From a virus, in the IMG/VR virus record IMGVR_UViG_3300035181_000829, positions 1-64,000 of that record: a DNA stretch of 64,000 bases. The stretch is one strand, 5' to 3'. Positions 1-64,000 of this stretch are shown here, one piece after another; position 1 is the first letter of the stretch, and each line of letters opens with the position of its first letter. Position numbers and translations under genes: made by a program. The notes beneath the pieces were generated by a model. It ran no database searches. It had not been told where the DNA came from and worked only from the letters and a program-made list of their open reading frames with translations.

Positions 1-280
1 TCTTCTGGATTTCAATCCGTAGCACATTCGCCTGTTCCCTTACTTGGGCCAATTCCGCTTCTGTCGAATCAGCTCTTGCGGTAGCTGCCGCGATAGAAGC
101 CTGCGCGGCAGCCGACTGTCGGGCAACCTCTCTCGCGGCAGCAATGGCCACTTCTGCGCGCACTTGGTTCTTAGCATCCTGCCGGATCGCCGTCACGATA
201 CCCAAAAGGACAAGTGCAAGGGCGACGTAACGGCCGACAGGCCCCAAGAACCAAGCCAAGATTTTGCCAGCTACAAGCAT
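1..280 (-). CDS. putative inner-membrane spanin (Rz-like), truncated by window edge
   Basis: Own translation: MLVAGKILAWFLGPVGRYVALALVLLGIVTAIRQDAKNQVRAEVAIAAAREVARQSAAAQ...; N-terminal TM helix plus Ala-rich coiled coil; directly after the endolysin. Confidence 0.65.
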   Translation of the reverse strand, partial: MLVAGKILAWFLGPVGRYVALALVLLGIVTAIRQDAKNQVRAEVAIAAAREVARQSAAAQASIAAATARADSTEAELAQVREQANVLRIEIQK

Positions 281-281
281 A

Positions 282-1451
282 TCAGGCCCCCGGCCCGGCG
301 TTCTTCCCGGTCTGGTGATCGTCGAGCCGAGCCCGGTAAATCTTGACCTGCTCGAAGATGATGAATGCCGCGAGTCCGACGAGCACCCACGGTCCGATGG
401 ACTTGGCAGTCTCTATGAGGGGCTGGAAACTGCTCAGGAGACCCGTGACCTGCTCGACGTGACCCTGAACCGCACCGACGGTCTGCATGACGGCCATGCC
501 GCCGCCACTGAGCCCCAGCACGGCCGCTGCGCCGTTGGTCTTGTCGGCATGGGCGATGGTGCGGGAACCGGCATCACGAAGATCGGCCACGGTCGCATTG
601 GCCCGCTCCGGCGCGATGTCACGTTGGCCGGACGACATGATCGCCGCCATGAACTGGTCATCCAGCCCGACGTAGATCGGGAGACCATGATCTGCCCGGA
701 ACGCGAGGATCGCGGCGCGAGTCTTCGTACCCCACTTGCCGTCCGGGTTGCCCGCCTCGACGTAGCCCAAGTCACGCAGCCGGGTCTGCACGTTCCGCAG
801 CACGGGGCCATCCGGCGGGATCGTATCCGGCCGATCCGGCCGCCATGCAGTATCGGCCTGCGCTGCGCGATTGGCGTAGGCCGCCGCCAGCTTGTTGTCA
901 TAACCCTGCTTGGCATAGCCGGGGCCGTTGTATGCCCGTGCAAAGGCCGCCCAGTTGTGGCTGCGAAGCTCGTCGTTCAGGTGCTCAGTCAAGATGAAGT
1001 TCACCATCCCCTGAAGCTGCTTTTCTTCGTCGTCCATGAACGCCAGAACCATGTCCTGCGGAGTCATGAACCCAGCCGACAGGTAGTTCATGCCGAGAAC
1101 CTGACCAAGGCCCCACGAGGCAGATTTGAGGGCTGCTGTCTCGTCGATGGCGATAGCCTGCACCAGCACGGGGTAGCTGTCGGCCGGGTAAGCCTTCTCG
1201 CCCCATGTCTGGTACGCCAGACCGGCCGCCACGGCACGGGACTGGGCATCGCCGGAGAGCTGATGGTAGAAGATATGCGGCTCGAACAGCATCGCCGGAC
1301 GATTGTGCGAGTCGAAGCCCGAACTGCGGCATTCCACGTCGGTAACGGCTTGAAGCTCGTCCTGACCAATGCTGATCTGGAAGGCAAGCTTGGGATAGTC
1401 GATGGCGTCAAGCCGTTTTGCCGCGCCGACGAAATTCTTGAAGTCTGTCAT
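282..1451 (-). CDS. endolysin: N-acetylmuramidase (DUF3380-like) + peptidoglycan-binding domain + C-terminal hydrophobic helices
   Basis: Motifs VE...GF, LFEPHIF, SASWGLGQVLGMNY, WAAFARAYNGPGY; PG-binding VQTRLRDLGY...DGKWGTKTRAAILAF; start MTDF at 1451 with SD. Confidence 0.85.
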   Translation of the reverse strand: MTDFKNFVGAAKRLDAIDYPKLAFQISIGQDELQAVTDVECRSSGFDSHNRPAMLFEPHIFYHQLSGDAQSRAVAAGLAYQTWGEKAYPADSYPVLVQAIAIDETAALKSASWGLGQVLGMNYLSAGFMTPQDMVLAFMDDEEKQLQGMVNFILTEHLNDELRSHNWAAFARAYNGPGYAKQGYDNKLAAAYANRAAQADTAWRPDRPDTIPPDGPVLRNVQTRLRDLGYVEAGNPDGKWGTKTRAAILAFRADHGLPIYVGLDDQFMAAIMSSGQRDIAPERANATVADLRDAGSRTIAHADKTNGAAAVLGLSGGGMAVMQTVGAVQGHVEQVTGLLSSFQPLIETAKSIGPWVLVGLAAFIIFEQVKIYRARLDDHQTGKNAGPGA

Positions 1452-1531
1452 GATCTGGTCCCTGCAACCTGTGAGTGACAGGAGCATATGCCCAGATCAT
1501 GATAGAGTCGATACAGTTCACCCGAATGCGA

Positions 1532-2551
1532 TCAAGTCGCCGAGAGCAGCCCGAGTTCCAGCCCGGAGAGGTCAGTCGTGGCCCAAACTGCGCTTGTCGC
1601 CGGATTGACGGACCACTCTTGGATCATCTGACTCACGCCGTCTGGGCTGACCGCTCCACCGTCGTAGTTCGCGCCGGAGATGCGAAGAAACTGATTGAGA
1701 TGCTGAGGCCCAGATGCACCCTTGCTCCCCAGACTCTTGCCGAAGACGCCTCGGATGCTTGTCGGACTTGCCGGGCCAGCATACGCCGACAAGGCGCTGG
1801 ATACCCGCTGGGCTGCAATACCAGATGCTGCTGCCGTCGCTGCATTAAGGTCACCGAGCTGCGAGTAATTGCCAGTCCAAGCCGAGTAGTTGCCAGCGGC
1901 GTTAGGTTTCTGCGTCGAGAGCCGCCAGCCGATAGTGCTCTCCCCATCCGTGGCGATAATCTCCGAATAGGCGATGACGTTGGTGGTGCTGTTGGACTGC
2001 CAGCAGCCCGCGTGGGTAAAGTAGAAGCTCTTGGGAATGGCCTTCGCGCCGGTCGTGTTCGCCGCACTCGCCGTTGCTTGCAGAACGCCGTTCTTGTAGA
2101 GGCTGATCACCATAGTCGAGCCACCAGTCACCACCACGTCATAATCCGCCTTGCCGGATGGAGCACAGACAACGTTAGCGGAGTTCACTGTGGTATCGCC
2201 TACGGCGACGACACGGAACTGGTTGGCACCATTCTGGTAAGCTTCAACACGCGCAACCTCCACGCCGCTCGGGTTCTTGAGGGAGAGATAGGTGACATAC
2301 CCGCCACCGGTGTAACTATCGAAGTTGAGTTTGTAAAGGTGCCAGTGCAGCCAGAAGGACGTGGTGGGTGCGGACATGAGCGACCCCCCAAGCGTAATAT
2401 TGGGGGAGGCGGCGCCGTTGCCCACAGAGTTGAGAGCCGAGATGCAGCCAAGCGAATATGCGCTATCGAATGCGGCCGTGGTCACGGAGTCATCGGAGAG
2501 CCCGGAAGCACCAACGTCTGCGGCAATGTCGCCGAGGAAGAGAACAGTCAT
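1532..2551 (-). CDS. virion structural protein, beta-rich lectin-like; paralog of 13239-14441
   Basis: 339 aa, Ser/Thr/Gly/Ala/Val-rich; KPNAAGNYSAWTG and C-terminal WATTDLSGLELGL resemble 13239-14441. Confidence 0.55.
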   Translation of the reverse strand: MTVLFLGDIAADVGASGLSDDSVTTAAFDSAYSLGCISALNSVGNGAASPNITLGGSLMSAPTTSFWLHWHLYKLNFDSYTGGGYVTYLSLKNPSGVEVARVEAYQNGANQFRVVAVGDTTVNSANVVCAPSGKADYDVVVTGGSTMVISLYKNGVLQATASAANTTGAKAIPKSFYFTHAGCWQSNSTTNVIAYSEIIATDGESTIGWRLSTQKPNAAGNYSAWTGNYSQLGDLNAATAAASGIAAQRVSSALSAYAGPASPTSIRGVFGKSLGSKGASGPQHLNQFLRISGANYDGGAVSPDGVSQMIQEWSVNPATSAVWATTDLSGLELGLLSAT

Positions 2552-2561
2552 GTTTAAGCTC

Positions 2562-2846
2562 CTATGGTAGGATGATTGAATATAGGCGTTGGCTATTCAC
2601 AGAAACGAGCGTCGTCGGCGGTCCGATGATCAAGTGGAATCGCTGCGTTCTCGCCATCACGCCGATGTTGCCAGCCGGACCGCCGATGATCAAGTGGAAC
2701 CGTTGCGTTCTCGCCGCCACGCCGATGTTGCCAGCCGGGCCACCAATGATGCTGTAGAATCGCTGCGTGTGAATCGAAATTACTCCGCCACCACCGACCG
2801 CGATCACCGCGCTTGCCGATACGCTGGAAAGAAGAAGCGACATCAT
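2562..2846 (-). CDS. small virion protein with 20-aa repeats
   Basis: Repeats of TQRF(Y/H)(S/L)IIGGPAGNIGV; ATGA overlap with the upstream gene. Confidence 0.6.
   Translation of the reverse strand: MMSLLLSSVSASAVIAVGGGGVISIHTQRFYSIIGGPAGNIGVAARTQRFHLIIGGPAGNIGVMARTQRFHLIIGPPTTLVSVNSQRLYSIILP
2623..2770. repeat. 60-bp coding tandem repeat, about 2.5 copies
   Basis: ccgatgatcaagtggaaYcgYtgcgttctcgcc...gccgatgttgccagccgg at 2623 and 2683, partial at 2743. Confidence 0.9.
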
Positions 2847-3523
2847 GTGGTCAAATCCCCTACGAGGTAGTAGGTATCCGCCGTGGTGTCCGGAATCAGG
2901 GTTGCGCTCGAAAACTGCACGCGGAGTTTCAGTTTGCTGTCAGCACTGTTGATCGTGACACCCGCCGCCGCTGCGAAGACGACTTGACCGGCCCCTTTGT
3001 TGATGACCGTCCACGGTTGTTTGTTGGTAAGTCCCGTGGGCACAGTGATGGTTTGCGCTGTGGCTGCCGAAAACTTTTGCACAATCTGGCCCGCAAGGTC
3101 TGTATTGAGCACAGTGTAAGTCGATATGGTAATATCAGCCGGTGATGAGATAACGATAGCGCCGCTGGACACCGCGTCCTCTACGACGACAAGGTATGTA
3201 TCCGCCGCATCGGAAAGCGGAATTACCTTGATCCAGCCATACTGTGCCCTCGTTGCGAGCACGCCGTTGGCTGCATAAAGCGTTACGCCAGCGGCGGGAA
3301 CAATCGTGATAGCCCCCGCGTTCATTTGAACGAACATGAGTGATTGCTTGTTCGTCGTGCCAGATGCAACCGTAACCGTGATCGCAGAGGCATTCGAGAT
3401 ACGCTTCACCACTTGCCCAGCGAAGTCTGAGTTGACCGTTGTGTAGGTCGTGCCAGTCAACCCTGTGGGCATATTCAATGCCGCATCGGGACGACCGGGG
3501 TAGCCTGCTCCGTATACGGACAT
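2843..3523 (-). CDS. tail fibre-associated protein with two similar domains
   Basis: Two internal copies of (S/T)D(F/L)AGQ...ITV...TNKQ...AAGVT...ADTY. Confidence 0.6.
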   Translation of the reverse strand: MSVYGAGYPGRPDAALNMPTGLTGTTYTTVNSDFAGQVVKRISNASAITVTVASGTTNKQSLMFVQMNAGAITIVPAAGVTLYAANGVLATRAQYGWIKVIPLSDAADTYLVVVEDAVSSGAIVISSPADITISTYTVLNTDLAGQIVQKFSAATAQTITVPTGLTNKQPWTVINKGAGQVVFAAAAGVTINSADSKLKLRVQFSSATLIPDTTADTYYLVGDLTT

Positions 3524-3534
3524 TGAAGCTCTCC

Positions 3535-3807
3535 TTACGCGACCGACGACACGGCGAGCAAGCCGTTACCCGGCCCAAGATTGCGTGCATACATGTTCAA
3601 ACTCGCGGTCTTGAGGTTGGATACGACGACAGGGATCATGCCGGAATCAGCGAGGAAATGTGCATCACTGTCGAGGGCAATGGCACCAGCGGCGGGTTGT
3701 GTGGCGGCGAACACGTAGGCGATGCGTGAAACGCCGACATTCTGGAAAGTAAGCAACGTTGCGGCTGCATTGCCAACAAGTTGCCAAGAGTCGTTTGCTA
3801 CCTGCAT
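3535..3807 (-). CDS. small beta-rich virion protein
   Basis: 90 aa ORF with AAGGA SD, in the tail region. Confidence 0.55.
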   Translation of the reverse strand: MQVANDSWQLVGNAAATLLTFQNVGVSRIAYVFAATQPAAGAIALDSDAHFLADSGMIPVVVSNLKTASLNMYARNLGPGNGLLAVSSVA

Positions 3808-3877
3808 TTTCTATTCCTTTTCATGTTATACAAGCGCGAGTATCCCCCGCGCTTGCAATCGATTGTAGCGATGTGGC

Positions 3878-4102
3878 CTAGAGCGTGGCCTTCGCGGCAA
3901 GCGCGCGGGTGTGGATTGCGGCAAGAGACGCCGACAGATTGGAGTTCAGCAAGTCCCATTCAGCCTGCGTCGGATCGGCACCGCTGCTCACGATGTTCAA
4001 CAGTTGGGCGTGAACATCGGTCAGCGCGGCTTGGATTTCCGACACGGCTTGCAAACCGGCGAGGACGGCGCTCAGAGCGTTCAGCAGGGTAGTGGCATTC
4101 AT
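3878..4102 (-). CDS. hypothetical helical protein
   Basis: Start MNATTLL with GGGAG SD, abuts the upstream gene. Confidence 0.55.
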   Translation of the reverse strand: MNATTLLNALSAVLAGLQAVSEIQAALTDVHAQLLNIVSSGADPTQAEWDLLNSNLSASLAAIHTRALAAKATL

Positions 4103-4103
4103 G

Positions 4104-4847
4104 TCAGGCTCCCTTCGTGGCAATCGAGGCCGCTTCCAACGTGATGAGGACTTGCAGTGCCCCCTGCGCGATGGCAAGCGCATTCTGCTGCGCATCGGCA
4201 GTTCCCGGCTTCAAGCCAAGGATGACCGGCGAGGCCGTATTGATGGCTGCGGCGACCTTGCTGGCCGCGTTGTCAAGTGACACAACGACCTTGGGCTGTG
4301 CACACGCCGTCAACACTGTCGCCGAGCAAAAGGGCTGCGACGAATAGTCGGCTGCGGCCTTGACGTAGACCGCAAACTGCGACTTGATATTGTATAACGA
4401 TTGCGCCGGGGTCAGGTTGGCCGTTGCACCATCGGTATTGGTGATGGCACATGCCGCGATGATGGACAAGGCACACGCCGCTGCGACGGACCGCGCGGGT
4501 CGGAACAAGCTTGCAATCGATTGCAAGACCCGCTGCGCCACATTGCTATTACCAGACTGCGAACTTCCGGTGTCAGATTGGGAAGCGGTCGTTCCATCAC
4601 CGCCGCTGCCGGTCGTTGGCTTTCCGGGGGTCAGTCGCAACGGTTGCGTGGCCGACACGCGGCCCCAGATAACCAGCACCATGCCGATGCCTTGCAGGAT
4701 GCCATCGATTGCAGAATTAAGTTGGGAGGCGGAGTCAGCGGTGAAGCTGATGCCAAACTGCGGAAGGAACGTCGCCAGCAGGCCGACGATCAGTCCGATG
4801 ATGGTCTTGCTCTGCAAGAACCATTTGCTTTGAATTTCGCTGTCCAT
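4104..4847 (-). CDS. holin-like membrane protein fused to a lipoprotein-like domain
   Basis: Two TM helices (SKTIIGLIVGLLA...LVIWGR), Ser/Gly linker, internal lipobox-like LSIIAAC. Confidence 0.5.
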   Translation of the reverse strand: MDSEIQSKWFLQSKTIIGLIVGLLATFLPQFGISFTADSASQLNSAIDGILQGIGMVLVIWGRVSATQPLRLTPGKPTTGSGGDGTTASQSDTGSSQSGNSNVAQRVLQSIASLFRPARSVAAACALSIIAACAITNTDGATANLTPAQSLYNIKSQFAVYVKAAADYSSQPFCSATVLTACAQPKVVVSLDNAASKVAAAINTASPVILGLKPGTADAQQNALAIAQGALQVLITLEAASIATKGA

Positions 4848-4923
4848 TAAGTCCTCTCTTGGAGTTGGGGAGTCAGTGCCAATATCCTACACCAAGAAAG
4901 CCGCAAGAGAAAGTGAAACTTTT

Positions 4924-5370
4924 CTACTGATTCTTCCTGATAAGGGCGAAGTAGGCCCTGCATAGGAAATGGTTTCTATCGGGGTAGAACGCCATGAGGA
5001 TCGGACTCCAATGCGGTCGCTCGCCTTCCGGCAACGCCTTGTATCGCGCGACCATGTGGAGGTAAACAGATAGCGCGGCCATACCCTTCCATAGAACATC
5101 GCTCATGCGCCCGAGGATTCCAAGAATCTGATTGTCGAACTGGAAGAACGGCCCGGCGAGCGGGTAGAAAACATTCCAGTAGAACGCATTCATGCCGTTG
5201 CCGAGAAACCCCAGCCAGATTGCGAGTATCAACCACCCGGCGGCGGTATCTTCACGCTCAGCTTTTCGCGGGAAAAACCCAAGCAACCCGAAAGCCGCAA
5301 GAGTCACAAGCACCATACCAACGATGAACGCGATAACGTTAGTCCAGTCTTCGATCATACCATAGTTCAC
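4924..5370 (-). CDS. 3-TM membrane protein (possible holin)
   Basis: Three hydrophobic segments and a basic C-terminus. Confidence 0.5.
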   Translation of the reverse strand: MNYGMIEDWTNVIAFIVGMVLVTLAAFGLLGFFPRKAEREDTAAGWLILAIWLGFLGNGMNAFYWNVFYPLAGPFFQFDNQILGILGRMSDVLWKGMAALSVYLHMVARYKALPEGERPHWSPILMAFYPDRNHFLCRAYFALIRKNQ

Positions 5371-5561
5371 TTCTGACTTCCTTTGTCGTGTGCGATCTTT
5401 TGTCGCGCTAACTTAGATAGCGTTTCATCCATGAGACGATTAACGCTATCAAACTTTTCAGTTGTTCTCTGCCGAAGTTGTTGCGTCTGCTCAACTTCGG
5501 GGGAGGCAATGGCATGATTGCTTGGTAGTGCGTTGAAATACCATTTCGCGAGACGATTCAT
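5367..5561 (-). CDS. hypothetical protein
   Basis: 64 aa ORF coupled to both neighbours. Confidence 0.5.
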   Translation of the reverse strand: MNRLAKWYFNALPSNHAIASPEVEQTQQLRQRTTEKFDSVNRLMDETLSKLARQKIAHDKGSQK

Positions 5562-5562
5562 A

Positions 5563-5796
5563 TTAGTCTAGCCTTTCCTTGATTACTTCAAGGACTACCA
5601 GAAACTTTCCTACTGTTTTGTTGAAGCTTACGGAAAGCTGGTTGAACTCGCTGCGCATTGCGGCCATGTCAGTCCGCGACTGTTCATCTCGCCGCGCGCC
5701 GATGAAGTATCGTTCGATAAGAAAAAGAACCCAACCAATACCTAAGATGCCATAGGGCGCAAGGACATTGGTTATGATTTTGAAAAGACCGTCCAT
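5563..5796 (-). CDS. 1-TM membrane protein
   Basis: TM segment VLAPYGILGIGWVLFLI followed by coiled coil. Confidence 0.5.
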   Translation of the reverse strand: MDGLFKIITNVLAPYGILGIGWVLFLIERYFIGARRDEQSRTDMAAMRSEFNQLSVSFNKTVGKFLVVLEVIKERLD

Positions 5797-5896
5797 CCAT
5801 CTTGCCTGTTTATGTTTTGTTGGGATGGGCTGTGCTTCTATGGGTATGGGATTCAAGTTACTATAGCACTACATATGGTGGAGTTCAACCCCGCCT

Positions 5897-6661
5897 TTAC
5901 TGCGCAACGAGGTATGAGTAGTAAAGCGAAATGCCAACACCTGTTATGGCGGAATCGGCAGTGGCCGGGGCAACAAAGGTGATAACATCGCCTGCGCTCA
6001 CCGTGACAACACCCGCGTTCGTGAAGGTGAATACACCGCTGGACGAGATGGAGACATTACCAATCGATGAACCATTCTGTCGCACATCGATGGCATACGT
6101 CGCGGACGGATTGGTGATTACACTGCCTTTTGACAGTGCAAAGTTCGTATCGAACGTTCCAGCGTTGAGCATCATCAGCCGTGCGAGAACTTCACTGGAT
6201 TTCGGATTCGGCATGAACATGCAGCCAACAGCTTCTACGGCCTTGATGTTGTATCCGACTGCCCCTGTCGTATCGATGATGTTCACACCATCGCAATACA
6301 AGAGCTTTTGCGCGGCGGGGTGAATGGTTGGACCCGTGCCCGCTGGCGTCTTGATTGTCACGTCCTGCGACGTGTTGTTGATCACGAAGAACAGGTGCTT
6401 CGCTGCGGGGTGAATCACGTTGAATGGCACGGTCGCACCGGAGCCTATATTCAGGCACACAAACCGCAGGGCGAGGCGGGATGACAGGTCGTTTGTCGTA
6501 TCAAAGGCCAGTGTGTAGCTGGTCGTTGTGCCCGCCGTTGCCAGCACGTATTCGTCTGACATTGCCGCTTCTAGCGACGCAAGCGCGGTATTCGTTGCAG
6601 TCGCTTTCATCGACTGTGACTCGGAAACTTGGAGAATTTGGAGCAGGGTCGAGACGGCCAT
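5897..6661 (-). CDS. tail fibre / receptor-binding-associated protein
   Basis: Follows the large tail-tip gene; N-terminus LQILQVSESQSMKATATNTALASLEA resembles the fibre-attachment region of GTA-like tails. Confidence 0.6.
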   Translation of the reverse strand: MAVSTLLQILQVSESQSMKATATNTALASLEAAMSDEYVLATAGTTTSYTLAFDTTNDLSSRLALRFVCLNIGSGATVPFNVIHPAAKHLFFVINNTSQDVTIKTPAGTGPTIHPAAQKLLYCDGVNIIDTTGAVGYNIKAVEAVGCMFMPNPKSSEVLARLMMLNAGTFDTNFALSKGSVITNPSATYAIDVRQNGSSIGNVSISSSGVFTFTNAGVVTVSAGDVITFVAPATADSAITGVGISLYYSYLVAQ

Positions 6662-6662
6662 G

Positions 6663-9600
6663 TTAAACGATTCCTTTCGCTGGGTGGCCTCGGCCAACCT
6701 TGTCCGATATTTGGTATACCATGATGTTTACGTGATTGCCCGGTGTCAGGCCGTCAGTCGTCTGGTCTGCCGCAGAGTATACGATAGTTTGGGCATCGTT
6801 GACAACAATGGTTCGCAGGACGGTCGCAAACGTGCCATCATACACATCGATTTCATAACGCTCGTAGGCTTCCGAGTTCGGAATGTCGATATAATCAGGC
6901 CACGCTATGCCGAATCTATCCCGACGAGTCCACACAATTGTCAGGTTGTTCGAGCCGTCGCGGGTGCCACCTAGGAAACATGGCGAATAAGGAAACAACC
7001 TCTGTGCCGTATTGGTGAAGGTTTCTGCTGCCACATCGGAAGTGTTGATGCCTATCGTAACAGCCTTGTAGGACATAGGACGATTACGGTTAGCAAGATC
7101 GTCGGTGAAGTTAACCAACGCGGCCTGTTGCAGCAGAACGAATTCTTCGTTGACAACGTGAGTATCAGTGCACTCCGATCTATCCGTTCCCGCGATGCCA
7201 CGGATGAATGCGCCGTTAAGCTGGAACTGGTTTCCGGTAAGGTGCGTTGCCGTGAGGAAGCTGACAAGCTCATTTCCAATGAGTGCAAGGTTTGAACCAC
7301 TAAGTAGTGCATCAGAGGTAACCGAAGTCAGCTCATTATCCGAGTTGTATAGTTGAACGACGATTGAACTGGTAATATCCGGCACCCTGCAATCGATTGC
7401 ACCGAGCAACGCACCGCTAACAACCTTACCCGCGACGATAGGCACGATGTTGGTCGAAATATCAACGTAGGTTGCACCGGAGTCGAGTGAACGGTAAAAC
7501 TCGGCGCCCTCCCAAGCCCCGTCTTCGGCTGCAAACCCAACATAGAAGCCCGCGTCGTTTTCGGTCGAGCGGATGGCGGGAATATCCATCAGGTATAGGA
7601 TAGTGTTTGCGAGTTTTATAGTGGCAGAGCCTACTGGCGAGATGTATTGCGAAGTGCCAGCGTTGCCGGTGATGCTGAGCACATTCAAGTCACCCGCGCG
7701 GCGCGGGGCCTTGTATAACGTGCCTTCGCATTGCAAGATGCCATCCGCACCACGGGTGACCGTGGTAAGCTTGACGATGGTTTCACTGTAAATCGGAAGC
7801 TTGTCGGTCTTGAGTGCCAAGTTCAAGATCGGGTTTTCGAAATACTGCCCGTTGTAAGAGGCTAGGACGGCAGCACAGTAAACTTGGCAGCGAACAAACC
7901 GTGTGCCAGCCGGAAGCTGGAAAGTCACCTTGCCTGTGGTGTAGGAAAGATTGGTGGTTCCAAGTATTATTTCAACAAAACCCGTGCCGTATGCGTCGAT
8001 GTAGCCATTAAAATCAGGAACGGTGTTTCCGTTCGCATCAAGGGTGCCTTTGAACGCATACAGCAGAACGCCGTGCGAACCTTCCCATACGAGATTGTAA
8101 CCACTATACTGTTGCTCACCGTCGATACAGAATTGCGCCACATGACCACCAGCCGCAATTTGATCATCCGTGAGGTAATTGCCGAGGTCAAAATCTTGGT
8201 AGAAGATACCACCAGACCAGTTACCGTTACCACCCGGAATGGCCTCTACACCTAAACCCCCCCACGTAGACATATAACCAACGTTGCCAGCGCCAAGCCA
8301 TACTCCGGGTGAGTATACATGCACAACGCCGTTGGAACCGTTAAGCAGGCCGGGGCGCGGATCGACACCACCACCGAACGGCGCTTGCAGAACTTCGATA
8401 TTCTGATCGTAATGCGTAGCCGAATTATCCCGCAGGGAGATAATGTCAGTGGGCGCAATCTGCACATACTTGTGCGGAAGCTTGAACTTCGCAGTATTCT
8501 TTTGCGTCCAAGCATCTTGCATACGCCGAACGACTGCATCCTTCATTATGCGGGGGTAGCTAACGACCGGGTATTCCGCAGTGGAGGTCTGTGTGCTCGG
8601 CGATTTCTTGACCGTGTTGCCCTTCTTGTTTATCCAAGTGTTAGGACCACTCTGGTCACGCACATATATCGCGTTGTTGATCTGGTAGTCGCGGCCCGGA
8701 TCGCTGTAGCTGATGCTCAACGAACGCGGGAGTTCCATAATGTCCGCGTAGCTATATTCGATCAGCGGGCTGGGCGATGACCCCGGCGTTTTCGCGTCAA
8801 GATCATCGGTGCTGATGATGTAATCGATTGCAGTGCGACGGCGGGGGCGGAAGACGATCTGATTCATAATATCGGCAGCATCAATATCGAACACATCGAG
8901 CATTGCCGTGATTGCGTCACGAATGCTTGTTTGCGTGCCGATGGTGTAGCCCGCGACAAAGGCATCGTCACCTGTAACCGGCAACGCGGTCAGATCGTAG
9001 TATTTCTCGTCAACTTCCCCAATATCCATGAGGTCTTCAATGATCCCCGCCGCCGTATCGTTTTCATAGCGAACGGTTTCAAACGTGAGGTTCGGGATGC
9101 GGTTGCCGAAGTTGGCAAGTTGCAGCGTATCAAACACGATATGCGCCCGGTCAATGTAGGCAGGCACGGGGCTGTTCAGTGCAACTTCCATCGCGGGATC
9201 GGAAATCTGATCTTCTGTGCCGCGATACAACGTCACGTTGTTGACCTGCGTCATTTGCAGAATCGATTGCTTCGACCAGTCCGCGAAAGCTGCAAACAGG
9301 TTGTAGTAAGAGTGCCACCCACGTTGACCAGTGCCGTCGCCGACGATACCACCTTCGCCGGTAATGCTGGCCTTAGACGGCACATATTTGAACGTGATTG
9401 GCGGGATAGTGACAGTGTGGATATTCGGGTAGACATACCAAATCTCTACCTGAATGCGCAGCCACCGAGCATACCGGGGGATTTGCAGTCCGTTGAGGAT
9501 TTTCTTGTCAACAGCCCCGCCGGTCGCCAGCACAGTCGTTGCCGATGTATCATGGAAAATCTGGAACGTGGTCCAGCTCTTACCTTCTTTCTGGTAGTCG

Positions 9601-10784
9601 TAGTCCGGGCGGTCAACAAGGGTTTGGTCGGTGCCGTAGTCTTGAAGTGCCTGAATGGTCACTTGGCGGAGATAGTATCCACCGGCTGCGCTGGTATCAA
9701 TTTCAATATCGACGGTAGGCCGCGTATACTGATCGTCAAGCGAGCCAGTATCAATTCCCGCGTAAAGCAGGCTCACGTCCTTCACAATGTATGCGTAGTT
9801 GGTCGCGGTGACAATGTTAGCAGAGATTGTATCGGGCGTAACGAACGTGAAGTCATTGGCAATAGGTCCAGTGTAGTAGCACTTGAACGTATCATTGACG
9901 CCCGCCATCACGCCGTCGCTATTGAATGTGTTCGGCACAAGTTCGGGCAGCAAGCCCGCCACTTCGTTCGAGAACATGTCAAAAGGGATGGTGATCTTAT
10001 TTACCGTGGACGGAGACAAAAGGGAGAACAACTGTTGATAGTGGGAGATACCCTGAATATCTGTGAGGAAGTTGTGTGTAACGGTCTGCGAATGCCCATA
10101 GGCCATGCAATCCTGCAACGGTATATAGTAGCCCGTCGCATTGTCGCGCCAGTAAAGGATATGCCCAGCCGAAATGAAGTCTGAAATCTTGGTGTAGTCA
10201 ACCTGCACGAATGTCTGACCATCCGAGGCAAGAATGTATCTCTCTGTGCTGGCAGTAGACGTGTAGGTAGGGTCCAAGGACCAAGGCAACAATTCCGGGT
10301 CATACTGGTGTGCAAGATACCTGTCAGGGTATGGCAGGCATCCTACCTTACCAGAGTTCTTCGAGGTATCGATAGCCATGCTACCTACGAAATCGCGCAT
10401 GAGCTTACCGTCTGCCCAGATGCGCCCAACACCAATAATCGGACCCTTGCAGAGCATGAAGTCGGACGACACATGATAGGTGTAGGTAGTCTGTTTCTGT
10501 GAGTGCCCGCCCTTGCCGCCCACTTTATTCGTGGAAGACACTTCAATTAGATCGGTTGACGCAATGAGAATGCCAGCGATGCGGGTTGTGCCGTATGTTA
10601 TGGGGATAGGCGCTCCTAGGTTAGCCCTCGTTGTGGACGTATCAGACAAACGAGGGCCTTGAATGTCCGCAGGACGCGGAGCAAACAGGGCATTGTCAAT
10701 ATACCCACCGAGGGCCGAACCAAGAAATCCGCCAACGGGTCCGAGTAGGGCACTGCCGATAGACCCGAGGATCAGAGAAGCCAT
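6663..10784 (-). CDS. large tail-tip / central fibre protein (GTA megatron-like)
   Basis: GSALLGPVGGFLGSALGGYIDN, GPRL, G.PIPITYGT.R, IWADGK, PAY..RAHIVF..LQL..FGNRIPNLTFE, C-terminal WTRRDR...YQIS..VGRG. Confidence 0.85.
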   Translation of the reverse strand: MASLILGSIGSALLGPVGGFLGSALGGYIDNALFAPRPADIQGPRLSDTSTTRANLGAPIPITYGTTRIAGILIASTDLIEVSSTNKVGGKGGHSQKQTTYTYHVSSDFMLCKGPIIGVGRIWADGKLMRDFVGSMAIDTSKNSGKVGCLPYPDRYLAHQYDPELLPWSLDPTYTSTASTERYILASDGQTFVQVDYTKISDFISAGHILYWRDNATGYYIPLQDCMAYGHSQTVTHNFLTDIQGISHYQQLFSLLSPSTVNKITIPFDMFSNEVAGLLPELVPNTFNSDGVMAGVNDTFKCYYTGPIANDFTFVTPDTISANIVTATNYAYIVKDVSLLYAGIDTGSLDDQYTRPTVDIEIDTSAAGGYYLRQVTIQALQDYGTDQTLVDRPDYDYQKEGKSWTTFQIFHDTSATTVLATGGAVDKKILNGLQIPRYARWLRIQVEIWYVYPNIHTVTIPPITFKYVPSKASITGEGGIVGDGTGQRGWHSYYNLFAAFADWSKQSILQMTQVNNVTLYRGTEDQISDPAMEVALNSPVPAYIDRAHIVFDTLQLANFGNRIPNLTFETVRYENDTAAGIIEDLMDIGEVDEKYYDLTALPVTGDDAFVAGYTIGTQTSIRDAITAMLDVFDIDAADIMNQIVFRPRRRTAIDYIISTDDLDAKTPGSSPSPLIEYSYADIMELPRSLSISYSDPGRDYQINNAIYVRDQSGPNTWINKKGNTVKKSPSTQTSTAEYPVVSYPRIMKDAVVRRMQDAWTQKNTAKFKLPHKYVQIAPTDIISLRDNSATHYDQNIEVLQAPFGGGVDPRPGLLNGSNGVVHVYSPGVWLGAGNVGYMSTWGGLGVEAIPGGNGNWSGGIFYQDFDLGNYLTDDQIAAGGHVAQFCIDGEQQYSGYNLVWEGSHGVLLYAFKGTLDANGNTVPDFNGYIDAYGTGFVEIILGTTNLSYTTGKVTFQLPAGTRFVRCQVYCAAVLASYNGQYFENPILNLALKTDKLPIYSETIVKLTTVTRGADGILQCEGTLYKAPRRAGDLNVLSITGNAGTSQYISPVGSATIKLANTILYLMDIPAIRSTENDAGFYVGFAAEDGAWEGAEFYRSLDSGATYVDISTNIVPIVAGKVVSGALLGAIDCRVPDITSSIVVQLYNSDNELTSVTSDALLSGSNLALIGNELVSFLTATHLTGNQFQLNGAFIRGIAGTDRSECTDTHVVNEEFVLLQQAALVNFTDDLANRNRPMSYKAVTIGINTSDVAAETFTNTAQRLFPYSPCFLGGTRDGSNNLTIVWTRRDRFGIAWPDYIDIPNSEAYERYEIDVYDGTFATVLRTIVVNDAQTIVYSAADQTTDGLTPGNHVNIMVYQISDKVGRGHPAKGIV

Positions 10785-10795
10785 TAGTATACTCC

Positions 10796-11275
10796 TTAAA
10801 CGACGCCGCGAATTTTCCAGCAAGCGTGGATTCTTGGTATCAGGTAGGTAGGATCGATTGGCATCTCGATGACGCCGCGACGTTCTTGTGCATAAGAATG
10901 GATCATCGTTTCGCGGCCTTGGCTATCCTTGCCCGTATACACGACGATATGTCGGGGCACGCCGCGTTTTTCGATCCATAACGTGATCGCATCACCGGGC
11001 TGCAATCGATTGCAGAGGGCATCACCGGGCTGGTAATCGGTGCGGTCCATGTGATCGTAGCACAAGGTATCGAATGTCATGCTGTCAGGCATGTGCGAAT
11101 ACCCGGTAATCTTGGGGCCTTCGGTGAAGATACCTAGGCGGGTGCCGGATACGATAAGCAAGCCGATACAATCCATACGCTCAAGTGAACGGCCCATATG
11201 TTGAAACCGCGCCCCCTTGTGGGAACGCAATTCGGTGAGCCATTCCTGCCGGGTGACGGTCTTAGGCTTTTGCAT
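10796..11275 (-). CDS. NlpC/P60 tail-associated peptidase
   Basis: FQHMGR...MDCIGL, QPGD, RHIVVY, MIHSY; position in the GTA-like tail module. Confidence 0.85.
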   Translation of the reverse strand: MQKPKTVTRQEWLTELRSHKGARFQHMGRSLERMDCIGLLIVSGTRLGIFTEGPKITGYSHMPDSMTFDTLCYDHMDRTDYQPGDALCNRLQPGDAITLWIEKRGVPRHIVVYTGKDSQGRETMIHSYAQERRGVIEMPIDPTYLIPRIHACWKIRGVV

Positions 11276-12122
11276 CGGGATACCTGCTGAGCATATCGTT
11301 ACCAACCGTGAACGGTTCTCCGCCAAACCGGCGCGAATTGCCGTAGGACTGGCATGTATTGTAGTTCTTGTCACAGCCCCGCACAAGCGTCACTTGGTCA
11401 CCAGTCGTGATGGGGAATGGCATGTCGAGAAACAGCGTAATCTTGCTGGAAACATGACTGATAATTTCCATTGCGAGGCCAGCGTTGTTCCCGGTAACCC
11501 ATATGGCTTTGCCCCAAGTGTAGTTTGATGCAAAGAAGTCGGCAGGTGTGAACAAAAACGTGTCATTTAAGCCCATTGCCGTGATTGGATAGGTGGTAGC
11601 ATAGGTGCTCTGAGAAAGGCCACATTTTGTATCACAAAAGTTGTAACGGCACTGCACCGAAGTCACGTCCGTAAATATCTGCGATAGCTGCTGGGCGATG
11701 CCGCGAAGATCAGCCCGAAAGCTGGTATCCTGCATGGTGATCGCGCCGATCCATGTAGTCTTGAGAGGGAACGGCACGACACCCTTGTTGGACCAGTAGG
11801 CTAGAAGCAGGTCAACCCGTGCGAACTTGAATCTACCAGCCGAAAGGTCCGCATCAGTGAGGGAATCATCACTGATGATCGCATCGATATTCAAGTTGGA
11901 AACCGCAAGGCCGGACTGATTCTCGATTGCGGTCATCTTAAACGACGCCGCAGATTTATAGACTTGCAGTGTGCCGTCATCCTCCATCAGCTTTATGTCA
12001 GTGTCATGTGCTGTGAAGCGGAAGACCATACCATCCTGTCGGCTGATCTTCACGCATTCGGCATACTGCGTCCGCGTCTGAGTGAAGCGGTTCAGCATTT
12101 CGATGTAGGTAGCGCGGTTCAT
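11262..12122 (-). CDS. baseplate hub protein (DUF2163 / BR0599-like)
   Basis: I.RQDG..FRFTAHD, CRYNFCDTKCGL, GCDK...TC...NSRRFGGEP. Confidence 0.85.
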   Translation of the reverse strand: MNRATYIEMLNRFTQTRTQYAECVKISRQDGMVFRFTAHDTDIKLMEDDGTLQVYKSAASFKMTAIENQSGLAVSNLNIDAIISDDSLTDADLSAGRFKFARVDLLLAYWSNKGVVPFPLKTTWIGAITMQDTSFRADLRGIAQQLSQIFTDVTSVQCRYNFCDTKCGLSQSTYATTYPITAMGLNDTFLFTPADFFASNYTWGKAIWVTGNNAGLAMEIISHVSSKITLFLDMPFPITTGDQVTLVRGCDKNYNTCQSYGNSRRFGGEPFTVGNDMLSRYPDAKA

Positions 12123-13237
12123 TCAAAAACCTCGACCAGCACGATGCTGCTGAAATTGGCGACTGCGCTGTCACGCATACCAGCCGTGATTTCGGACGGC
12201 AGAACCGTCCCGTCCTTGAAGCGAACGGGAACATGGAAGTAGTAACCAGCGGTGATCAATGCGCCGACAGGTGGTAGCGTGGGCGTGAGTGTGATCGAAT
12301 GGGTTTCATCCACACCGCCCCATGCCGTTCCGTCATACTTCTGCAACGTGAGATAGTGGGCGGGTGAGATAGCGGCGATACGCAGCGGGGCACCCGACTG
12401 CGGCGCGTTGTTCGCCGTGTTGGCGAATCCTGTGATATAGACCAAATCACCGACATTGAAACCAGCGGTATTCGAGGTTATCAGGTTGTTGCCGGTCTTC
12501 GTAAACGTGTTCGTGGTCGCGGGACGACCAAGCGAAAAATCAATCTGGCATGTTGCCATATTGTAAGACCAGTTGAAAACTTGAAAGCCATCGACCGCGA
12601 GCACAAGCGTCGATACATCGGGATAACGGATGCGACGTTGTTTCTGGTAAGCGCCATAGGTATAGTATTTGTAAAGCGGGTAGGACGCCTGTGCACCGAC
12701 CGCGACGGCAATCTGTTGGTCTAGCATGGTCACATTGGTAAGCGACATGCCTGCATCACTTTCCGCGCTTGTGTTGTCCAGCGGGTCCATGAACAGGAAT
12801 GCGGCGAAGTCACCGGAGACAACGTGCCAGATGCGCATTACCTGCGCTATCTCGTTGGCTGGCAGGTTATCCATCTTGATATTGTATTCGTGCTTCGGGT
12901 ATTTCCACCGCTGTTGCCGCTGTTCGGCCCCGCTGTCCACTTCGGACTTGTAGGTCTCGTAAGTGGGCACCCCGGTCGAGCCGTATGTGATGCACTCTGG
13001 GAAAATCAGATCGGTGTAAACCATGTCGGTATCCTCGGTTCCTTCGGTCGCTGCAATCGATTGCCGACCGCCATTCGGCGCACGATCTGCACGAAACATT
13101 ACATCGATGCCAACGCCAAACACTTTGACAACATTACCGGCTATCATGCAATCTATGCCAACACCGTAAACCTTTTTGAACAAGGATGATTTGGTTAGAG
13201 CATCGATGCCAGTTCCGTATACTTTCGTATAGGTCAT
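12119..13237 (-). CDS. distal tail protein (DUF2460-like) with N-terminal repeats and a central insertion
   Basis: FP.CITYGSTG.P.Y.T...SG.EQR...W.YP, FLFMDPLD, ITAGYYFHVPVRF. Confidence 0.85.
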   Translation of the reverse strand: MTYTKVYGTGIDALTKSSLFKKVYGVGIDCMIAGNVVKVFGVGIDVMFRADRAPNGGRQSIAATEGTEDTDMVYTDLIFPECITYGSTGVPTYETYKSEVDSGAEQRQQRWKYPKHEYNIKMDNLPANEIAQVMRIWHVVSGDFAAFLFMDPLDNTSAESDAGMSLTNVTMLDQQIAVAVGAQASYPLYKYYTYGAYQKQRRIRYPDVSTLVLAVDGFQVFNWSYNMATCQIDFSLGRPATTNTFTKTGNNLITSNTAGFNVGDLVYITGFANTANNAPQSGAPLRIAAISPAHYLTLQKYDGTAWGGVDETHSITLTPTLPPVGALITAGYYFHVPVRFKDGTVLPSEITAGMRDSAVANFSSIVLVEVFE

Positions 13238-13238
13238 A

Positions 13239-14441
13239 TCAAACCCCGTCGATGCCTACTTGAAGGTCATTGACAACAGTTGGCGTCAATGCAACACCGC
13301 CTGGCCCCGCCGTAGAATACATGCTGACCACCCTTGGGGCCGTGCTCGTGATGGGGATACCACCGCTATCAATGTAGGTGCCTGCGGAGTTGTAGAGTCG
13401 GCTTATGATCCCACCGGACCCCGCGCTCAAAAGCCCGGTGAACGTGCGGGCCGCAACAGCCGTCACATTACCGATGCTTGCTGCAAGATCATCGACAGTG
13501 TAAATGTCTATCTGGTTCGTTGCAGTCTGTTGCACGTAGGCCGTGAGGGCTGTCGGGTCGAACAGCGTATTAACGTTGGCGTAGTTTGCCCCCGCTGCTG
13601 GCGTCCAGTTTGTCGTAGCCGTCGCACCATTGGGTTTCAGGTAGATGATCTGCTGCGGGCCAAGCATGGTGTTGGGAAGCCCGGTCTGGCTACGCAATAC
13701 ATAGATGTCATCGATCCAGTGGGTGTAACCACCTGTGAAGTAGCCGTTGTGGTTATTCACGATTGCAGCAGATGTAATAAGCGCCGTAGCAGCTTTCCTC
13801 AAGCCCGCCGAATAGGCTTGGGTAAGCACTGCTACACCGTTGACATTGATGCTCACGTAAGGGGTCGCGCCGATCATGTCGAGCATCACTTCGACATACG
13901 ACCATATGTTAACACGAAGCGCGCCGGGTGGTGTTGACAGCCCCGCAATCATGGCTGGCGTAATCAGCCCGGTGTTTGCCATATCGAACGACACCGACGA
14001 AAAGAACAGCATACCAGAAGTTGACAGCCAAAGGGATGCCTGTTCAACATTCGACACACCGTCATCGTAGCCGAACTGCACGAGGCAGATGGCCTGATTG
14101 GGCAGCTTGTCGAACTTGAATCCGAACCCAAGCACAACCCTGTTTGTCACTGCAAGGTTGTATTGTATCGGAATGGGTTTCGTGCCATTGAAGTCTGCAT
14201 TATACGTTCCCGCGTCGGGACGCTGTATCTGCAACGACTGACCGGCAACACGGTAGTCCGTAGCCACGATCAGTGGTCCGCTTGCCGTGGAATAGCCGCC
14301 GCTGGCATCCTTGAACCAGTTCGCCGTATTGGCGGGTAAAGCAAAACCAAGATAGTTGGCAAGATCTATCGCCGCAAGTTGGGTAGTATACAAAGCCGTT
14401 GGTTTCATATATTCGAAGCCTTGGAACGCTGCCAGTGCCAT
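13239..14441 (-). CDS. virion structural protein with lectin-like beta domain
   Basis: WSYVEV...VNGV, WIDDIYV, LKPNG..TNWT; lies between tape measure and distal tail. Confidence 0.6.
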   Translation of the reverse strand: MALAAFQGFEYMKPTALYTTQLAAIDLANYLGFALPANTANWFKDASGGYSTASGPLIVATDYRVAGQSLQIQRPDAGTYNADFNGTKPIPIQYNLAVTNRVVLGFGFKFDKLPNQAICLVQFGYDDGVSNVEQASLWLSTSGMLFFSSVSFDMANTGLITPAMIAGLSTPPGALRVNIWSYVEVMLDMIGATPYVSINVNGVAVLTQAYSAGLRKAATALITSAAIVNNHNGYFTGGYTHWIDDIYVLRSQTGLPNTMLGPQQIIYLKPNGATATTNWTPAAGANYANVNTLFDPTALTAYVQQTATNQIDIYTVDDLAASIGNVTAVAARTFTGLLSAGSGGIISRLYNSAGTYIDSGGIPITSTAPRVVSMYSTAGPGGVALTPTVVNDLQVGIDGV

Positions 14442-14470
14442 GTTGTATCCTCGCTTGCAATCGATTGTAG

Positions 14471-17400
14471 TCAGGTATTGCGCCGTGCTTTTTCAAGCGC
14501 AGCACCAAGTTGTTTCGCGTGTTGATCCGCCGAACGCCGGAAGGTATCAGCCGGGGCTTGGCCTCCGTTCACATGGTAGTGCACATTCAGATGGGTATCG
14601 CCGTGGTGGACACTGTTGTTATCGCCCCCGCGCACGTTGTTGTTCACCGCACCTTGACCCATCATAGCAGCAAAATCGGCGCTGCCAACCTGACCGCTTA
14701 CCTCGCCGCCCGCTGCGAATCCATTGAAGCTCTTGCCAGACATTAATCCAATAAGCTTCTGCGTATCGCCCGGTTTGATGGCTCCGCTGTTGATCGCTTT
14801 CAGCAATGGGCGGAAATTCTTCGTCGCCTCGCTATGCACAACGAACTCGCCGTTCGAAAGCCAAGCAGGGATACTGTCGCTCGTGCCATTACCAGCGCCA
14901 TACACATCGCCGCCGTCAGCGAAGCCAAGGAAGCTTTTGATGCCGCCGAGGATTGAATTGCCGATTCCACCGAAAATACCACCGAGCGTTCCGCCAGCAG
15001 CACCACCGCCACTACCACTTAGGCTAACCGGGTTAAAGGTAGCCGAACCGAGCGACTTACCACCGCTTGCTGCCTGAGTCGCGGCGTTCAGCCCAGCAAC
15101 GAACTGTGCACCAAACGTATTGATCGTCGTCACAAGCGAGGTTGAAAACTGCGTGAAGATCGACTTGAACTGATCAGCCGCTTCGGTCGCATTCTTGCTG
15201 AGCGCATCAAGTATGCCACCACCGCCCGCCGCAGCCCCAGCGGTAGAACCCGCTGCACCGGATGGGGCCGTAGTGTGGGTTAACCCGAGGGCTGACAGAA
15301 TACCACCTATAAGACCACTGCTACCTACAGATGGCGTGCCAGCGCTGCCCTGTTGTGACGGTTGCTGCGCATTGCCGAAGATCGAACCACCACCGCCGGT
15401 CAGGCTGGAAATGGATTGCTGGATCAGGCCCTTGGTGAAGCCCGCGAAAATCTGCTTGGAAATGTCCAGCATGGACTTCTTGAAGCTATCCCAAGCGTTC
15501 TTCGTGTCGAAGATGAAATCGCCGATACCTTTGGACAGAGTGTCGAGCACGCCGGTCGTGGCCGTCGATACAATGTCAGTAAGCGTGACAAGGCTCTTTT
15601 CGTATTCTGCAAAGCCTTTGTCGATCCCCGCTGCGACGATGGTCCAAGTATTCTTAGTATGGAACGCCAAATCGTCAAGATCACGCTCGAACAGCTTGAT
15701 GGCATCGTCACGACGCTTCATCGAGTTCTCAAACGATGCTACCGCTGCAAGGTCAGCGGCTTCGGCCTTCTGCAACGCAACGATGGTTGCCTGATAATCG
15801 CCCGCGATCTGGTCGGTCAGCTTTCCCTTGGCACCGATGGATTTCAGTTGCTCTTGCAGTTTGGCAATCTGACCTTCGTATTTGCTCTTTACCGCAGCCT
15901 CATCATAGTTGAAGTTGAAGTCGATGCGTTGATCGATGGTCAGCCCTCGGGTGCTGTCGTTCAACGTCTTTTGTGCATCAAGCAACGTTTTCTGCGCCGC
16001 CCGAAGTTCGTCGGCAATCTTATTGGCCGTATCAACGCCGCTGCTACCGCCTCGTGCGGGTCCACGGGCACCACCGGGTTTGAATGACGCGGAGACAGTG
16101 GCTACAGCTTTCTGACCGGAGAGCACACCGTTGGTAACGACCTGTTCGATCTGTGCGAGCAAGTTTTTAGATACATCATCGAGAAACTTGACCATCTCAG
16201 GCGAAAGGCTCAACGCCTTTGCGGAGGCGTTCACAAGATCGACAACAACTTGCTGGTATTTCGCAAACTGCGAGGCGGTGAATGCCTGCACATCGGCGGG
16301 GGACGCATTCGGATTCTGAGCGAGGTAGTTCTTGATTGCGTCAATCGCGGGCTTGCCTTCAATAAGGTCAACAAGGCCCGGAATGTTGGCGGGGTCAAAT
16401 GCGAGGCCAGCCTTGTCAAATGCAGCCTGTGCTGCGGCGGCATACCCGGCGTAGTCATCGGTTCCGATAGCGTCAAAGATCGCCTGATACTGTTTGGTGG
16501 ACTTATCTGCAACAGCTTGGGCATCTTGCAACGTAGTTAGATTAGTGCCTGCCGCTGCGGCTTGCAGTGACGTGGCTAGGCTCTTGGACGTTTCCGACAG
16601 GAGCTTTTCGTAATTGATCCGCGTTTTCAGGTTTTCAGCATCAAGCACAGCACGAGCCGTATCGATGCCCGCATCAATTACCTTCGTGGTTTGCTTGGCC
16701 GTATAGCTCGCAATTATTTGACCGGCCTGCGATTCCGAAACGTTGCTGTCAGTGCTTAGGATGGTGCGAAGAATGTCATCGAGGTTTATGGCCCCTTTGG
16801 TATCCTTGAGCTTATTGACAATATCCGTGATCACCTGCTTGTTTTGCAGGAGCTTCGCAAAGTCAATCGATTTGAACTGGTCCGGCAGGGTGGTATCCCC
16901 GCTTGCAATCGATTGTAGGAACTTCGTAAGGCCGACCGCGCGATGTTCCTGCGCACCATGAAGAACCGAAAGCGTCCGGTCTAGTAGTTCATTTTCGCTA
17001 GCTGTCTGCTGCGTATACTCAATAACAGACTTGGCGATTTCGGTGCCGTAGTTGTCCACAAGCCAACTGCTGAGGTAGCTCTGCATATTCTGCGCGTAAG
17101 GCTGCTTTTCCTGTATGTATTTCGCAACCTGATTGCTGGCTGCAATAATGCTGGCCCGATCTTTCTCGTTAACGCTCGCGAGGTTCTTGCTGAAATCATC
17201 CTGTGAAGCCTTTATAGCGTCGGAAATGGTGCCAAGTTGTTTTGCAGCGTCATCTATTGATGCCTGCGTATTCTGCACATACATAAGAGGTTGGCTGTAA
17301 AGCGTAGTGTCTGCAAGGCCACTATCATACCGTTGTTGGTCCAGTTGCAGGTTAGCCGATATGTTCCCCGCATCCTTCTGCGAGAATGCACTTCCTTGCG

Positions 17401-19138
17401 TATTATCCCTGTTGAATGCTGTGGCACTAGCCTGCGCTGCCTCTACCTGCTTCTGCATTGCAGCGTCCGCAGCATCGCCGAGGCTGTTCCAAGCGGTTAC
17501 TTCCTCGTAGATAATTGCGGTAAGCGCGGCCACGGCTGACACTACAGCAATAATGCCAAGCAAGATTTCGCCGCCGCCGACAGCAAACAGGCCCAAAGCC
17601 ACTTCGCCCATCGTGCCGAGGGCACTTCCTACAGCAGCAATAACGGATGCGAGGTCGAGCGCCAAGAACGCCTTGAAGGCGATTACCATCCCACCGAGCG
17701 ATTCGACAAACGCCGCAATGTTCAAGGCAAACAATTCGCCAAACGCTATAGTGGTTTCCGCAATGGCAGCGGGAAGAAGGGCGACGTTCTCGATAAACAA
17801 TAGTATCGCATCGCCAATACCGAAGAAGAAGCCGTAGACACCGGCATAAACTTCACTAGCCGTCATCGCTGTAAGAGCGCCGGTCGTTGCAACAGCCGTG
17901 GTGCCAATAGCAACAAGCGAGGCCGTCACTGTGCCGATAACACTGGATACCCCGCCAAGCGTTGCTGATGCAAGCGAGAACAAGCCAAGAGCGCGGGCTA
18001 GTGCGCCGAACGCCGCCGCCGCACCTATTACCGCAGTGGATGCCGCAACAAAGCCTACCGTATAGTTGATGAATGTCTTCGTTTCGGGGTCAAGTTCACG
18101 GTAAGCTTTGGTCAGTCCGATCAGATAGTCAGCCGCCGCCTTGATAGCCGGAGCGAACTGTTCACCGACCGACCGTTGAATATCAGCAAAGGCGTTGCTA
18201 AGAAGATCAAGACTACCCTTGGTGGTATTCAGGTTTTTAAGGGTGAAGTCGAACGCCGTGGTAGTGTTGGAAATCTGGTCCAACATATCACGGTAGGAAG
18301 ACGTGGCGTGGCCCGCAGCAGGAACAACGTCCTTCATAAGCTGGATAGACGCCGCAAGGGCTTGGTTGCCGAAGATTTTGGCAAGCTGACCTTGTGACAG
18401 GTTCTTCGACGCAAGTTCTTGAAGGATAGATTCAAGACCACGGAAGTTCCCGGTGGCGTCAATAACGGAAACACCAAGGTCACGCAGAATCTTCTGTGCG
18501 TCGCCTACAGGGTTGGTCAGGCGGATGATGACGTTGCGAAGACCAGTTCCGGCCTGTTGACCACGAAGACCAACGTTGAACAATTCGTCAAGATAGGCGG
18601 TTGTCTGCTCAAGGGACAGGCCAGCAATTTCAGCAACGGGGCCGACTTGACGAAGGCCAAACTGCAATTTCTGCAAGCTGGCGAGTGAACTGTTGATAGA
18701 TGCCGTGAACAAGTTGGCAACGTCCGTCGCACTCGACGCCGGAAGCTCAAACGCGGTAAGGCTCGCTGCGATCAAGTCAGCGGCTTGACCAACGTCCGAC
18801 ATGGTAGCAGAGGACAGCAAGAGGACGCCGTTCAAGCCTTGCATGGCCTGTTGGGCAGTAAAGCCTGCCTGCGCAAGTTCCTGCATGGCAGTGACAGCTT
18901 GGCCCGCAGACACCGCTGTTACCAGAGAGAAATTTCGAGCTGCATCCGCCATCTGGGTGATTTCACTGGCAGTCGCACCGGCAACGGAACCAGTGAACAC
19001 AACAGCCTGTTGAAAATCGATGAATGACTTTACCGCGCCGCCGAAACTATTGGCAGCAGAGGTAAGTAGGGCGAAGGAAGCCGCCGCCCTACCAATGTCT
19101 GTGGCGATTTTCCCGAAGTCAACGTTAGCGTCGGCCAT
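14471..19138 (-). CDS. tail tape measure protein
   Basis: 1555 aa, TP901-type core (ELAQAGF, QQAGTGLR), hydrophobic mid-section, FADGG..G.G.GTSDSIPAWLSNGEFVV. Confidence 0.93.
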   Translation of the reverse strand: MADANVDFGKIATDIGRAAASFALLTSAANSFGGAVKSFIDFQQAVVFTGSVAGATASEITQMADAARNFSLVTAVSAGQAVTAMQELAQAGFTAQQAMQGLNGVLLLSSATMSDVGQAADLIAASLTAFELPASSATDVANLFTASINSSLASLQKLQFGLRQVGPVAEIAGLSLEQTTAYLDELFNVGLRGQQAGTGLRNVIIRLTNPVGDAQKILRDLGVSVIDATGNFRGLESILQELASKNLSQGQLAKIFGNQALAASIQLMKDVVPAAGHATSSYRDMLDQISNTTTAFDFTLKNLNTTKGSLDLLSNAFADIQRSVGEQFAPAIKAAADYLIGLTKAYRELDPETKTFINYTVGFVAASTAVIGAAAAFGALARALGLFSLASATLGGVSSVIGTVTASLVAIGTTAVATTGALTAMTASEVYAGVYGFFFGIGDAILLFIENVALLPAAIAETTIAFGELFALNIAAFVESLGGMVIAFKAFLALDLASVIAAVGSALGTMGEVALGLFAVGGGEILLGIIAVVSAVAALTAIIYEEVTAWNSLGDAADAAMQKQVEAAQASATAFNRDNTQGSAFSQKDAGNISANLQLDQQRYDSGLADTTLYSQPLMYVQNTQASIDDAAKQLGTISDAIKASQDDFSKNLASVNEKDRASIIAASNQVAKYIQEKQPYAQNMQSYLSSWLVDNYGTEIAKSVIEYTQQTASENELLDRTLSVLHGAQEHRAVGLTKFLQSIASGDTTLPDQFKSIDFAKLLQNKQVITDIVNKLKDTKGAINLDDILRTILSTDSNVSESQAGQIIASYTAKQTTKVIDAGIDTARAVLDAENLKTRINYEKLLSETSKSLATSLQAAAAGTNLTTLQDAQAVADKSTKQYQAIFDAIGTDDYAGYAAAAQAAFDKAGLAFDPANIPGLVDLIEGKPAIDAIKNYLAQNPNASPADVQAFTASQFAKYQQVVVDLVNASAKALSLSPEMVKFLDDVSKNLLAQIEQVVTNGVLSGQKAVATVSASFKPGGARGPARGGSSGVDTANKIADELRAAQKTLLDAQKTLNDSTRGLTIDQRIDFNFNYDEAAVKSKYEGQIAKLQEQLKSIGAKGKLTDQIAGDYQATIVALQKAEAADLAAVASFENSMKRRDDAIKLFERDLDDLAFHTKNTWTIVAAGIDKGFAEYEKSLVTLTDIVSTATTGVLDTLSKGIGDFIFDTKNAWDSFKKSMLDISKQIFAGFTKGLIQQSISSLTGGGGSIFGNAQQPSQQGSAGTPSVGSSGLIGGILSALGLTHTTAPSGAAGSTAGAAAGGGGILDALSKNATEAADQFKSIFTQFSTSLVTTINTFGAQFVAGLNAATQAASGGKSLGSATFNPVSLSGSGGGAAGGTLGGIFGGIGNSILGGIKSFLGFADGGDVYGAGNGTSDSIPAWLSNGEFVVHSEATKNFRPLLKAINSGAIKPGDTQKLIGLMSGKSFNGFAAGGEVSGQVGSADFAAMMGQGAVNNNVRGGDNNSVHHGDTHLNVHYHVNGGQAPADTFRRSADQHAKQLGAALEKARRNT

Positions 19139-19149
19139 TTATTACCTAT

Positions 19150-19635
19150 TCAACGTGTCAGCCTTGCAAAGCCCGGACCATCCCCTGTTAGCTGAGATTG
19201 ATCCGCAGTGGTTTTGTTCTGGCGTTCCACGACCCTTTCGTATTCTAGTTCATCGCTGAAGGAAGATGATACGAGGGACACGATAGGCATGAACATGAGC
19301 GGCTGATTGCCAAGAGCGCCTGCGTTCGGTAGATGACCTTTATCAAAGGCATTGTAGCCGATCATTATGGTCATCCACCATTCAGGGTCTTCGTGGATGA
19401 ACCTTCGGGGGCAGCGGTCCTGTTGTTCCCCCGAAGGTAGCTGCCAGTAGTGCTTCTGTCCGAACTTTCGAATTGCCGGTGCGGTGCAACCACGTTCTTT
19501 CTTCTGATCGTCACTGCAACTATCGCACCGCCAATCCGAGAAGCTCTTTCGACGGACAGATGCTACTGAGTGTTGGATTCGTTCTGGGAGGCCGGGGCGG
19601 TCACTTGCTCCGTGTCCTCCTTTGGCTTCAAAGGG
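19150..19635 (-). CDS. tail assembly chaperone extension (gpGT-like), probably reached by -1 frameshift
   Basis: The -1 frame is open from CCCTTTG (19629-19635) to 19150: ...WRCDSCSDDQKKERGC...DRCPRR...GHLPNAGALGNQP. Confidence 0.6.
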   Translation of the reverse strand, partial: PFEAKGGHGASDRPGLPERIQHSVASVRRKSFSDWRCDSCSDDQKKERGCTAPAIRKFGQKHYWQLPSGEQQDRCPRRFIHEDPEWWMTIMIGYNAFDKGHLPNAGALGNQPLMFMPIVSLVSSSFSDELEYERVVERQNKTTADQSQLTGDGPGFARLTR

Positions 19636-20084
19636 GACGCCACCATCCCGTTCTTCACCATGATTTCGGTGGACAAGTCCATGATCAACGAAATCGGCAT
19701 CGCCGTGATGCAGTCACGGGACACGGAGACAGAAAAGGTGCCATCGCCATTCGGCACGGTTTCGGTGGCGTATTTGATCGGCACGCCGTTCTCGCCGATA
19801 TAGTTATCCCAGCCCTTCAAGCCCCTACGAACAACTTCGTAGGCGCGGGCGGTCGGCTGCGGAATCAGCGTGGCAACGCCATCGACAAGCTTGGCGTTTT
19901 GCACCATGTCGGTCATTTCGATCTTGTCGTTGTAGGTCAGGTTGCCGATGTAGAACACAGTCGGCTTGTCGGGCATCCGGCCAGCTTCGACTGCGGCCTT
20001 GTAATCCGGGTGGTCAGGGTGCCCCGTATCGCTGGGGTGAATGAAGCTGACCTTTTCTTTCGTGAAAACACCGTGAAGTGCCAT
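19563..20084 (-). CDS. tail assembly chaperone
   Basis: Between tail tube and tape measure; GLKGWDN motif; strong SD. Confidence 0.7.
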   Translation of the reverse strand: MALHGVFTKEKVSFIHPSDTGHPDHPDYKAAVEAGRMPDKPTVFYIGNLTYNDKIEMTDMVQNAKLVDGVATLIPQPTARAYEVVRRGLKGWDNYIGENGVPIKYATETVPNGDGTFSVSVSRDCITAMPISLIMDLSTEIMVKNGMVASPLKPKEDTEQVTAPASQNESNTQ

Positions 20085-20111
20085 AATTGCTGCCCCTCCT
20101 ATGGGCCTCTG

Positions 20112-20321
20112 CTATGGGTATGCTTTGGTTGCCGTAAGTTTTCTTACTCTTGACCCCCGAGGCATATGTTTGACCATTCCATCCGCCGCGTCCCGTGTGA
20201 GCTTGACCGCGACAGTGTAGAACATTTCTACACCCTTCTCGTCGTAAAGTCCAGTGAACTTTTCCACGAGGTAGACCGTGATTTCAAACGCTTGTCCAGA
20301 TGCCATTGGTGGGATACTCAT
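20112..20321 (-). CDS. small hypothetical protein
   Basis: VYLVEKFTG...VAVKLTRDAA...RVRKLTATK; start uncertain. Confidence 0.45.
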   Translation of the reverse strand: MSIPPMASGQAFEITVYLVEKFTGLYDEKGVEMFYTVAVKLTRDAADGMVKHMPRGSRVRKLTATKAYP

Positions 20322-20421
20322 GCCAGTGTCCAACACGATGAACGGGCAGTTCGAGAGTTGGAGCTTCCTCGGGTCAATTCCACCGAAATCATGGTTATCT
20401 CCGCTTGCAATCGATTGTAGC

Positions 20422-20452
20422 AAAAAGGGGCGAGGTTGTTTCCCCGCCCCTT
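20422..20452 (-). terminator. rho-independent terminator after the tail tube gene
   Basis: Minus strand GGGGCG-loop-CGCCCC-TTTTT. Confidence 0.75.
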
Positions 20453-20476
20453 CTCTCGCTGCCCCCTCGTTGTTCC

Positions 20477-22033
20477 TTAGCAGAACTGGACCCGGATTTC
20501 GTCATCGCCAGACCACGACACCCCGTTCAGTTGGAAGTTCGCTTGCAGCGTGGCGAGGCCGTTGCGGTCGCCGTAGGTCAGGCCCGTGTAGTTGCAGCGG
20601 TCGGCATAAAACCGGACGGTATTGCCAACATCGGTGCCGACGCGGACCGCTATCGGGAATTGCACCGACTTGGAAAAGTTTTTCCACATGCCGGTGTAAA
20701 TCTCGTAGGTCGCTTCGGGGTCAAGTTGGGCGGTCGGCGCGCGGCCCGAGATGATCGAACCGTCATAACCATCGGCCTTGTTCATGCACTCTTTCGGGTT
20801 GATGGTGTTCGCAAGCGTGATCGTAAACGCCTGTGCGCAGAAGTCGTTGTCACCCGAGATGGACATTTGGGCCAATTCCAACTGCGACGGAACAGTGGGT
20901 TCGAAGGTTGCATCAAGCGGGATTGGTTCCTCCACCGGATCGGCGTAATTGCCGGTGAACTCGAACTTGGCTTCACTGTAGTTCCCCGCCGTGCCGGTGA
21001 AGGTCACGGTGCCCGTGCAGTCGGTGATCTTGGACAGTTGTCCATCCTGATAGGCCCAAAGCGTGCCTACGAGCATCGTCACGTTGTCCGACATGGGTTG
21101 ATACATGTAGCCTGTTTCGTAAAGTTGCACGATCCATTCCTGACCAGCAACGAGGTTGCCCGTCCAAGTCGGGGTGATGGTGGCACCGCTGCTGCCAAGC
21201 GGGACCGGAGTCGTCGCGGAAGTAACGGTCACCGCCGCCGTGGCGAAAGTCACGGTGATGGCACTGCCAACAACCGTGGCAACGAGCCGGGTATCAGCAT
21301 CGATCAGTGCCGCAATCGCGGTTGCGACCGCAGCCGTGGTCGCATCGCCTGCCTGCACGGTGTAAGGGAACACGACGCCGCCGACGACAGCATACAACGT
21401 ATTGCCCGCCGTCAACGTGCCACCGACAGTGAAGACGAGCGAAGTCGGGTTCGAAGCGTTCAGCGTAAGCGTGGTCAGCGCCGAATCGTTGGACGCCGCC
21501 TCGTTCCGAGTGTTCGGAAGCACGGTCGTATCGAGTTCTCCGCTGCCCCAACGCGAAACAGCCAGCTTGGCCGTGGCACTTGCACCACCAAGCACGCAGG
21601 TCACGCGATACGAGCCGAACTTGGAAGTCGGCGCGGCGGTCTTGCCCCATGCCACAGCAGGACCGACCACGAGGCCGTTGTTGACGATTTCCCCGATCTG
21701 CGAAGCCGCGCCGGTCGTGACAAGCGTTTCTTTCCAGCCGCAGCAGCGCATAAGCGTCCCGACCTTCGGACGGGTGATACCAACATCGCCCGACGACTTG
21801 ATTTCGTGGGAAAACGTGGCCTTCATCAGCTTGCGACCGACGCCGCTCGGAATGGGCGAGAACGAGGGCCGGAAGACTTTGCGTTCCAGCTTCGTCGGAT
21901 TCAGCGCCAAGGACAAACCGGACACCAACATGGCATCGTTGAGCTTGTCGGGCGTGGCGGGCGTCCCGCGAGCCGTCTGCGGCTTGAACAGGATGAGCGT
22001 GCGTTCCGTGAGAATGTTGGGTTTAACAGCCAT
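20477..22033 (-). CDS. major tail (tube) protein with an inserted Thr/Val-rich beta domain
   Basis: 518 aa, strong codon bias, own terminator; C-terminal YGDRNG...F.L; no sheath gene nearby. Confidence 0.75.
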   Translation of the reverse strand: MAVKPNILTERTLILFKPQTARGTPATPDKLNDAMLVSGLSLALNPTKLERKVFRPSFSPIPSGVGRKLMKATFSHEIKSSGDVGITRPKVGTLMRCCGWKETLVTTGAASQIGEIVNNGLVVGPAVAWGKTAAPTSKFGSYRVTCVLGGASATAKLAVSRWGSGELDTTVLPNTRNEAASNDSALTTLTLNASNPTSLVFTVGGTLTAGNTLYAVVGGVVFPYTVQAGDATTAAVATAIAALIDADTRLVATVVGSAITVTFATAAVTVTSATTPVPLGSSGATITPTWTGNLVAGQEWIVQLYETGYMYQPMSDNVTMLVGTLWAYQDGQLSKITDCTGTVTFTGTAGNYSEAKFEFTGNYADPVEEPIPLDATFEPTVPSQLELAQMSISGDNDFCAQAFTITLANTINPKECMNKADGYDGSIISGRAPTAQLDPEATYEIYTGMWKNFSKSVQFPIAVRVGTDVGNTVRFYADRCNYTGLTYGDRNGLATLQANFQLNGVSWSGDDEIRVQFC

Positions 22034-22057
22034 GTCATTTGTCCTTTCGGTTTCTCA

Positions 22058-22540
22058 TCAAGGGGCGCCAATTCTGGCATAGGGGTTGTTGAGCCGTGTT
22101 CTGTATGTGATGAGAGTCGAGAGGACGCCACCGGGGTAGATTTCCTTGAAACCCACAATGGTTGTCGTATTGCTGTCTTCTTCGACATTTAGGGTCAAAC
22201 CCCCAATGTTATGATCGCCCAAGAGCGCATACTGTAGCAGGCCCAAATAATAGCCGTAAACATCATGCACATCAATACTTATGTTTCTGGTGAAGCGAAA
22301 CGGAAACATCACCGGAAGTTCGTAGGTGCTGACCATGCCGATCTTGGCTATTTTCTTTTCCTGCCCATAGTCAATTCCGACGCAGGGGGTGGGCGTATTG
22401 TCCACATCGGATATGTCCGAATCGTATACTTTCTGCCAAACATCGGTGCTATGGTCCTGCATCGCTTGCAGTTTGGTGACCATAGCCGCGTGAACTTGCT
22501 GGCGAATCGTGAGGCCATGATCCGAAGTAATCTGTGTCAT
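22058..22540 (-). CDS. tail terminator / completion protein
   Basis: TIRQQV...L, D..IGGL, terminal ITYRT; gene order. Confidence 0.6.
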   Translation of the reverse strand: MTQITSDHGLTIRQQVHAAMVTKLQAMQDHSTDVWQKVYDSDISDVDNTPTPCVGIDYGQEKKIAKIGMVSTYELPVMFPFRFTRNISIDVHDVYGYYLGLLQYALLGDHNIGGLTLNVEEDSNTTTIVGFKEIYPGGVLSTLITYRTRLNNPYARIGAP

Positions 22541-23196
22541 TTCGCGATCCTTGCTATAGCGGCCAAGTCGATTGTTGCCATCTCAGTCATAAGGATAGCT
22601 CCGATTTCTGCACCGAGCTTGCCCTTTTGGCCTTCCCATGCACGATCAAGGAACCCCTTGTATTTCCGTAGCTGCACCTTATCAACAAACATATAAAGCA
22701 GTATCAGATCGCCAGCCGCGCTCTTGTAGGCAATGTATGACTTACCCGTTTTCTTCGAGCGAAAGATGAAAGTGCCAACGTTACGCCAGCTATTCGGACC
22801 ACCAAGCTTCGGTGTGCCATCCGCACGCAATGCAGCCGGTAGGGGTATGGTCAGCGCCGCCGCCTCGCTCGGGAAGATAGTTGACCCTACGTTGTGTGCC
22901 TTGGCCGATACCGGGCCATATATGTAAGCGCGAATGTCATTGAAGTTAGAACCGAATGCCCGCGCGCCGGAAATAAGTGCTTTCTGCATCTGCCCGGTGC
23001 GGTAGGGCGCTGAACCATCGGCATAAGCCGCGACAACCATATCGACAAGTGCCTGCTTTAGCGCATCGCGCACAAGAGCCGACATTCGGGATTCAGCCTG
23101 TCCGCTATACGTTATCCACGAACGGACAGGTCCGAACATCTCTGCGATGACCGGACCAAGGGGAACAATGAATACCTGAGTGTTGCTAGGTGCCAT
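22537..23196 (-). CDS. neck / head-tail joining protein (HK97 gp10-like)
   Basis: APYRTG.M, AKAHNVG.TI.P...LTIPL, FLDRA; gene order. Confidence 0.6.
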   Translation of the reverse strand: MAPSNTQVFIVPLGPVIAEMFGPVRSWITYSGQAESRMSALVRDALKQALVDMVVAAYADGSAPYRTGQMQKALISGARAFGSNFNDIRAYIYGPVSAKAHNVGSTIFPSEAAALTIPLPAALRADGTPKLGGPNSWRNVGTFIFRSKKTGKSYIAYKSAAGDLILLYMFVDKVQLRKYKGFLDRAWEGQKGKLGAEIGAILMTEMATIDLAAIARIAK

Positions 23197-23846
23197 TACC
23201 GCATCCCAAGTAGGCGCACTTCTCCCCGCAGAAGGGCTGCGGATTCGGGGATAAGGCCACTCGCATTGACGTGATACTTGACTAGGTTGTTCCGACCGGA
23301 GCGCGCTTGGTCCTCGCCTGCCGATTGGTTCACTTGCCTCTTGATGCTGAATGCTGCCTGCACGGCACATGCTGCCTTGATGTTCCGCGAAACAAGAAGG
23401 AGGTCAGTATCCGTAGCATCGGGCAGGTAACCGGCGTAATAGTCGATCTTCAAACTCCGCTCGGTGAAGAACGTATCACCGGGGTATAGCACGATCTGGT
23501 TGCGCGCATAGTCAACCTGATAATAGCTCGTAAGAAGCGGAATTGCGTTCGCCCAATCGCCGAATTGACTATATGTGACGATGGGCATTTTTGCGGGGTC
23601 GATTGGCCGCTCGTCCAGCGTAATCTTGTTCACTTGCCGCCCGATGGACAGCACAACGTCTGTGCGCGAGACGGACGCATACTGCGTGTAAGCTGCATAA
23701 TCGTAGTTCCTGCGGGTATACGCGCGGATCAGGGCCGTTGCGTCCATAATCGCGTCGGTGAACATATCGTCCCGCCCGGTATAGCTGATCGACAGGTCCA
23801 TCCGGCTCTTAACGTCTTGGATGGTGCAGAACTTGTTTACCGGCAT
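23196..23846 (-). CDS. head-tail adaptor (gp6-like)
   Basis: CTIQDVKSRM, I..ATALIRAYTRR, IDYYAGY, IKAAC. Confidence 0.75.
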   Translation of the reverse strand: MPVNKFCTIQDVKSRMDLSISYTGRDDMFTDAIMDATALIRAYTRRNYDYAAYTQYASVSRTDVVLSIGRQVNKITLDERPIDPAKMPIVTYSQFGDWANAIPLLTSYYQVDYARNQIVLYPGDTFFTERSLKIDYYAGYLPDATDTDLLLVSRNIKAACAVQAAFSIKRQVNQSAGEDQARSGRNNLVKYHVNASGLIPESAALLRGEVRLLGMR

Positions 23847-23872
23847 GACATTCCCCGCTGCAATCGATTGTA

Positions 23873-23893
23873 AGAGGGGGGCCGAAGCCCCCC
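23873..23893 (-). terminator. terminator-like hairpin after the capsid operon
   Basis: GGGGGG-CTTCGG-CCCCCC with a UUCG tetraloop, weak U tract. Confidence 0.6.
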
Positions 23894-23897
23894 ACCC

Positions 23898-24206
23898 TTA
23901 GCCCGCGCGCCGCAAAGGACGCCGTTTGATGCCGGTCGGACGGCGAACAACCGCGCCGGATTGGGTTTCTTCTTCCGGGGCCGGAACCTTGCGCTTGACG
24001 GAGAAGATCGGTTTCTCGAAGACTTCGCCGTCGCGATCTTCGATCAGGTCCATCAAACCTTCGAGGACGTTCAAGACAGCTTCATCTTCCACGATCATCG
24101 GCTTGCCGTTTTCGAAACGAATGCACTCGCCGATCTTCTTCGGATGACGCAGACTGTAGACATTCCCCCGCGTGAGGGTCGCAGTATTAACAAGTCGGGT
24201 TGCCAT
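23898..24206 (-). CDS. hypothetical protein after the capsid gene, basic C-terminus
   Basis: 102 aa with SD; ends VVRRPTGIKRRPLRRAG. Confidence 0.65.
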   Translation of the reverse strand: MATRLVNTATLTRGNVYSLRHPKKIGECIRFENGKPMIVEDEAVLNVLEGLMDLIEDRDGEVFEKPIFSVKRKVPAPEEETQSGAVVRRPTGIKRRPLRRAG

Positions 24207-24296
24207 GATACGATTTGCCTTTCAGGTTTAGGGCTCTGACATGATTGGTGCGTGACGCCAGAGCCTTAATCACTGTTACTCCCGCAGGTCGGCGGA

Positions 24297-25253
24297 TCAG
24301 CCGATGTTGATGGCCTTGACGACCATGTTTTCCTGTTCAAGCTGGAAGTCGTAGCGCATCGTGAAGACGATGATCAGCACACGCTCACGGGTGTCCTTGT
24401 CAAATTCCATCCGCATGTTGCGCTGGACGCCGAACAGAAGGTTCTGCGGGTCCATCATCAGGGCGACGTTGGTGGGCATGGAGGCCGCGCCGATCAGCGG
24501 AACGCCGAAAGGAGCAAACTGCGTGCCGTTGCCGCCGATCAGCACCGAATCGCCAAGGCCGGTCTGGCGCTGCGCGACTTGCAGCATGTATTGCAGCCGG
24601 GTATTGTGCGACGTGTAAAGCTTCATACGGTTCAGGATGCGTTTGAAGCGGTCGGGCAGCGTCTGGATCATCTCGTTGAAGGTAACCGCGTCCAGCACGG
24701 CACCGCCGTTGTTGACGATATTCGAAACGGCCTGTTTCAGCACGCCATCACGTTCGGCAAGGAAGGAGTCGCCCGATCCGGTATCCCCGTTCAGCATCCC
24801 ATCTTCAATGTCGATGCGGATGCGTTCGGCCAGCTTCGCCAGCACGGTCTGCTGGAACTGGCTGGCGTCGATCTGGCCCCCTTCGATGTTGTCTTCCAGC
24901 ACTTCGTAGGGCAGGTTGACTTCGGCGATGACTTCGAAGGTGTTCAGTTCAACTTTCGACGTGGTGACCTTCACGCGGTCGGCGCGCACAAGCGCACGGG
25001 TGCCGGTCTCGCCTTGTTCCGGCGTCGAGATGGTGCCTTGGTTCGCAATGCGCAGCGCACGGGTCGCAAGGTCCAGTTTGTTCACGATCATTTTCGGACG
25101 CTGCATGTTGATCATGCGAATGTCGTCCAAGAAGGCCGTGTCCTGCGCCAGAATGCGGATGAAGTTGTTCTGCTGTTCGGGCAGCATCAGGCCCGCCGTG
25201 GTAAGGTCCGACAGCGCCATGTCGGCCTTTGCGAGCATTTCTTTCAGTTTCAT
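24297..25253 (-). CDS. major capsid protein (HK97 fold, XkdG-like)
   Basis: GLMLPEQQNNFI, YEVLEDNIEG, LNGDT, DGVLKQ, MDPQNL.FGVQR.MRME, FTMRYDF. Confidence 0.9.
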   Translation of the reverse strand: MKLKEMLAKADMALSDLTTAGLMLPEQQNNFIRILAQDTAFLDDIRMINMQRPKMIVNKLDLATRALRIANQGTISTPEQGETGTRALVRADRVKVTTSKVELNTFEVIAEVNLPYEVLEDNIEGGQIDASQFQQTVLAKLAERIRIDIEDGMLNGDTGSGDSFLAERDGVLKQAVSNIVNNGGAVLDAVTFNEMIQTLPDRFKRILNRMKLYTSHNTRLQYMLQVAQRQTGLGDSVLIGGNGTQFAPFGVPLIGAASMPTNVALMMDPQNLLFGVQRNMRMEFDKDTRERVLIIVFTMRYDFQLEQENMVVKAINIG

Positions 25254-25294
25254 GTTCTTTGGTCCTTTTGCTTGACGTTGGTCGTTGGTGCCGG

Positions 25295-26692
25295 TCAGAA
25301 CAGGTTCTTGGTCTGCTTGTTCTTCATCCACGATCTGCTATCGGGGTCAACCGGTGCAGCTTTCTTCATGGTTTCCAAGACAGCTTCGGAATCCCCTTCC
25401 GACGCAATCGCTTTCTTGGTGGGTCGCCGCGAGGCCATTGCCTCGACGGTTCCCGCGACCGCTTCGACACGCTTGGCGAGCGGATCAAGGGCCTTGGTGA
25501 TCAGGTCAGCGAACGCCGCCGGATCGGGTTGGGCCGAGGCGGTCACGACCGCCGCAGCTTTCTTCTTCGTCGGCTTCGCAACGGAAGCCTGTTCGGTGAT
25601 GTAGTCGGCATTCGATTCGGCCCACTTGTTGAGCTTCTCGATTTCATCCGCCGAATACTCTTTCGAGAGTTCTTCGGTGCCCATGCCGATGAAGTCCTCG
25701 AACATTTGGTTCAGATCGCCGACGATCTGTGCAAAGTCAGCCGCTGCCTTGCTAAGCGCGGTGCGAACATCGCCGGTGAAGTCATCGCCGAGGATGGACG
25801 TGATTGCCCCGCTGAATGCAGCCTGCACGTCACCGAAGCCGGGTGGGGTCGCATCGTATTCCATGCCGTCTTCGATGGCACCGGCCAAGGTATTGTCGTC
25901 GGTATAGGCCGCAGCCCATTGCGAGAACTTGCGGAGCTTGGTCTGCACACCCTTTTCTTGCTTGCGCTTGGCAAGAAACTCCGACTTCTTGGACGGGGCC
26001 GCAGCCGAAGCGCCCTGCGAGGAACGCGGCGTCTCGATGCCCTCACTGGTCGCCGTGGGCTTCTTCTTGCCAGAAACGGTTCCCTCGCCCGCAGCAGCCG
26101 CGCCGCCGTCTTGGTTCAGGTTGGCGTCGGTCATGTCGTCCTTGGTTTCGGTGGCAGGCGCGTCTTCTTCTTCGGCATCAGCAGCTTCCTCGGTGTCGTC
26201 TTCCGGCGCGGCGTCACTGACAACACGCTTGCCGACGAAGGCTTGCACGCCCTCCTCATCCGTGGCGACCTTCGAAACCATCTCGAACGATTCGTCGGTG
26301 GTGCCCTTCGCACGGGCGATCCAGTCGCCGTCCGCGTTCTGCACGATTTCCACGTCCGCCGAATCCCATTCGGCTTCTGCAAGATAATCAAGCACGTCCG
26401 ACTGGTCGGGGAAGTGCTCGCCATCGAACAGCATCTTTGCCATGACCGTCTCGGTCTTCTGAACAAAATCGGCTTTCTTGCCAGTGGCGACGACCTTGTG
26501 GGCCTTCGCCTCGGTCACCGCCGCGCCGGGGGCGGAACGTTTCTTGATCGCCATGTCTTTTAGTCCCTTTGTTGATTTCACTTGCTTGAAGGGGGTTTCG
26601 TTTGCCCCGCGATCCACGAGAGAAACGTAGCTGGTCTGCGCTCCGTGCAGGATACTCGCATTACGCTTCGTGTGCTTGATTACAGCTTTCAT
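25295..26692 (-). CDS. capsid scaffold-like protein carrying an N-terminal XkdF-type segment
   Basis: Acidic, Ala-rich, between protease and capsid genes; N-terminal YVSLVDRGAN; second SD and ATG (MAIKKRS) at 26554. Confidence 0.65.
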   Translation of the reverse strand: MKAVIKHTKRNASILHGAQTSYVSLVDRGANETPFKQVKSTKGLKDMAIKKRSAPGAAVTEAKAHKVVATGKKADFVQKTETVMAKMLFDGEHFPDQSDVLDYLAEAEWDSADVEIVQNADGDWIARAKGTTDESFEMVSKVATDEEGVQAFVGKRVVSDAAPEDDTEEAADAEEEDAPATETKDDMTDANLNQDGGAAAAGEGTVSGKKKPTATSEGIETPRSSQGASAAAPSKKSEFLAKRKQEKGVQTKLRKFSQWAAAYTDDNTLAGAIEDGMEYDATPPGFGDVQAAFSGAITSILGDDFTGDVRTALSKAAADFAQIVGDLNQMFEDFIGMGTEELSKEYSADEIEKLNKWAESNADYITEQASVAKPTKKKAAAVVTASAQPDPAAFADLITKALDPLAKRVEAVAGTVEAMASRRPTKKAIASEGDSEAVLETMKKAAPVDPDSRSWMKNKQTKNLF

Positions 26693-26695
26693 CGC

Positions 26696-27325
26696 TCATC
26701 TCATGTTGTAGCGGTGCGTTTTACCCGCGACCGGATCGGTGACACTTGTCTTTGAGATGGTATGAGCCGGGGAACCATCAGAGCCGAGGCCGGTCTTGCC
26801 CCACTGAATTTCACCGTTGTTGTCCATACGGACTAGAAATGGATGAACATGTTTATCATAGGAATCAGGTTCCGTAAAGCCATAATACCACGAAGCGTAT
26901 TCAATGGTAACATCGGCCTTTTCCCGGTAGGTCATAATCTCGAAGCTGTATCCGTTGAGCTTCCCGTCCTTGACCTGTTTCCATACGTCTTTGTCGTTGA
27001 TCTTGGTCGCCGCAACCCATGAACCTTCGCGGAAATCGGGATCACCTTTGCGGGCGATGAAGCTTTCAACGATGACCGCATCCACGAGTTCGTTGTCGTG
27101 CTGCACATCGATACTGGTGAGAAGCCCATCGGCCATGAAGCGGTGCGCCGTCTTGCGCAGTTCACTCGCAGTCATGAAGTGACCGTGGGCGTCTATCACA
27201 TCGGGGGCATAGACCTCACCAAGAACGATCTGTTCATCCCGCAGAACCTTTTCGATCTTGTAATGCGCGGTAGCCTTGACAATGCTGGGGGCGTGACGCA
27301 GCAATTCGCGAATTGTCTTAACCAT
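26696..27325 (-). CDS. prohead protease (XkdF-like)
   Basis: GEVYAPD..DAHGHFMT..EL...AH.F, IDVQHD, VESFIA, GSWV, W..VK.G.LNGYS. Confidence 0.88.
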   Translation of the reverse strand: MVKTIRELLRHAPSIVKATAHYKIEKVLRDEQIVLGEVYAPDVIDAHGHFMTASELRKTAHRFMADGLLTSIDVQHDNELVDAVIVESFIARKGDPDFREGSWVAATKINDKDVWKQVKDGKLNGYSFEIMTYREKADVTIEYASWYYGFTEPDSYDKHVHPFLVRMDNNGEIQWGKTGLGSDGSPAHTISKTSVTDPVAGKTHRYNMR

Positions 27326-29129
27326 CGATGACCTCCGAATCACTTGCAATCGATTGCAGCCGCTTTGCTTCAATCTGTTCAGCCATCTTTAGCATAGCGG
27401 CTTCGCTCAGTCTACGCAACATTTTCGTAACCGGGGAAACACCATCTTCTTCCGAGCCGGGAGGCGTGACCTCTGTCTCTTGCGGCATCACATCGGTTAG
27501 TTGCTGCACAATATCGGTAAGGCCGGGGACTTGACCGCCCGCCATGATTGCCGTCATACTGCTTTGGAACGGCACGTCGCCCCATTCTTCCTCGATGGGC
27601 TGAATGTCCGCGTCAAGATAACGGTTGGCAATCTTGATAGCGATGTTCGGGGTAATGGCCCCTTCCGCGCCAAGGGTGGCAACAAGGCGGGAGACTTCGG
27701 CAGGGTCCGACAGGCCGGGGCCTGCCGACCGCAAACGCCAGAAGCGGAAGTTGTGGCTTGCCAACACAAGCTGATCGAACATTTCATCCCATGCAATACG
27801 TTCGGGAATGAAAATCTGCTGGTCAGCGGTCAGCATTGATGCGAAGGCCGATGCGCGGTTATACTCGGATGCGCTGCCAATGTAGATCGGCGGAAGTCGG
27901 AAGGATGACCGGCCCTTGCGTTCTGCATCGCCGACATAGTTTTGAAACAGTCCCTCATGTTGGCGTTCAGACAGCATCGGCTTAATGTCAACCTTGGGGG
28001 CTGGCAGTGATCCATCGATTGCAGCGGCATCGGCACCCTCGGAAGTCGCTTCGAGCACCACGATCCTGTTCATGGAGGCTTGCCCGCGCACGCCAAGGAT
28101 ATATTGCTCAATCTTGTCGTAGCTTTCTTCGGTAAGCGCGCCCCCGGAGACGAGCACGGCCATTGCCGGGATTGCGTTGTCGCGGAAGAAGCCAAGGTTG
28201 ACCATTTCTGCTTCCCGCGCACCGAGAAGGGCCGGGATTGCGCCCGCCCAGCGTGGAACGCCAACCGGAATGCCGGGAGAGTAGTGTCCATCGTAGAAAA
28301 TGGACGTGGCTTCTTCCTCAATGGTCAGGTCTTCGTTGACTACTCCGCTGGTGGGATCAATGATGCGAGGGTCGCCAAATTCCTTGAACCATGTGCGCCG
28401 CCCGTATTCATCGATCTGTATGAAGCGACGGAAACGCCGGGTGAACGTCACCTTTTGACGAAGCACCGGGTCGAACATGGTTACCTCGGTCGCTTCGCGG
28501 TCCTTCATGGTCATCCGCATCGTGATCATGGGAACGTGCTCGAAGCTGACTACACGGCCAGCCGCATCCTCGATTACTTCAAAGCAACGTGCGCCGAGCA
28601 CTTCCTTGTCGATGCGGCTTTCCTCACGGTGTTTTCGCAGGGTGCGGCCATCTGTCGTGATGGTTCCGAGTAGCCGCATGATGCGCTGGCGTTCGTTCTG
28701 TGCCGCGCGGCCCATCTCTTGTCCATCCGGCCCGCAGTATTCGAGACGCAGGCCGTAGCTCTCGATGTTGGTCACATAGGAATCGACACATTGGCGCAGA
28801 ATGGTCGAAGCGTTGTAAATCTTGATCAGGTCACGGTAAGGGAACAGTGGAACAACGATCCGCATGGCATTGGACCGGAACACGTCGATACCTAGCGAGT
28901 TGCCGTCAACGTTGTCGTAACCGAGAAGGTTGAAGTCATCATGGAAAAGGCCGTAGATGCCTTTCTTCATGTTTTCCATGCTGGTGAGGCCGGAAAGGGC
29001 GGAAGTATAGCCCACCTCGGACTGGCCGGGGATTCCGCCTTCAACAATCCCCGTGCCGCTTTTCTTGCTGTTTGCCGCCGCTTTGGTAGTGGAAGGCGTA
29101 TTGATTTTGCGGACAAGCCTGCGCGCCAT
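27318..29129 (-). CDS. portal protein (PBSX XkdE-like)
   Basis: WFKEFGDPR, GVPRW, FFRDNAIP...LVSGG, SFRLPPIYIG..SEYNRASA; start MARRLV with AAGGAG SD. Confidence 0.9.
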   Translation of the reverse strand: MARRLVRKINTPSTTKAAANSKKSGTGIVEGGIPGQSEVGYTSALSGLTSMENMKKGIYGLFHDDFNLLGYDNVDGNSLGIDVFRSNAMRIVVPLFPYRDLIKIYNASTILRQCVDSYVTNIESYGLRLEYCGPDGQEMGRAAQNERQRIMRLLGTITTDGRTLRKHREESRIDKEVLGARCFEVIEDAAGRVVSFEHVPMITMRMTMKDREATEVTMFDPVLRQKVTFTRRFRRFIQIDEYGRRTWFKEFGDPRIIDPTSGVVNEDLTIEEEATSIFYDGHYSPGIPVGVPRWAGAIPALLGAREAEMVNLGFFRDNAIPAMAVLVSGGALTEESYDKIEQYILGVRGQASMNRIVVLEATSEGADAAAIDGSLPAPKVDIKPMLSERQHEGLFQNYVGDAERKGRSSFRLPPIYIGSASEYNRASAFASMLTADQQIFIPERIAWDEMFDQLVLASHNFRFWRLRSAGPGLSDPAEVSRLVATLGAEGAITPNIAIKIANRYLDADIQPIEEEWGDVPFQSSMTAIMAGGQVPGLTDIVQQLTDVMPQETEVTPPGSEEDGVSPVTKMLRRLSEAAMLKMAEQIEAKRLQSIASDSEVIDG

Positions 29130-29205
29130 ATCTGCTAACTCCTTTTGGATTAGCAGCAACTATACTCCACAACTTTTTTTGGCACAAGCTACAATCGATT
29201 GCAGG

Positions 29206-29694
29206 CTATTTCTTGAGGATGAACCTGCGTTTCTTCTTGATAACTAGCTTCTTTGGGGCGGGTGGTGGTGGTGGTATACGCAGTATGTATGGCTTGTTCA
29301 CGTGTTCCTTGAGGAACGGCTTAATACCCCACAGGAACGGCTGCGAGTATTGTAGGCCCGCGTTCATAATCTTTTCTTCGGTAGTCTGTGCGAAGATATG
29401 GCTCTGCAACTGTTCGTAGGTCGGACGCGAAATTAACATCTGACCGTCATAGGTCTTGGCTAGTAGCGTGTTGAAGAAGTAGAAGAATACCTTCTCTTGA
29501 ATCGTCATCGTTTTGATCCAACGCGGCTCGTGCATCTTATAGGCAAGTTGCATGAGGTTTGCAGGAGAGGCGTCGAAGCCAGCGTAACGCACCATACCCC
29601 CGATCAGACTATGCTGTAGCAGCATTGTCCAATGCTGGCCGAACATTTTGTTAAGCCGCTCACTGTCGTTTAGGCGTCTTACAATTGCCATCAT
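29206..29694 (-). CDS. hypothetical protein with poly-Pro and basic C-tail
   Basis: Ends PPPPPAPKKLVIKKKRRFILKK. Confidence 0.6.
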   Translation of the reverse strand: MMAIVRRLNDSERLNKMFGQHWTMLLQHSLIGGMVRYAGFDASPANLMQLAYKMHEPRWIKTMTIQEKVFFYFFNTLLAKTYDGQMLISRPTYEQLQSHIFAQTTEEKIMNAGLQYSQPFLWGIKPFLKEHVNKPYILRIPPPPPAPKKLVIKKKRRFILKK

Positions 29695-30116
29695 TACTTC
29701 CTTAGCGAATGCCAATCGGCGAAGCGGTTATCCCAGATCAGCCGTGCATCAGGATCGGGGTTGAGAAGTCCATCGCGGATTTCCTCGAACAACATCTGGC
29801 AGCGGGCATTGGCTGACTCGAAATCCCCGGCGTTCCACTGGTAACCGTGATTCAGCGGCTCCAACAGGCGTCCGCGCAGAGTGGTTACGGCAACGGCTGT
29901 GTCATTGATGGCGCCCTGTGTGTAATTGCTGTTGAATTTGGGGTCCAGCGCCCACACGGTCATTTCGTGTGTATCGCCTTTGAAGTAGACGGGGGCCGGT
30001 GGCACACCCGGAACGTCACGAAGTTCAACAAGAAAAATGGCATACCAAGACCAGAACGGGTTCGCTGCAATCGATTGCACGACCCAAGTGCCGCTTTGAA
30101 GTGGCGTATCATCCAT
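29694..30116 (-). CDS. hypothetical protein
   Basis: Start MDDT with TAAGGAG SD; LRDVPGVPP, LNPDPD. Confidence 0.6.
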   Translation of the reverse strand: MDDTPLQSGTWVVQSIAANPFWSWYAIFLVELRDVPGVPPAPVYFKGDTHEMTVWALDPKFNSNYTQGAINDTAVAVTTLRGRLLEPLNHGYQWNAGDFESANARCQMLFEEIRDGLLNPDPDARLIWDNRFADWHSLRK

Positions 30117-30126
30117 AGTATGCTCC

Positions 30127-30555
30127 TTATTTTTTACGACCAAAGAAGGGATCGTTCCCGAGGCGAAAGGCCCATAGTGGGCAGTCGGTGGCTAGGCATT
30201 CAGCCACAAGTTTGCGCGAGCCGGTGCATACGATGCACATGGCGGTGATAGCAGTGCCGCGATTGCGCACGCGCACCCTGTAGCGAAGTTCGGTAGGGTT
30301 GTTCTTGTCGTATGGCGTCCGCATTGCGATAACGCGATCCTTTGCAGTAAGCGCGCTGTCGATGCTCTTGTCCCCGCACGCTTCCGCGACAAGTATCGTT
30401 CGGCGAATACTAGTTGCATCGGGGTTGTCACCGTAAACCGCTTCGATAAGGCTTTCTTCGGGCAGAGGCTTCTTATCCGCCGCGACGATGACAAGTGGTT
30501 TGCGTTCCTCGGTGGGGACGTATGCTCCGATTTCGCTTCGTCTTTTAATTGCCAT
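30127..30555 (-). CDS. Cys4 zinc-finger protein
   Basis: TAITAMCIVC...EC...DCPLWAFRLG. Confidence 0.65.
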   Translation of the reverse strand: MAIKRRSEIGAYVPTEERKPLVIVAADKKPLPEESLIEAVYGDNPDATSIRRTILVAEACGDKSIDSALTAKDRVIAMRTPYDKNNPTELRYRVRVRNRGTAITAMCIVCTGSRKLVAECLATDCPLWAFRLGNDPFFGRKK

Positions 30556-30557
30556 GC

Positions 30558-31061
30558 TTATTCCTCCGTATCCGCATCATCGCCGTCGCCGCCGTCATCG
30601 AACAACGCATCGTCCTCGTCCGTTTCGAAAACGATTTCGACCTTCGGTAGCTCGAACCCACGAAGCGGGTCTTTGCCCATGCGGAATGGGTGCAGAGGGC
30701 AGGTGATGCTGTTGCACTCCCTGACCCCAATCATTTCGCCTTGGCAATCCATGCAGTAAGCCCGGATAGCCGTAGCACGATTCCTGATCCGCGCCCGCGA
30801 CTGGTTGACGACAACGTTGTCGCCGCTAGGTCTGCGGATATGCGCTAGCAGTTCTGACTTCGGCAAGGATTTTGGATTTGCCCCGTGCCAGTCAAGACGT
30901 TGTTGCAGGTATATTACCCGTTCACCAAGCTTTATTGCACGAATGCCCGTCGCTTCATCCGCGCGGACTTCGCACAATGCGCATTCTTCTTCCAGCAGTT
31001 TTCGCGCTTGGACGCTTTCTGCGGATAAGCTTCCTTGATACTTTGGGGGTATGCTGACCAT
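30558..31061 (-). CDS. Cys4 zinc-finger protein, paralog of the neighbour, acidic tail
   Basis: TAIRAYCMDC...EC...TCPLHPFRMG; GGAGAGG SD before 31061. Confidence 0.65.
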   Translation of the reverse strand: MVSIPPKYQGSLSAESVQARKLLEEECALCEVRADEATGIRAIKLGERVIYLQQRLDWHGANPKSLPKSELLAHIRRPSGDNVVVNQSRARIRNRATAIRAYCMDCQGEMIGVRECNSITCPLHPFRMGKDPLRGFELPKVEIVFETDEDDALFDDGGDGDDADTEE

Positions 31062-31524
31062 AGTCCTCTCCGACAACGAGTTTAAGCATGGACGTGATGT
31101 TGGGGCGCTCTGTAACGTGGTGCCCCGTGCCTGCCGCGAGGTCAATCGCGGTTACGGTATACCAGTGGCAAAACTCTGGATCGAGTTTCTTGAAGTTGTC
31201 CCGAAGAAACTTGGCTAGGCCATCGAAAGCGCCGTCCGACATGATGACGTAAGCCGGGTATTTCTCGTAGAGGATCGAGGCTAAAACATAGAGTTCTGTG
31301 GCCTGCTTGAAGCATCCGTCCATGAACTCCCACGAATGCTTGGACTCTGCTTTCGCTACAATCGATTGCAAGCGCGCGAGCATGTTCGCATGAAACAGAT
31401 CGAAGTATTCCTCGGCGTTTTCTTGCGAACCTTTTCCGGCTTCAAGAATCTTCCCCATACGAACGATAGGATCGACCGGCTTCGGTCGCTTCTTAACGAC
31501 GATAATTCTACGTTTGATTGGCAA
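30955..31524 (-). CDS. protein with a LigA subdomain Ia-like motif
   Basis: YVLASILYE....IMSDGAFD.L resembles the YY..D.P.ISD.EYD.L motif of NAD-dependent ligase domain Ia. Confidence 0.45.
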   Translation of the reverse strand: MPIKRRIIVVKKRPKPVDPIVRMGKILEAGKGSQENAEEYFDLFHANMLARLQSIVAKAESKHSWEFMDGCFKQATELYVLASILYEKYPAYVIMSDGAFDGLAKFLRDNFKKLDPEFCHWYTVTAIDLAAGTGHHVTERPNITSMLKLVVGEDYGQHTPKVSRKLIRRKRPSAKTAGRRMRIVRSPRG

Positions 31525-31584
31525 GGCTGGACCCGTTGGCTGTTAGGGCTAGATTACCCGATTTACCCTACGCAGTCAAGGCGT

Positions 31585-33681
31585 TTAAGCGCGTCTTACT
31601 GGCAGTCGTGAGACAGATTTACGTTCAGATACGCTACGACGACCCCGGCGACGTATTAGGTAGTCCAAGTCATCGGCAGTTAGATTTTCTAGTTTCACAT
31701 TGCCAATACTAGTTCTGTTACCGTGTAGCATAAGCCCACGATCACCCTTGTATTTCGGTTGAGTGGTCCACGTAGCGCGGCGCGTAAGCAGGTAAGAGGC
31801 TACGCCACACACGGCATCGGCAATATCCTTCGAGCCGCGCGGCTTGTGGTCGATCTTTTCCTTTGATCCGTTCCGAACATACTCAAGTTCGGTCAGTTCC
31901 TTAATCAAGTGCTGGTTCCGCAGAAGCATAACTCGTTCTTCATACAGTGCATCGCGAAACGTCTTGTAAGGTTGCGTCGTCCTGTCAAGGGACAGATATT
32001 CCGTAGCAAAACCTTTAGCGGCGAGTGTCTGCCGGAAATCTACCGACTGAAAGCCATCTGTCGTTACCACCTTGATTGGCAGTTGGTGTTCATCCCGCAG
32101 CCGATAAATGATTTCACGTATTTTGCTAAACTCGATTTCACCGTCACGCGGCGGCAGCACACGGAGAATCAAGTCGTAGCCAATGACAGGCAAAACTTCT
32201 ACCGTGCTTATGCCGCTGTCGGGATGCTTACGCTCAATAGTCCTCATACCTGCAATGTGGCCGATAGCTATGCCCGCGCTGTCTCTGGTAACGGCAAGGT
32301 CAACGTGGCATACACGCATCGTCTTAATGTCACGACGCACCCTGCTATCATCGATTGTAGGAATCGATATTTCAAGGTCGATATACTCATTGTCAATGAC
32401 AGACTGATAGCCATACTGGTCTGCCAACGTCATACACGAGAATAGGCTTTCACGGTTTTGGATGAACGGGTGAGTAGCTAGGGTAGTGATGCCCGCGAAG
32501 TCTCGAACGCAACCATCAATGTCCTTCTCAAATTCGCTGCGGAAATCTTCTGGCACCGAAATAACCGTGCTGCTTTCCAACATGGACGCAGGGATGACTT
32601 CATTGTCATGCAGTATGCGCGACCGCATCCGTTCATCGCCGACTAACACTCGGAACGATTTGTCCATATACTTGTCCCGCCCCTTCGAATCCCAGAGGGA
32701 TCGAGAGAACACGTAAATCTCTGGATCGTCGCCACCATACATGGCAGCTTCCTTAGCCTTTTCTTCTGTGAAGTCGTCGGGGTAGCGGGACGATGACACA
32801 AGGAACAGTGTGCCGGGCAACTTACCTTTGTGCATGAAGCGTGAGCGGCGGCGTTTCGACAATGTGAGGTATAGTGCCTTGGCTTGGTCATACTCGCCCT
32901 TTTCATCCGCGCTGCTGTTCTTAGACTTAATCACTTTCTGCATGAAGTTTACTTCGTCAAGCAGGCCACCGATCACGTTCATGGAGATAGCGCCAGTATC
33001 CGCCGATGATACGGGCATGATGGTGATATTGTGCTCATGGAACAGCATCTTTGATGTGATGCGGTGATCATAAGGGAAAATCTCGCGAAAGAACGGGCTT
33101 GAGTTCAAGAACTTGCCAAATTCTTCGAACACCGCATTCTTTGCAGTAGAAAGACGCACAGACTGAATGGTGAACACGATGGAGGAATGCTGTTGAATGC
33201 CGAAGGTCTGTTGCGGATTCCGCATACATGACAGCTTGTAAATCTGTCGAGCCATGCCAAGGTTAGCGATGGTAGTCTTACCGCCGCCGATGGCACCTTT
33301 CAGGATGGCTTCGACATATTTCTCTGTATCGATTTCACGCAAGGCTTCAATTACGCCGGGATAGATTTCGCGCTCATCAAGACCAAAGTAGGTGTCACCG
33401 AAAAGGAACTCGTCAAGCGGAACGACACCGCGACGATAACGGGTAAGCTCCAATATATGCTCAAGGTCGCCGTCCTTGGCGACCTCGGTGAGTGCGAATT
33501 GGAATTGATCCCGTAGTAGTTTATCGGGTAGCGAATTTACCTCGCTTGCAATCGCTTGTAGCGTATCCCGAAGCGCAATTTCCCGCGTAAGGTCTTCGTC
33601 GGGTATGGAAGCCGCCCGAATAAGCTTAGGCTTTTTTCGGACGATAATTTTGCGCGATGGCTTGACAAGTTTGCTAACCAC
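31585..33681 (-). CDS. terL: terminase large subunit
   Basis: Walker A GAIGGGKTT, Walker B GGLLDE, coupling motif VSS, nuclease HVDLA...DSAG and KIDH...GSKDIADAV. Confidence 0.9.
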   Translation of the reverse strand: MVSKLVKPSRKIIVRKKPKLIRAASIPDEDLTREIALRDTLQAIASEVNSLPDKLLRDQFQFALTEVAKDGDLEHILELTRYRRGVVPLDEFLFGDTYFGLDEREIYPGVIEALREIDTEKYVEAILKGAIGGGKTTIANLGMARQIYKLSCMRNPQQTFGIQQHSSIVFTIQSVRLSTAKNAVFEEFGKFLNSSPFFREIFPYDHRITSKMLFHEHNITIMPVSSADTGAISMNVIGGLLDEVNFMQKVIKSKNSSADEKGEYDQAKALYLTLSKRRRSRFMHKGKLPGTLFLVSSSRYPDDFTEEKAKEAAMYGGDDPEIYVFSRSLWDSKGRDKYMDKSFRVLVGDERMRSRILHDNEVIPASMLESSTVISVPEDFRSEFEKDIDGCVRDFAGITTLATHPFIQNRESLFSCMTLADQYGYQSVIDNEYIDLEISIPTIDDSRVRRDIKTMRVCHVDLAVTRDSAGIAIGHIAGMRTIERKHPDSGISTVEVLPVIGYDLILRVLPPRDGEIEFSKIREIIYRLRDEHQLPIKVVTTDGFQSVDFRQTLAAKGFATEYLSLDRTTQPYKTFRDALYEERVMLLRNQHLIKELTELEYVRNGSKEKIDHKPRGSKDIADAVCGVASYLLTRRATWTTQPKYKGDRGLMLHGNRTSIGNVKLENLTADDLDYLIRRRGRRSVSERKSVSRLPVRRA

Positions 33682-34303
33682 CGTGGACCTCTACGAGATT
33701 GCTCACTAGCATGGCGAGGGTGTTACGCTGTTGTTCATCCTGCTTGATCCCGCGAAGGTCTTCCTTGACACTTTCGCTGTAGCCGTGCAGGTTCACGTCC
33801 ATTGCTCCATTCATGCGTCCGCGCAGCTTGGCGAGGGCGATCAATAGTTCACGCAACTGTTCGACTTCCTTTCCGCCGGTCGCCAGCAACGCCCCTACTT
33901 GACGTTCGTTGTTGAAGTTGATGCCGATGCGGGCCTTCTGCAACGCAACGAGACGAAGTAGTTCTGTTTCCTCGTCCATGACGATGCCGTTGCCATCAAA
34001 CAAGTGATCGAAGCCGGGCATTTCGTCATCTTGGTGCTCTTGTGGGCGGCACTGCGCTGGATTCTTGGCGCGGAAGTATTGCAGATAGGCCACTAGTGTC
34101 TTCTGGTTGACGTTTGCGTAGCCTCGTTGAATGCAAAACTCCGCTATCTTGCTGTTAGGCTGGCCTTGACGTATCGCCTTGATGATAATCGGATAGAACG
34201 GGTTCTCATTGATGAAGCGGACGGCTGTCCGAGCTTCACGTTCAGATGCCGTCTCTTGCTGCTGTCCCGCTATCTTGATACGCCGAAGGATTTTCTTTGC
34301 CAT
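33674..34303 (-). CDS. putative terminase small subunit
   Basis: Immediately upstream of terL; N-terminal HTH-like helices, C-terminal coiled coil. Confidence 0.55.
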   Translation of the reverse strand: MAKKILRRIKIAGQQQETASEREARTAVRFINENPFYPIIIKAIRQGQPNSKIAEFCIQRGYANVNQKTLVAYLQYFRAKNPAQCRPQEHQDDEMPGFDHLFDGNGIVMDEETELLRLVALQKARIGINFNNERQVGALLATGGKEVEQLRELLIALAKLRGRMNGAMDVNLHGYSESVKEDLRGIKQDEQQRNTLAMLVSNLVEVHGG

Positions 34304-34308
34304 GTCTG

Positions 34309-35175
34309 TTACTTCGTCTTGCTACGGCTTACCGTGCGTTTCTTCGCGGTGACGGTAGGGGCGGCGGGTTTCTTCGCATTTGCCGACGCTACAATCGATT
34401 GCAAGTCGGCGGCGGCGACCATCGCTTCCATGATCTTGGTGTATGGAACGTCTGCCGCGTCCGCCATCTTGATCACTTCTTTCAGCTTCACATTGGTCGC
34501 TTCATCAATCTGGAAATAGTGGTGCTCTTTACCGCCGAACGAGAACACCATGTATCCACGGTCGAGCTGACTTCCGCTTTCCTTGAAGATGCGGTTCAGC
34601 ACAGATGACAGGTCGTCAACCGACTTGATCGTTTCCTTCGCCTCGTCCAACTTCTTGCGCTGCGCGGGCGTCATGTTGGCCTTTGCCGATTCGATCAAAA
34701 CCTCGAAACGTTTGGAGTCATGGAAGCCCATCTCGCGCTGCACCGTCTTGGGGTCACTGCCTTTTACAAGCTGACTATACAGCTTGACCAGTTTTGCCTT
34801 GTCGGTCACGTCGCCGCGAAGAACGTTCCGCTTGGTCAACGCGAGCTTCTTTTCACGGTCGGTCCAGTTCTTTAGGATAACCGGAACCTCGTGGTATCCG
34901 AGAACCTTCGCCGCTTTCAAGCGGTGGTGCCCGGAACCGATTTCATACCAGCCTTTCTTGCCGGGGGCTTCGCGAGCGAGGATCGGTTCATCGAACCCTT
35001 GCTCGCGGATTTCTTCCACAAGCGCGTCAAACACTGTTTCCGACATGACGTTGGGGTTGTCCTCGTCGGGGATCAACCTATCAACCGAAATGTAGACAAT
35101 ATTCGGCTTCGTTTTGTCATCTGTTGCCTCCTGCACGGGGGCGGGCGTAATGGCAGCGCGCTTACGGATGGGCAT
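34309..35175 (-). CDS. ParB/Srx N-terminal domain protein
   Basis: L.P...NPN.M...F..L..EIREQGFDEPIL, YEIGSGHHRLKAA..LGY.EVPV, N..RGD. Confidence 0.85.
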   Translation of the reverse strand: MPIRKRAAITPAPVQEATDDKTKPNIVYISVDRLIPDEDNPNVMSETVFDALVEEIREQGFDEPILAREAPGKKGWYEIGSGHHRLKAAKVLGYHEVPVILKNWTDREKKLALTKRNVLRGDVTDKAKLVKLYSQLVKGSDPKTVQREMGFHDSKRFEVLIESAKANMTPAQRKKLDEAKETIKSVDDLSSVLNRIFKESGSQLDRGYMVFSFGGKEHHYFQIDEATNVKLKEVIKMADAADVPYTKIMEAMVAAADLQSIVASANAKKPAAPTVTAKKRTVSRSKTK

Positions 35176-35178
35176 GGG

Positions 35179-35526
35179 TTATGTCCTGTTTTTGGTGAGG
35201 CGTTGATACAGATCGGGGTAGAGCCGCGCCAATTGCTCGTTGCTAAGGCGCGTGAACGTGTTCGATTGACAACGACAATACCAGTCTCCGGGGTAAAGGT
35301 AAACCTCCCCGAATGCAGCGGGCGCGGCGAGACCGTAGGTGAATGGCGGCTTGTCACCTTTTCGATGTTGCCGAAACCCTCTTGGCAGAGTGTAGGGCTG
35401 TATCTTCTTGCCGGTAGCCCACTCCACAAGCTTCTGGTCATTGGCCCCCGTGTATTGCATTGCATCGACCGGATTCAGCAATGCAACAGGCTTGCGTGAC
35501 TCTGGCATATAGTCATTGTAGGACAT
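35179..35526 (-). CDS. hypothetical protein
   Basis: VDAMQYTG.N, PGDWY; coupled within the operon. Confidence 0.6.
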   Translation of the reverse strand: MSYNDYMPESRKPVALLNPVDAMQYTGANDQKLVEWATGKKIQPYTLPRGFRQHRKGDKPPFTYGLAAPAAFGEVYLYPGDWYCRCQSNTFTRLSNEQLARLYPDLYQRLTKNRT

Positions 35527-35527
35527 T

Positions 35528-37090
35528 TTACACCTTTTTCTTTAGAAGAACTTTTCGTTTGGTTACCGACTTCATGTTGTCGAACACGTCGCGCCGAACG
35601 AACACTTCGTCGGGGCCGGTGCAAACATCGATGTATCCTACATAGCGCATCGCATGGTGGATAGTTCCCCTGCCGTATGTCCACGTAGAACGTATGCCTA
35701 GGTCGCCGATGGAGATGCCCATATTACCGCATTCGCGCAGATACTCGACAATATCACCAAACGTATACCGCTCGCCTTTCAGTTCGGACAAGAAGCCAAG
35801 AATAGCCCCGGAAGTTTTGAAGCGCGAAAGAGGTTCCCGCGCTACGGCTTCGATCTTGTCGCACAAGATGATCATGTTGATCGGCGCGTTGAAAGTTTCC
35901 CTGATCCTTTCGCGCCACGGGGCAATCTGATCCCGCGCCCATTGCGGATCGTCCTTGATGGATGCAAGGTGAGCGATCAGTTGTGGCTTATCGCTACGCT
36001 TAACAACGAACGGGTAGTCAGGGAAGAAGGTCTGTTGGTAGTCCGCTTCCGGCATGATGATCGGAACGCCCATGTAAATTGCCTCGGACAAACCAACCGG
36101 GCAGTCAAGGTGCGACATGGGGGCGATACCTGCGTGCATTGTCCGCAGCAGCTTCAAGAAGTTCAAGCGCGGGTTATTTTCGATAAGGCGATACTGCGGG
36201 CTGTTGGCGTCGAAGTTCACGCCTACTTTTCCGAGTGCCTTTTTCATAGGCCCCCCAAGCGATCCAGAAAGCGAAACAATAAGCTGCGCATCGACGCCGG
36301 ATTTATACAGATACTCGAACCATGCAAGATGTTCCCTATAGCTGACGCCCATGATACGACCGACTGAGATGACCTTGAAGCCTGTTTCAAGCTTCCATCG
36401 ATCCGCATCGTAGATGGCATCGAGTTGGGAAATCTCGATACCGGATGGAACGATTATCGTCTTATCAAGCCATTTGCGGATCGTGCTCTGGGTATAAATT
36501 CCCTGCATCCCTTCGACCACTTCGGAACGGTTATGGTCAGAGATGAAAACGCTGCAATCGCTTGTAAGGTAGCCTTGGCACTGATTAAGCCAATAGGCGT
36601 CGCCTACGTGCGACCGTTTCGGTGTCTGTGGGAACTCCTCGATAAGTACCATTGGCAGGCCGTAGTGCTTGTCGGTGTAGTCGGTCCCTTGGTCATGAAA
36701 CCGTGGGCTTTCAAGCACACGTTTCTGCATGGAAGCCGCGCCGGTGCGGGCGGTGCAGATAACATCAATATGGTATTTGCCCGCGATCCGGTTGAACATG
36801 TTGAAGAAGTCGTCTGTAATAAGACCATCAACAATGAACTGGTCCTGAATATAGCTGGTGCGGATGATCCCAACGTTCGGATGGTTCTCGATTTCGTTGG
36901 CCTGATACTCAACGTCCGGTAGCATCCAGTAAACGAAATGGCCGCGCTTTACTAGTTCGCGGACCATCGAAACATACTTATTGTAGGTAGAAGATGAACC
37001 GAGGTTTGCAACCTGCACGTAAACGGGGTCTACAAGAACACGAAGGCGTGGCGCAGCTATCTGGCGATGCTGCCATTTTTGGTCTGACAT
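35528..37090 (-). CDS. GT-B (GT4-like) glycosyltransferase
   Basis: RELVKRGH.V, VFISDH, IIVPSGI, ISVGRI, GLSEAIYMGVPII. Confidence 0.75.
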   Translation of the reverse strand: MSDQKWQHRQIAAPRLRVLVDPVYVQVANLGSSSTYNKYVSMVRELVKRGHFVYWMLPDVEYQANEIENHPNVGIIRTSYIQDQFIVDGLITDDFFNMFNRIAGKYHIDVICTARTGAASMQKRVLESPRFHDQGTDYTDKHYGLPMVLIEEFPQTPKRSHVGDAYWLNQCQGYLTSDCSVFISDHNRSEVVEGMQGIYTQSTIRKWLDKTIIVPSGIEISQLDAIYDADRWKLETGFKVISVGRIMGVSYREHLAWFEYLYKSGVDAQLIVSLSGSLGGPMKKALGKVGVNFDANSPQYRLIENNPRLNFLKLLRTMHAGIAPMSHLDCPVGLSEAIYMGVPIIMPEADYQQTFFPDYPFVVKRSDKPQLIAHLASIKDDPQWARDQIAPWRERIRETFNAPINMIILCDKIEAVAREPLSRFKTSGAILGFLSELKGERYTFGDIVEYLRECGNMGISIGDLGIRSTWTYGRGTIHHAMRYVGYIDVCTGPDEVFVRRDVFDNMKSVTKRKVLLKKKV

Positions 37091-37096
37091 GGGGGA

Positions 37097-37513
37097 TTAC
37101 TCCGCTGAGAGTGGATAGATGGTCGCCACCTTGTTCATGTGCATGGCAAGCCCGATGGAATCTGGGATAGTGCCCGCGTAGCCATCCCAGAACACGACGA
37201 TATGAGTTGCCGACGCGACAATCTGACCGTTGCGAGCTTTGAATGCACTTTCGGGGCCAAGCTCACGGATTCTCGGTGATATTTTCGTCACTGGAATCCC
37301 GTTACTCTCCGCCCATTTGACGATGATTTCCTCGACGCCTTTGCCCCCTCCGGTGAAGATGGCAATGTCTCGCATCGATAGATTGTGTCTTACAAGGTGG
37401 TTCATCAAAACCTTGATGACATAGGCTTCGTTCTTGTAGACACTTCCACGGAAATCCCGAACTCCGATGATGCCTACCGAGTGGTTGTGCTTGCCGGGAT
37501 TTGGGATTGACAT
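37097..37513 (-). CDS. SLOG-family protein (YspA/DUF2493-like)
   Basis: IIGVRDF, TGGGKGVE...WA, AF.ARN.QIV, VVFWDG...GT. Confidence 0.75.
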   Translation of the reverse strand: MSIPNPGKHNHSVGIIGVRDFRGSVYKNEAYVIKVLMNHLVRHNLSMRDIAIFTGGGKGVEEIIVKWAESNGIPVTKISPRIRELGPESAFKARNGQIVASATHIVVFWDGYAGTIPDSIGLAMHMNKVATIYPLSAE

Positions 37514-37540
37514 GGGCTACCTCTGGCTGAGCGTGTTGAA

Positions 37541-38065
37541 TTACTTATCTATGGTAGTATAATCTCCTTCGATAATCAAGCTGCTGTCGTGTTGCAAATC
37601 AATCTTCCGAACTTCGGTCACTTTTACCCTTTGTTTATAAGCACTTCGGGGTGTAGATGGTGGAGCTACAACACTAATTTTCTTGGAACTGATGATGGTG
37701 GCCTTGCCTGTTTGCCTCTGTGGATCGGCAAGCTCGGCGACCGCCCCAAGAACACCATTAGCATCCCGCGTGAGCGATACCGTTACCGAAACCCGTAATG
37801 GACGCTCATCTGCTTTATCAGCCTGTGACCTATCCGTAACTATAAGCGTCCGCACGTTGATGCCGCTGGATGAAAGTTTCTTTTCGCCGATAGGTTCGTA
37901 AAGATAACCTTCGTCTATCAATTCCTTGATGCGAGCCGTGCAGCTCGACATGGTAAGTCCGGTGCCTTTGGCTACTTCCTTGCGAGTGCATCCGGGGTTC
38001 ATATCGACGTAGTTGTAAACGTCAAAGCGAACACCTTGTAATACCGAGTTTCTGCCGCCGTTCAT
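37541..38065 (-). CDS. winged-HTH DNA-binding protein
   Basis: PGCTRKEVAKGTGLTMSSCTARIKELIDEGYL. Confidence 0.75.
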   Translation of the reverse strand: MNGGRNSVLQGVRFDVYNYVDMNPGCTRKEVAKGTGLTMSSCTARIKELIDEGYLYEPIGEKKLSSSGINVRTLIVTDRSQADKADERPLRVSVTVSLTRDANGVLGAVAELADPQRQTGKATIISSKKISVVAPPSTPRSAYKQRVKVTEVRKIDLQHDSSLIIEGDYTTIDK

Positions 38066-39015
38066 ATCACGATTCCTTTGTCTTTGAGAAGGTAATCTTG
38101 CCGTTCGAGAAATTTGGAACTGGTTGGCACTTTTGGTAATACACGACCTATGTGTTCCTCCACAAAGTTAACTAATATAGCAATTACGGCAATATAAGAA
38201 TCGGTGAAGTTACCACCTTCAACGAGATACTGATGAATGTAGCAATCGATTGCAAGAAGTGTGGTTATCACTGCAACTCGGTAGGCGTCATCCACCTCTT
38301 GCAAAAAGTTAAGCCTAATAGTGCCCATATCGCACACAAGCGGCTTTTCGTCAGCGAGAAATCCGTGATTTACGTTCTGCTCAACAAGAGTGACGATATT
38401 TTCTTGAGTAAGCCCTCGGGAATGGCGAAGGAATAGCCCAACCCCTACGTCAATGGCGGTGCGCGGGTTACAAATTCCAGCAGTCTGATAGAATTTGTCT
38501 GCCCTATCACTTCGCATGTTAAGTGATGCCATATGCAAGAGGGCACCGTATACCTGTTTCCAATATTTAGATATTTGGCTGGACGGCCTATCGTAATCGC
38601 CATTTGTTACTGCAACCATCTGCGCAAGTTGCAAGAGTATAAGGTCAGAATAAGACTGCCTACGCATGAAAAGCTCAACGTAGGCTTTGTGCCGAATGGC
38701 TGGGTTAGGGTTTGCCGCAGTGTCTACACCGCCGCTCCACACTGACTGTCGGTGTAATGCGAAGTCAAAGATTTTTTCGTGATGGGTTATAGCGACAAGC
38801 AATGGCTGTTCATACTTTTCAGAATCGCTGGCCTCTATATTCACAAGAACGGATTCAACATCTTCGTGTGTCCACCCGCTATTCGTCATCCACTCTACAA
38901 ATTTTGCAGTCTTATCCGGCGCAACAGCAAGCTGTTCTGCCATCCTCTTTATGAGTTCTTCGCGCCGCAATTGCCTAGCCGCAAAGGTGGTGCCGGTTAC
39001 GTTGATATTTCTCAT
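38062..39015 (-). CDS. hypothetical protein
   Basis: 317 aa helical ORF, lower GC, ATGA-coupled. Confidence 0.65.
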   Translation of the reverse strand: MRNINVTGTTFAARQLRREELIKRMAEQLAVAPDKTAKFVEWMTNSGWTHEDVESVLVNIEASDSEKYEQPLLVAITHHEKIFDFALHRQSVWSGGVDTAANPNPAIRHKAYVELFMRRQSYSDLILLQLAQMVAVTNGDYDRPSSQISKYWKQVYGALLHMASLNMRSDRADKFYQTAGICNPRTAIDVGVGLFLRHSRGLTQENIVTLVEQNVNHGFLADEKPLVCDMGTIRLNFLQEVDDAYRVAVITTLLAIDCYIHQYLVEGGNFTDSYIAVIAILVNFVEEHIGRVLPKVPTSSKFLERQDYLLKDKGIVI

Positions 39016-39416
39016 ATGAATTTGCCTACTTGCTTGCAGAGCCGAAGATAGCAGCCGAGGACAGCACGCCAGTAAATGTCATCGCAGCTTACCTGCATAG
39101 TGACGGGACGCAGGTATCCGTAATCAGGCTCCACGTCATAATTCGTGTAAGTCATTGTGACCCGAAAAGTAGGGTGTGCTTTATTCAACTGCAATGTGCT
39201 GGTTTGGCAATCGGCGCGTGTAGATATACGGGTAGCAAATTCGTATGCGCCTTTGTTCGGCTTTTCGCCTACGCACTCCGCAATGCGCATGACCGTGGCG
39301 GCTTCTGCGCCTTCCTCGGTTTGCTGCAATCGATTGTAAAGGTCGTCAACGAGTGCGGTGAACTTGGCTTGCGCAAGTTTCTTGACGGGCACTCGGACGA
39401 TGATTTTCCGAGACAT
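39012..39416 (-). CDS. hypothetical protein
   Basis: 134 aa, basic N-terminus MSRKIIVRVPVKK. Confidence 0.6.
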   Translation of the reverse strand: MSRKIIVRVPVKKLAQAKFTALVDDLYNRLQQTEEGAEAATVMRIAECVGEKPNKGAYEFATRISTRADCQTSTLQLNKAHPTFRVTMTYTNYDVEPDYGYLRPVTMQVSCDDIYWRAVLGCYLRLCKQVGKFI

Positions 39417-39435
39417 GGTATGGACCCTTAAATGT

Positions 39436-39466
39436 GTTAGCCGGGCGAGGAAACGACCCGGCTAAC
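39436..39466. terminator. hairpin after the lysozyme gene
   Basis: GTTAGCCGGG-11 nt-CCCGGCTAAC inverted repeat. Confidence 0.5.
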
Positions 39467-39509
39467 TTGAGATGAGAAGATCGACGGAGAACCGATCCTG
39501 ATGGAAAGT

Positions 39510-40142
39510 TTAGACGAATTGGCCGGGATTGTCAAGGTAGTAGCGGTTCTCTATTGGGGAGATATGTGTGGCATTGGGGGAGAAGAACTGCTGCGCCCGG
39601 ATGATCCAGCCACCAAGCTGCCCGTTGGGCGTAATTGCATACTTGCGCATGGCCGGATTTCGGGCAACGAGGCCGTAGTAGAACTTTAGCCTTGCGTGAA
39701 CGTAAACGTCGTTCAACTCGCCCGGATAGCTGTCCATCGCGACGGCGCGGAAGGTCGCACCAAGGGTATGCGGGCCAATGGCACCGTCGATGGTCAGCGG
39801 CGCGTCGATCCTGTATGACACGATTTCCTGTAGCAGCTTGACCGACTGTGACCCCGCGTTCACGTTCATGTCGTAGACGTTCGCTTGCAGCGAATCCGGC
39901 AACATGTTGATCTTTGGCCCAACGAAGTAGTTCTTTTCGAAAATTTGGGCGGCGAGGTCAGGGGTCATCAGTTGCACATCGAGGGCGTTGATCGTGCCAT
40001 CGTGGTTGAGGTCGAGGCCAAGCCCGCGCATCGTGGCGAGTGTGACGCCATCCTTTGTCGGTCCTCCGGGGTCAGCCGGATCGTTGGTATATTTGTCACC
40101 TTCGCTACGAAGGATGCCAAGGGTTATATCTCTCACATTCAT
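39510..40142 (-). CDS. GH108-family lysozyme with peptidoglycan-binding region
   Basis: EG..YTNDPADPGGPTKDGVT, D..VNAG, DGAIGP.T, GWI.R. Confidence 0.88.
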   Translation of the reverse strand: MNVRDITLGILRSEGDKYTNDPADPGGPTKDGVTLATMRGLGLDLNHDGTINALDVQLMTPDLAAQIFEKNYFVGPKINMLPDSLQANVYDMNVNAGSQSVKLLQEIVSYRIDAPLTIDGAIGPHTLGATFRAVAMDSYPGELNDVYVHARLKFYYGLVARNPAMRKYAITPNGQLGGWIIRAQQFFSPNATHISPIENRYYLDNPGQFV

Positions 40143-40152
40143 CGGAAGCTCC

Positions 40153-40371
40153 TTAAACTTGTTTGTCCATCCACCATTTGGCGATGTCTATTTCGATCAT
40201 ATCGCCGGGGGCGGCGGTTTCGATTACTTCCAAGCTTTCTCCGCTCATGTTGGATTTGGGTATCCAGAGGCCAGACCGGACACCGTAGTCTGGGTGCGTG
40301 AAGGAACAACAGAACGCCAAGTCACGCTCGTCCTCTGCACGCACCAACATCGTAATAAAGCGGTCGATCAT
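40153..40371 (-). CDS. hypothetical protein
   Basis: WIPKS, I.IAKW; 72 aa. Confidence 0.6.
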   Translation of the reverse strand: MIDRFITMLVRAEDERDLAFCCSFTHPDYGVRSGLWIPKSNMSGESLEVIETAAPGDMIEIDIAKWWMDKQV

Positions 40372-40646
40372 TACAACACCATTTCCTTGAGGACTTTGGC
40401 CGGGGTGAACTTGATTTTCTTCTTGGCAGGAATGTCGATGGGTTCCCCGGTCATCGGGTTGCGGCCCTTGCGCGCCGCGCTTTCCTTGGCAGAGAACTTG
40501 CCGAAGCCCGTTATAAGCACGGAATCATCGTTTGCCATGATGGTGCTGATGTTAGCAAATGCTGCATCGATGATTTCCCGCACATCGGCGCGGCGGATGC
40601 CGGTCTTCGCCGCAACGATAACGATGAGGTCATTCATGGTAGCCAT
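40371..40646 (-). CDS. hup: HU/IHF-family DNA-binding protein
   Basis: ITGFGKFS....ARKGRNPMTGEPIDIPAKKKIKFTPAK.LK. Confidence 0.93.
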   Translation of the reverse strand: MATMNDLIVIVAAKTGIRRADVREIIDAAFANISTIMANDDSVLITGFGKFSAKESAARKGRNPMTGEPIDIPAKKKIKFTPAKVLKEMVL

Positions 40647-40926
40647 AGTAGTATCCTCTCTCTGGTTTGATTGTCTCAAAGATGGTTGACAGGGGGGTGA
40701 GGGCACTAAGACCCTCAGGCCAAGGCCCGCTATAGACGATACATATAACGTCTATGGATACCTTGCGATATTCGACTGTAAGGGCTACAGGATCAAAGAT
40801 TGCGTAGCCGTTGATTGAGGGGTTTCGCACACAGAGGTAGCCGTCGCCGCCCGGAGCGTATTCAGTGCACAACAGCGGCCCTACGACCGTATCAAGTATG
40901 AGAATCTGATCCCTTAGCTTTGCCAT
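40630..40926 (-). CDS. hypothetical protein
   Basis: ORF in packed minus-strand array; start uncertain. Confidence 0.4.
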   Translation of the reverse strand: MAKLRDQILILDTVVGPLLCTEYAPGGDGYLCVRNPSINGYAIFDPVALTVEYRKVSIDVICIVYSGPWPEGLSALTPLSTIFETIKPERGYYYGYHE

Positions 40927-41065
40927 CGACATACATCGCCTCAAATAAAAGAACGCGCCGCAGCGCCGCCTTCCTCATGTCCTCTGTCGCAGGCTTATCC
41001 GGCGACAGCAATTCACGCATGTCGCGAATAAGTAACTTACCCGCTTCCTCCGGTATGTCTGGCAT
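40892..41065 (-). CDS. hypothetical protein
   Basis: MPDIPEE with AAAGGGA SD, just after a palindrome copy. Confidence 0.5.
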   Translation of the reverse strand: MPDIPEEAGKLLIRDMRELLSPDKPATEDMRKAALRRVLLFEAMYVDGKAKGSDSHT

Positions 41066-41252
41066 GACGTTCCCTTTCGCTTGCAATCGATTGTATTACG
41101 CGGGTTAACGTAGCGTAGTCCTGTTCCAGAGTGATGATATTGATGGTTTTCCCCGCGCGCAGGACCAAGGTCGGTGTAAACCCGGCTGGGGCGTTGGCGA
41201 TAAGGGCAAGCGCCGCAGCGCGGTCATTTTCGCTTAGCAATAGCGTCGGCAT
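41037..41252 (-). CDS. hypothetical protein
   Basis: MPTLLLS...; packed array. Confidence 0.4.
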   Translation of the reverse strand: MPTLLLSENDRAAALALIANAPAGFTPTLVLRAGKTINIITLEQDYATLTRVIQSIASERERHARHTGGSG

Positions 41253-41278
41253 TGCCGGTGACCTGCGACGGATGCCCA

Positions 41279-41938
41279 CTAGAATACCCTCGGTGTGCGG
41301 CCACGTAGTTTGCCAGCCCAAGAATCCCGCATGATCTTGGGCATTTGCGCCACAGTCAATTTGTCCTCTTTCAGCATGGCAAGCCCGCGAAAGCGCAGTT
41401 CAGTTGCGCACTGTTGCGCGGTATACGTCCGCAGGCAAACACCTTCCCGCCATTCTTCGGCATACACCATAGGCCGGTTGGGTAGTATCTGTGGCGACCC
41501 CTCGTTGTCGAACACGATCATACCATCGGGTTTGACCATAAAGAACGTGCTCGGTTTCCTGGGATCGACAGTCATATCAACAAACGCACCAGTGGCGAGT
41601 TGCCTTTGTCGCACCGATTCCTTCACACCTATGTATGATGGAAGTGCCAGCCACGGACAAACGCGCAATGCGTATTCCGCACATTTCTGGTGCATCGGCG
41701 GATCACGATAGCAGCCGCGCGGATCGAGTGCAGACCGAATACCACCAAGCAGGAAAGCATCCTTGTTCAGTTTCTCCCCGCAGATCGCACACAGACCGCC
41801 AAGAATAGCCTGCATCACCATCCGGTTATCGTTGATCGCAAATTCCGGTCTGTTCATGGGTCCACGGTAAGCGATGAACGGAACAGGGTATCCGTTGTGC
41901 ATCGGCAGCTTGGCTATGCCTTCTGTCATAACGGCCAT
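41279..41938 (-). CDS. Cys/His metal-binding hypothetical protein
   Basis: GYPVPF, LCAICG, DPPMH..CAEYALRVCPWL. Confidence 0.65.
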   Translation of the reverse strand: MAVMTEGIAKLPMHNGYPVPFIAYRGPMNRPEFAINDNRMVMQAILGGLCAICGEKLNKDAFLLGGIRSALDPRGCYRDPPMHQKCAEYALRVCPWLALPSYIGVKESVRQRQLATGAFVDMTVDPRKPSTFFMVKPDGMIVFDNEGSPQILPNRPMVYAEEWREGVCLRTYTAQQCATELRFRGLAMLKEDKLTVAQMPKIMRDSWAGKLRGRTPRVF

Positions 41939-41948
41939 ACCTGAACCC

Positions 41949-42155
41949 TTATGTTGCCGCATGATCGACCACATCAGTCTTTTCCACATCAAGAAAATGT
42001 TTGAGCGTATCCAGCAACGCTTGTGTGCACCAAGCCTCCCGCTCTCTGCGCACCATCACAGTATCCGTAACGATGAACCCATCATCAACCTTGGTTCCCG
42101 CTGTAACGAGGTGAATCGTAATCCCACTGTAGTAAGTCGTCCGTTCGTCTGCCAT
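41949..42155 (-). CDS. hypothetical protein
   Basis: 68 aa ORF in packed array. Confidence 0.5.
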   Translation of the reverse strand: MADERTTYYSGITIHLVTAGTKVDDGFIVTDTVMVRREREAWCTQALLDTLKHFLDVEKTDVVDHAAT

Positions 42156-42159
42156 TATT

Positions 42160-42345
42160 TCAACTTTCGGGATAGAGTTTTTCTAGTTCTCCGAGGCTCA
42201 TGTGCTCGTGTTCGACGGGAAGTGTTACAGCGTCCTTGATCTTGCGTTTTCTCCCATCAGAGTTGATCGTCATCGGGAAGGAATCCTGCGAACGAGCGGA
42301 CCATTGTCCGGTGATAAGCATCTCCCTGTAGAAGTATACGGCCAT
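42160..42345 (-). CDS. hypothetical protein
   Basis: MAVYFY...LGELEKLYP with GAGG SD. Confidence 0.55.
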   Translation of the reverse strand: MAVYFYREMLITGQWSARSQDSFPMTINSDGRKRKIKDAVTLPVEHEHMSLGELEKLYPES

Positions 42346-42616
42346 CTGACAACCTCTTATGTTCTTCGTCGTCGTTTTCTGGAAGCAATTCCTCGTATAC
42401 TCTTTCCGTGACCTCTTCATAACCAATTTCAGCGGCGAGGAAGTCGGTGACCCGCTGCGCGACGGCGTTGACTAACTCACGGTCGCGCCGGTCGCGGACG
42501 CCTATACTGGACAGGCCATCGAGCATCTCTAATCTTGCCATCATCCGCTGCTCGACCTCAGTGAAATCGACAGTGACAAGAGTGTCTGTTGCCAACAACT
42601 CGCTAAGCAATGGCAT
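42257..42616 (-). CDS. hypothetical protein
   Basis: MPLLSEL with GAGGGGGA SD; DFTEVEQRMMA. Confidence 0.5.
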   Translation of the reverse strand: MPLLSELLATDTLVTVDFTEVEQRMMARLEMLDGLSSIGVRDRRDRELVNAVAQRVTDFLAAEIGYEEVTERVYEELLPENDDEEHKRLSDGRILLQGDAYHRTMVRSFAGFLPDDDQL

Positions 42617-42794
42617 GTGCGCGATCCCCCCTCGGTGGTAGAGCAAACTCGAACACCGTAACGCCATTCGGTCTTACAACTTCTCGACGTAGCAGCTTGC
42701 CAATACGATGTTTTTGATGCAGCCGGTAAGCATGTATTCCAATCTTTGCGCTGGACTGAAATACATGCGACAGCCCTTTGATCGAATCACTCAT
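42603..42794 (-). CDS. hypothetical protein
   Basis: 63 aa ORF with GGAG SD. Confidence 0.5.
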   Translation of the reverse strand: MSDSIKGLSHVFQSSAKIGIHAYRLHQKHRIGKLLRREVVRPNGVTVFEFALPPRGDRAHAIA

Positions 42795-42825
42795 GGGGGT
42801 GTTCTCCGTTCAATGAGCCGACAGT

Positions 42826-43194
42826 TTAGACGATCTTGCCCCGCATGTCCATATAGAAATGTGGAAGATCGGGGTCCGCGTCCCGCACATACCCCCGCCG
42901 CTCTAGATAATTCGCAAGGTGAGGGTTAAGCACGTTCTCGAACTGGACGATGGGCGACAACGCCTCGCAAGCAGCGCAGATCACATTCATCCGACCGCGC
43001 TGCTCAGTTGGAGCAATGATGTTGGCGATGACGATCTTGTCTTGCCGAAGTCGCATGTAAGCGTCGAAGGCTGGAACCTCGCAACCACGGTAATGTATCC
43101 AGTCCGATACCGTTTGAAGCGGCCCGTATACAAGCTTGGGTATCGAAGCCGCCTTGAACGTTGCAATCGAATGTAGCACGGTATACTTGATCAT
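42826..43194 (-). CDS. possible GNAT-like protein
   Basis: IVIANI...EQRG and ENVLNPHLANYLERRGY resemble GNAT motifs A and B. Confidence 0.4.
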   Translation of the reverse strand: MIKYTVLHSIATFKAASIPKLVYGPLQTVSDWIHYRGCEVPAFDAYMRLRQDKIVIANIIAPTEQRGRMNVICAACEALSPIVQFENVLNPHLANYLERRGYVRDADPDLPHFYMDMRGKIV

Positions 43195-43275
43195 CCTCGT
43201 AGCTCCGCAATGGGTTGGTTTACGCTATTAGCGCAGTTCAGCATTCAGCTCTAGTTTTGTGGGAATGATGGATTC

Positions 43276-43440
43276 CTATTTGAAGTCGCGCAGGCGCTTG
43301 GCGTAGTCGGTGACAAGCTTTTCGTATTTCTGAGTAGAGAAGCGAATACCATCGGCATATCCAAGCCAATACATTGCATAGCCAAGAGCCGCGATTCCGA
43401 TTGCACCGACGATGATGTTGAAGACGGAACCGAACATCAT
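43276..43440 (-). CDS. small membrane protein
   Basis: N-terminal TM helix followed by GYADG. Confidence 0.5.
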   Translation of the reverse strand: MMFGSVFNIIVGAIGIAALGYAMYWLGYADGIRFSTQKYEKLVTDYAKRLRDFK

Positions 43441-43625
43441 TTCTGAACCCCATGCTTTTTGATGCAATCGACGCTAACGCACTCGCCAAGGTGGTTCACC
43501 TGAGTCGGCCCGCACCCTTCGCACAACACGACAGGATACAGCCCGGCCTTGGTGTCTTCCTCGGTAGAAAGGCCAGCAAGGTCTTTGTAGTCTGTCTCGG
43601 AACACTGTTTGCAGAAATCAGCCAC
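43437..43625 (-). CDS. small Cys-rich protein
   Basis: GTG start with AGGAG SD; FCKQC, CEGCG, C...C..KHG. Confidence 0.6.
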   Translation of the reverse strand: MADFCKQCSETDYKDLAGLSTEEDTKAGLYPVVLCEGCGPTQVNHLGECVSVDCIKKHGVQK

Positions 43626-43672
43626 GTTTGTCTCTCCTGTCAATCCGTTCAATAGCCGCGAGCCGTTCGATC

Positions 43673-44032
43673 CTATTTCGTCTCGCAGAATATGAGTTCC
43701 ATGTAGTTGATGTATCGCATAGGGTATTCACCAACAAGAGCAAGAGGTCTGACGCCGACCGAAAGGCTGCTGTCGGCAGTAGCGTAGGCCGTCATCACTT
43801 CCAGCCGAACGTGAGGCGCTTTTACCCACGTGCATTGATGGCCGATGTTGGTTCCGATTGATTTCAGATAATTGCGCTGAAATTCAATCATCGGAAGACT
43901 CTTACCGGGAGGTAGCTTGTGTTCGCTCGACAGACGAATGTATTCCATCAGGTCGTCGTATTCCTGATCGACCAGCCTGCGGCGACGTTCGAGTTCCGCG
44001 AGTTTTCTCGCAGGTGTATATATGATGCGCAT
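43673..44032 (-). CDS. hypothetical protein
   Basis: MRIIYTP with GGAG SD. Confidence 0.55.
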   Translation of the reverse strand: MRIIYTPARKLAELERRRRLVDQEYDDLMEYIRLSSEHKLPPGKSLPMIEFQRNYLKSIGTNIGHQCTWVKAPHVRLEVMTAYATADSSLSVGVRPLALVGEYPMRYINYMELIFCETK

Positions 44033-44115
44033 TAGTGTGGCTCCGGTGTTTATAGTGGATTGTAGCATCGGGCCATCAGTGGTGCAAGTGGTAGTCCGCG
44101 TTCTGCTTTTGGACA

Positions 44116-44231
44116 TTTTCGTTATATCTGCTAGGATTTTTCGTTATATCTTTTCGCTATATATGCTGGAAATTTTTAGACATTTTCGTTATAATCATTT
44201 GTACATTTTTGCTGGAAATTTTTAGACATTT
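44116..44231. repeat. T-rich direct-repeat cluster
   Basis: TTTTCG(T/C)TATA at 44116, 44138, 44151, 44183; GCTGGAAATTTTTAGACATTT at 44165 and 44211. Confidence 0.85.
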
Positions 44232-44434
44232 CACGCTAGGGGGGTGTGTTTTAGGCGAATTGTGAAAGAATTGTGGCTTAAATGTGGCGGCTAGCGTAGG
44301 TGGCATATGCAGCGCAAGCGGCGATTGTCGCGATTAGCGCAAGGATAGGGTGCGCATTAGCATATCCCGTAATGGTATGGAGAAGGTCGGTATAGGTGGT
44401 ATGGGCTTGCATAGTGTTATCCCGCGATGGTGTA

Positions 44435-44458
44435 GACGCGGGGCTTGAACCCCGCGTC
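44435..44458. terminator. GC-rich hairpin after 44476-44997
   Basis: GACGCGGGG-loop-CCCCGCGTC, no clear U tract. Confidence 0.5.
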
Positions 44459-44475
44459 GTGTTGAAGCTTGCGGC

Positions 44476-44997
44476 TTAGGCGGTGACGCTACCGTAGGTT
44501 TTGCCGCTTGCGGTGAATCGCAGCAGCAGTTGGGTTTGCCCGTCGGTGTAACCCGAATGCCCGTCCGCAAAGGTATGCTTCGCGCCGGTGCCCGCGACGG
44601 GTTCGAGAATGCCCGCGTTGATGAAAACGGCGGCAACCGCATTGTCGAGCCCGCGTGCAGGGAAGGGTTTGTCCGTGCCGTAGGTTTTGCGAATATTGTA
44701 GAGAAGCGGCATATCCCGTTCGGTGGAAGGCTTGCGCGCGTGAGCCGTGAGTTTGATAGCCGTTTTACGGTTGGCGTTGATCGGCTTCGATGCGCCGCCG
44801 TAACCCGATTGCAAGCCCGCTTCGCGATGGAAATGAACGAGAGGTGCTTTCGCCGGGATGGTGGTCGCCGGGATGGTGGTGACGGTTTCCGCTTTCGTGA
44901 TGCGCTTGGCGCTTGCCGATTTCGCCGGGGTGCGCTTGGCGCGCGCCGGTTTCGCTGGGGCGATGGTAGCAGGAAGATTCGTGATGGTGTTTTGCAT
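44476..44997 (-). CDS. basic protein with H1-like Pro/Ala/Lys N-tail; paralog of 48995-49489
   Basis: PAKPARAKRTPAKSASAKR tail; shares H.HR.AGL, PINA.RK, FPA.GLDN, TDGQTQ, G.TYG with its paralog. Confidence 0.7.
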   Translation of the reverse strand: MQNTITNLPATIAPAKPARAKRTPAKSASAKRITKAETVTTIPATTIPAKAPLVHFHREAGLQSGYGGASKPINANRKTAIKLTAHARKPSTERDMPLLYNIRKTYGTDKPFPARGLDNAVAAVFINAGILEPVAGTGAKHTFADGHSGYTDGQTQLLLRFTASGKTYGSVTA

Positions 44998-45490
44998 GTC
45001 GTTAGTCCCGTTTGCGGCGCGCTTGATTGCGGTTGTGCCGTGACGCGATATTACGCGGCAATTGTGGCAAGAATAAGGCGCTTGCAATGGATTGTAAGCC
45101 GCGCGCGGGGGCCGCCGTGGAGTTGGGAAGGGGCGTCGGGAAGGGGCCGCCGTGACGCTGGAAGGGGTGCTACGCGGCAAGGTCGGGTTTAGGCTGTAAG
45201 GATATGTCGGGCGGCAGAGTTCGCCGTGTAGGACGAAAAAGGGTTTTCCGTAGGTGGAAACGGATTGTTGACCGCTATATGTAGTGTTACCCCGCGTTAG
45301 GTGCGGATTAGGTATTGACGCCGCGCCGGAAGTATGAATCGAGGCGGCAGGGCGATTCGCGCAAGAATGTTTCGTCGCTGATTTGGGGCGAATGCAAAAG
45401 TCGTTATGTGATGCCGCGCCGGAAACGATAAAGAGTGATTAGTCGTTATAACGAAACGGTAACGAATTGTTACGGAAGGCATTTTTCGGA

Positions 45491-45519
45491 TTGACGGTTG
45501 GGCGGTGGCATGTTATAAT
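45491..45519 (+). promoter_or_regulatory. consensus sigma70-type promoter, antisense to all genes
   Basis: TTGACG-17 bp-TATAAT with extended -10 TG. Confidence 0.75.
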
Positions 45520-45534
45520 AGGGTGCCGGACTGT

Positions 45535-45598
45535 GCCGCACAGCCTGTCAGCCGCACAGCCTGTCAGCCGCACAGCCTATCAATCAATCAGCCTGTCA
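45535..45598 (+). repeat. 16-bp tandem repeat x4
   Basis: GCCGCACAGCCTGTCA x2, GCCGCACAGCCTATCA, ATCAATCAGCCTGTCA. Confidence 0.9.
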
Positions 45599-45735
45599 TC
45601 TTCACCATCTCCATCATCTTCTACTCCTACATGCACATTAACTACCCATCTTCTTCATCTTCGTTATCATGCACATTAACTACCCTACAACTTCTTCATC
45701 TTCATCATCTACTCCTACATATACATTAACTACCC
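45599..45735 (+). repeat. G-poor tract with CATTAACTACCC x3
   Basis: Copies at 45636, 45674, 45724. Confidence 0.9.
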
Positions 45736-45740
45736 TAGAC

Positions 45741-45773
45741 AAAGAAAAGCCCCACATCTTTCAATGTGAGGCG
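45741..45773 (-). terminator. rho-independent terminator
   Basis: Minus strand GCCTCACAT-loop-ATGTGGGGC-TTTTCTTT. Confidence 0.7.
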
Positions 45774-45778
45774 ATTCT

Positions 45779-46090
45779 TCACCAATCGGTGTTGGCTTCG
45801 TCGTAGGCACGCTGGCTATGTGTGCCATAGAGTTCGATGCTGATGATCCTCGATTCGGGATAAGCTTCCCGCGCCTTGGTCCGCGCGTCGTTGGCCGACT
45901 TGGCGGTTTCTTCGACGGTAAATTCCATCCCGTCTTCGCCGAGGAGCAGGATTTCATACTTGATCTGCTTGATGGGTTCCGGCCCGGTGAGCACACGCAT
46001 CTGGTGCTCCGTGAGGGCACGCTTGCCCGCCGCGACCTTGGTGATAGACTTCTGTGCGAGAAACGCCGCGATCAGTTCCGAGTCATTCAT
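45779..46090 (-). CDS. early hypothetical protein
   Basis: MNDSELIAAFLAQKSITKV; AAACGGAGCAAA RBS. Confidence 0.7.
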   Translation of the reverse strand: MNDSELIAAFLAQKSITKVAAGKRALTEHQMRVLTGPEPIKQIKYEILLLGEDGMEFTVEETAKSANDARTKAREAYPESRIISIELYGTHSQRAYDEANTDW

Positions 46091-46171
46091 TTGTTTGCTC
46101 CGTTTTTAGGGCATAAGTGCCCGCAGTTGTATTCGCACGGGCACTTCTTTGTTGCAATGTATCGCAGCAGA

Positions 46172-46474
46172 TCAGATGCGGTATTTCAGGATGGTGTCGC
46201 CCTCGCGCAGTTCCCGGCTGAGAATGTAGTCTTCATACGGAATGTCGTGGGTGCCGCCCGCGTCGTAGTGGCGCATCACGCATCGAGCGAAGGCTTCCGG
46301 GTTTGCTTCCCACTCACCCATGATGGCCGAACGTCCTACCTTAACGGTGAACCCGCCATCAACCATGCGGGAATGATCGTTGAACCAAACTTTCCCGGTT
46401 TCGCCGTCGAACTCGGCGGTGATGACCTGCCCACGATCAGTGTAGAGACGGGAGGTATTGAACGTGATCTTCAT
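46172..46474 (-). CDS. hypothetical protein
   Basis: FNTSRLYTDRGQVITA, FNDHSRMVDG; AGGAG SD. Confidence 0.7.
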   Translation of the reverse strand: MKITFNTSRLYTDRGQVITAEFDGETGKVWFNDHSRMVDGGFTVKVGRSAIMGEWEANPEAFARCVMRHYDAGGTHDIPYEDYILSRELREGDTILKYRI

Positions 46475-46707
46475 TTGCTGTCTCCTGTGGAGGCAAAGTG
46501 CAGGTTGTAGACGCCATAGAAGCCGTTATCGGGGCAATCCCGCAGGCGAGTGCTTTCCGCCTTTGCTTCGAGTTCCGTGAATTTCTCGCGCGGGAAAAGG
46601 CGGCGATCCGAGTAGTCTTCGCTCCAACCCTCCATTCCGTGATAGGTGGTGTAGTATTGCGTCCCATCTTGGTTCCGCATGGTGATGTATCCGAGTTCCG
46701 TGGTCAT
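46471..46707 (-). CDS. hypothetical protein
   Basis: MTTELGY, after a promoter/hairpin/RBS cassette. Confidence 0.6.
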   Translation of the reverse strand: MTTELGYITMRNQDGTQYYTTYHGMEGWSEDYSDRRLFPREKFTELEAKAESTRLRDCPDNGFYGVYNLHFASTGDSK

Positions 46708-46711
46708 GGTC

Positions 46712-46786
46712 TTTGTTCCGTTTGTTATGGGCATAGGTGCCCGCAGAAACGTTACCGCGAGCACTTCTTTGTTGCAATGGATTGTA
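46712..46786 (-). promoter_or_regulatory. early promoter cassette (palindrome variant overlapping -35, 17 bp, -10, hairpin, RBS)
   Basis: TTGCAA (46777-46772), 17 bp, TAACGT (46754-46749), GGGCAcctaTGCCC hairpin; sister cassettes at about 46095-46166 and 47120-47195. Confidence 0.7.
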
Positions 46787-46789
46787 GCA

Positions 46790-47116
46790 TTACTTTCTCG
46801 TCGGATCGTCCCCAACAATGAAGTAGAGAAAGCGGGTGGCTATGCTGTGGGCGGGAATGACGAACTCGCTCACGTCGTTATTCTCCTGTGCAGCAATACA
46901 GTAGGCGAGCGCAGCAAGCGCGTTCTCCACCGTGTTATACCAGCCTTTCGCATTGAGGAAATCACTGACCACGTAGGCGGCTTGGCCGGGTTGCTCGAAC
47001 TCGGTGTCCATCACCGATCCGCCGCTAAGTGCGATGGTGCCGAGCGGTTCGCCAGTCTCGTTGGCATACTCCGCCATATCCACGTTGTCGATCACTTCAC
47101 AGGTAACTTTGACCAT
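46790..47116 (-). CDS. acidic hypothetical protein
   Basis: MVKVTCE, after cassette with GGAG SD. Confidence 0.6.
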   Translation of the reverse strand: MVKVTCEVIDNVDMAEYANETGEPLGTIALSGGSVMDTEFEQPGQAAYVVSDFLNAKGWYNTVENALAALAYCIAAQENNDVSEFVIPAHSIATRFLYFIVGDDPTRK

Positions 47117-47198
47117 TTTATCGCTCCATTTGTTCATGGGCATGAGTGCCCGTGTTAACGTTCGCAGGGGGACAACATTGTTGCAATGGATTGCAGCG

Positions 47199-47435
47199 TT
47201 ACTTGTCATACCCAGCTTTGATGAGTTCGCGGATTGCAAGCAGCCCGCTAAGATGGGACTCGACCATCCTGTAGTAGGCGCCCGGTGTCACCCTTTTCAG
47301 TTCTTTCTGGTAATCTTCCACCAGCCAATCAATTTCTGGCAGGATGAAGCCGCAGGCTGATTTTGACAACTTGACACCCGCGTTCGGGTGGAACTCCAAG
47401 CTGTCCTTGAACATTTCCTTGTAGGTGATCGCCAT
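47199..47435 (-). CDS. hypothetical protein
   Basis: MAITYKE with AAACGGAGCAAA RBS. Confidence 0.65.
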   Translation of the reverse strand: MAITYKEMFKDSLEFHPNAGVKLSKSACGFILPEIDWLVEDYQKELKRVTPGAYYRMVESHLSGLLAIRELIKAGYDK

Positions 47436-47484
47436 TTCATTTGCTCCGTTTGTGGTGGGCGGGTTGTTAGCCCGCCCGGTTTCG

Positions 47485-47799
47485 TTAGTAGCTTGCAAAA
47501 GTTTGCTTGCGACGTTTGCTAGGGTAAACGACGCTAAACCGTTCCGTGGTTTTCCCGTTTACCGTGGCGATGATTTGCCGCGCGGCAGTGCAGCGCAGGA
47601 TAACGAGTCCGCCGCAAGCGATTGCAGCAGTTTCGCCGGGTTGCAGTTCGATGATTTTGGCAACGTTGGAAAACGGATGCACGGGTTGCAGGTCGAAAGA
47701 CCGCGTGCATTCCGAGCCGCGCGGAAAGAAGTTAACCGACGCACCCGTAAACGGGTTGTAGGAGAAGGAGAAGACGCTAGGCGTTTGCTTGCTAAGCAT
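47485..47799 (-). CDS. hypothetical protein
   Basis: Preceded by TTGTAG-17-TAACAT promoter (47881-47853), hairpin and SD. Confidence 0.55.
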   Translation of the reverse strand: MLSKQTPSVFSFSYNPFTGASVNFFPRGSECTRSFDLQPVHPFSNVAKIIELQPGETAAIACGGLVILRCTAARQIIATVNGKTTERFSVVYPSKRRKQTFASY

Positions 47800-47929
47800 G
47801 TTGGTAGCCCCGTTTGCTAAGGCATCCGCTTATTACGGAATGCCGCAGCTTTATGTTATACGGACCCCTACATTGCTACAATTGATTATTATTATTCTTT
47901 GTTGCTGCCCGCGATCTATCTTCGCACTG

Positions 47930-48085
47930 CTACATAACATCTTCTCCTTCTCCCGCGTATACTTCTCCTTCTCCTTCTTCTCCATCCGCATGTAATTCAC
48001 CATCATCTCCATCAACTTCGTTATACCCATTAACTACCCTTCTTCTTCATCTTCAATGACTTACAATGCTCATTAACTACCCATC
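47930..48085 (+). repeat. G-poor tract with CATTAACTACCC x2
   Basis: Copies at 48028 and 48071; CTTCTC repeats. Confidence 0.85.
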
Positions 48086-48088
48086 AAC

Positions 48089-48126
48089 AAAAAAATGGGA
48101 GACTCGACCATTGCTGGGAGTCTCCC
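48089..48126 (-). terminator. rho-independent terminator
   Basis: GGGAGACTC/GAGTCTCCC stem followed by a T run on the minus strand. Confidence 0.8.
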
Positions 48127-48176
48127 TAGTTACCCGCCCCAAACGGAACTAAAGAACGGGTTCGTTCGAATATCTG

Positions 48177-48554
48177 TTAGGCGATTACCACGAAGGACGT
48201 ATGCTTGGTATCGCTGTAGAAGTTGTTCACGCATTCCTCGATCTGGTCCATTGCGTTGAACGCGCCCGCGCCCATGTCAGCGAAGCGGGCCGCTACTGTT
48301 TCCGCGTCCATTGCATTTAGTGCTCGGTAGAAGTGGGCGATCGGCACAACAAATCGGTCGCCCGGAACGTAGGAAGGTCCGCCGGGAATCACTCTCGTCA
48401 ATGCAGAACAGAACGCGATGCCCGCCGCCGTTTCCACTTCTGTGTGGAGATACGCCGTGTTGATTTCCGCCACTTCCACGTCTTCGAGGGCAAGTGCCAT
48501 CTGCACGAAAGTGGGACTATTCTCGAATTCGACTTTGAAGATTGCGAGTTCCAT
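48177..48554 (-). CDS. hypothetical protein
   Basis: Own promoter TTGCAA-17-AAATAT (48623-48595), hairpin and AACGGAGCAAA RBS. Confidence 0.65.
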   Translation of the reverse strand: MELAIFKVEFENSPTFVQMALALEDVEVAEINTAYLHTEVETAAGIAFCSALTRVIPGGPSYVPGDRFVVPIAHFYRALNAMDAETVAARFADMGAGAFNAMDQIEECVNNFYSDTKHTSFVVIA

Positions 48555-48789
48555 TGTCATTTGCTCCGTTGTAGCGGGTCGTTCCCGCGATGTGATATTT
48601 GCAGGTAATCTCCCGCGTTGCAAGCGATTGTAGCGTTACAACCGGTATTCCGCAGGAACCCACGCATTACGTGCCAGTTCTTTTTCCGTTTACTTTGCTC
48701 CGTTTATGGCGGGTTGTTCCCGCAAGGATATGATTGCACGTTACCATCGGTGCAGCAATCGATTATAACAGGTCTGCTAATTTACCTTG

Positions 48790-48935
48790 TCTTCATCTAC
48801 ATAACGATCTTCATCTTCTTCTACTTCTTCATCATCGTTATATTCATTAACTACCCATCTTCTACTTCTCCATCTTCGTTATCATTATATTCATTAACTA
48901 CCCATCAACTTCAATGACTTAACCTATTAATCTAC
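48790..48935 (+). repeat. G-poor tract with CATTAACTACCC x2
   Basis: Copies at 48845 and 48892; the 3' end resembles 50245-50304. Confidence 0.85.
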
Positions 48936-48964
48936 AAGAAAAAAGGCGGACCTTACGATCCGCC
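48936..48964 (-). terminator. rho-independent terminator
   Basis: GGCGGA-loop-TCCGCC-TTTTTTCTT on the minus strand. Confidence 0.8.
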
Positions 48965-48994
48965 CTCTATCTAGGCTTATTAGGCTTATTAGGC

Positions 48995-49489
48995 TTACGC
49001 CTTGCCGTATTCCATGCCGGCCTTGGTCAGATGCACGGTGACTTGCGTCGTTCCATCGGTCAGGCATTCCTTGCCATCGATGTTGACCTTCATGCCGCCC
49101 GCCGTGCTGATGAGGCCGCAGGCCAGCAGATCACGCAGCACCCCATTGTCAAGGCCCTTGGCGGGGAACGCTTGCGCGCCATACTTCGTCCGCAAGCCGT
49201 AGAGCGATTTCTGCATCCGGTCGGTCACCGCGTCCTTGGCGCGGGTGATGCCCAGCACGATCTGGACCTTGCGACCGGCGTTGATCGGGCTGGACGGGCC
49301 GCTGTAGTCAATGGTCAACCCCGCGTCGCGGTGCACATGCACCACCGGCTGCTTGGCGACCTTCGTGGCCGGAATGTTGTCGGCCTTCGGCGCAGCCGCC
49401 ACCTTCGCCTTGGAACCCGGCAGGGTGATCTTGCGGGCCGGTTTGGTCGTTTTCGCAGCGGGAACAATAATTTCGCTTTTCGTGTCCAT
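48995..49489 (-). CDS. basic protein with H1-like N-tail; paralog of 44476-44997
   Basis: PAAKTTKPARK tail; strongly biased codons; own promoter and terminator. Confidence 0.75.
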   Translation of the reverse strand: MDTKSEIIVPAAKTTKPARKITLPGSKAKVAAAPKADNIPATKVAKQPVVHVHRDAGLTIDYSGPSSPINAGRKVQIVLGITRAKDAVTDRMQKSLYGLRTKYGAQAFPAKGLDNGVLRDLLACGLISTAGGMKVNIDGKECLTDGTTQVTVHLTKAGMEYGKA

Positions 49490-49592
49490 GATGAACCTCT
49501 TTGGTTTGGACCCCAACCGTGTCGTTATTGGCGCGGCTGATGTGTTATGTTAGCATGTCGTTATAGTCGATTGCAACGATATAACGAGTTTC

Positions 49593-49802
49593 TTAGCTGT
49601 TGATGACTTCTTCGAGGTCACCAATGATTTCCTTCCACGGCGTTGTCCGCTTGTAGGTCTTCTTCGTGTTCGCCGCGCATTTGGCCCTCAACTGCGTTGC
49701 GGTCATCCTGCTGTTCTTCATCCCCGCTGCAAACAGTCGGCAATGCCCTTTAAGGAATACCGCTTGCACACGAGGTTCGGCAGGATTCAAGATCGTTGTC
49801 AT
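49593..49802 (-). CDS. small basic hypothetical protein
   Basis: GMKNSRMT...TKKTYKR; AACGGAGCAAA RBS. Confidence 0.65.
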   Translation of the reverse strand: MTTILNPAEPRVQAVFLKGHCRLFAAGMKNSRMTATQLRAKCAANTKKTYKRTTPWKEIIGDLEEVINS

Positions 49803-49921
49803 TCGCTTTGCTCCGTTATAACGTGTTTCCGTGCAGTCGATTGTAAGCGAAAATCACCGTGAAAACCACGCGAAAATTAGTGTTCTAAGCCTGCTTTTTC
49901 ATGCTTTTTAATGTTCAATGT

Positions 49922-50201
49922 TATCAATGACTTACGTATATAACGAATAATACACCTTCAACATCAATGACTTATAAGGCACCTATCGATTGTAAGGAAA
50001 AACAACAACAATATCAGTGGCTTATACGTATAACACATATTACGCCTTTAATATCAACAACTTACAAGGTGCCTATCGATTGTAAGAGAATCATCAACAA
50101 TATCAACTACTTAACATATAACGGATAATACACCTTTAATATCAACAACTTACAGGAGCCTATCGATTGTAAGGAAAAACAACAACAATATCAATGGTTT
50201 G
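49922..50201 (+). repeat. about 89-bp tandem repeat x3 with IHF-consensus boxes
   Basis: CCTATCGATTGTAAG at 49982, 50072, 50159; exact WATCAANNNNTTR at 49922, 50052, 50101, 50140, 50189 (also 50277); near matches at 49962 and 50012. Confidence 0.9.
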
Positions 50202-50349
50202 TAGACCATCATAACGACTTCTTCATCATTGACTTCATCTAATACATTAACTACCCTTCATCATCATTTCCTTTATTATCAATGACTTAGCCTACTAATC
50301 TACATTGCCATCACGCAAAACTTGGGGGACTGTTTAGCTGTGTTTAGCT

Positions 50350-50472
50350 ATACTTAATCATATTATTACTATATATACTATCTATTAGTTTTTAGTAGTT
50401 TAGACCCGCGATGGAAGTTCTAGGCCCGCGATTCTTCTAGAGAACCCGCGATTATGCTTACAATCGATTGTA
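50350..50472. other. origin-like element: AT-rich stretch, three 20-bp-phased CCCGCGAT repeats, perfect palindrome
   Basis: AT-rich 50350-50402; CCCGCGAT at 50405, 50425, 50445; TACAATCGATTGTA at 50459. Confidence 0.5.
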
Positions 50473-50675
50473 GCGAAGTTTACACTATGCGTAGTGAACG
50501 CAAAAGAGATGTTATAGAACAAAGAAAGCAATGACTTAAAAAATAAGTCGTTATATGCACAATGACTTTATCTTGGATTTTATTATAGTGGGGCTACCTA
50601 TAGCCTGTCTATCGGTTTACCCCGCGTTTGTCGCCATAGGCTGCGTTGTATCCCATTTCAGTATTATCAAATGGA

Positions 50676-51017
50676 TCAGTTGCCGTAGAATACTATCCAT
50701 AGAATGCTTGACGCCACGGTGATCGTAATGCCAGTAAAGATGCCGAGGAAGAAAACCACGTTGACTACTACGGTGCTATGTTTGTTAGGTCTATCTAGCT
50801 TTGGTAGTTCTGGTGGGTAGACCCGCGTATGTGGTGTATATTCTATCTCCCCGCGATCCATTTCATACCGCGACCTGAAATCAGGGTGTTTCATTTCGGT
50901 TTCTGTTATCAGCAGACGCCGGTGATCCCGTATTACCTTTGCGAGCGCGGGTATAAGGTTCTTGGATACCTCGTTCTCTCTCATGCGCAAATGGCAATAT
51001 TCGTTATATTCTTCCAT
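50676..51017 (-). CDS. hypothetical protein with C-terminal TM helix
   Basis: VVVNVVFFLGIFTGITITVASSILWIVF. Confidence 0.5.
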   Translation of the reverse strand: MEEYNEYCHLRMRENEVSKNLIPALAKVIRDHRRLLITETEMKHPDFRSRYEMDRGEIEYTPHTRVYPPELPKLDRPNKHSTVVVNVVFFLGIFTGITITVASSILWIVFYGN

Positions 51018-51076
51018 CTGTTAATTCGATCCTAACGGAGTGCGGCTACTTTATTCGGCATACTATCTATCTATTA

Positions 51077-51283
51077 TCATACCTCTGGTGTTTCATGCTC
51101 AAACTTGTCTCTGTAGTAGATTGCCATATGACGGCTTACCCCGCAAACGACAGGTCGCGCTTGGCCGTAGAATACCATATTCCCCTGTTGTTTGATGTTT
51201 TCAACGTCTTTCACACGAAAGACGGCCCAACTGTAAATACTGTCGCCGTCATAGCGCCGGATCGTGAATACTTTCTTTGTCAT
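51077..51283 (-). CDS. hypothetical protein
   Basis: RRYDGDSIYSWAVFR; GGAG SD. Confidence 0.6.
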   Translation of the reverse strand: MTKKVFTIRRYDGDSIYSWAVFRVKDVENIKQQGNMVFYGQARPVVCGVSRHMAIYYRDKFEHETPEV

Positions 51284-51285
51284 GT

Positions 51286-51627
51286 TTACTCCCCGCGCCG
51301 CGCGTGCATTCCGGCGCTATCTATTGCCATCCATGCGTCGTCCCACGGATACCCCCGCGCGCACGGTCCATCTTGTCTTTTGCTGAACGCAGCGTCCTTG
51401 AACGGGGTTGCGAGCATGTCACGCAAAAGGACCGTCCCGCCGTTCTCCAACCAAGTCTCGAAGTTAGAGGCGTAGAAGGCATCATCCATCGACTTCTGGA
51501 TAATGGCACGCCAAAGAGGCAGCGCGTGTGCGCGGCTGACATGCTGATCATCTGGTTGGGCGTTGAGCATTTCTTCGATGCGGTCGAACACCTGATGGCA
51601 GGTAGGATTGTCTGGACGGCGAATCAT
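51286..51627 (-). CDS. hypothetical protein
   Basis: 113 aa, coupled to neighbours. Confidence 0.55.
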   Translation of the reverse strand: MIRRPDNPTCHQVFDRIEEMLNAQPDDQHVSRAHALPLWRAIIQKSMDDAFYASNFETWLENGGTVLLRDMLATPFKDAAFSKRQDGPCARGYPWDDAWMAIDSAGMHARRGE

Positions 51628-51812
51628 CAGTCAATCTCCCATGTCGTGCGCCAGCCTGCGAGCTTTACTACACGCTCTGACTTGACTTGCTTGCGGTCGG
51701 GATTGGCAGCTATCAACCTACGCATTTCAGCGTCCGAAATGCGTCTGCCATTGAGGTAGTAACGAAGGCGATAGAGGTTGCCCCACTTCGATGCTGTCTC
51801 AACAAGTTTCAT
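51627..51812 (-). CDS. hypothetical protein
   Basis: RYYLNGRRIS motif. Confidence 0.6.
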   Translation of the reverse strand: MKLVETASKWGNLYRLRYYLNGRRISDAEMRRLIAANPDRKQVKSERVVKLAGWRTTWEID

Positions 51813-51817
51813 TTGAT

Positions 51818-52288
51818 TTATCCTTGCTTACGGCGAGCGAACCGAGCATACGGATGGAAGTCACCGCCCGTATTTTTGTCAATGAGGAATGCTTGCATGA
51901 CGGGTTGCCCGTCATGGTTGTCGTTCAAGATACCATTGTTGTCATAGACGCCGTTGAATTCGCAGGCGACGACATTGAGGTGTGCTACCAAACACTTCGC
52001 AACGCTGATCGATTCAGACAAGAGGATCGAGTCATACTCCTGCGTGAGCGAAAGCATGACATTGTGGTCATAGTTGATAGAAATTTCTTCGAACACGTCG
52101 TTGTCGCGAAACACCGAATCAAGCACGAACGCAGCCGCTCCTGTATTCACGAAGTTGTCAGAATCAATCTCGAAAATATCTTTGACACACATAGCACCGA
52201 ATTCATTCCTCTCTAGGAAGATTGCGCGAACAACGCGCTTGGTTTTTTTGTCGAAAGAGGTGATTCCACAATCTATGATGAGTTTCAT
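51818..52288 (-). CDS. hypothetical protein
   Basis: Promoter TTGCAA-17-TACCCT (52363-52335), hairpin, AAACGGAGCAAA RBS. Confidence 0.65.
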   Translation of the reverse strand: MKLIIDCGITSFDKKTKRVVRAIFLERNEFGAMCVKDIFEIDSDNFVNTGAAAFVLDSVFRDNDVFEEISINYDHNVMLSLTQEYDSILLSESISVAKCLVAHLNVVACEFNGVYDNNGILNDNHDGQPVMQAFLIDKNTGGDFHPYARFARRKQG

Positions 52289-52399
52289 TCTGGTTTGCTC
52301 CGTTTGCTTGCGCGGTTACGTTCCGCGTATATGTAGGGTAAACCCGTTACTTCTTCGTTGCAATCGATTGTAGCATATCAAGAAGGCGATTGTAGCATA

Positions 52400-52840
52400 T
52401 CAAGAAGGCCATGAATCATCGTTGGATTTCAGCGTTAGGTGCACAAGGCCAATACAGTTGCACTGAACAAATAGAGATGTAGTCTTTGATCTTATTACCT
52501 TCGCGGTGCCATCGCAGTTAGGACAAGCGAACCTAAGTGTTTCCCCCGCCATCACCGGCCTTGGCACATGTCCGATAACATTTGACAAAAGCACTTGACT
52601 TTGAGAAACGTAGTCATCCCATTCTGCCCGTTCATTGGCAGTAAATTCCTTTCGGCCATTACAAGGCTTGATCAACGCAGGTGGATTAGGCAAGCACTTG
52701 AGAACAATGTCATTCTCGCCAAGCAATTGCATGTCACACTTTGGCCCACCTTCATGGTGGTAGAAACGACAGTGGTGTGTCGCGTGCAGAGGCATAGCCT
52801 GTGAATGGTATTTGGCTCTGTGTTTCTTTACCATGGGCAT
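52400..52840 (-). CDS. Cys-rich zinc-binding hypothetical protein
   Basis: CRFY, CPNCDG, QCNC. Confidence 0.6.
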   Translation of the reverse strand: MPMVKKHRAKYHSQAMPLHATHHCRFYHHEGGPKCDMQLLGENDIVLKCLPNPPALIKPCNGRKEFTANERAEWDDYVSQSQVLLSNVIGHVPRPVMAGETLRFACPNCDGTAKVIRSKTTSLFVQCNCIGLVHLTLKSNDDSWPS

Positions 52841-52843
52841 GAT

Positions 52844-53371
52844 TCAGTTCATCAGTGGGGGACGGGGGCGGGGGCCGCAAACTTCTTCGCAATACTTGGC
52901 TTCTTCCGGCGTCATCGCATCATTGTAGGTTTTGGGAAGTATGGTCGAGAACAGTGCGAGCGGCCCTACAAATGACTTTCTGCGTTCATCGGGTATGTCC
53001 GTCTCCTCAAGTCTGCTAAGAGTAACCGAGCCATCATCCTTATATTCGAGGATGGACGTAAAGATGCGCACAGCGGAATCGATAACATGCACATAAACAA
53101 GGTTGGGCTGGGCCGTCATGTTGGCGGGATCAACGCGAATGCCATGAATGAAACCAACAAGTTTGCGAATCCGCATCCACTTCAATGCAAGCGCAAGCTT
53201 GTCGAAGAAAGGTAAGGTAGACACGAAGTCGGCGTTAGCTGGGGCGGGGAAGATGATCTTCTTCTCTTGCATGTTGATTGCAATGAACACGGGATCAGCC
53301 CGCGTATGTGTCTCGATACATCTCAGCACTTCATCGTATAGTTCAACAACCTCTTTGGGAAAATCGCTCAT
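52844..53371 (-). CDS. hypothetical protein
   Basis: 175 aa, ATGA-coupled. Confidence 0.6.
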   Translation of the reverse strand: MSDFPKEVVELYDEVLRCIETHTRADPVFIAINMQEKKIIFPAPANADFVSTLPFFDKLALALKWMRIRKLVGFIHGIRVDPANMTAQPNLVYVHVIDSAVRIFTSILEYKDDGSVTLSRLEETDIPDERRKSFVGPLALFSTILPKTYNDAMTPEEAKYCEEVCGPRPRPPLMN

Positions 53372-53595
53372 TCCGTTTTCACTTTCGTTTGAACCCGCCC
53401 GCCGACATATGTATGCGCAACGATGATCAGGCGTTTTTCTTCGACAGGAAGTTCGTTGGCATCAAACACAACGAATCGTCTACCAGATTCGTCTGTCTGC
53501 ACATGCAGCCGCACTTGGCGCTCGCCGGTCGATTGGCCGTTGAACGTTTTGCGGACAGTGAAGCCCTCGATGGGTGGTCCGTCATTTCGTGCCAT
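53368..53595 (-). CDS. hypothetical protein
   Basis: GGAGCAAA RBS. Confidence 0.55.
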   Translation of the reverse strand: MARNDGPPIEGFTVRKTFNGQSTGERQVRLHVQTDESGRRFVVFDANELPVEEKRLIIVAHTYVGGRVQTKVKTE

Positions 53596-53646
53596 GGTTT
53601 GCTCCAGATGGTTCGAGGGTGAGGACGGGTATGATGTTGCAGGGGG

Positions 53647-53958
53647 TCATTTCGATACCCCGCGAAACTCATGGCAGGTGATACGGCGGGGGTTTGCCTC
53701 CTTATCAGCATCTTCCTTAGAAAAGTAATGAACTCGGGAAAGTCCATTTGGATACTCATTCACCCAGATCGTCTGGGGCTCGCGGACCTCGACGATATAA
53801 GGGATACCATGATACATAAAATCGCGGTCGGTCTGCACGGTAATCCAATTACCGCCATTATTCACTTTCCACAGAAGCGGATGAGAGCCGCCCATGCTGC
53901 CATCCAAGAATTTGGCTTCGTTACCGCACAGCACGGTCTTGTATTTCTTCTCGGTCAT
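53647..53958 (-). CDS. hypothetical protein, tandem paralog A
   Basis: MTEKKYKTVL...HPLLWK...TDRDF...IVEVREP..W.N.YP.GL. Confidence 0.7.
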   Translation of the reverse strand: MTEKKYKTVLCGNEAKFLDGSMGGSHPLLWKVNNGGNWITVQTDRDFMYHGIPYIVEVREPQTIWVNEYPNGLSRVHYFSKEDADKEANPRRITCHEFRGVSK

Positions 53959-54281
53959 TTCACCACCTCACGAAACTCGCGGCAGGCGATGCGATCGAAG
54001 CCTGCAACAATATCAGCCTCTTTTTTCGTGGTATAACTAGCTTGGGCAAGACCAGTTGGATAATCGTTTATCCATCGTGTTAGAGGCTCGCGTGTTAGAG
54101 GCTCGCGGACCTCGACAATGCAGGGTTTGCCGTAATGCAAAAAATCACGGTCGGTGCGAAGGATATACCACTCACCCTCTACAAGAGCCTTCCACAGAAG
54201 CGGATGCTTTCCACCCATATTGTCATCCAGCAATACGGTTTTGTGGCCGTGAAGCACGGTCTTGTATTTCTTCTCGGTCAT
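53955..54281 (-). CDS. hypothetical protein, tandem paralog B
   Basis: Same motifs as A; contains a 15-bp duplication at 54076-54105. Confidence 0.7.
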   Translation of the reverse strand: MTEKKYKTVLHGHKTVLLDDNMGGKHPLLWKALVEGEWYILRTDRDFLHYGKPCIVEVREPLTREPLTRWINDYPTGLAQASYTTKKEADIVAGFDRIACREFREVVK

Positions 54282-54625
54282 TTCATTTCTCCGGGGAATG
54301 TGAGATTGTGTTCCATAGCAAGCTGTTTGGCCTTCTTGAGGAAGTCACAAAGGTCATCTGCGCCGTCATGCACAAATTGTAGCTCGACGCAGAATTCAGT
54401 TTCTGGGGCTAGTTCCAGCGCCAGTTCATCATCGGGGAAATACCGAACGATATTTTCAACAAGGGCGCACTTGGCTTCGTCATACTTGGTGCGCTGCTCG
54501 TCTGTCATCAACTGACCGATGGCGCAGCCTGCGGTGTAAGAGCATCTGCAATTTTCACCATATCCTAGCCTGCCTTGCGCCATGAGGCCAAGGATTGCCT
54601 TGTCAAAGATTTCCTGTTTGGTCAT
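54278..54625 (-). CDS. conserved phage hypothetical protein
   Basis: MTKQEIFDK...QG, CAIGQL, LQFVHD. Confidence 0.65.
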   Translation of the reverse strand: MTKQEIFDKAILGLMAQGRLGYGENCRCSYTAGCAIGQLMTDEQRTKYDEAKCALVENIVRYFPDDELALELAPETEFCVELQFVHDGADDLCDFLKKAKQLAMEHNLTFPGEMK

Positions 54626-54983
54626 CCTTCGACTCCTTCAAAGGGATAATCGCCATTTTCCCCGGCTTAGTCATCCACGGCTGCAATACAATTGATTGTA
54701 GCCAATCCTGAGGCGTAGGGATCAGCCCAGCGCAATCTTCCCGCACATGCTGTTCCCCGATGAACCGAACTGGTATTTGTTTGCCATCCGAGTTGGTGAT
54801 CGTCACCCCAAACACGCGCTCGGCTTCGAAGATGCCATGCGTGTGATGGCGCAATGCCCGATGCCGGAAATCGGGCACAAGTTCTTTGGTGGCATCGAAC
54901 CAGTTATGGATCGGAAGATAATCTTCTGCCTTGCCGCCGAACTTATGAACCGAAGACAGTGCATGATGATGCGGATGAGCCAT
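54603..54983 (-). CDS. His-rich protein (DUF6915-like)
   Basis: MAHPHHHALSS..KFGG..EDY..IH.WFD.TK...DFRHRALRHH..GIF.AE..FG, EQHVREDC. Confidence 0.7.
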   Translation of the reverse strand: MAHPHHHALSSVHKFGGKAEDYLPIHNWFDATKELVPDFRHRALRHHTHGIFEAERVFGVTITNSDGKQIPVRFIGEQHVREDCAGLIPTPQDWLQSIVLQPWMTKPGKMAIIPLKESKDDQTGNL

Positions 54984-54996
54984 CAGATGTTCTCCT

Positions 54997-55449
54997 TCAG
55001 AATGAGTCGCTGCTGCTGATCGTCTCAATCACGTTTTCATTGTGATCGAGTTTCAGCTCATCTTCGGGGAGCAGCCATTCGAACTCACCTTGGCCCCCCT
55101 CATTGTTCTCGAAACCCGGATGCGTGGACATCAGCAAGTCCCAGAACATTTCTTGCAAGGCATTATGAACGCTGTCCACGGCTAACACTCCCGGCCTCGT
55201 GTCTGTAAGAGAAGACACCTTCTTCCAAAGGACTTCATCGAGTCTTTTGAATCCATCCGTGCCGCCGAAAATATCCAGATCATCAATCTGCCCGCTGTCC
55301 CCATAACCGCTATAGGTGCAGGTTACCCGGATTACCCCAAGGCCTGTCAGGATCGTGTGCAGGAGCTTGCGATTAGCCAAGGCCACTCTCAGTCTCTGGT
55401 TCTGCTTCGCATCCCAGTCTTTCATGAAATCAGTCACTTGGTCCGTCAT
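54997..55449 (-). CDS. DUF6878-like protein
   Basis: GV.RV...YSGYGDSGQID, HPGFENNEGGQG. Confidence 0.65.
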   Translation of the reverse strand: MTDQVTDFMKDWDAKQNQRLRVALANRKLLHTILTGLGVIRVTCTYSGYGDSGQIDDLDIFGGTDGFKRLDEVLWKKVSSLTDTRPGVLAVDSVHNALQEMFWDLLMSTHPGFENNEGGQGEFEWLLPEDELKLDHNENVIETISSSDSF

Positions 55450-55562
55450 GGTTCTTTCTCTCTTTCTCTTTAGTTTAGGGGCGTTTGTTTCTTAGCGTTT
55501 CCGTAATTAGAATGATATGACGCTGCTAATTTACCGCAGGATGCCTTGCGGCACAATACGGT

Positions 55563-55781
55563 TTATGACTGAGAAGACGCGATGATTGCAGCATTTAGCT
55601 TACCAAGTTCAACGTCCGTTTCGTCAAGCCGCCGACGCAGATCGGAAAGCGCATACTTGGCTGGGCCTTCGTAGTGTGGCCCACGTCTTTTCATCATGTC
55701 TTCATACTGCGCGATGTTGTCAAGCAGGTGCAACCTGTTCTCACGAAGCTGATCACGCCTGCTAATAATATTCGCCAGCAT
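55563..55781 (-). CDS. coiled-coil hypothetical protein
   Basis: 72 aa, coupled to the upstream gene. Confidence 0.5.
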   Translation of the reverse strand: MLANIISRRDQLRENRLHLLDNIAQYEDMMKRRGPHYEGPAKYALSDLRRRLDETDVELGKLNAAIIASSQS

Positions 55782-55782
55782 A

Positions 55783-56115
55783 TCAGTTGCCGTTGATCGA
55801 TTTCATGCAGGCGTTATACCACCACGCCTCGGTTTCGTTTTCGGTCTGCTTTTTCAGATCGTCGCTGTTGTAGATCGGCCCGGCGTAGACCTTGCTGACG
55901 ACCGCCCGAAGCAACTTGGTCAGGTCCGGGTCAGTGGAGGTCTTGTCGATGATGTTCAACGTATCAATGATCGACGTATTGGATTGGTGCGCTTTCTCGG
56001 TCGCGTTGGCAACCATTGCGAGATTGCGACACGCAGTTTCATCCGCGTGAAGCGGGCCGGATACACCGCACATTGCGATGGAAAGCAACACGGCGAATTT
56101 GGTAGAACTTTTCAT
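55783..56115 (-). CDS. secreted/periplasmic protein
   Basis: Signal peptide MKSSTKFAVLLSIAMCGVSGPLHA; promoter TTGCGT-17-TACAAT (56181-56153). Confidence 0.65.
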   Translation of the reverse strand: MKSSTKFAVLLSIAMCGVSGPLHADETACRNLAMVANATEKAHQSNTSIIDTLNIIDKTSTDPDLTKLLRAVVSKVYAGPIYNSDDLKKQTENETEAWWYNACMKSINGN

Positions 56116-56331
56116 TGTGGCTCCATTGGGTTGGGGTTATGCCGTGCAATCGATTGTAAGCCCGCTACTAGGATAACGCAAGACGATTGGAGGATACTGG
56201 AAGTAAGGGTGGAATAGACGGGTTTTCCGTTCTTGGAACGTCGTTGTAGGGGCTATTTTAGGCGATTTTAAGGCCAATGTCGGTGGTGCCCGCTAGGGTG
56301 GTAGCTTGAGAGACGGGAAACCAGTGTATGA

Positions 56332-56562
56332 TCAAGCCGTGACGCTTTCGAAGAAGGCTTCAAGCTCTCGGGGGTTGGCATCCGCCGTGGCGTAGTTCAT
56401 CATCATCGCAAAGGCAATGTAGCCTTTACGATGGTCAGGTATCATCCTGAAAACATCGCGTGCTTTCGCTTTCTGACCATTTTCGTAGGCCATGAGAATT
56501 TCCGCCGCGAGGTCTTGCAACGCCTCAAGTGTGCGGTCGTTAACGAGGCCGGTGACACTCAT
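56332..56562 (-). CDS. hypothetical protein
   Basis: 76 aa, ATGA-coupled. Confidence 0.55.
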   Translation of the reverse strand: MSVTGLVNDRTLEALQDLAAEILMAYENGQKAKARDVFRMIPDHRKGYIAFAMMMNYATADANPRELEAFFESVTA

Positions 56563-56933
56563 ACTTTTATTCTTTCTTGAATGAGCTTGACAAGCATGTC
56601 CTTGCGCATGAGCAAGGACATGTCGGCGAAGTTGTTAGGCCCACCCGTATAGTCCCGCAGTCCATTGCAGGACCGGAACAAAATGTCCTGCGTGTGATCA
56701 CGCCATGGAGCATGACTGACCTGCACATAGAGCTTCTCCATGTGCAAGGTAACCTCGCCGCTGACCGCGATGCCGCCTTTGTTGCTGCGAACATCATACG
56801 CACCGTAGCGCAGGGTCAGTAACTTGCCGAGTTCTTTCAGTTGCTTTCTGGCCTCACGATGGAAAGCTTCTTTGTTTACCGGCTCATAATCGCACACTGC
56901 GATCAGAGTCTCGTAGGGATCGGCTTTTGACAT
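56559..56933 (-). CDS. conserved phage hypothetical protein
   Basis: RSNKGGIAVSGEVTLH, DYTGGPN. Confidence 0.7.
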   Translation of the reverse strand: MSKADPYETLIAVCDYEPVNKEAFHREARKQLKELGKLLTLRYGAYDVRSNKGGIAVSGEVTLHMEKLYVQVSHAPWRDHTQDILFRSCNGLRDYTGGPNNFADMSLLMRKDMLVKLIQERIKV

Positions 56934-56939
56934 GACATA

Positions 56940-57425
56940 TCAATCCTTAAATTTGAGCATGGTTCTCGGGTGGTTGCGGATTTCGGCTCCTAATTCCCGC
57001 GCTTTCTCGACATAGGTATCAAGATGCACAAAGGACATGGCATGAACTTCGCCCTTGTCTATCCGAGCCGGGTCGTCAACAGCGACCATCGGTAGTCCGA
57101 CGCTTTTGATCACATTCGGCATTTTACGAATATCAATGAGCGTGACGCCGCAGTGCTCAACAAGGACGCGGGTCAGTGCCCATTCATCCCACGGGGCGTA
57201 ACCGCTGTGCGTCTTGTTTTTCATGTGGATGGTGGTCCCGCCGAAGCCGCACGACACGTAGCAATCCGGCGTCCTGATGGCGTAGCGGATGGTTTCAAGG
57301 TTGCTACGAAGCGTCCGGTGCTCTAGCTTGACCGCATCGGTAACCTCGCCGAACTGGCGCAGTTGCGCATGATACCACCAGTTCTGCGCTTCGTCTCTAA
57401 GCGGCTTGAGGATGCTGGTATTCAT
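56940..57425 (-). CDS. hypothetical protein
   Basis: MNTSILK, ATGA-coupled. Confidence 0.6.
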   Translation of the reverse strand: MNTSILKPLRDEAQNWWYHAQLRQFGEVTDAVKLEHRTLRSNLETIRYAIRTPDCYVSCGFGGTTIHMKNKTHSGYAPWDEWALTRVLVEHCGVTLIDIRKMPNVIKSVGLPMVAVDDPARIDKGEVHAMSFVHLDTYVEKARELGAEIRNHPRTMLKFKD

Positions 57426-57799
57426 TTCTTCCCCCACTTTTCCTCGTAGTGGCGAATCTCCATCCGCGCTGCCTTGATGTGGAAGATGCGCATCGAATGC
57501 GCTTTGCACAGGTATCCGGTAAAAACCTTGTGCTCGATAAATTCCATGACAGACTCGGGACTGTCGTCGGACATCATCGTGAATGCCGCGAGGCGTTCAA
57601 CGAGAACGTTGAGAAGTTCCTTGCCGACCTGATGGGCAATGTCTTCATCTGACACATCGATGGGGCTAGGTGCCGCTTGCTTGGTTTCAAACAGTTCAAC
57701 GATGAACTTGTTGAGGTCATACTTGCGAGCGTGTGACACATGCAAGCAGGCAAGCCTAAGCGCATTTTGCGCTTTGATAATTTCGTCTAAGCTGTCCAT
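57422..57799 (-). CDS. hypothetical protein
   Basis: MDSL with AACGGAGCA RBS. Confidence 0.6.
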   Translation of the reverse strand: MDSLDEIIKAQNALRLACLHVSHARKYDLNKFIVELFETKQAAPSPIDVSDEDIAHQVGKELLNVLVERLAAFTMMSDDSPESVMEFIEHKVFTGYLCKAHSMRIFHIKAARMEIRHYEEKWGKK

Positions 57800-57876
57800 T
57801 CCCGGTGCTCCGTTGGTGAATGCTACGCTGTAGGCATAGCGTAGCAATCGATTGCAAGGGGCACAAGCTGATTATA

Positions 57877-58398
57877 TCAGCCTGCTTTGTCGCGGCAGAC
57901 TTGGAGCGCATTCGAGTAGGCTACAGGGGAGTCGAACTCACTTACACGGCAGATGAATGCAATCTGGTGGACGATCAGGCGAACAGCCGGATCAGTGTCC
58001 TGCTGCACGCCTTCATCCAAACACTCTTTACATGCGGCGACGAGCGAGCGGGCCATGCCGATGGGGTTGACCGCGCCTTCTTGGATCAGCGCTGCATCCT
58101 TGAATCGCTGCGGCATTCCTGCCATGTATACACCCCAGATACGGGGGTAATGGTGCGCGATTTCAGTTGGCAGCATCTCACCAAGTGTGGTTTCCCACAT
58201 TTCGGCTTCCTCCATGAACATTTTCTCATGTTCATCAGTCTCCATGATGTTCCCGGTGATCATCATCACTGCGGAAGAGAGGGTGACCGACTTCGCCGTG
58301 GTCAGCCGACGAACGGTCGATGGTTCGGGCGCCGGTTGCCCGTAGTTCATGTGACCCGCGATTGCCGCGAGGATTGTCAACGTTTTCTTGTCGTCCAT
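57877..58398 (-). CDS. hypothetical protein
   Basis: MDDKK with GGAG SD; DPAVRLIVHQIAFIC. Confidence 0.6.
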   Translation of the reverse strand: MDDKKTLTILAAIAGHMNYGQPAPEPSTVRRLTTAKSVTLSSAVMMITGNIMETDEHEKMFMEEAEMWETTLGEMLPTEIAHHYPRIWGVYMAGMPQRFKDAALIQEGAVNPIGMARSLVAACKECLDEGVQQDTDPAVRLIVHQIAFICRVSEFDSPVAYSNALQVCRDKAG

Positions 58399-58402
58399 GT
58401 CA

Positions 58403-58747
58403 CTACTCCGTGAAACAAAGGTCAAAGCCATAGTAAGGTTCCGTGAAGCCCCAAGGGCCGGTGATCTGAAACGAGGCGGCGGTGGCCCACTCAAACGGGC
58501 CAGCTTCCCACGATACGCAGTGCTGCGCGTAGCCGTGTGGCTTCGACTCTGGTTTGTGCCAGTATACTTCACTGTTGGGGTCTTGCCCCACAGCGGCGGA
58601 AACTTTACGCAAGGCGAGGTAGGTTTGCTCCGCTGCCTCTGCGATGGTTTTGCAAGACTTCGGGTCGAAGTCAAGCACGGCGAAATCATAGAGACGGTCA
58701 TAGCCGATGGCGGGATCGAACCGAAGTTCCTTGATCTTGACAGGCAT
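58403..58747 (-). CDS. conserved phage hypothetical protein
   Basis: VSWEAGPFEWA, TEPYYGFDL; promoter TTGCAA-17-TAGCCT (58808-58780). Confidence 0.7.
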   Translation of the reverse strand: MPVKIKELRFDPAIGYDRLYDFAVLDFDPKSCKTIAEAAEQTYLALRKVSAAVGQDPNSEVYWHKPESKPHGYAQHCVSWEAGPFEWATAASFQITGPWGFTEPYYGFDLCFTE

Positions 58748-58812
58748 ATTGGTTGCTCCGTTTATATGCGCGTGCTTATAGGCTAGCTGCTTGCCTCGTC
58801 CGTTGCAATCGA

Positions 58813-59094
58813 TTATAGCGTCTCATTGTAGCCTGCCGCGTAGATTGTGCGCGCATACTCAACGAGCACATCGATGCGTTTGATCATCTCTTGGAAGGTG
58901 GCAATATCTTCCATTCGCGCGTTCCAGCCGTTCTGCGCAGTTTGGTAGTTGCGACCATGCAGAACATCTCTGTAGATAATATTCATGGCCGCTCGGCAGG
59001 TAGTGGTAGCTTCTAGAAGAAGGTGCGCCGCGCAGCTAAAATCAGCAGTGGTGTTGCCATTTAGCTTTGGGCGCGCATTGATATTGACCTGCAT
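58813..59094 (-). CDS. hypothetical protein
   Basis: LNGNT, HGRNYQ. Confidence 0.6.
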   Translation of the reverse strand: MQVNINARPKLNGNTTADFSCAAHLLLEATTTCRAAMNIIYRDVLHGRNYQTAQNGWNARMEDIATFQEMIKRIDVLVEYARTIYAAGYNETL

Positions 59095-59099
59095 TAACG

Positions 59100-59552
59100 T
59101 TACTCCGTTGCGGTTGAATTAAGGAAATCGTTCAACCGTGCCAGTGTCAGTTCTTTCCCGAGAATGATCTTGGCGAGGGCTTCACGTTCCTTCCGCAGAA
59201 GCCCGTAGGTTGTGATGACGATTGCGTCATCAGGCGGTGCCTTACCATCGTCCGTTGGTGCCAGCAGCTTGAAGATGGACGCCCGCAGTATCGCGGCCAG
59301 AACCTTATCGCTGACGGCCTTTATGTCAACATCGACGGTATGCGGTTCTTTCTTGGGCGCTTTGACCTTGGGTTCTTCCGCCTTTATGGTAAACCCTTTC
59401 TCAGTCGCAACAGCAATAATCTTCTGGATCGCAAGGCTCTTGGCTTGGGATACCTTACGAATGTCTGCCATTGTAAGGTAACCAGCGGCGTCGAACTTGC
59501 TCCGCAAAGCTTTCACGATTTCTCGTTGTCGTGTCGATGTGAGTTCCATCAT
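59100..59552 (-). CDS. basic hypothetical protein
   Basis: MMELTST..., packed array. Confidence 0.55.
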   Translation of the reverse strand: MMELTSTRQREIVKALRSKFDAAGYLTMADIRKVSQAKSLAIQKIIAVATEKGFTIKAEEPKVKAPKKEPHTVDVDIKAVSDKVLAAILRASIFKLLAPTDDGKAPPDDAIVITTYGLLRKEREALAKIILGKELTLARLNDFLNSTATE

Positions 59553-59553
59553 T

Positions 59554-59805
59554 TCAAAAGTATACCCGCCGCGTGTCGTCGTCAGGGTTGGGTGCCATCT
59601 TGTCGTAGTCGAAGGACCATGCTTGCGGAGCCTCTGCCTTGCCGATGTAGCGAAAGCCCCTGTAGCGCCCGCGCTGATGCAGGATGCTTTCAACAAAGCT
59701 GGTGATAGACCTCCTGTAGAGAATCGACTCCGGCGACGATCCAGCCAGCGAGAGGTTCATCTTTTCGATAAGAAGGTCGAGAGAGACAGTCTTATTCTTT
59801 GCCAT
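59554..59805 (-). CDS. conserved phage hypothetical protein
   Basis: VESILH..G.YRGFRY, DDTRR.YF; TAAGGAG SD. Confidence 0.65.
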   Translation of the reverse strand: MAKNKTVSLDLLIEKMNLSLAGSSPESILYRRSITSFVESILHQRGRYRGFRYIGKAEAPQAWSFDYDKMAPNPDDDTRRVYF

Positions 59806-59814
59806 GATTGCTCC

Positions 59815-60159
59815 TTAGCCTACTCGGGGCCATACGATTTCCGGCATGACGTAGCCCGCGAAGATGCCACGATGTTCCTCCGAAAGCTTCTTGAGCTTCG
59901 CGCGGTTTTCATCATTCAACGCATTCGCAACCACGCGATATGCGCTGGCAGTGAAGGTATCCACCATGAGCGGCCCGCTGGGAAATTCCCATCCTTCGGT
60001 ATGAAACCCTTTGTGAAATTTCCACTCCCCGTCGATGAACCCACCTTCTACGGGCCACACGTAGCCAGTGTAGTCGGACTGTGCCATGAGTGCTTCATGG
60101 GAGAAGACGGTGATGAGCCGTCCGCCTTTGTCTTTCCATGTGTGTGTTGTTTCGGTCAT
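59815..60159 (-). CDS. hypothetical protein
   Basis: VDTFTAS...V..ALN.ENR.KL. Confidence 0.6.
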   Translation of the reverse strand: MTETTHTWKDKGGRLITVFSHEALMAQSDYTGYVWPVEGGFIDGEWKFHKGFHTEGWEFPSGPLMVDTFTASAYRVVANALNDENRAKLKKLSEEHRGIFAGYVMPEIVWPRVG

Positions 60160-60509
60160 CTCTGTCCCTCTGCTCTGTCGTGGATCGGAATGGCAACGCG
60201 CATCTTCACCCCGCACAATTTTTCAACAAGCTCTCCAAATCGACTGTCGCTGCAATCGACGTAGTTGCCGCCGAACATCGTCCACTTATCGCTCGCAAGG
60301 TCGTCCTCGGCGATGGCGTGAACAACCGTGAACCCGCAGAGGTTCACGGCGACAAGTCTTACCGCCGGGCAACTTGGACTTGGATGAAATGGGCCGTCTG
60401 CGTTCGTAATGCAGCAGGTGACGAAACGGCTGGACCACCCGTTGAGGGTTGTGTCAACTCGTTTGTCGCGCATGTCCTTGTGCGAAAGCACATTAGCAAT
60501 AAGTCCCAT
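60156..60509 (-). CDS. conserved phage hypothetical protein
   Basis: DTTLNGWSS, GPF.PS..PAV.L, MFGGNY..SDSRF, IPIHDR.E. Confidence 0.7.
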   Translation of the reverse strand: MGLIANVLSHKDMRDKRVDTTLNGWSSRFVTCCITNADGPFHPSPSCPAVRLVAVNLCGFTVVHAIAEDDLASDKWTMFGGNYVDCSDSRFGELVEKLCGVKMRVAIPIHDRAEGQR

Positions 60510-60583
60510 GCTAGGCTCCGTTGGGTAGTTGCTATGCAATCGATTGTAGGGGATTGCCAACTACGGCGCTATAATAAAGCGCG

Positions 60584-60943
60584 CTACTTACCTAGGTATT
60601 TGCTTCTGTCGTCAAGGATTTGATTCGGCAATTCGTGCAGCTTACCTAGGTGCTCCCACTGCACCATTATGTATACGCCCTTGAATTCCAGATACGTAAC
60701 ATCATCGAACGTAAGTATATAGGAAGCTAGCGCGCGTGCGTTTTTGGTCATGCTCTTGGTGATTGGACGTTCACCTTCCGTAGTATCCCACACATCTTTG
60801 AAGAACAGGTTGCGTTTCGGCGTGAACACGATGCTGAATGACTTGCCCCATTCAGTAAGATGATGTGTCCAAACTTCTTGCCGAAACGCATGGTAGTTCT
60901 TTGGCCGTGGCCTGATTATGTCGGAAGGCCGGATGATACTCAC
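60584..60943 (-). CDS. hypothetical protein
   Basis: 119 aa, GTGA-coupled. Confidence 0.5.
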   Translation of the reverse strand: MSIIRPSDIIRPRPKNYHAFRQEVWTHHLTEWGKSFSIVFTPKRNLFFKDVWDTTEGERPITKSMTKNARALASYILTFDDVTYLEFKGVYIMVQWEHLGKLHELPNQILDDRSKYLGK

Positions 60944-61413
60944 GGCGCTGTAACCTTGTCGAAGGCTTCCTGAGCCGCAGCTTGCATGATGTAAGTGTCA
61001 ACGAGTCGCCATGCCAACGAGGGTGGTGTATCTTCGAGCATGTTGACGGTAACGACATGGTAAAGATGACGACTGCCATGCGTATCGCCCGTTGACTCGC
61101 CCGTTGGGCCAAAGATCGCGCAAAGTGTGAACGTGTTCGGCATCACCTTCCATGCAGACGCCTTGATGAATGGGGTGCCACGGTAATGCGGAATCGGGAA
61201 AAACTGCGTTTGGCCGAACACCTCGTCATCATCCTCGCCAACGAGATAATCGCTTTTGTTCGGATTGCCCTTCATCGGGCGAAGGAGGGCTTTGAAACCA
61301 TCCGGGCCGCGAACGAACCGCACAATACGGCTCGGCCCTGTCATGGTCGGCACATTCGAGTAGCGGTGAAAAATAACATCGCTAACCGTCAGATCGGTAA
61401 AGTTCTTGCGCAT
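60940..61413 (-). CDS. hypothetical protein
   Basis: Promoter TTGCAT-17-TAATAT with extended TG (61472-61444). Confidence 0.6.
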   Translation of the reverse strand: MRKNFTDLTVSDVIFHRYSNVPTMTGPSRIVRFVRGPDGFKALLRPMKGNPNKSDYLVGEDDDEVFGQTQFFPIPHYRGTPFIKASAWKVMPNTFTLCAIFGPTGESTGDTHGSRHLYHVVTVNMLEDTPPSLAWRLVDTYIMQAAAQEAFDKVTAP

Positions 61414-61743
61414 CGTTTAGCCCCGCGTGTTTGCTACTCGCATATATTAGCACGGAAGCACTATCGATGCAATCGATTGTAACGTTACTATTTACGCGGT
61501 TTACTGCCTAAAAGTTTCATTAGCAATTCGCTTTTCTCCGCGCGATGAACAGGTGTCACCTTCTTATGCTAAACTGGCCTTGGAGGAACCAAACAAAGCG
61601 AGTATCAACATTGATAACATCTTGCTATCCATTATCAGTTTCTTCCGCGTTTACTACATCATGAGTTATCAAAATTCATTAACTATCCATCTTCTACGCT
61701 TTTTGGCACATCGTCATTGGTTACAAAAAACCATTAACTAATA

Positions 61744-62190
61744 TCAAATATCAGACATTGCCTTGTCGAGAATCTTGTAAAATTTGCTGGCACCATCTAT
61801 ATCGCAGCCAATTGTCGATTCGATCTGTCTGGCGTTGAAGAAAAGCGTGTCTAGCACGTAAGCACGATGTGTGCCTTCGGTGGGTTTGAAGCGTCCGCTT
61901 GTAACGCATTTCATTGCACCAAGCAATGCTGTCTCAAGCTGAAACTTCATAACTCTGCGCCCTACCTTGATGCGTTCATGGTTCACTACCCGCAGCATCT
62001 CTTGCATGACGTTCTCTGGCTGTCTGTCAAGGTAATGCGAAATTACTTGTGCGATGTGCTGGATAGTCGGATTGTTTTCCGGCTTCTCGCCGTTGCGAAT
62101 GGCGATTTCTTTAATGATGATGGCAAGAATAATAAGGCCGAGAATGAACCGACATTCCGTTTTGCGCTCGGGTGATAGCTGGGTTTTCAT
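61744..62190 (-). CDS. hypothetical protein
   Basis: Helical ORF; start uncertain (62190 or 62235). Confidence 0.55.
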   Translation of the reverse strand: MKTQLSPERKTECRFILGLIILAIIIKEIAIRNGEKPENNPTIQHIAQVISHYLDRQPENVMQEMLRVVNHERIKVGRRVMKFQLETALLGAMKCVTSGRFKPTEGTHRAYVLDTLFFNARQIESTIGCDIDGASKFYKILDKAMSDI

Positions 62191-62240
62191 GGATGATGTG
62201 TGCCGCGCGCTGCAATCGATTGTAACGCGCGGCACGCTCC

Positions 62241-62582
62241 TTATTCGTCGGTATGTTCGATGGGGGTCGGGTGCTCGGCGTAGAAGTCAGGATCGACGCG
62301 CGGGTGCATTTCCCCGAGAGCCTGTTGCTCGACTTCGGCGAAACTCACTTCCTTGTGGGCTTTCGCTTCTTCGAGCGTTTGGTAAAGCTCGACCGCGTAT
62401 TCCGTGCTGACCGAAAGATCATACACGCCATATCCCGTTGTGATCGGCGGATCATTTTTGGGATTCAAAGCGACGATCTTTTCCCTCGTCGTCTGCGTCG
62501 GGTAGTAGTGAAACTCGCTATCGATCGTCACGCGATAGAAGTCTCCAAGCGAGATAATCAGTGGCATCATGTATCCTTTCAT
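62241..62582 (-). CDS. hypothetical protein
   Basis: 113 aa, acidic C-terminus. Confidence 0.55.
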   Translation of the reverse strand: MKGYMMPLIISLGDFYRVTIDSEFHYYPTQTTREKIVALNPKNDPPITTGYGVYDLSVSTEYAVELYQTLEEAKAHKEVSFAEVEQQALGEMHPRVDPDFYAEHPTPIEHTDE

Positions 62583-63010
62583 AGATCAAAGATGCGGAAG
62601 TCTGGGACACTTTTCAAACGTTGTATGGTGAGGAACGAGTAGATCATCAGGCACCGCATCGCCGGATTGGAGTGTATCAAAACCATACCGCGTTGCTGTG
62701 TATAGTTCAAGACATGAGTTGCACGGATCAAGACATGCTGCGTATTCACGACCGGCTCGAACTCGTTCGCGATCCGCAAGTCTTGCCCTTGCACGAAGTA
62801 GTGCTTCTGTAAGAGGCCGCTCTTGATGAAATTGTCTGTGAATAGCTCCGTTGGCATAAGCTTGTTCGGCGATATATAATCTCTTACAATTCGTAGGCGG
62901 AAGTCAAAAGGCCACTTTGCGGTATCTGGTGGAGTTCGGACATTGATTATCCCATCCTCCACGAAGACGTATGTAGATTGCTCAAGATCACTTCTCTTGC
63001 GAATAGCCAT
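62579..63010 (-). CDS. hypothetical protein
   Basis: Starts MAIRKRS. Confidence 0.6.
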   Translation of the reverse strand: MAIRKRSDLEQSTYVFVEDGIINVRTPPDTAKWPFDFRLRIVRDYISPNKLMPTELFTDNFIKSGLLQKHYFVQGQDLRIANEFEPVVNTQHVLIRATHVLNYTQQRGMVLIHSNPAMRCLMIYSFLTIQRLKSVPDFRIFDL

Positions 63011-63028
63011 TGGACCCCACCGTTTCGC

Positions 63029-63535
63029 TTAGAACCTGAACTCCGGTTCGTCGTTAATGAGTGACGCTTTTTCCCGCGCAAGCTGCAACAGCGCGCCGAC
63101 GATTGCAGCGTTGATATTTCGGCCCGGAAAAAGCGAAGTTACCTTTTCCCCGCGCTCGTAGACAAGAGCAACGGCAACAATGGCATCTGGCATGAAGTCG
63201 AAATCGCCGACCGGCCACTGATGCGATTTCGGGGTGATCGCAAGCATGTCAAACCCCATCGCGAGAGGAAGCAATGTGAAATTCACGTTGATGTTCATCG
63301 CTAACGACACATTGTAGAGTGGCGATAGTTGCAGATACTCCGAGATGATTTCCTGAAACAGAAGATCGAAGGTCGGATCATCAAATGCTTCCTGTATAAC
63401 GCAGGATAGCATTTCTTCGATTCGGGCGTCGATTACCTGATCATCGACAAGTTTGATGTAAGGCCTGCTGTAGTCCATTTGCCCCTCTAATACCACATTG
63501 AATCTGTGTGCGCCCACAACCATTTTGGAATCCAC
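63029..63535 (-). CDS. hypothetical protein
   Basis: Probable GTG start after a GGGGGGA SD, just downstream of a palindrome copy. Confidence 0.55.
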   Translation of the reverse strand: MDSKMVVGAHRFNVVLEGQMDYSRPYIKLVDDQVIDARIEEMLSCVIQEAFDDPTFDLLFQEIISEYLQLSPLYNVSLAMNINVNFTLLPLAMGFDMLAITPKSHQWPVGDFDFMPDAIVAVALVYERGEKVTSLFPGRNINAAIVGALLQLAREKASLINDEPEFRF

Positions 63536-64000
63536 TTGGCATCCCCCCACTTGCAATCGATTGTAGCGTGTTGGCGGAACGCTAAATGACGCCATGCAAC
63601 GCCATGATACGCTCCGCAGTAACGAAAGTCTATATCCGTCTGATCCGCGCCGGGCCTTAATTGGATTGCCCCATATTGGCGCATTTTCGCCTTACCCTCC
63701 CACGTATGGTTGTCGTTAGCATATAGTGGAACCCGCCGCAGGTCCGCTAGCGGGGCGCGATAGCGTGTAGGGTTGTTTATTAGCCGCTTGTGGTCCGTTG
63801 GCGCTAGGCTACGCACCGTTGCGGCGCTTTCCCCGCTTAGGGCATCCGCAAGCGCGTTTATCTCGTGGTAGCCGGGGGCACCGTAGTTCTTGTTGCGTTC
63901 GGTTAGCAAGCCGACAAGCTGCATGGCATAGTCGTGATCTACCTCGAATTTATTCGGGTGTTCTCCGTTAAGCACGTCGATCAACACGTTGTAGATTTGC
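63487..64000 (-). CDS. hypothetical protein, 5' end outside the window
   Basis: Frame is open to the window edge. Confidence 0.5.
   Translation of the reverse strand, partial: QIYNVLIDVLNGEHPNKFEVDHDYAMQLVGLLTERNKNYGAPGYHEINALADALSGESAATVRSLAPTDHKRLINNPTRYRAPLADLRRVPLYANDNHTWEGKAKMRQYGAIQLRPGADQTDIDFRYCGAYHGVAWRHLAFRQHATIDCKWGDAKWIPKWLWAHTDSMWY

What the first reader, a model, noticed from the sequence alone, without database searches (positions are those of the whole stretch)
3854..63565. Genome-wide 14-bp palindrome TRCAATCGATTGYA written into genes and spacers: candidate phage self-marking or silencing system
Seen: 22 exact and about 14 one-mismatch copies in 64 kb. Chance expectation for exact copies is about 0.001 (4 x 64000 / 4^14, equal base frequencies). 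Many copies lie inside essential ORFs and force the peptides LQSIA/LQSIV, (C/Y)NRLQ or AIDC in three different frames (tail tip, NlpC/P60, tape measure, portal, terminase, ParB), so selection acts on DNA, not protein. Asymmetric copies are oriented: 13 read TACAATCGATTGCA on the coding strand and 3 the other way, with extended consensus CTACAATCGATTGCAAGCG. Known: the TGnAAnCGnTTnCA shape is that of LacI/GalR-family operators; dispersed intragenic repressor sites are known as mycobacteriophage L5/Bxb1 stoperators (asymmetric 13-mers); parS sites are palindromes bound by ParB. Inference: a dimeric protein binds this site along the whole genome, as a stoperator-like roadblock, as a loading site that coats or protects phage DNA, or as a sponge for a host LacI-type regulator.
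Basis: partly seen in the sequence, partly recalled or inferred. Interest (0 to 1): 0.92.

Follow-up and report, generated by a model that had tools for sequence, protein, structure and literature searches.

The report
Evenly spaced palindrome lattice in phage
This uncultured 90-kb phage and a broad group of cultured relatives keep one short DNA palindrome every 2-4 kb, inside genes as well as between them, most likely as docking sites for a phage protein not yet identified.

Summary
The window has 22 exact and 15 one-mismatch copies of TRCAATCGATTGYA. The whole 90,231-bp record has 31 exact and 54 with at most one mismatch. Dinucleotide and synonymous-codon shuffles give about zero.

It is the local form of a clade-wide element, TGCAA-N4-TTGCA. 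I found 14-55 copies in 12 of 13 phage genomes examined, on Rhodobacter, Agrobacterium, Rhizobium, Stenotrophomonas, Pseudomonas, Aeromonas and Vibrio. Copies are far more evenly spaced than chance, 29-72% are intergenic, and asymmetric copies point with transcription.

Best reading (0.45): a docking-site array for one inherited, dimeric phage DNA-binding protein acting genome-wide. No binding was shown. The orphan ParB/Noc/KorB-like protein is weakened as reader, because two relatives keep the sites without any ParB gene. A MerR-fold protein in the replication module fits the distribution slightly better.

It is not a core promoter element and not a LacI-type operator at clade level. My searches of the held paper library found no description. 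This scan has already reported the same lattice on other DNA.

The parts
3854..3867 (-). exact copy, TACAATCGATTGCA on the coding (minus) strand; intergenic
4512..4525 (.). exact symmetric copy inside gene 4104-4847 (VLQSIASL)
4700..4713 (.). one-mismatch copy inside gene 4104-4847
7388..7401 (.). exact symmetric copy inside the 1373-aa tail gene (AIDC)
8819..8832 (.). one-mismatch copy inside the 1373-aa tail gene
11001..11014 (.). exact symmetric copy inside gene 10796-11275 (CNRLQ). RcDurkin gene 48, its homologue, carries a copy in the same frame about 230 nt from the start
13052..13065 (.). one-mismatch copy inside gene 12119-13237
14456..14469 (-). exact copy between the tape-measure stop and the next start codon (14 nt before ATG)
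16904..16917 (-). exact copy inside the tape measure gene (FLQSIASG)
20406..20419 (-). exact copy after the tail-tube gene, directly after a hairpin plus T-run. RcDurkin (25465) and JP1 (21388) carry a copy at the same junction
23859..23872 (-). exact copy 12 nt before the head-tail adaptor start, directly after a GC hairpin. RcDurkin (22038) and JP1 (18436) carry a copy at the same junction
27345..27358 (.). exact symmetric copy in the last codons of the portal gene, 19 nt before the protease start. RcDurkin (18624) and JP1 (11436) carry a copy at the same junction
29190..29203 (+). exact copy in the minority orientation; intergenic
30066..30079 (.). exact symmetric copy inside gene 29694-30116
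31357..31370 (+). exact copy in the minority orientation; non-coding by my rough gene calls
33547..33560 (-). one-mismatch copy inside the large terminase gene
34390..34403 (+). exact copy near the 3' end of the ParB-like gene (DLQSIVAS)
36553..36566 (-). one-mismatch copy inside the 520-aa gene annotated as glycosyltransferase in RcDurkin
38241..38254 (.). one-mismatch copy inside gene 38062-39015
39325..39338 (-). exact copy inside gene 39012-39416 (LYNRLQ)
41082..41095 (-). exact copy 16 nt before a start codon
43162..43175 (-). one-mismatch copy inside gene 42826-43194
45083..45096 (-). one-mismatch copy, intergenic, small-gene region
46773..46786 (-). one-mismatch copy, intergenic, 65 nt before the next start
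47182..47195 (.). one-mismatch copy, intergenic, 65 nt before the next start
48619..48632 (-). one-mismatch copy, intergenic, 64 nt before the next start
49832..49845 (-). one-mismatch copy, intergenic, 29 nt before the next start
50459..50472 (.). exact copy TACAATCGATTGTA in a long non-coding stretch
52359..52372 (-). exact copy, intergenic, 70 nt before the next start
54687..54700 (.). one-mismatch copy inside gene 54603-54983
56145..56158 (-). exact copy, intergenic, 29 nt before the next start
57843..57856 (.). one-mismatch copy, intergenic
58804..58817 (-). one-mismatch copy (TATAATCGATTGCA), at a gene edge
60535..60548 (-). exact copy, intergenic, 25 nt before the next start
61468..61481 (-). 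exact copy, intergenic, 54 nt before the next start
62211..62224 (-). exact copy inside gene 61744-62235 (TIDC)
63552..63565 (-). exact copy inside gene 63487-64785 (TIDC)
34309..35175 (-). candidate reader 1: orphan ParB_N protein (288 aa) whose model resembles Noc, KorB and ParB over N-domain plus helical domain. It sits in the conserved module GT-like / small / ParB-like / about 200 aa / TerL
   Evidence: module
37541..38065 (-). winged-helix (HTH_24/MarR-like) protein, 43% identical to RcDurkin gp19. A weaker candidate: no relative detected outside the RcF group at tblastn E 1e-4

Best explanation
The palindrome is the RcF-group version (TRCAA-TCGA-TTGYA) of a clade-wide element, TGCAA-N4-TTGCA. 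A large lineage of 80-110 kb siphoviruses of Alpha- and Gammaproteobacteria keeps it at some 25-55 evenly spaced places per genome. I read it as an array of high-affinity docking sites for one vertically inherited, phage-encoded, dimeric DNA-binding protein that acts on the whole chromosome rather than on single promoters.

The likely action is direction-sensitive control of transcription: roadblocks or insulation at unit boundaries and inside long operons, or silencing of an episomal prophage.

Shown: the array, its conservation, its even spacing, its orientation bias, and selection independent of codons.

Inferred: that a protein binds it, which protein, and what binding does.

Two readers are on the table. 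One is a MerR-fold protein between the helicase and RecA genes (record 70531-71136, outside the window). The other is the orphan ParB/Noc/KorB-like protein next to the terminase (window 34309-35175).
For: Enrichment:
- Exact and one-mismatch counts against shuffles.
- Enrichment survives synonymous-codon shuffling: 15 and 29 observed against means of 0.23 and 1.68.

Conservation across the clade, TGCAA-N4-TTGCA with at most one mismatch, with the reversed-sequence control in brackets:
- G000 50 (5), RcDurkin 51 (2), JP1 40 (6), VH2_2019 36 (1)
- DLP5 41 (3), RHph_TM16 25 (4), RcZahn 26 (2), PaMx31 34 (4)
- L338C 55 (2), HJ05 28 (1), SIO-2 26 (4), Ares1 14 (6), Kitkat 0 (2)
- The half-site is constant. 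The centre changes by phage lineage: TCGA, ACGT, TTAA, TCAA, CATA, CTGG.

Spacing:
- CV of gaps is 0.41-0.73 with P at or below 0.011 in 11 of the 12 genomes that carry the element.
- With the RcF pattern, CV is 0.46 and 0.49, P below 5e-5, and the largest gap is 3.85 and 3.74 kb in G000 and RcDurkin.

Placement:
- 25 of 53 sites are intergenic in RcDurkin, which is 8% non-coding by its curated annotation.
- 24 of 54 in G000.
- 28/40, 22/36, 12/41, 18/25 and 14/26 in JP1, VH2, DLP5, TM16 and RcZahn.

Orientation: the A variant lies upstream 44 times and downstream 9 times in G000 plus RcDurkin.

Position: three late-operon junctions carry a site in G000, RcDurkin and JP1 alike.

Candidate readers:
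- The ParB model (pLDDT 84.6) aligns over 187-230 columns with Noc, the KorB-KorA complex, Noc on its DNA site, and ParB-CDP.
- The MerR-like model (pLDDT 84.4) has MerR-family DNA-binding domains as its 11 best rows: Z 5.1-6.4, rmsd 2.4-4.1 A over 60-83 residues. The RacA DNA-binding domain is among them.

Lifestyle: relatives DLP5 and DLP3 are temperate, and DLP5 was isolated as a phagemid (PMC5834331 abstract in the listing; PMC7326821 passages).
Against: - No binding was tested.
- Neither candidate tracks the element cleanly.
  - ParB_N is absent from SIO-2 and Ares1, which keep 26 and about 25 sites. It is present in Kitkat, which has none.
  - The MerR-like family was not found in RcZahn and is marginal in TM16 at E 0.02. 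Nine of its hits are the seeds of my own profile.
- The presumed recognition helix of the ParB-like protein is poorly conserved, even between G000 and RcDurkin, which share the identical site.
- An invariant half-site across proteins only about 30% identical is unusual for a phage regulator. It would fit a conserved enzyme better.
- Even spacing and in-gene copies are not expected of ordinary operators.
- The structural matches of the MerR-like model are middling (Z below 8). Foldseek found nothing at E 0.001 or better.
Confidence: 0.45

Rival explanations
1. The sites are loading sites of the phage's orphan ParB/KorB/Noc-like clamp. The protein loads at each palindrome and slides about 1-2 kb either way, so that sites every 4 kb or less coat the whole genome. 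The coat would silence the genome, protect it, or keep host silencers off DNA that is poorer in G+C than the host.
For: - ParB_N domain (E 3.5e-10).
- The model matches Noc, KorB and ParB beyond the N-domain.
- A 14-bp palindrome is the size and shape of parS, NBS and OB sites (recalled).
- Even spacing with a largest gap near 3.8 kb.
- ParB_N ORFs are present in 10 of the 12 genomes that carry the element.
- Phage G+C is well below host G+C in RcF and DLP3 (PMC8601537 and PMC7326821 passages).
Against: - SIO-2 and Ares1 lack any ParB_N by four searches yet keep evenly spaced sites.
- Kitkat has the ParB-like gene next to the glycosyltransferase gene but no sites.
- The HTH-equivalent helix is variable.
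- Box II reads GHHR, not GERR.
- No ParA-type gene is present.
Confidence: 0.2
2. The sites are signals for a DNA transaction carried out by a conserved core enzyme, not a regulator. Possibilities are lagging-strand priming or helicase loading, preferred cleavage points for the RuvC-like resolvase (the constant half holds TT/G), a phage-specific Chi-like stop signal for the helicase plus Cas4-like nuclease, or a packaging checkpoint. Even spacing is then the point. Intergenic placement only reflects where a 14-mer costs least.
For: - The half-site is invariant across a clade whose only well-conserved proteins are capsid, portal, terminase, polymerase, primase, helicases, the RecA-like protein and nucleases.
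- Even spacing in 11 of 12 genomes.
- In-gene copies in all frames.
- Motif and terminator occur in either order: hairpin then motif in G000, motif then hairpin in JP1. This argues against a fixed role in a transcription unit.
- The orientation bias could equally follow the direction of replication or packaging, since nearly all genes point one way.
Against: - I recall no such enzyme that needs a 14-16 bp dyad. Known primase, RuvC and Chi signals are 3-8 nt.
- In Vibrio phage VH2 the site sits 8-13 nt upstream of all 6 perfect TTGACA promoter-like sites in a 20-kb stretch. That looks transcription-linked, though those sites may be copies of one cassette.
- Three late-operon junctions are conserved in position.
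Confidence: 0.2
3. The element is a part of promoters read directly by host RNA polymerase: TTGCAA as a -35, and TACAAT as a -10 in the RcF group.
For: - By eye, many RcF small-gene-region sites are followed by TAnnnT at 17-18 nt from a half-site, some with TGn.
- The A variant creates TACAAT on the coding strand, 44 against 9.
- Earlier notes on this record read it the same way.
Against: - The consensus promoter scan of 44-64 kb is at chance (25 found, shuffle mean 20.7), and none of its hits is a motif site.
- In VH2, Ares1 and SIO-2 a separate near-consensus -35/-10 lies downstream of the motif.
- Late-region sites end 2-31 nt before the start codon, leaving no room for a promoter built on a -35 half-site.
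- JP1 and VH2 variants hold no -10-like hexamer.
- About half the copies are deep inside genes.
Confidence: 0.07
4. The element is the target of a sequence-specific DNA modification (self-marking) made by the conserved glycosyltransferase-like and ParB-like module next to the terminase.
For: - The GT-like / ParB-like / terminase module is conserved in G000, RcDurkin, JP1, VH2, DLP5, TM16 and Kitkat.
- Phage thymine dioxygenase pathways co-occur with glycosyltransferases (31%), ParB proteins (27%) and terminases (19.2%), and some need a ParB activator (PMC13229309 abstract and sections 8 and 12).
Against: - No Tet_JBP domain in the record.
- The 520-aa protein matches no Pfam or PHROG family.
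- The known enzymes prefer 3-nt contexts, not 14-mers.
- Kitkat has the module without the motif, and SIO-2 and Ares1 have the motif without ParB.
- Marking alone does not explain the orientation bias.
Confidence: 0.06
5. The sites are operators of, or a sponge for, a host LacI/GalR-type regulator.
For: - The RcF, JP1 and PaMx31 variants fit the recalled shape TGnAAnCGnTTnCA.
- The same 14-mer occurs three times within 900 bp beside dioxygenase and dehydrogenase genes in an Inquilinus chromosome, so bacteria can use it as an operator.
Against: - The central CG is absent in the VH2, DLP5, TM16, RcZahn, HJ05 and L338C variants.
- The centre follows phage lineage, not host.
- No LacI HTH in the phage.
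- An 18-mer form is at chance level in 596 Gb of prokaryote genomes: 12 hits, about 17 expected by my arithmetic.
Confidence: 0.02

Closest known systems
17-bp dispersed palindrome of Cluster O mycobacteriophages (TGTTCGG-N3-CCGAACA; Corndog and relatives; PMC4351075, abstract and passages read)
   Same: - More than 30 dyad-symmetric copies spread over the whole genome of a siphovirus with no proven lysogeny.
- Many copies are intergenic and about a third are in genes.
- The authors predict a dimeric binder and call the function unknown.
- A ParB-like domain protein is encoded.
   Different: - Different sequence and geometry (7-N3-7 against 5-N4-5).
- Different host phylum.
- No orientation with transcription was reported there; here 44 against 9.
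- Even spacing was not analysed there.
KorB and its OB operators on IncP plasmid RK2 (PMC11790492, abstract in a listing only; site number and sequence recalled)
   Same: - A short palindrome at many places on a mobile element, next to promoters or far from them.
- The window encodes a protein whose model matches the KorB-KorA structure 8qa9.
   Different: - About 12 sites there against about 50 here.
- No ParA/IncC partner and no KorA identified.
- The ParB-like gene is missing in two relatives that keep the sites.
Stoperators of Cluster A mycobacteriophages L5 and Bxb1 (PMC9283540, abstract in a listing; details recalled)
   Same: - Tens of repressor sites over the genome, many in short intergenic gaps, oriented with transcription.
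- They are thought to stop elongating polymerase.
   Different: - Stoperators are asymmetric 13-mers read by a monomeric immunity repressor of a temperate phage.
- These sites are dyad-symmetric, evenly spaced and often deep in genes.
- No such repressor is identified here.
RacA and its ram sites, and Noc and its NBS sites, on the Bacillus subtilis chromosome (recalled; structures 5i41, 7ol9 and 7nfu appear)
   Same: - 14-bp palindromes dispersed at tens of places.
- Readers are a MerR-fold winged helix (RacA) or a ParB-family protein (Noc).
- These are the two folds of my two candidate readers.
   Different: - Those are chromosomal systems for anchoring and division control, with sites clustered by chromosome region.
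- They are not evenly tiled over a phage genome.

Membership tests
Mycobacteriophage stoperators | asymmetric 13-bp site | tested here: not met
   The site is a 14-16 bp dyad, and 6 of the 22 exact window copies are perfectly symmetric.
Mycobacteriophage stoperators | many copies over the genome, enriched in short intergenic gaps, oriented with transcription | tested here: met
   25 of 53 sites are intergenic in RcDurkin against 8% non-coding DNA. Orientation is 44 against 9.
Mycobacteriophage stoperators | read by the phage's immunity repressor | not tested
   No repressor homologue was sought. RcDurkin's annotated 'immunity repressor' gp126 has no counterpart in G000 at tblastn E 1e-5.
ParB-parS / KorB-OB / Noc-NBS | 13-16 bp palindromic site | tested here: met
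ParB-parS / KorB-OB / Noc-NBS | element encodes a ParB-family protein with N-terminal NTP-binding domain plus DNA-binding helical domain | tested here: met
   Pfam ParB_N E 3.5e-10. Foldseek matches to Noc, KorB and ParB over 187-230 columns. Box II is GHHR, not GERR.
ParB-parS / KorB-OB / Noc-NBS | reader gene and sites occur together | tested here: not met
   SIO-2 and Ares1 have sites without ParB_N. Kitkat has ParB_N without sites. The other 10 genomes have both.
ParB-parS / KorB-OB / Noc-NBS | ParA-type partner ATPase (for partition systems) | tested here: not met
   No AAA_31 match in the record at E 1 or better. Only this one Pfam family was searched.
ParB-parS / KorB-OB / Noc-NBS | protein binds the site | not testable with these tools
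   No protein-DNA tool was available.
Cluster O mycobacteriophage repeats | more than 30 dyad-symmetric copies throughout the genome, in and between genes | tested here: met
   paper passages
Cluster O mycobacteriophage repeats | sequence TGTTCGG-N3-CCGAACA | tested here: not met
   Different half-site and spacer.
LacI/GalR operators | TGnAAnCGnTTnCA with a central CG kept across the family of sites (shape recalled) | tested here: not met
   The shape fits in G000, JP1 and PaMx31. The centre is TTAA, TCAA, CATA or CTGG in VH2, DLP5, TM16 and HJ05.
LacI/GalR operators | LacI-type HTH protein encoded by the phage | tested here: not met
   No PF00356 match at E 1 or better.
Sigma-70 core promoter element | hexamers at 16-18 nt spacing that include the motif | tested here: not met
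   The consensus scan is at chance and none of its hits is a motif site. In VH2 the motif lies 8-13 nt upstream of a separate TTGACA.
MerR-family regulator with dyad operator | MerR-fold winged-helix protein present | tested here: inconclusive
   VIA Z 5.1-6.4 to eleven MerR-family domains. Foldseek found nothing at E 0.001 or better. Pfam MerR_1 reaches its cut-off only for the VH2 homologue.
MerR-family regulator with dyad operator | operator inside a long (19-20 bp) promoter spacer (recalled) | tested here: not met
   Site positions relative to putative promoters vary, and most sites have no promoter nearby.

The most novel reading that the evidence does not exclude
The lattice is a physical ruler for a process that moves along the DNA. 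Stations every 4 kb or less would be where a phage factor is loaded or reloaded. That factor could be a sliding clamp, a polymerase-riding antiterminator of the AlpA/Q kind (the RcF variant places a -10-like TACAAT on the non-template strand), or a Chi-like switch that spares phage DNA while unmarked host DNA is degraded. This would be a mode of whole-genome self-marking by sequence, not yet described for viruses, shared by a broad clade of cultured phages.
Probability: 0.25. Interest if true: 0.9.

Novelty: new variant of a known kind. Interest (0 to 1): 0.76.

Why it matters
- A 14-bp sequence kept at about 50 evenly spaced places, against coding constraints, across phages of at least seven bacterial genera implies a strong, unknown, genome-wide function.
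- The carriers include easily handled laboratory phages: RcDurkin on Rhodobacter capsulatus, JP1 on Agrobacterium, and VH2_2019 on its Vibrio host. The reader protein and the effect can therefore be found with standard binding, transcript-mapping and recoding experiments.
- Finding them would also speak to the similar unexplained repeats of Cluster O mycobacteriophages.
- Practically, the element is a compact marker for recognising this clade in metagenomes.
- It is also a constraint to respect when these genomes are recoded or engineered.

Tried and rejected
- **RNA hairpin.** The common asymmetric form puts an A.C mismatch in the stem on the coding strand, and the G.U-compatible form is the minority. 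By inspection the stem is only 5 bp. I set this reading aside.
- **Re-start promoter after attenuating terminators.** In G000 the hairpin precedes the motif (20406, 23859). In JP1 the motif precedes the hairpin (18436, 21388). Rejected.
- **Thymine dioxygenase pathway.** No Tet_JBP match.
- **Expression or end data.** The look-up of sequencing runs listed 4 DNA holders (sediment and microbial-mat metagenomes), all kept as contigs, and no RNA holder. Contigs cannot show ends.
- **ParB homodimer job.** No verdict.
- **Host enrichment.** The 18-mer scan of genome contigs gave 12 single hits, which is chance level by my arithmetic. Only the Inquilinus locus had more than two copies.
- **The search for homologous proteins with the MerR-like ORF.** Nothing found. 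The exhaustive search found 53 relatives.
- **Pfam and PHROGs.** No family for the 520-aa, 209-aa, 115-aa, 317-aa and 134-aa neighbours, nor for six conserved proteins beyond the window.
- **Promoter assignments by eye in G000 and RcDurkin.** The consensus scan does not support them, so I do not rely on them.
- **Literature.**
  - Six motif strings gave 2 unrelated papers.
  - 'RcDurkin' gave one listed paper, with no occurrence of 'palindrom' or 'motif'.
  - The ParB-phage-CTP search and the DLP5 search gave no description of the array.
  - Supplementary files were not requested and may hold repeat maps, for example the S-figures of PMC8601537.
- **Coverage limits.**
  - L082 could not be searched.
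  - Only 13 genomes of the clade were examined, out of 220 records that share the capsid protein.
  - They were picked by me for diversity, not at random.

Full report
**1. The observation**

None of 100 dinucleotide-preserving shuffles had any copy. Allowing up to two mismatches gives 41 copies: 22 exact, 15 with one mismatch and 4 with two. The shuffle mean is 0.84.

The window is the first 64 kb of a 90,231-bp IMG/VR virus record rated 96% complete. The whole record has 31 exact copies and 54 with at most one mismatch.

My rough gene finder puts 120 of 125 genes on the minus strand. Coding copies lie in all three frames and give LQSIA/V, (C/Y)NRLQ and A/TIDC.

After shuffling synonymous codons within each gene, coding DNA of the record holds a mean of 0.23 exact copies and 1.68 with at most one mismatch. 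The observed numbers are 15 and 29. RcDurkin gives 18 and 28 against 0.27 and 1.95. Selection is therefore on the DNA.

**2. What the genome is**

The nearest cultured relatives are the cluster RcF Rhodobacter capsulatus phages RcDurkin, RcTiptonus, RcKickapoo and RcMenchie. They match at only about 75% nucleotide identity over a tenth of a 24-kb query. Protein identities run from 27 to 78%.

The paper on these phages describes 94-kb siphoviruses with P1-like headful packaging and no evidence of lysogeny. The words 'palindrom' and 'motif' do not occur in it (PMC8601537, passages).

**3. The element is shared by a whole clade**

- RcDurkin carries the same 14-mer 53 times at one mismatch or fewer.
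- Six IMG/VR fragments carry it at about one per 2 kb. Three unrelated large viral contigs have one or two copies.
- Relatives found through the ParB-like protein and the capsid protein carry variants with the same half-sites and a different centre:

| Phage | Main variant |
|---|---|
| Agrobacterium phage JP1 | TGCAAACGTTTGCA (23 exact) |
| Vibrio phage VH2_2019 | TGCA(A/G)TTAATTGCA |
| Stenotrophomonas phage DLP5 | TGCAATCAATTGCA (31 TGCAA-N4-TTGCA) |
| Rhizobium phage RHph_TM16 | TGCAACATATTGCA (17) |
| RcZahn | 9 exact |
| Pseudomonas phage PaMx31 | TGCAA(A/G)CG(C/T)TTGCA (30) |
| Aeromonas phage HJ05 | TGCAAC(C/T)GGTTGCA (16) |
| Rhizobium phage L338C | TGCAAC-NN-GTTGCA (47) |

The reversed-pattern controls were all 0. 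One search counts every genome with one definition, at most one mismatch in the ten fixed positions. It gives 14 to 55 copies in 12 genomes, against 1 to 6 in reversed-sequence controls. Arthrobacter phage Kitkat has none.

RcZahn and RcDurkin infect the same strain but have different centres. The centre therefore follows phage lineage, not host.

**4. Anatomy of the array**

- *Spacing.* Copies are much more evenly spaced than random placement.
  - With the RcF pattern the coefficient of variation of gaps is 0.46 (G000) and 0.49 (RcDurkin).
  - At most 1 of 20,000 simulations was as regular or had as small a largest gap.
  - The largest gaps are 3.85 and 3.74 kb.
  - With the general pattern, 11 of the 12 carrier genomes have CV 0.41-0.73 with P at or below 0.011.
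  - Ares1 is not significant by that definition. Its 25 TTAATTGCA sites look evenly spread by eye (not tested).
- *Placement.* In RcDurkin, with curated annotation, 25 of 53 sites are intergenic although only 8% of the genome is non-coding.
  - In G000 it is 24 of 54 against 12%.
  - In JP1, VH2, DLP5, TM16 and RcZahn it is 28/40, 22/36, 12/41, 18/25 and 14/26, against 8-18% non-coding by my gene calls.
  - The remaining copies lie in genes, including deep inside the long ones: tape measure, terminase, polymerase and the tail protein.
- *Orientation.* In G000 plus RcDurkin the A-for-G variant lies in the upstream half 44 times and in the downstream half 9 times. DLP5 shows 21 TCAA against 9 TTGA centres on the gene strand. 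HJ05 shows 8 CTGG against 1 CCAG.
- *Position.* Three late-operon junctions carry a site in G000, RcDurkin and JP1 alike: portal/protease, the small gene after the capsid gene/adaptor, and tail tube/next gene. Other positions differ.
- *Distance to the next gene.* Intergenic sites fall into two groups.
  - One group ends 2-31 nt before a start codon, with only the ribosome-binding site between.
  - The other ends 43-99 nt before it.
  - The first group needs no special explanation. In compact operons, stop-motif-SD-ATG is simply the shortest way to fit a 14-mer between two genes.

**5. It is not a core promoter part**

By eye, many RcF small-gene-region sites can be read as a -35 (TTGCAA) or a -10 (TACAAT), as earlier notes on this record also did. 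The consensus scan of 44-64 kb does not support this. It finds 25 promoter-like sites against 20.7 +/- 4.9 in shuffles, and none of them is a motif site.

In Vibrio phage VH2 the picture is clearer. All 6 plus-strand promoter-like sites with a perfect TTGACA in a 20-kb stretch lie 8-13 nt downstream of a motif copy. There the motif sits upstream of a complete promoter, often straight after a terminator T-run. Ares1 and SIO-2 show the same layout.

These may be copies of one cassette, so the fixed distance is weak evidence of contact with polymerase.

The motif is also not a re-start promoter behind attenuators. The hairpin precedes the motif in G000, and the motif precedes the hairpin in JP1.

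**6. Who reads it?**

It belongs to a phage family with at least 157 relatives in the large protein collection, several on contigs of 90-100 kb. An AlphaFold model (pLDDT 84.6) matches Noc, the KorB-KorA complex, Noc on its DNA site and ParB-CDP over 187-230 columns, that is beyond the N-domain.

Its gene sits in a conserved module: glycosyltransferase-like / small / ParB-like / about 200 aa / large terminase. I saw the module in RcDurkin, JP1, VH2, DLP5 and TM16. I saw it without the terminase neighbour in Kitkat and without the glycosyltransferase in RcZahn.

Three results count against it as reader:
- SIO-2 and Ares1 are close relatives of VH2 (capsid 73-74% identical).
  - They have no ParB_N by tblastn with two queries, by a protein search and by the Pfam model.
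  - Yet they keep 26 and about 25 sites with a strong right half and a weaker left half.
- Kitkat has the ParB-like gene next to the glycosyltransferase gene but no dispersed palindrome of any kind that I could find.
- The helix that aligns with the ParB HTH is poorly conserved even between G000 and RcDurkin, which share the identical site. The conserved parts are the N-domain and a C-terminal helix-hairpin domain.

*The MerR-like protein.* A second candidate came from synteny. It is a 135-200-aa protein between the helicase and RecA-like genes in G000 (record 70531-71136), RcDurkin (gp76), VH2, SIO-2, Ares1, DLP5, PaMx31, L338C and HJ05.
- A profile built from these nine also finds JP1_076 (E 4e-4). 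It finds TM16 only marginally (E 0.02), and nothing in RcZahn or Kitkat.
- Its model (pLDDT 84.4) has no Foldseek match at E 0.001 or better.
- Its 11 best VIA rows are all MerR-family DNA-binding domains, including the RacA DNA-binding domain. Z is 5.1-6.4, which is middling.
- It is thus present in the ParB-less relatives and absent from the motif-less Kitkat. The evidence is thin, and partly circular, since nine hits are the seeds.

No LacI-type HTH, ParA-type ATPase or Tet_JBP domain is encoded.

**7. Mechanism**

I commit to a docking-site array for one inherited dimeric phage DNA-binding protein with a genome-wide, direction-sensitive effect on transcription (0.45).

The dyad symmetry, the lineage-bound centre, the orientation bias, the intergenic preference and the conserved junctions fit this. 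The episomal, temperate lifestyle reported for DLP5 and DLP3 gives silencing a plausible purpose (PMC5834331 abstract in a listing; PMC7326821 passages).

What fits less well is the invariance of the half-site across very divergent candidate proteins, and the strict even spacing. A conserved enzyme or a sliding clamp would explain those better. I therefore keep the ParB-clamp reading (0.2) and a DNA-transaction signal (0.2) as serious rivals. Promoter part (0.07), modification target (0.06) and host LacI sponge (0.02) rank lower.

**8. Comparison with what is known**

- *Closest in kind.* The 17-bp palindrome of Cluster O mycobacteriophages has more than 30 copies in and between genes. Its function is unknown, the authors predict a dimeric binder, and a ParB-like protein is encoded (PMC4351075).
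- *Closest mechanistic models.* These are KorB with its OB operators, Cluster A stoperators, and the RacA-ram and Noc-NBS systems.
- *Membership.* It fails on defining features in each case. I therefore file the element as working like these systems, not as a member of any.

**9. Novelty**

None of six motif strings occurs in a relevant paper of the held library. The papers on RcF phages, DLP3, phage ParB-dependent dioxygenases and the ParB-fold survey do not mention such an array in the passages I read. Supplements were not seen.

This scan has reported the same TGCAA-N4-TTGCA lattice on at least five other genomes, with similar verdicts. The present window is another member, not a first sighting.

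- the ParB-less carriers SIO-2 and Ares1;
- the MerR-fold candidate;
- the codon-shuffle control on two genomes;
- the orientation count;
- the argument from motif and terminator order.

Noticed in passing
window 35528-37090 (minus strand): This 520-aa protein is 76% identical to RcDurkin gp21 ('glycosyltransferase') and 55% to its JP1 homologue. That makes it the best conserved non-structural protein in the comparison, yet it matches no Pfam or PHROG family. It always lies just upstream of the ParB-like gene.
   Followed up: partly
record 85318-87858 (beyond the window; L152:5318-7858): The conserved AAA ATPase (PF00004) is interrupted by an intein with an HNH_3 endonuclease signature.
   Followed up: no
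window 49989-50194 (minus strand): Three promoter-like sites of one pattern (TTGATA or CTGATA, 16-17 nt, TACAAT) lie about 88 nt apart in a long non-coding stretch. They are not motif copies.
   Followed up: no
window 45491-45519 (plus strand): A near-consensus promoter-like site (TTGACG-17-TATAAT with TG) points against the direction of all neighbouring genes.
   Followed up: no
L188:6108-6998 (Inquilinus ginsengisoli chromosome contig): Three copies of the same 14-mer (two exact, one with one mismatch) lie within 900 bp, beside the starts of a catechol-type dioxygenase gene and a zinc dehydrogenase gene. This looks like a bacterial operator set unrelated to the phage array.
   Followed up: partly
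window 34309-35175, residues about 176-224 of the ParB-like protein: The most conserved part outside the N-domain is a helix plus two beta-hairpins (AKE.IKSVDDLSSVLN.IFKE.G ... FSFGGK.HHY). It is also kept in Kitkat, and its role is unknown.
   Followed up: no
record 70531-71136 (beyond the window; L151:6531-7136): The public collection calls this MerR-like gene as 108 aa. Its relatives of 170-210 aa align from about residue 45 of the 201-aa reading, so the longer form is probably right. A motif copy lies inside the gene here (70954) and in RcDurkin gp76 (63060).
   Followed up: partly
L185 and L193 (Cognatiyoonia and Yoonia MAG contigs): Single copies of the 18-mer form occur on short contigs binned with marine Rhodobacteraceae. 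This is a weak hint of the host group, consistent with the sediment and mat sources of the record, but the scan as a whole is at chance level.
   Followed up: no
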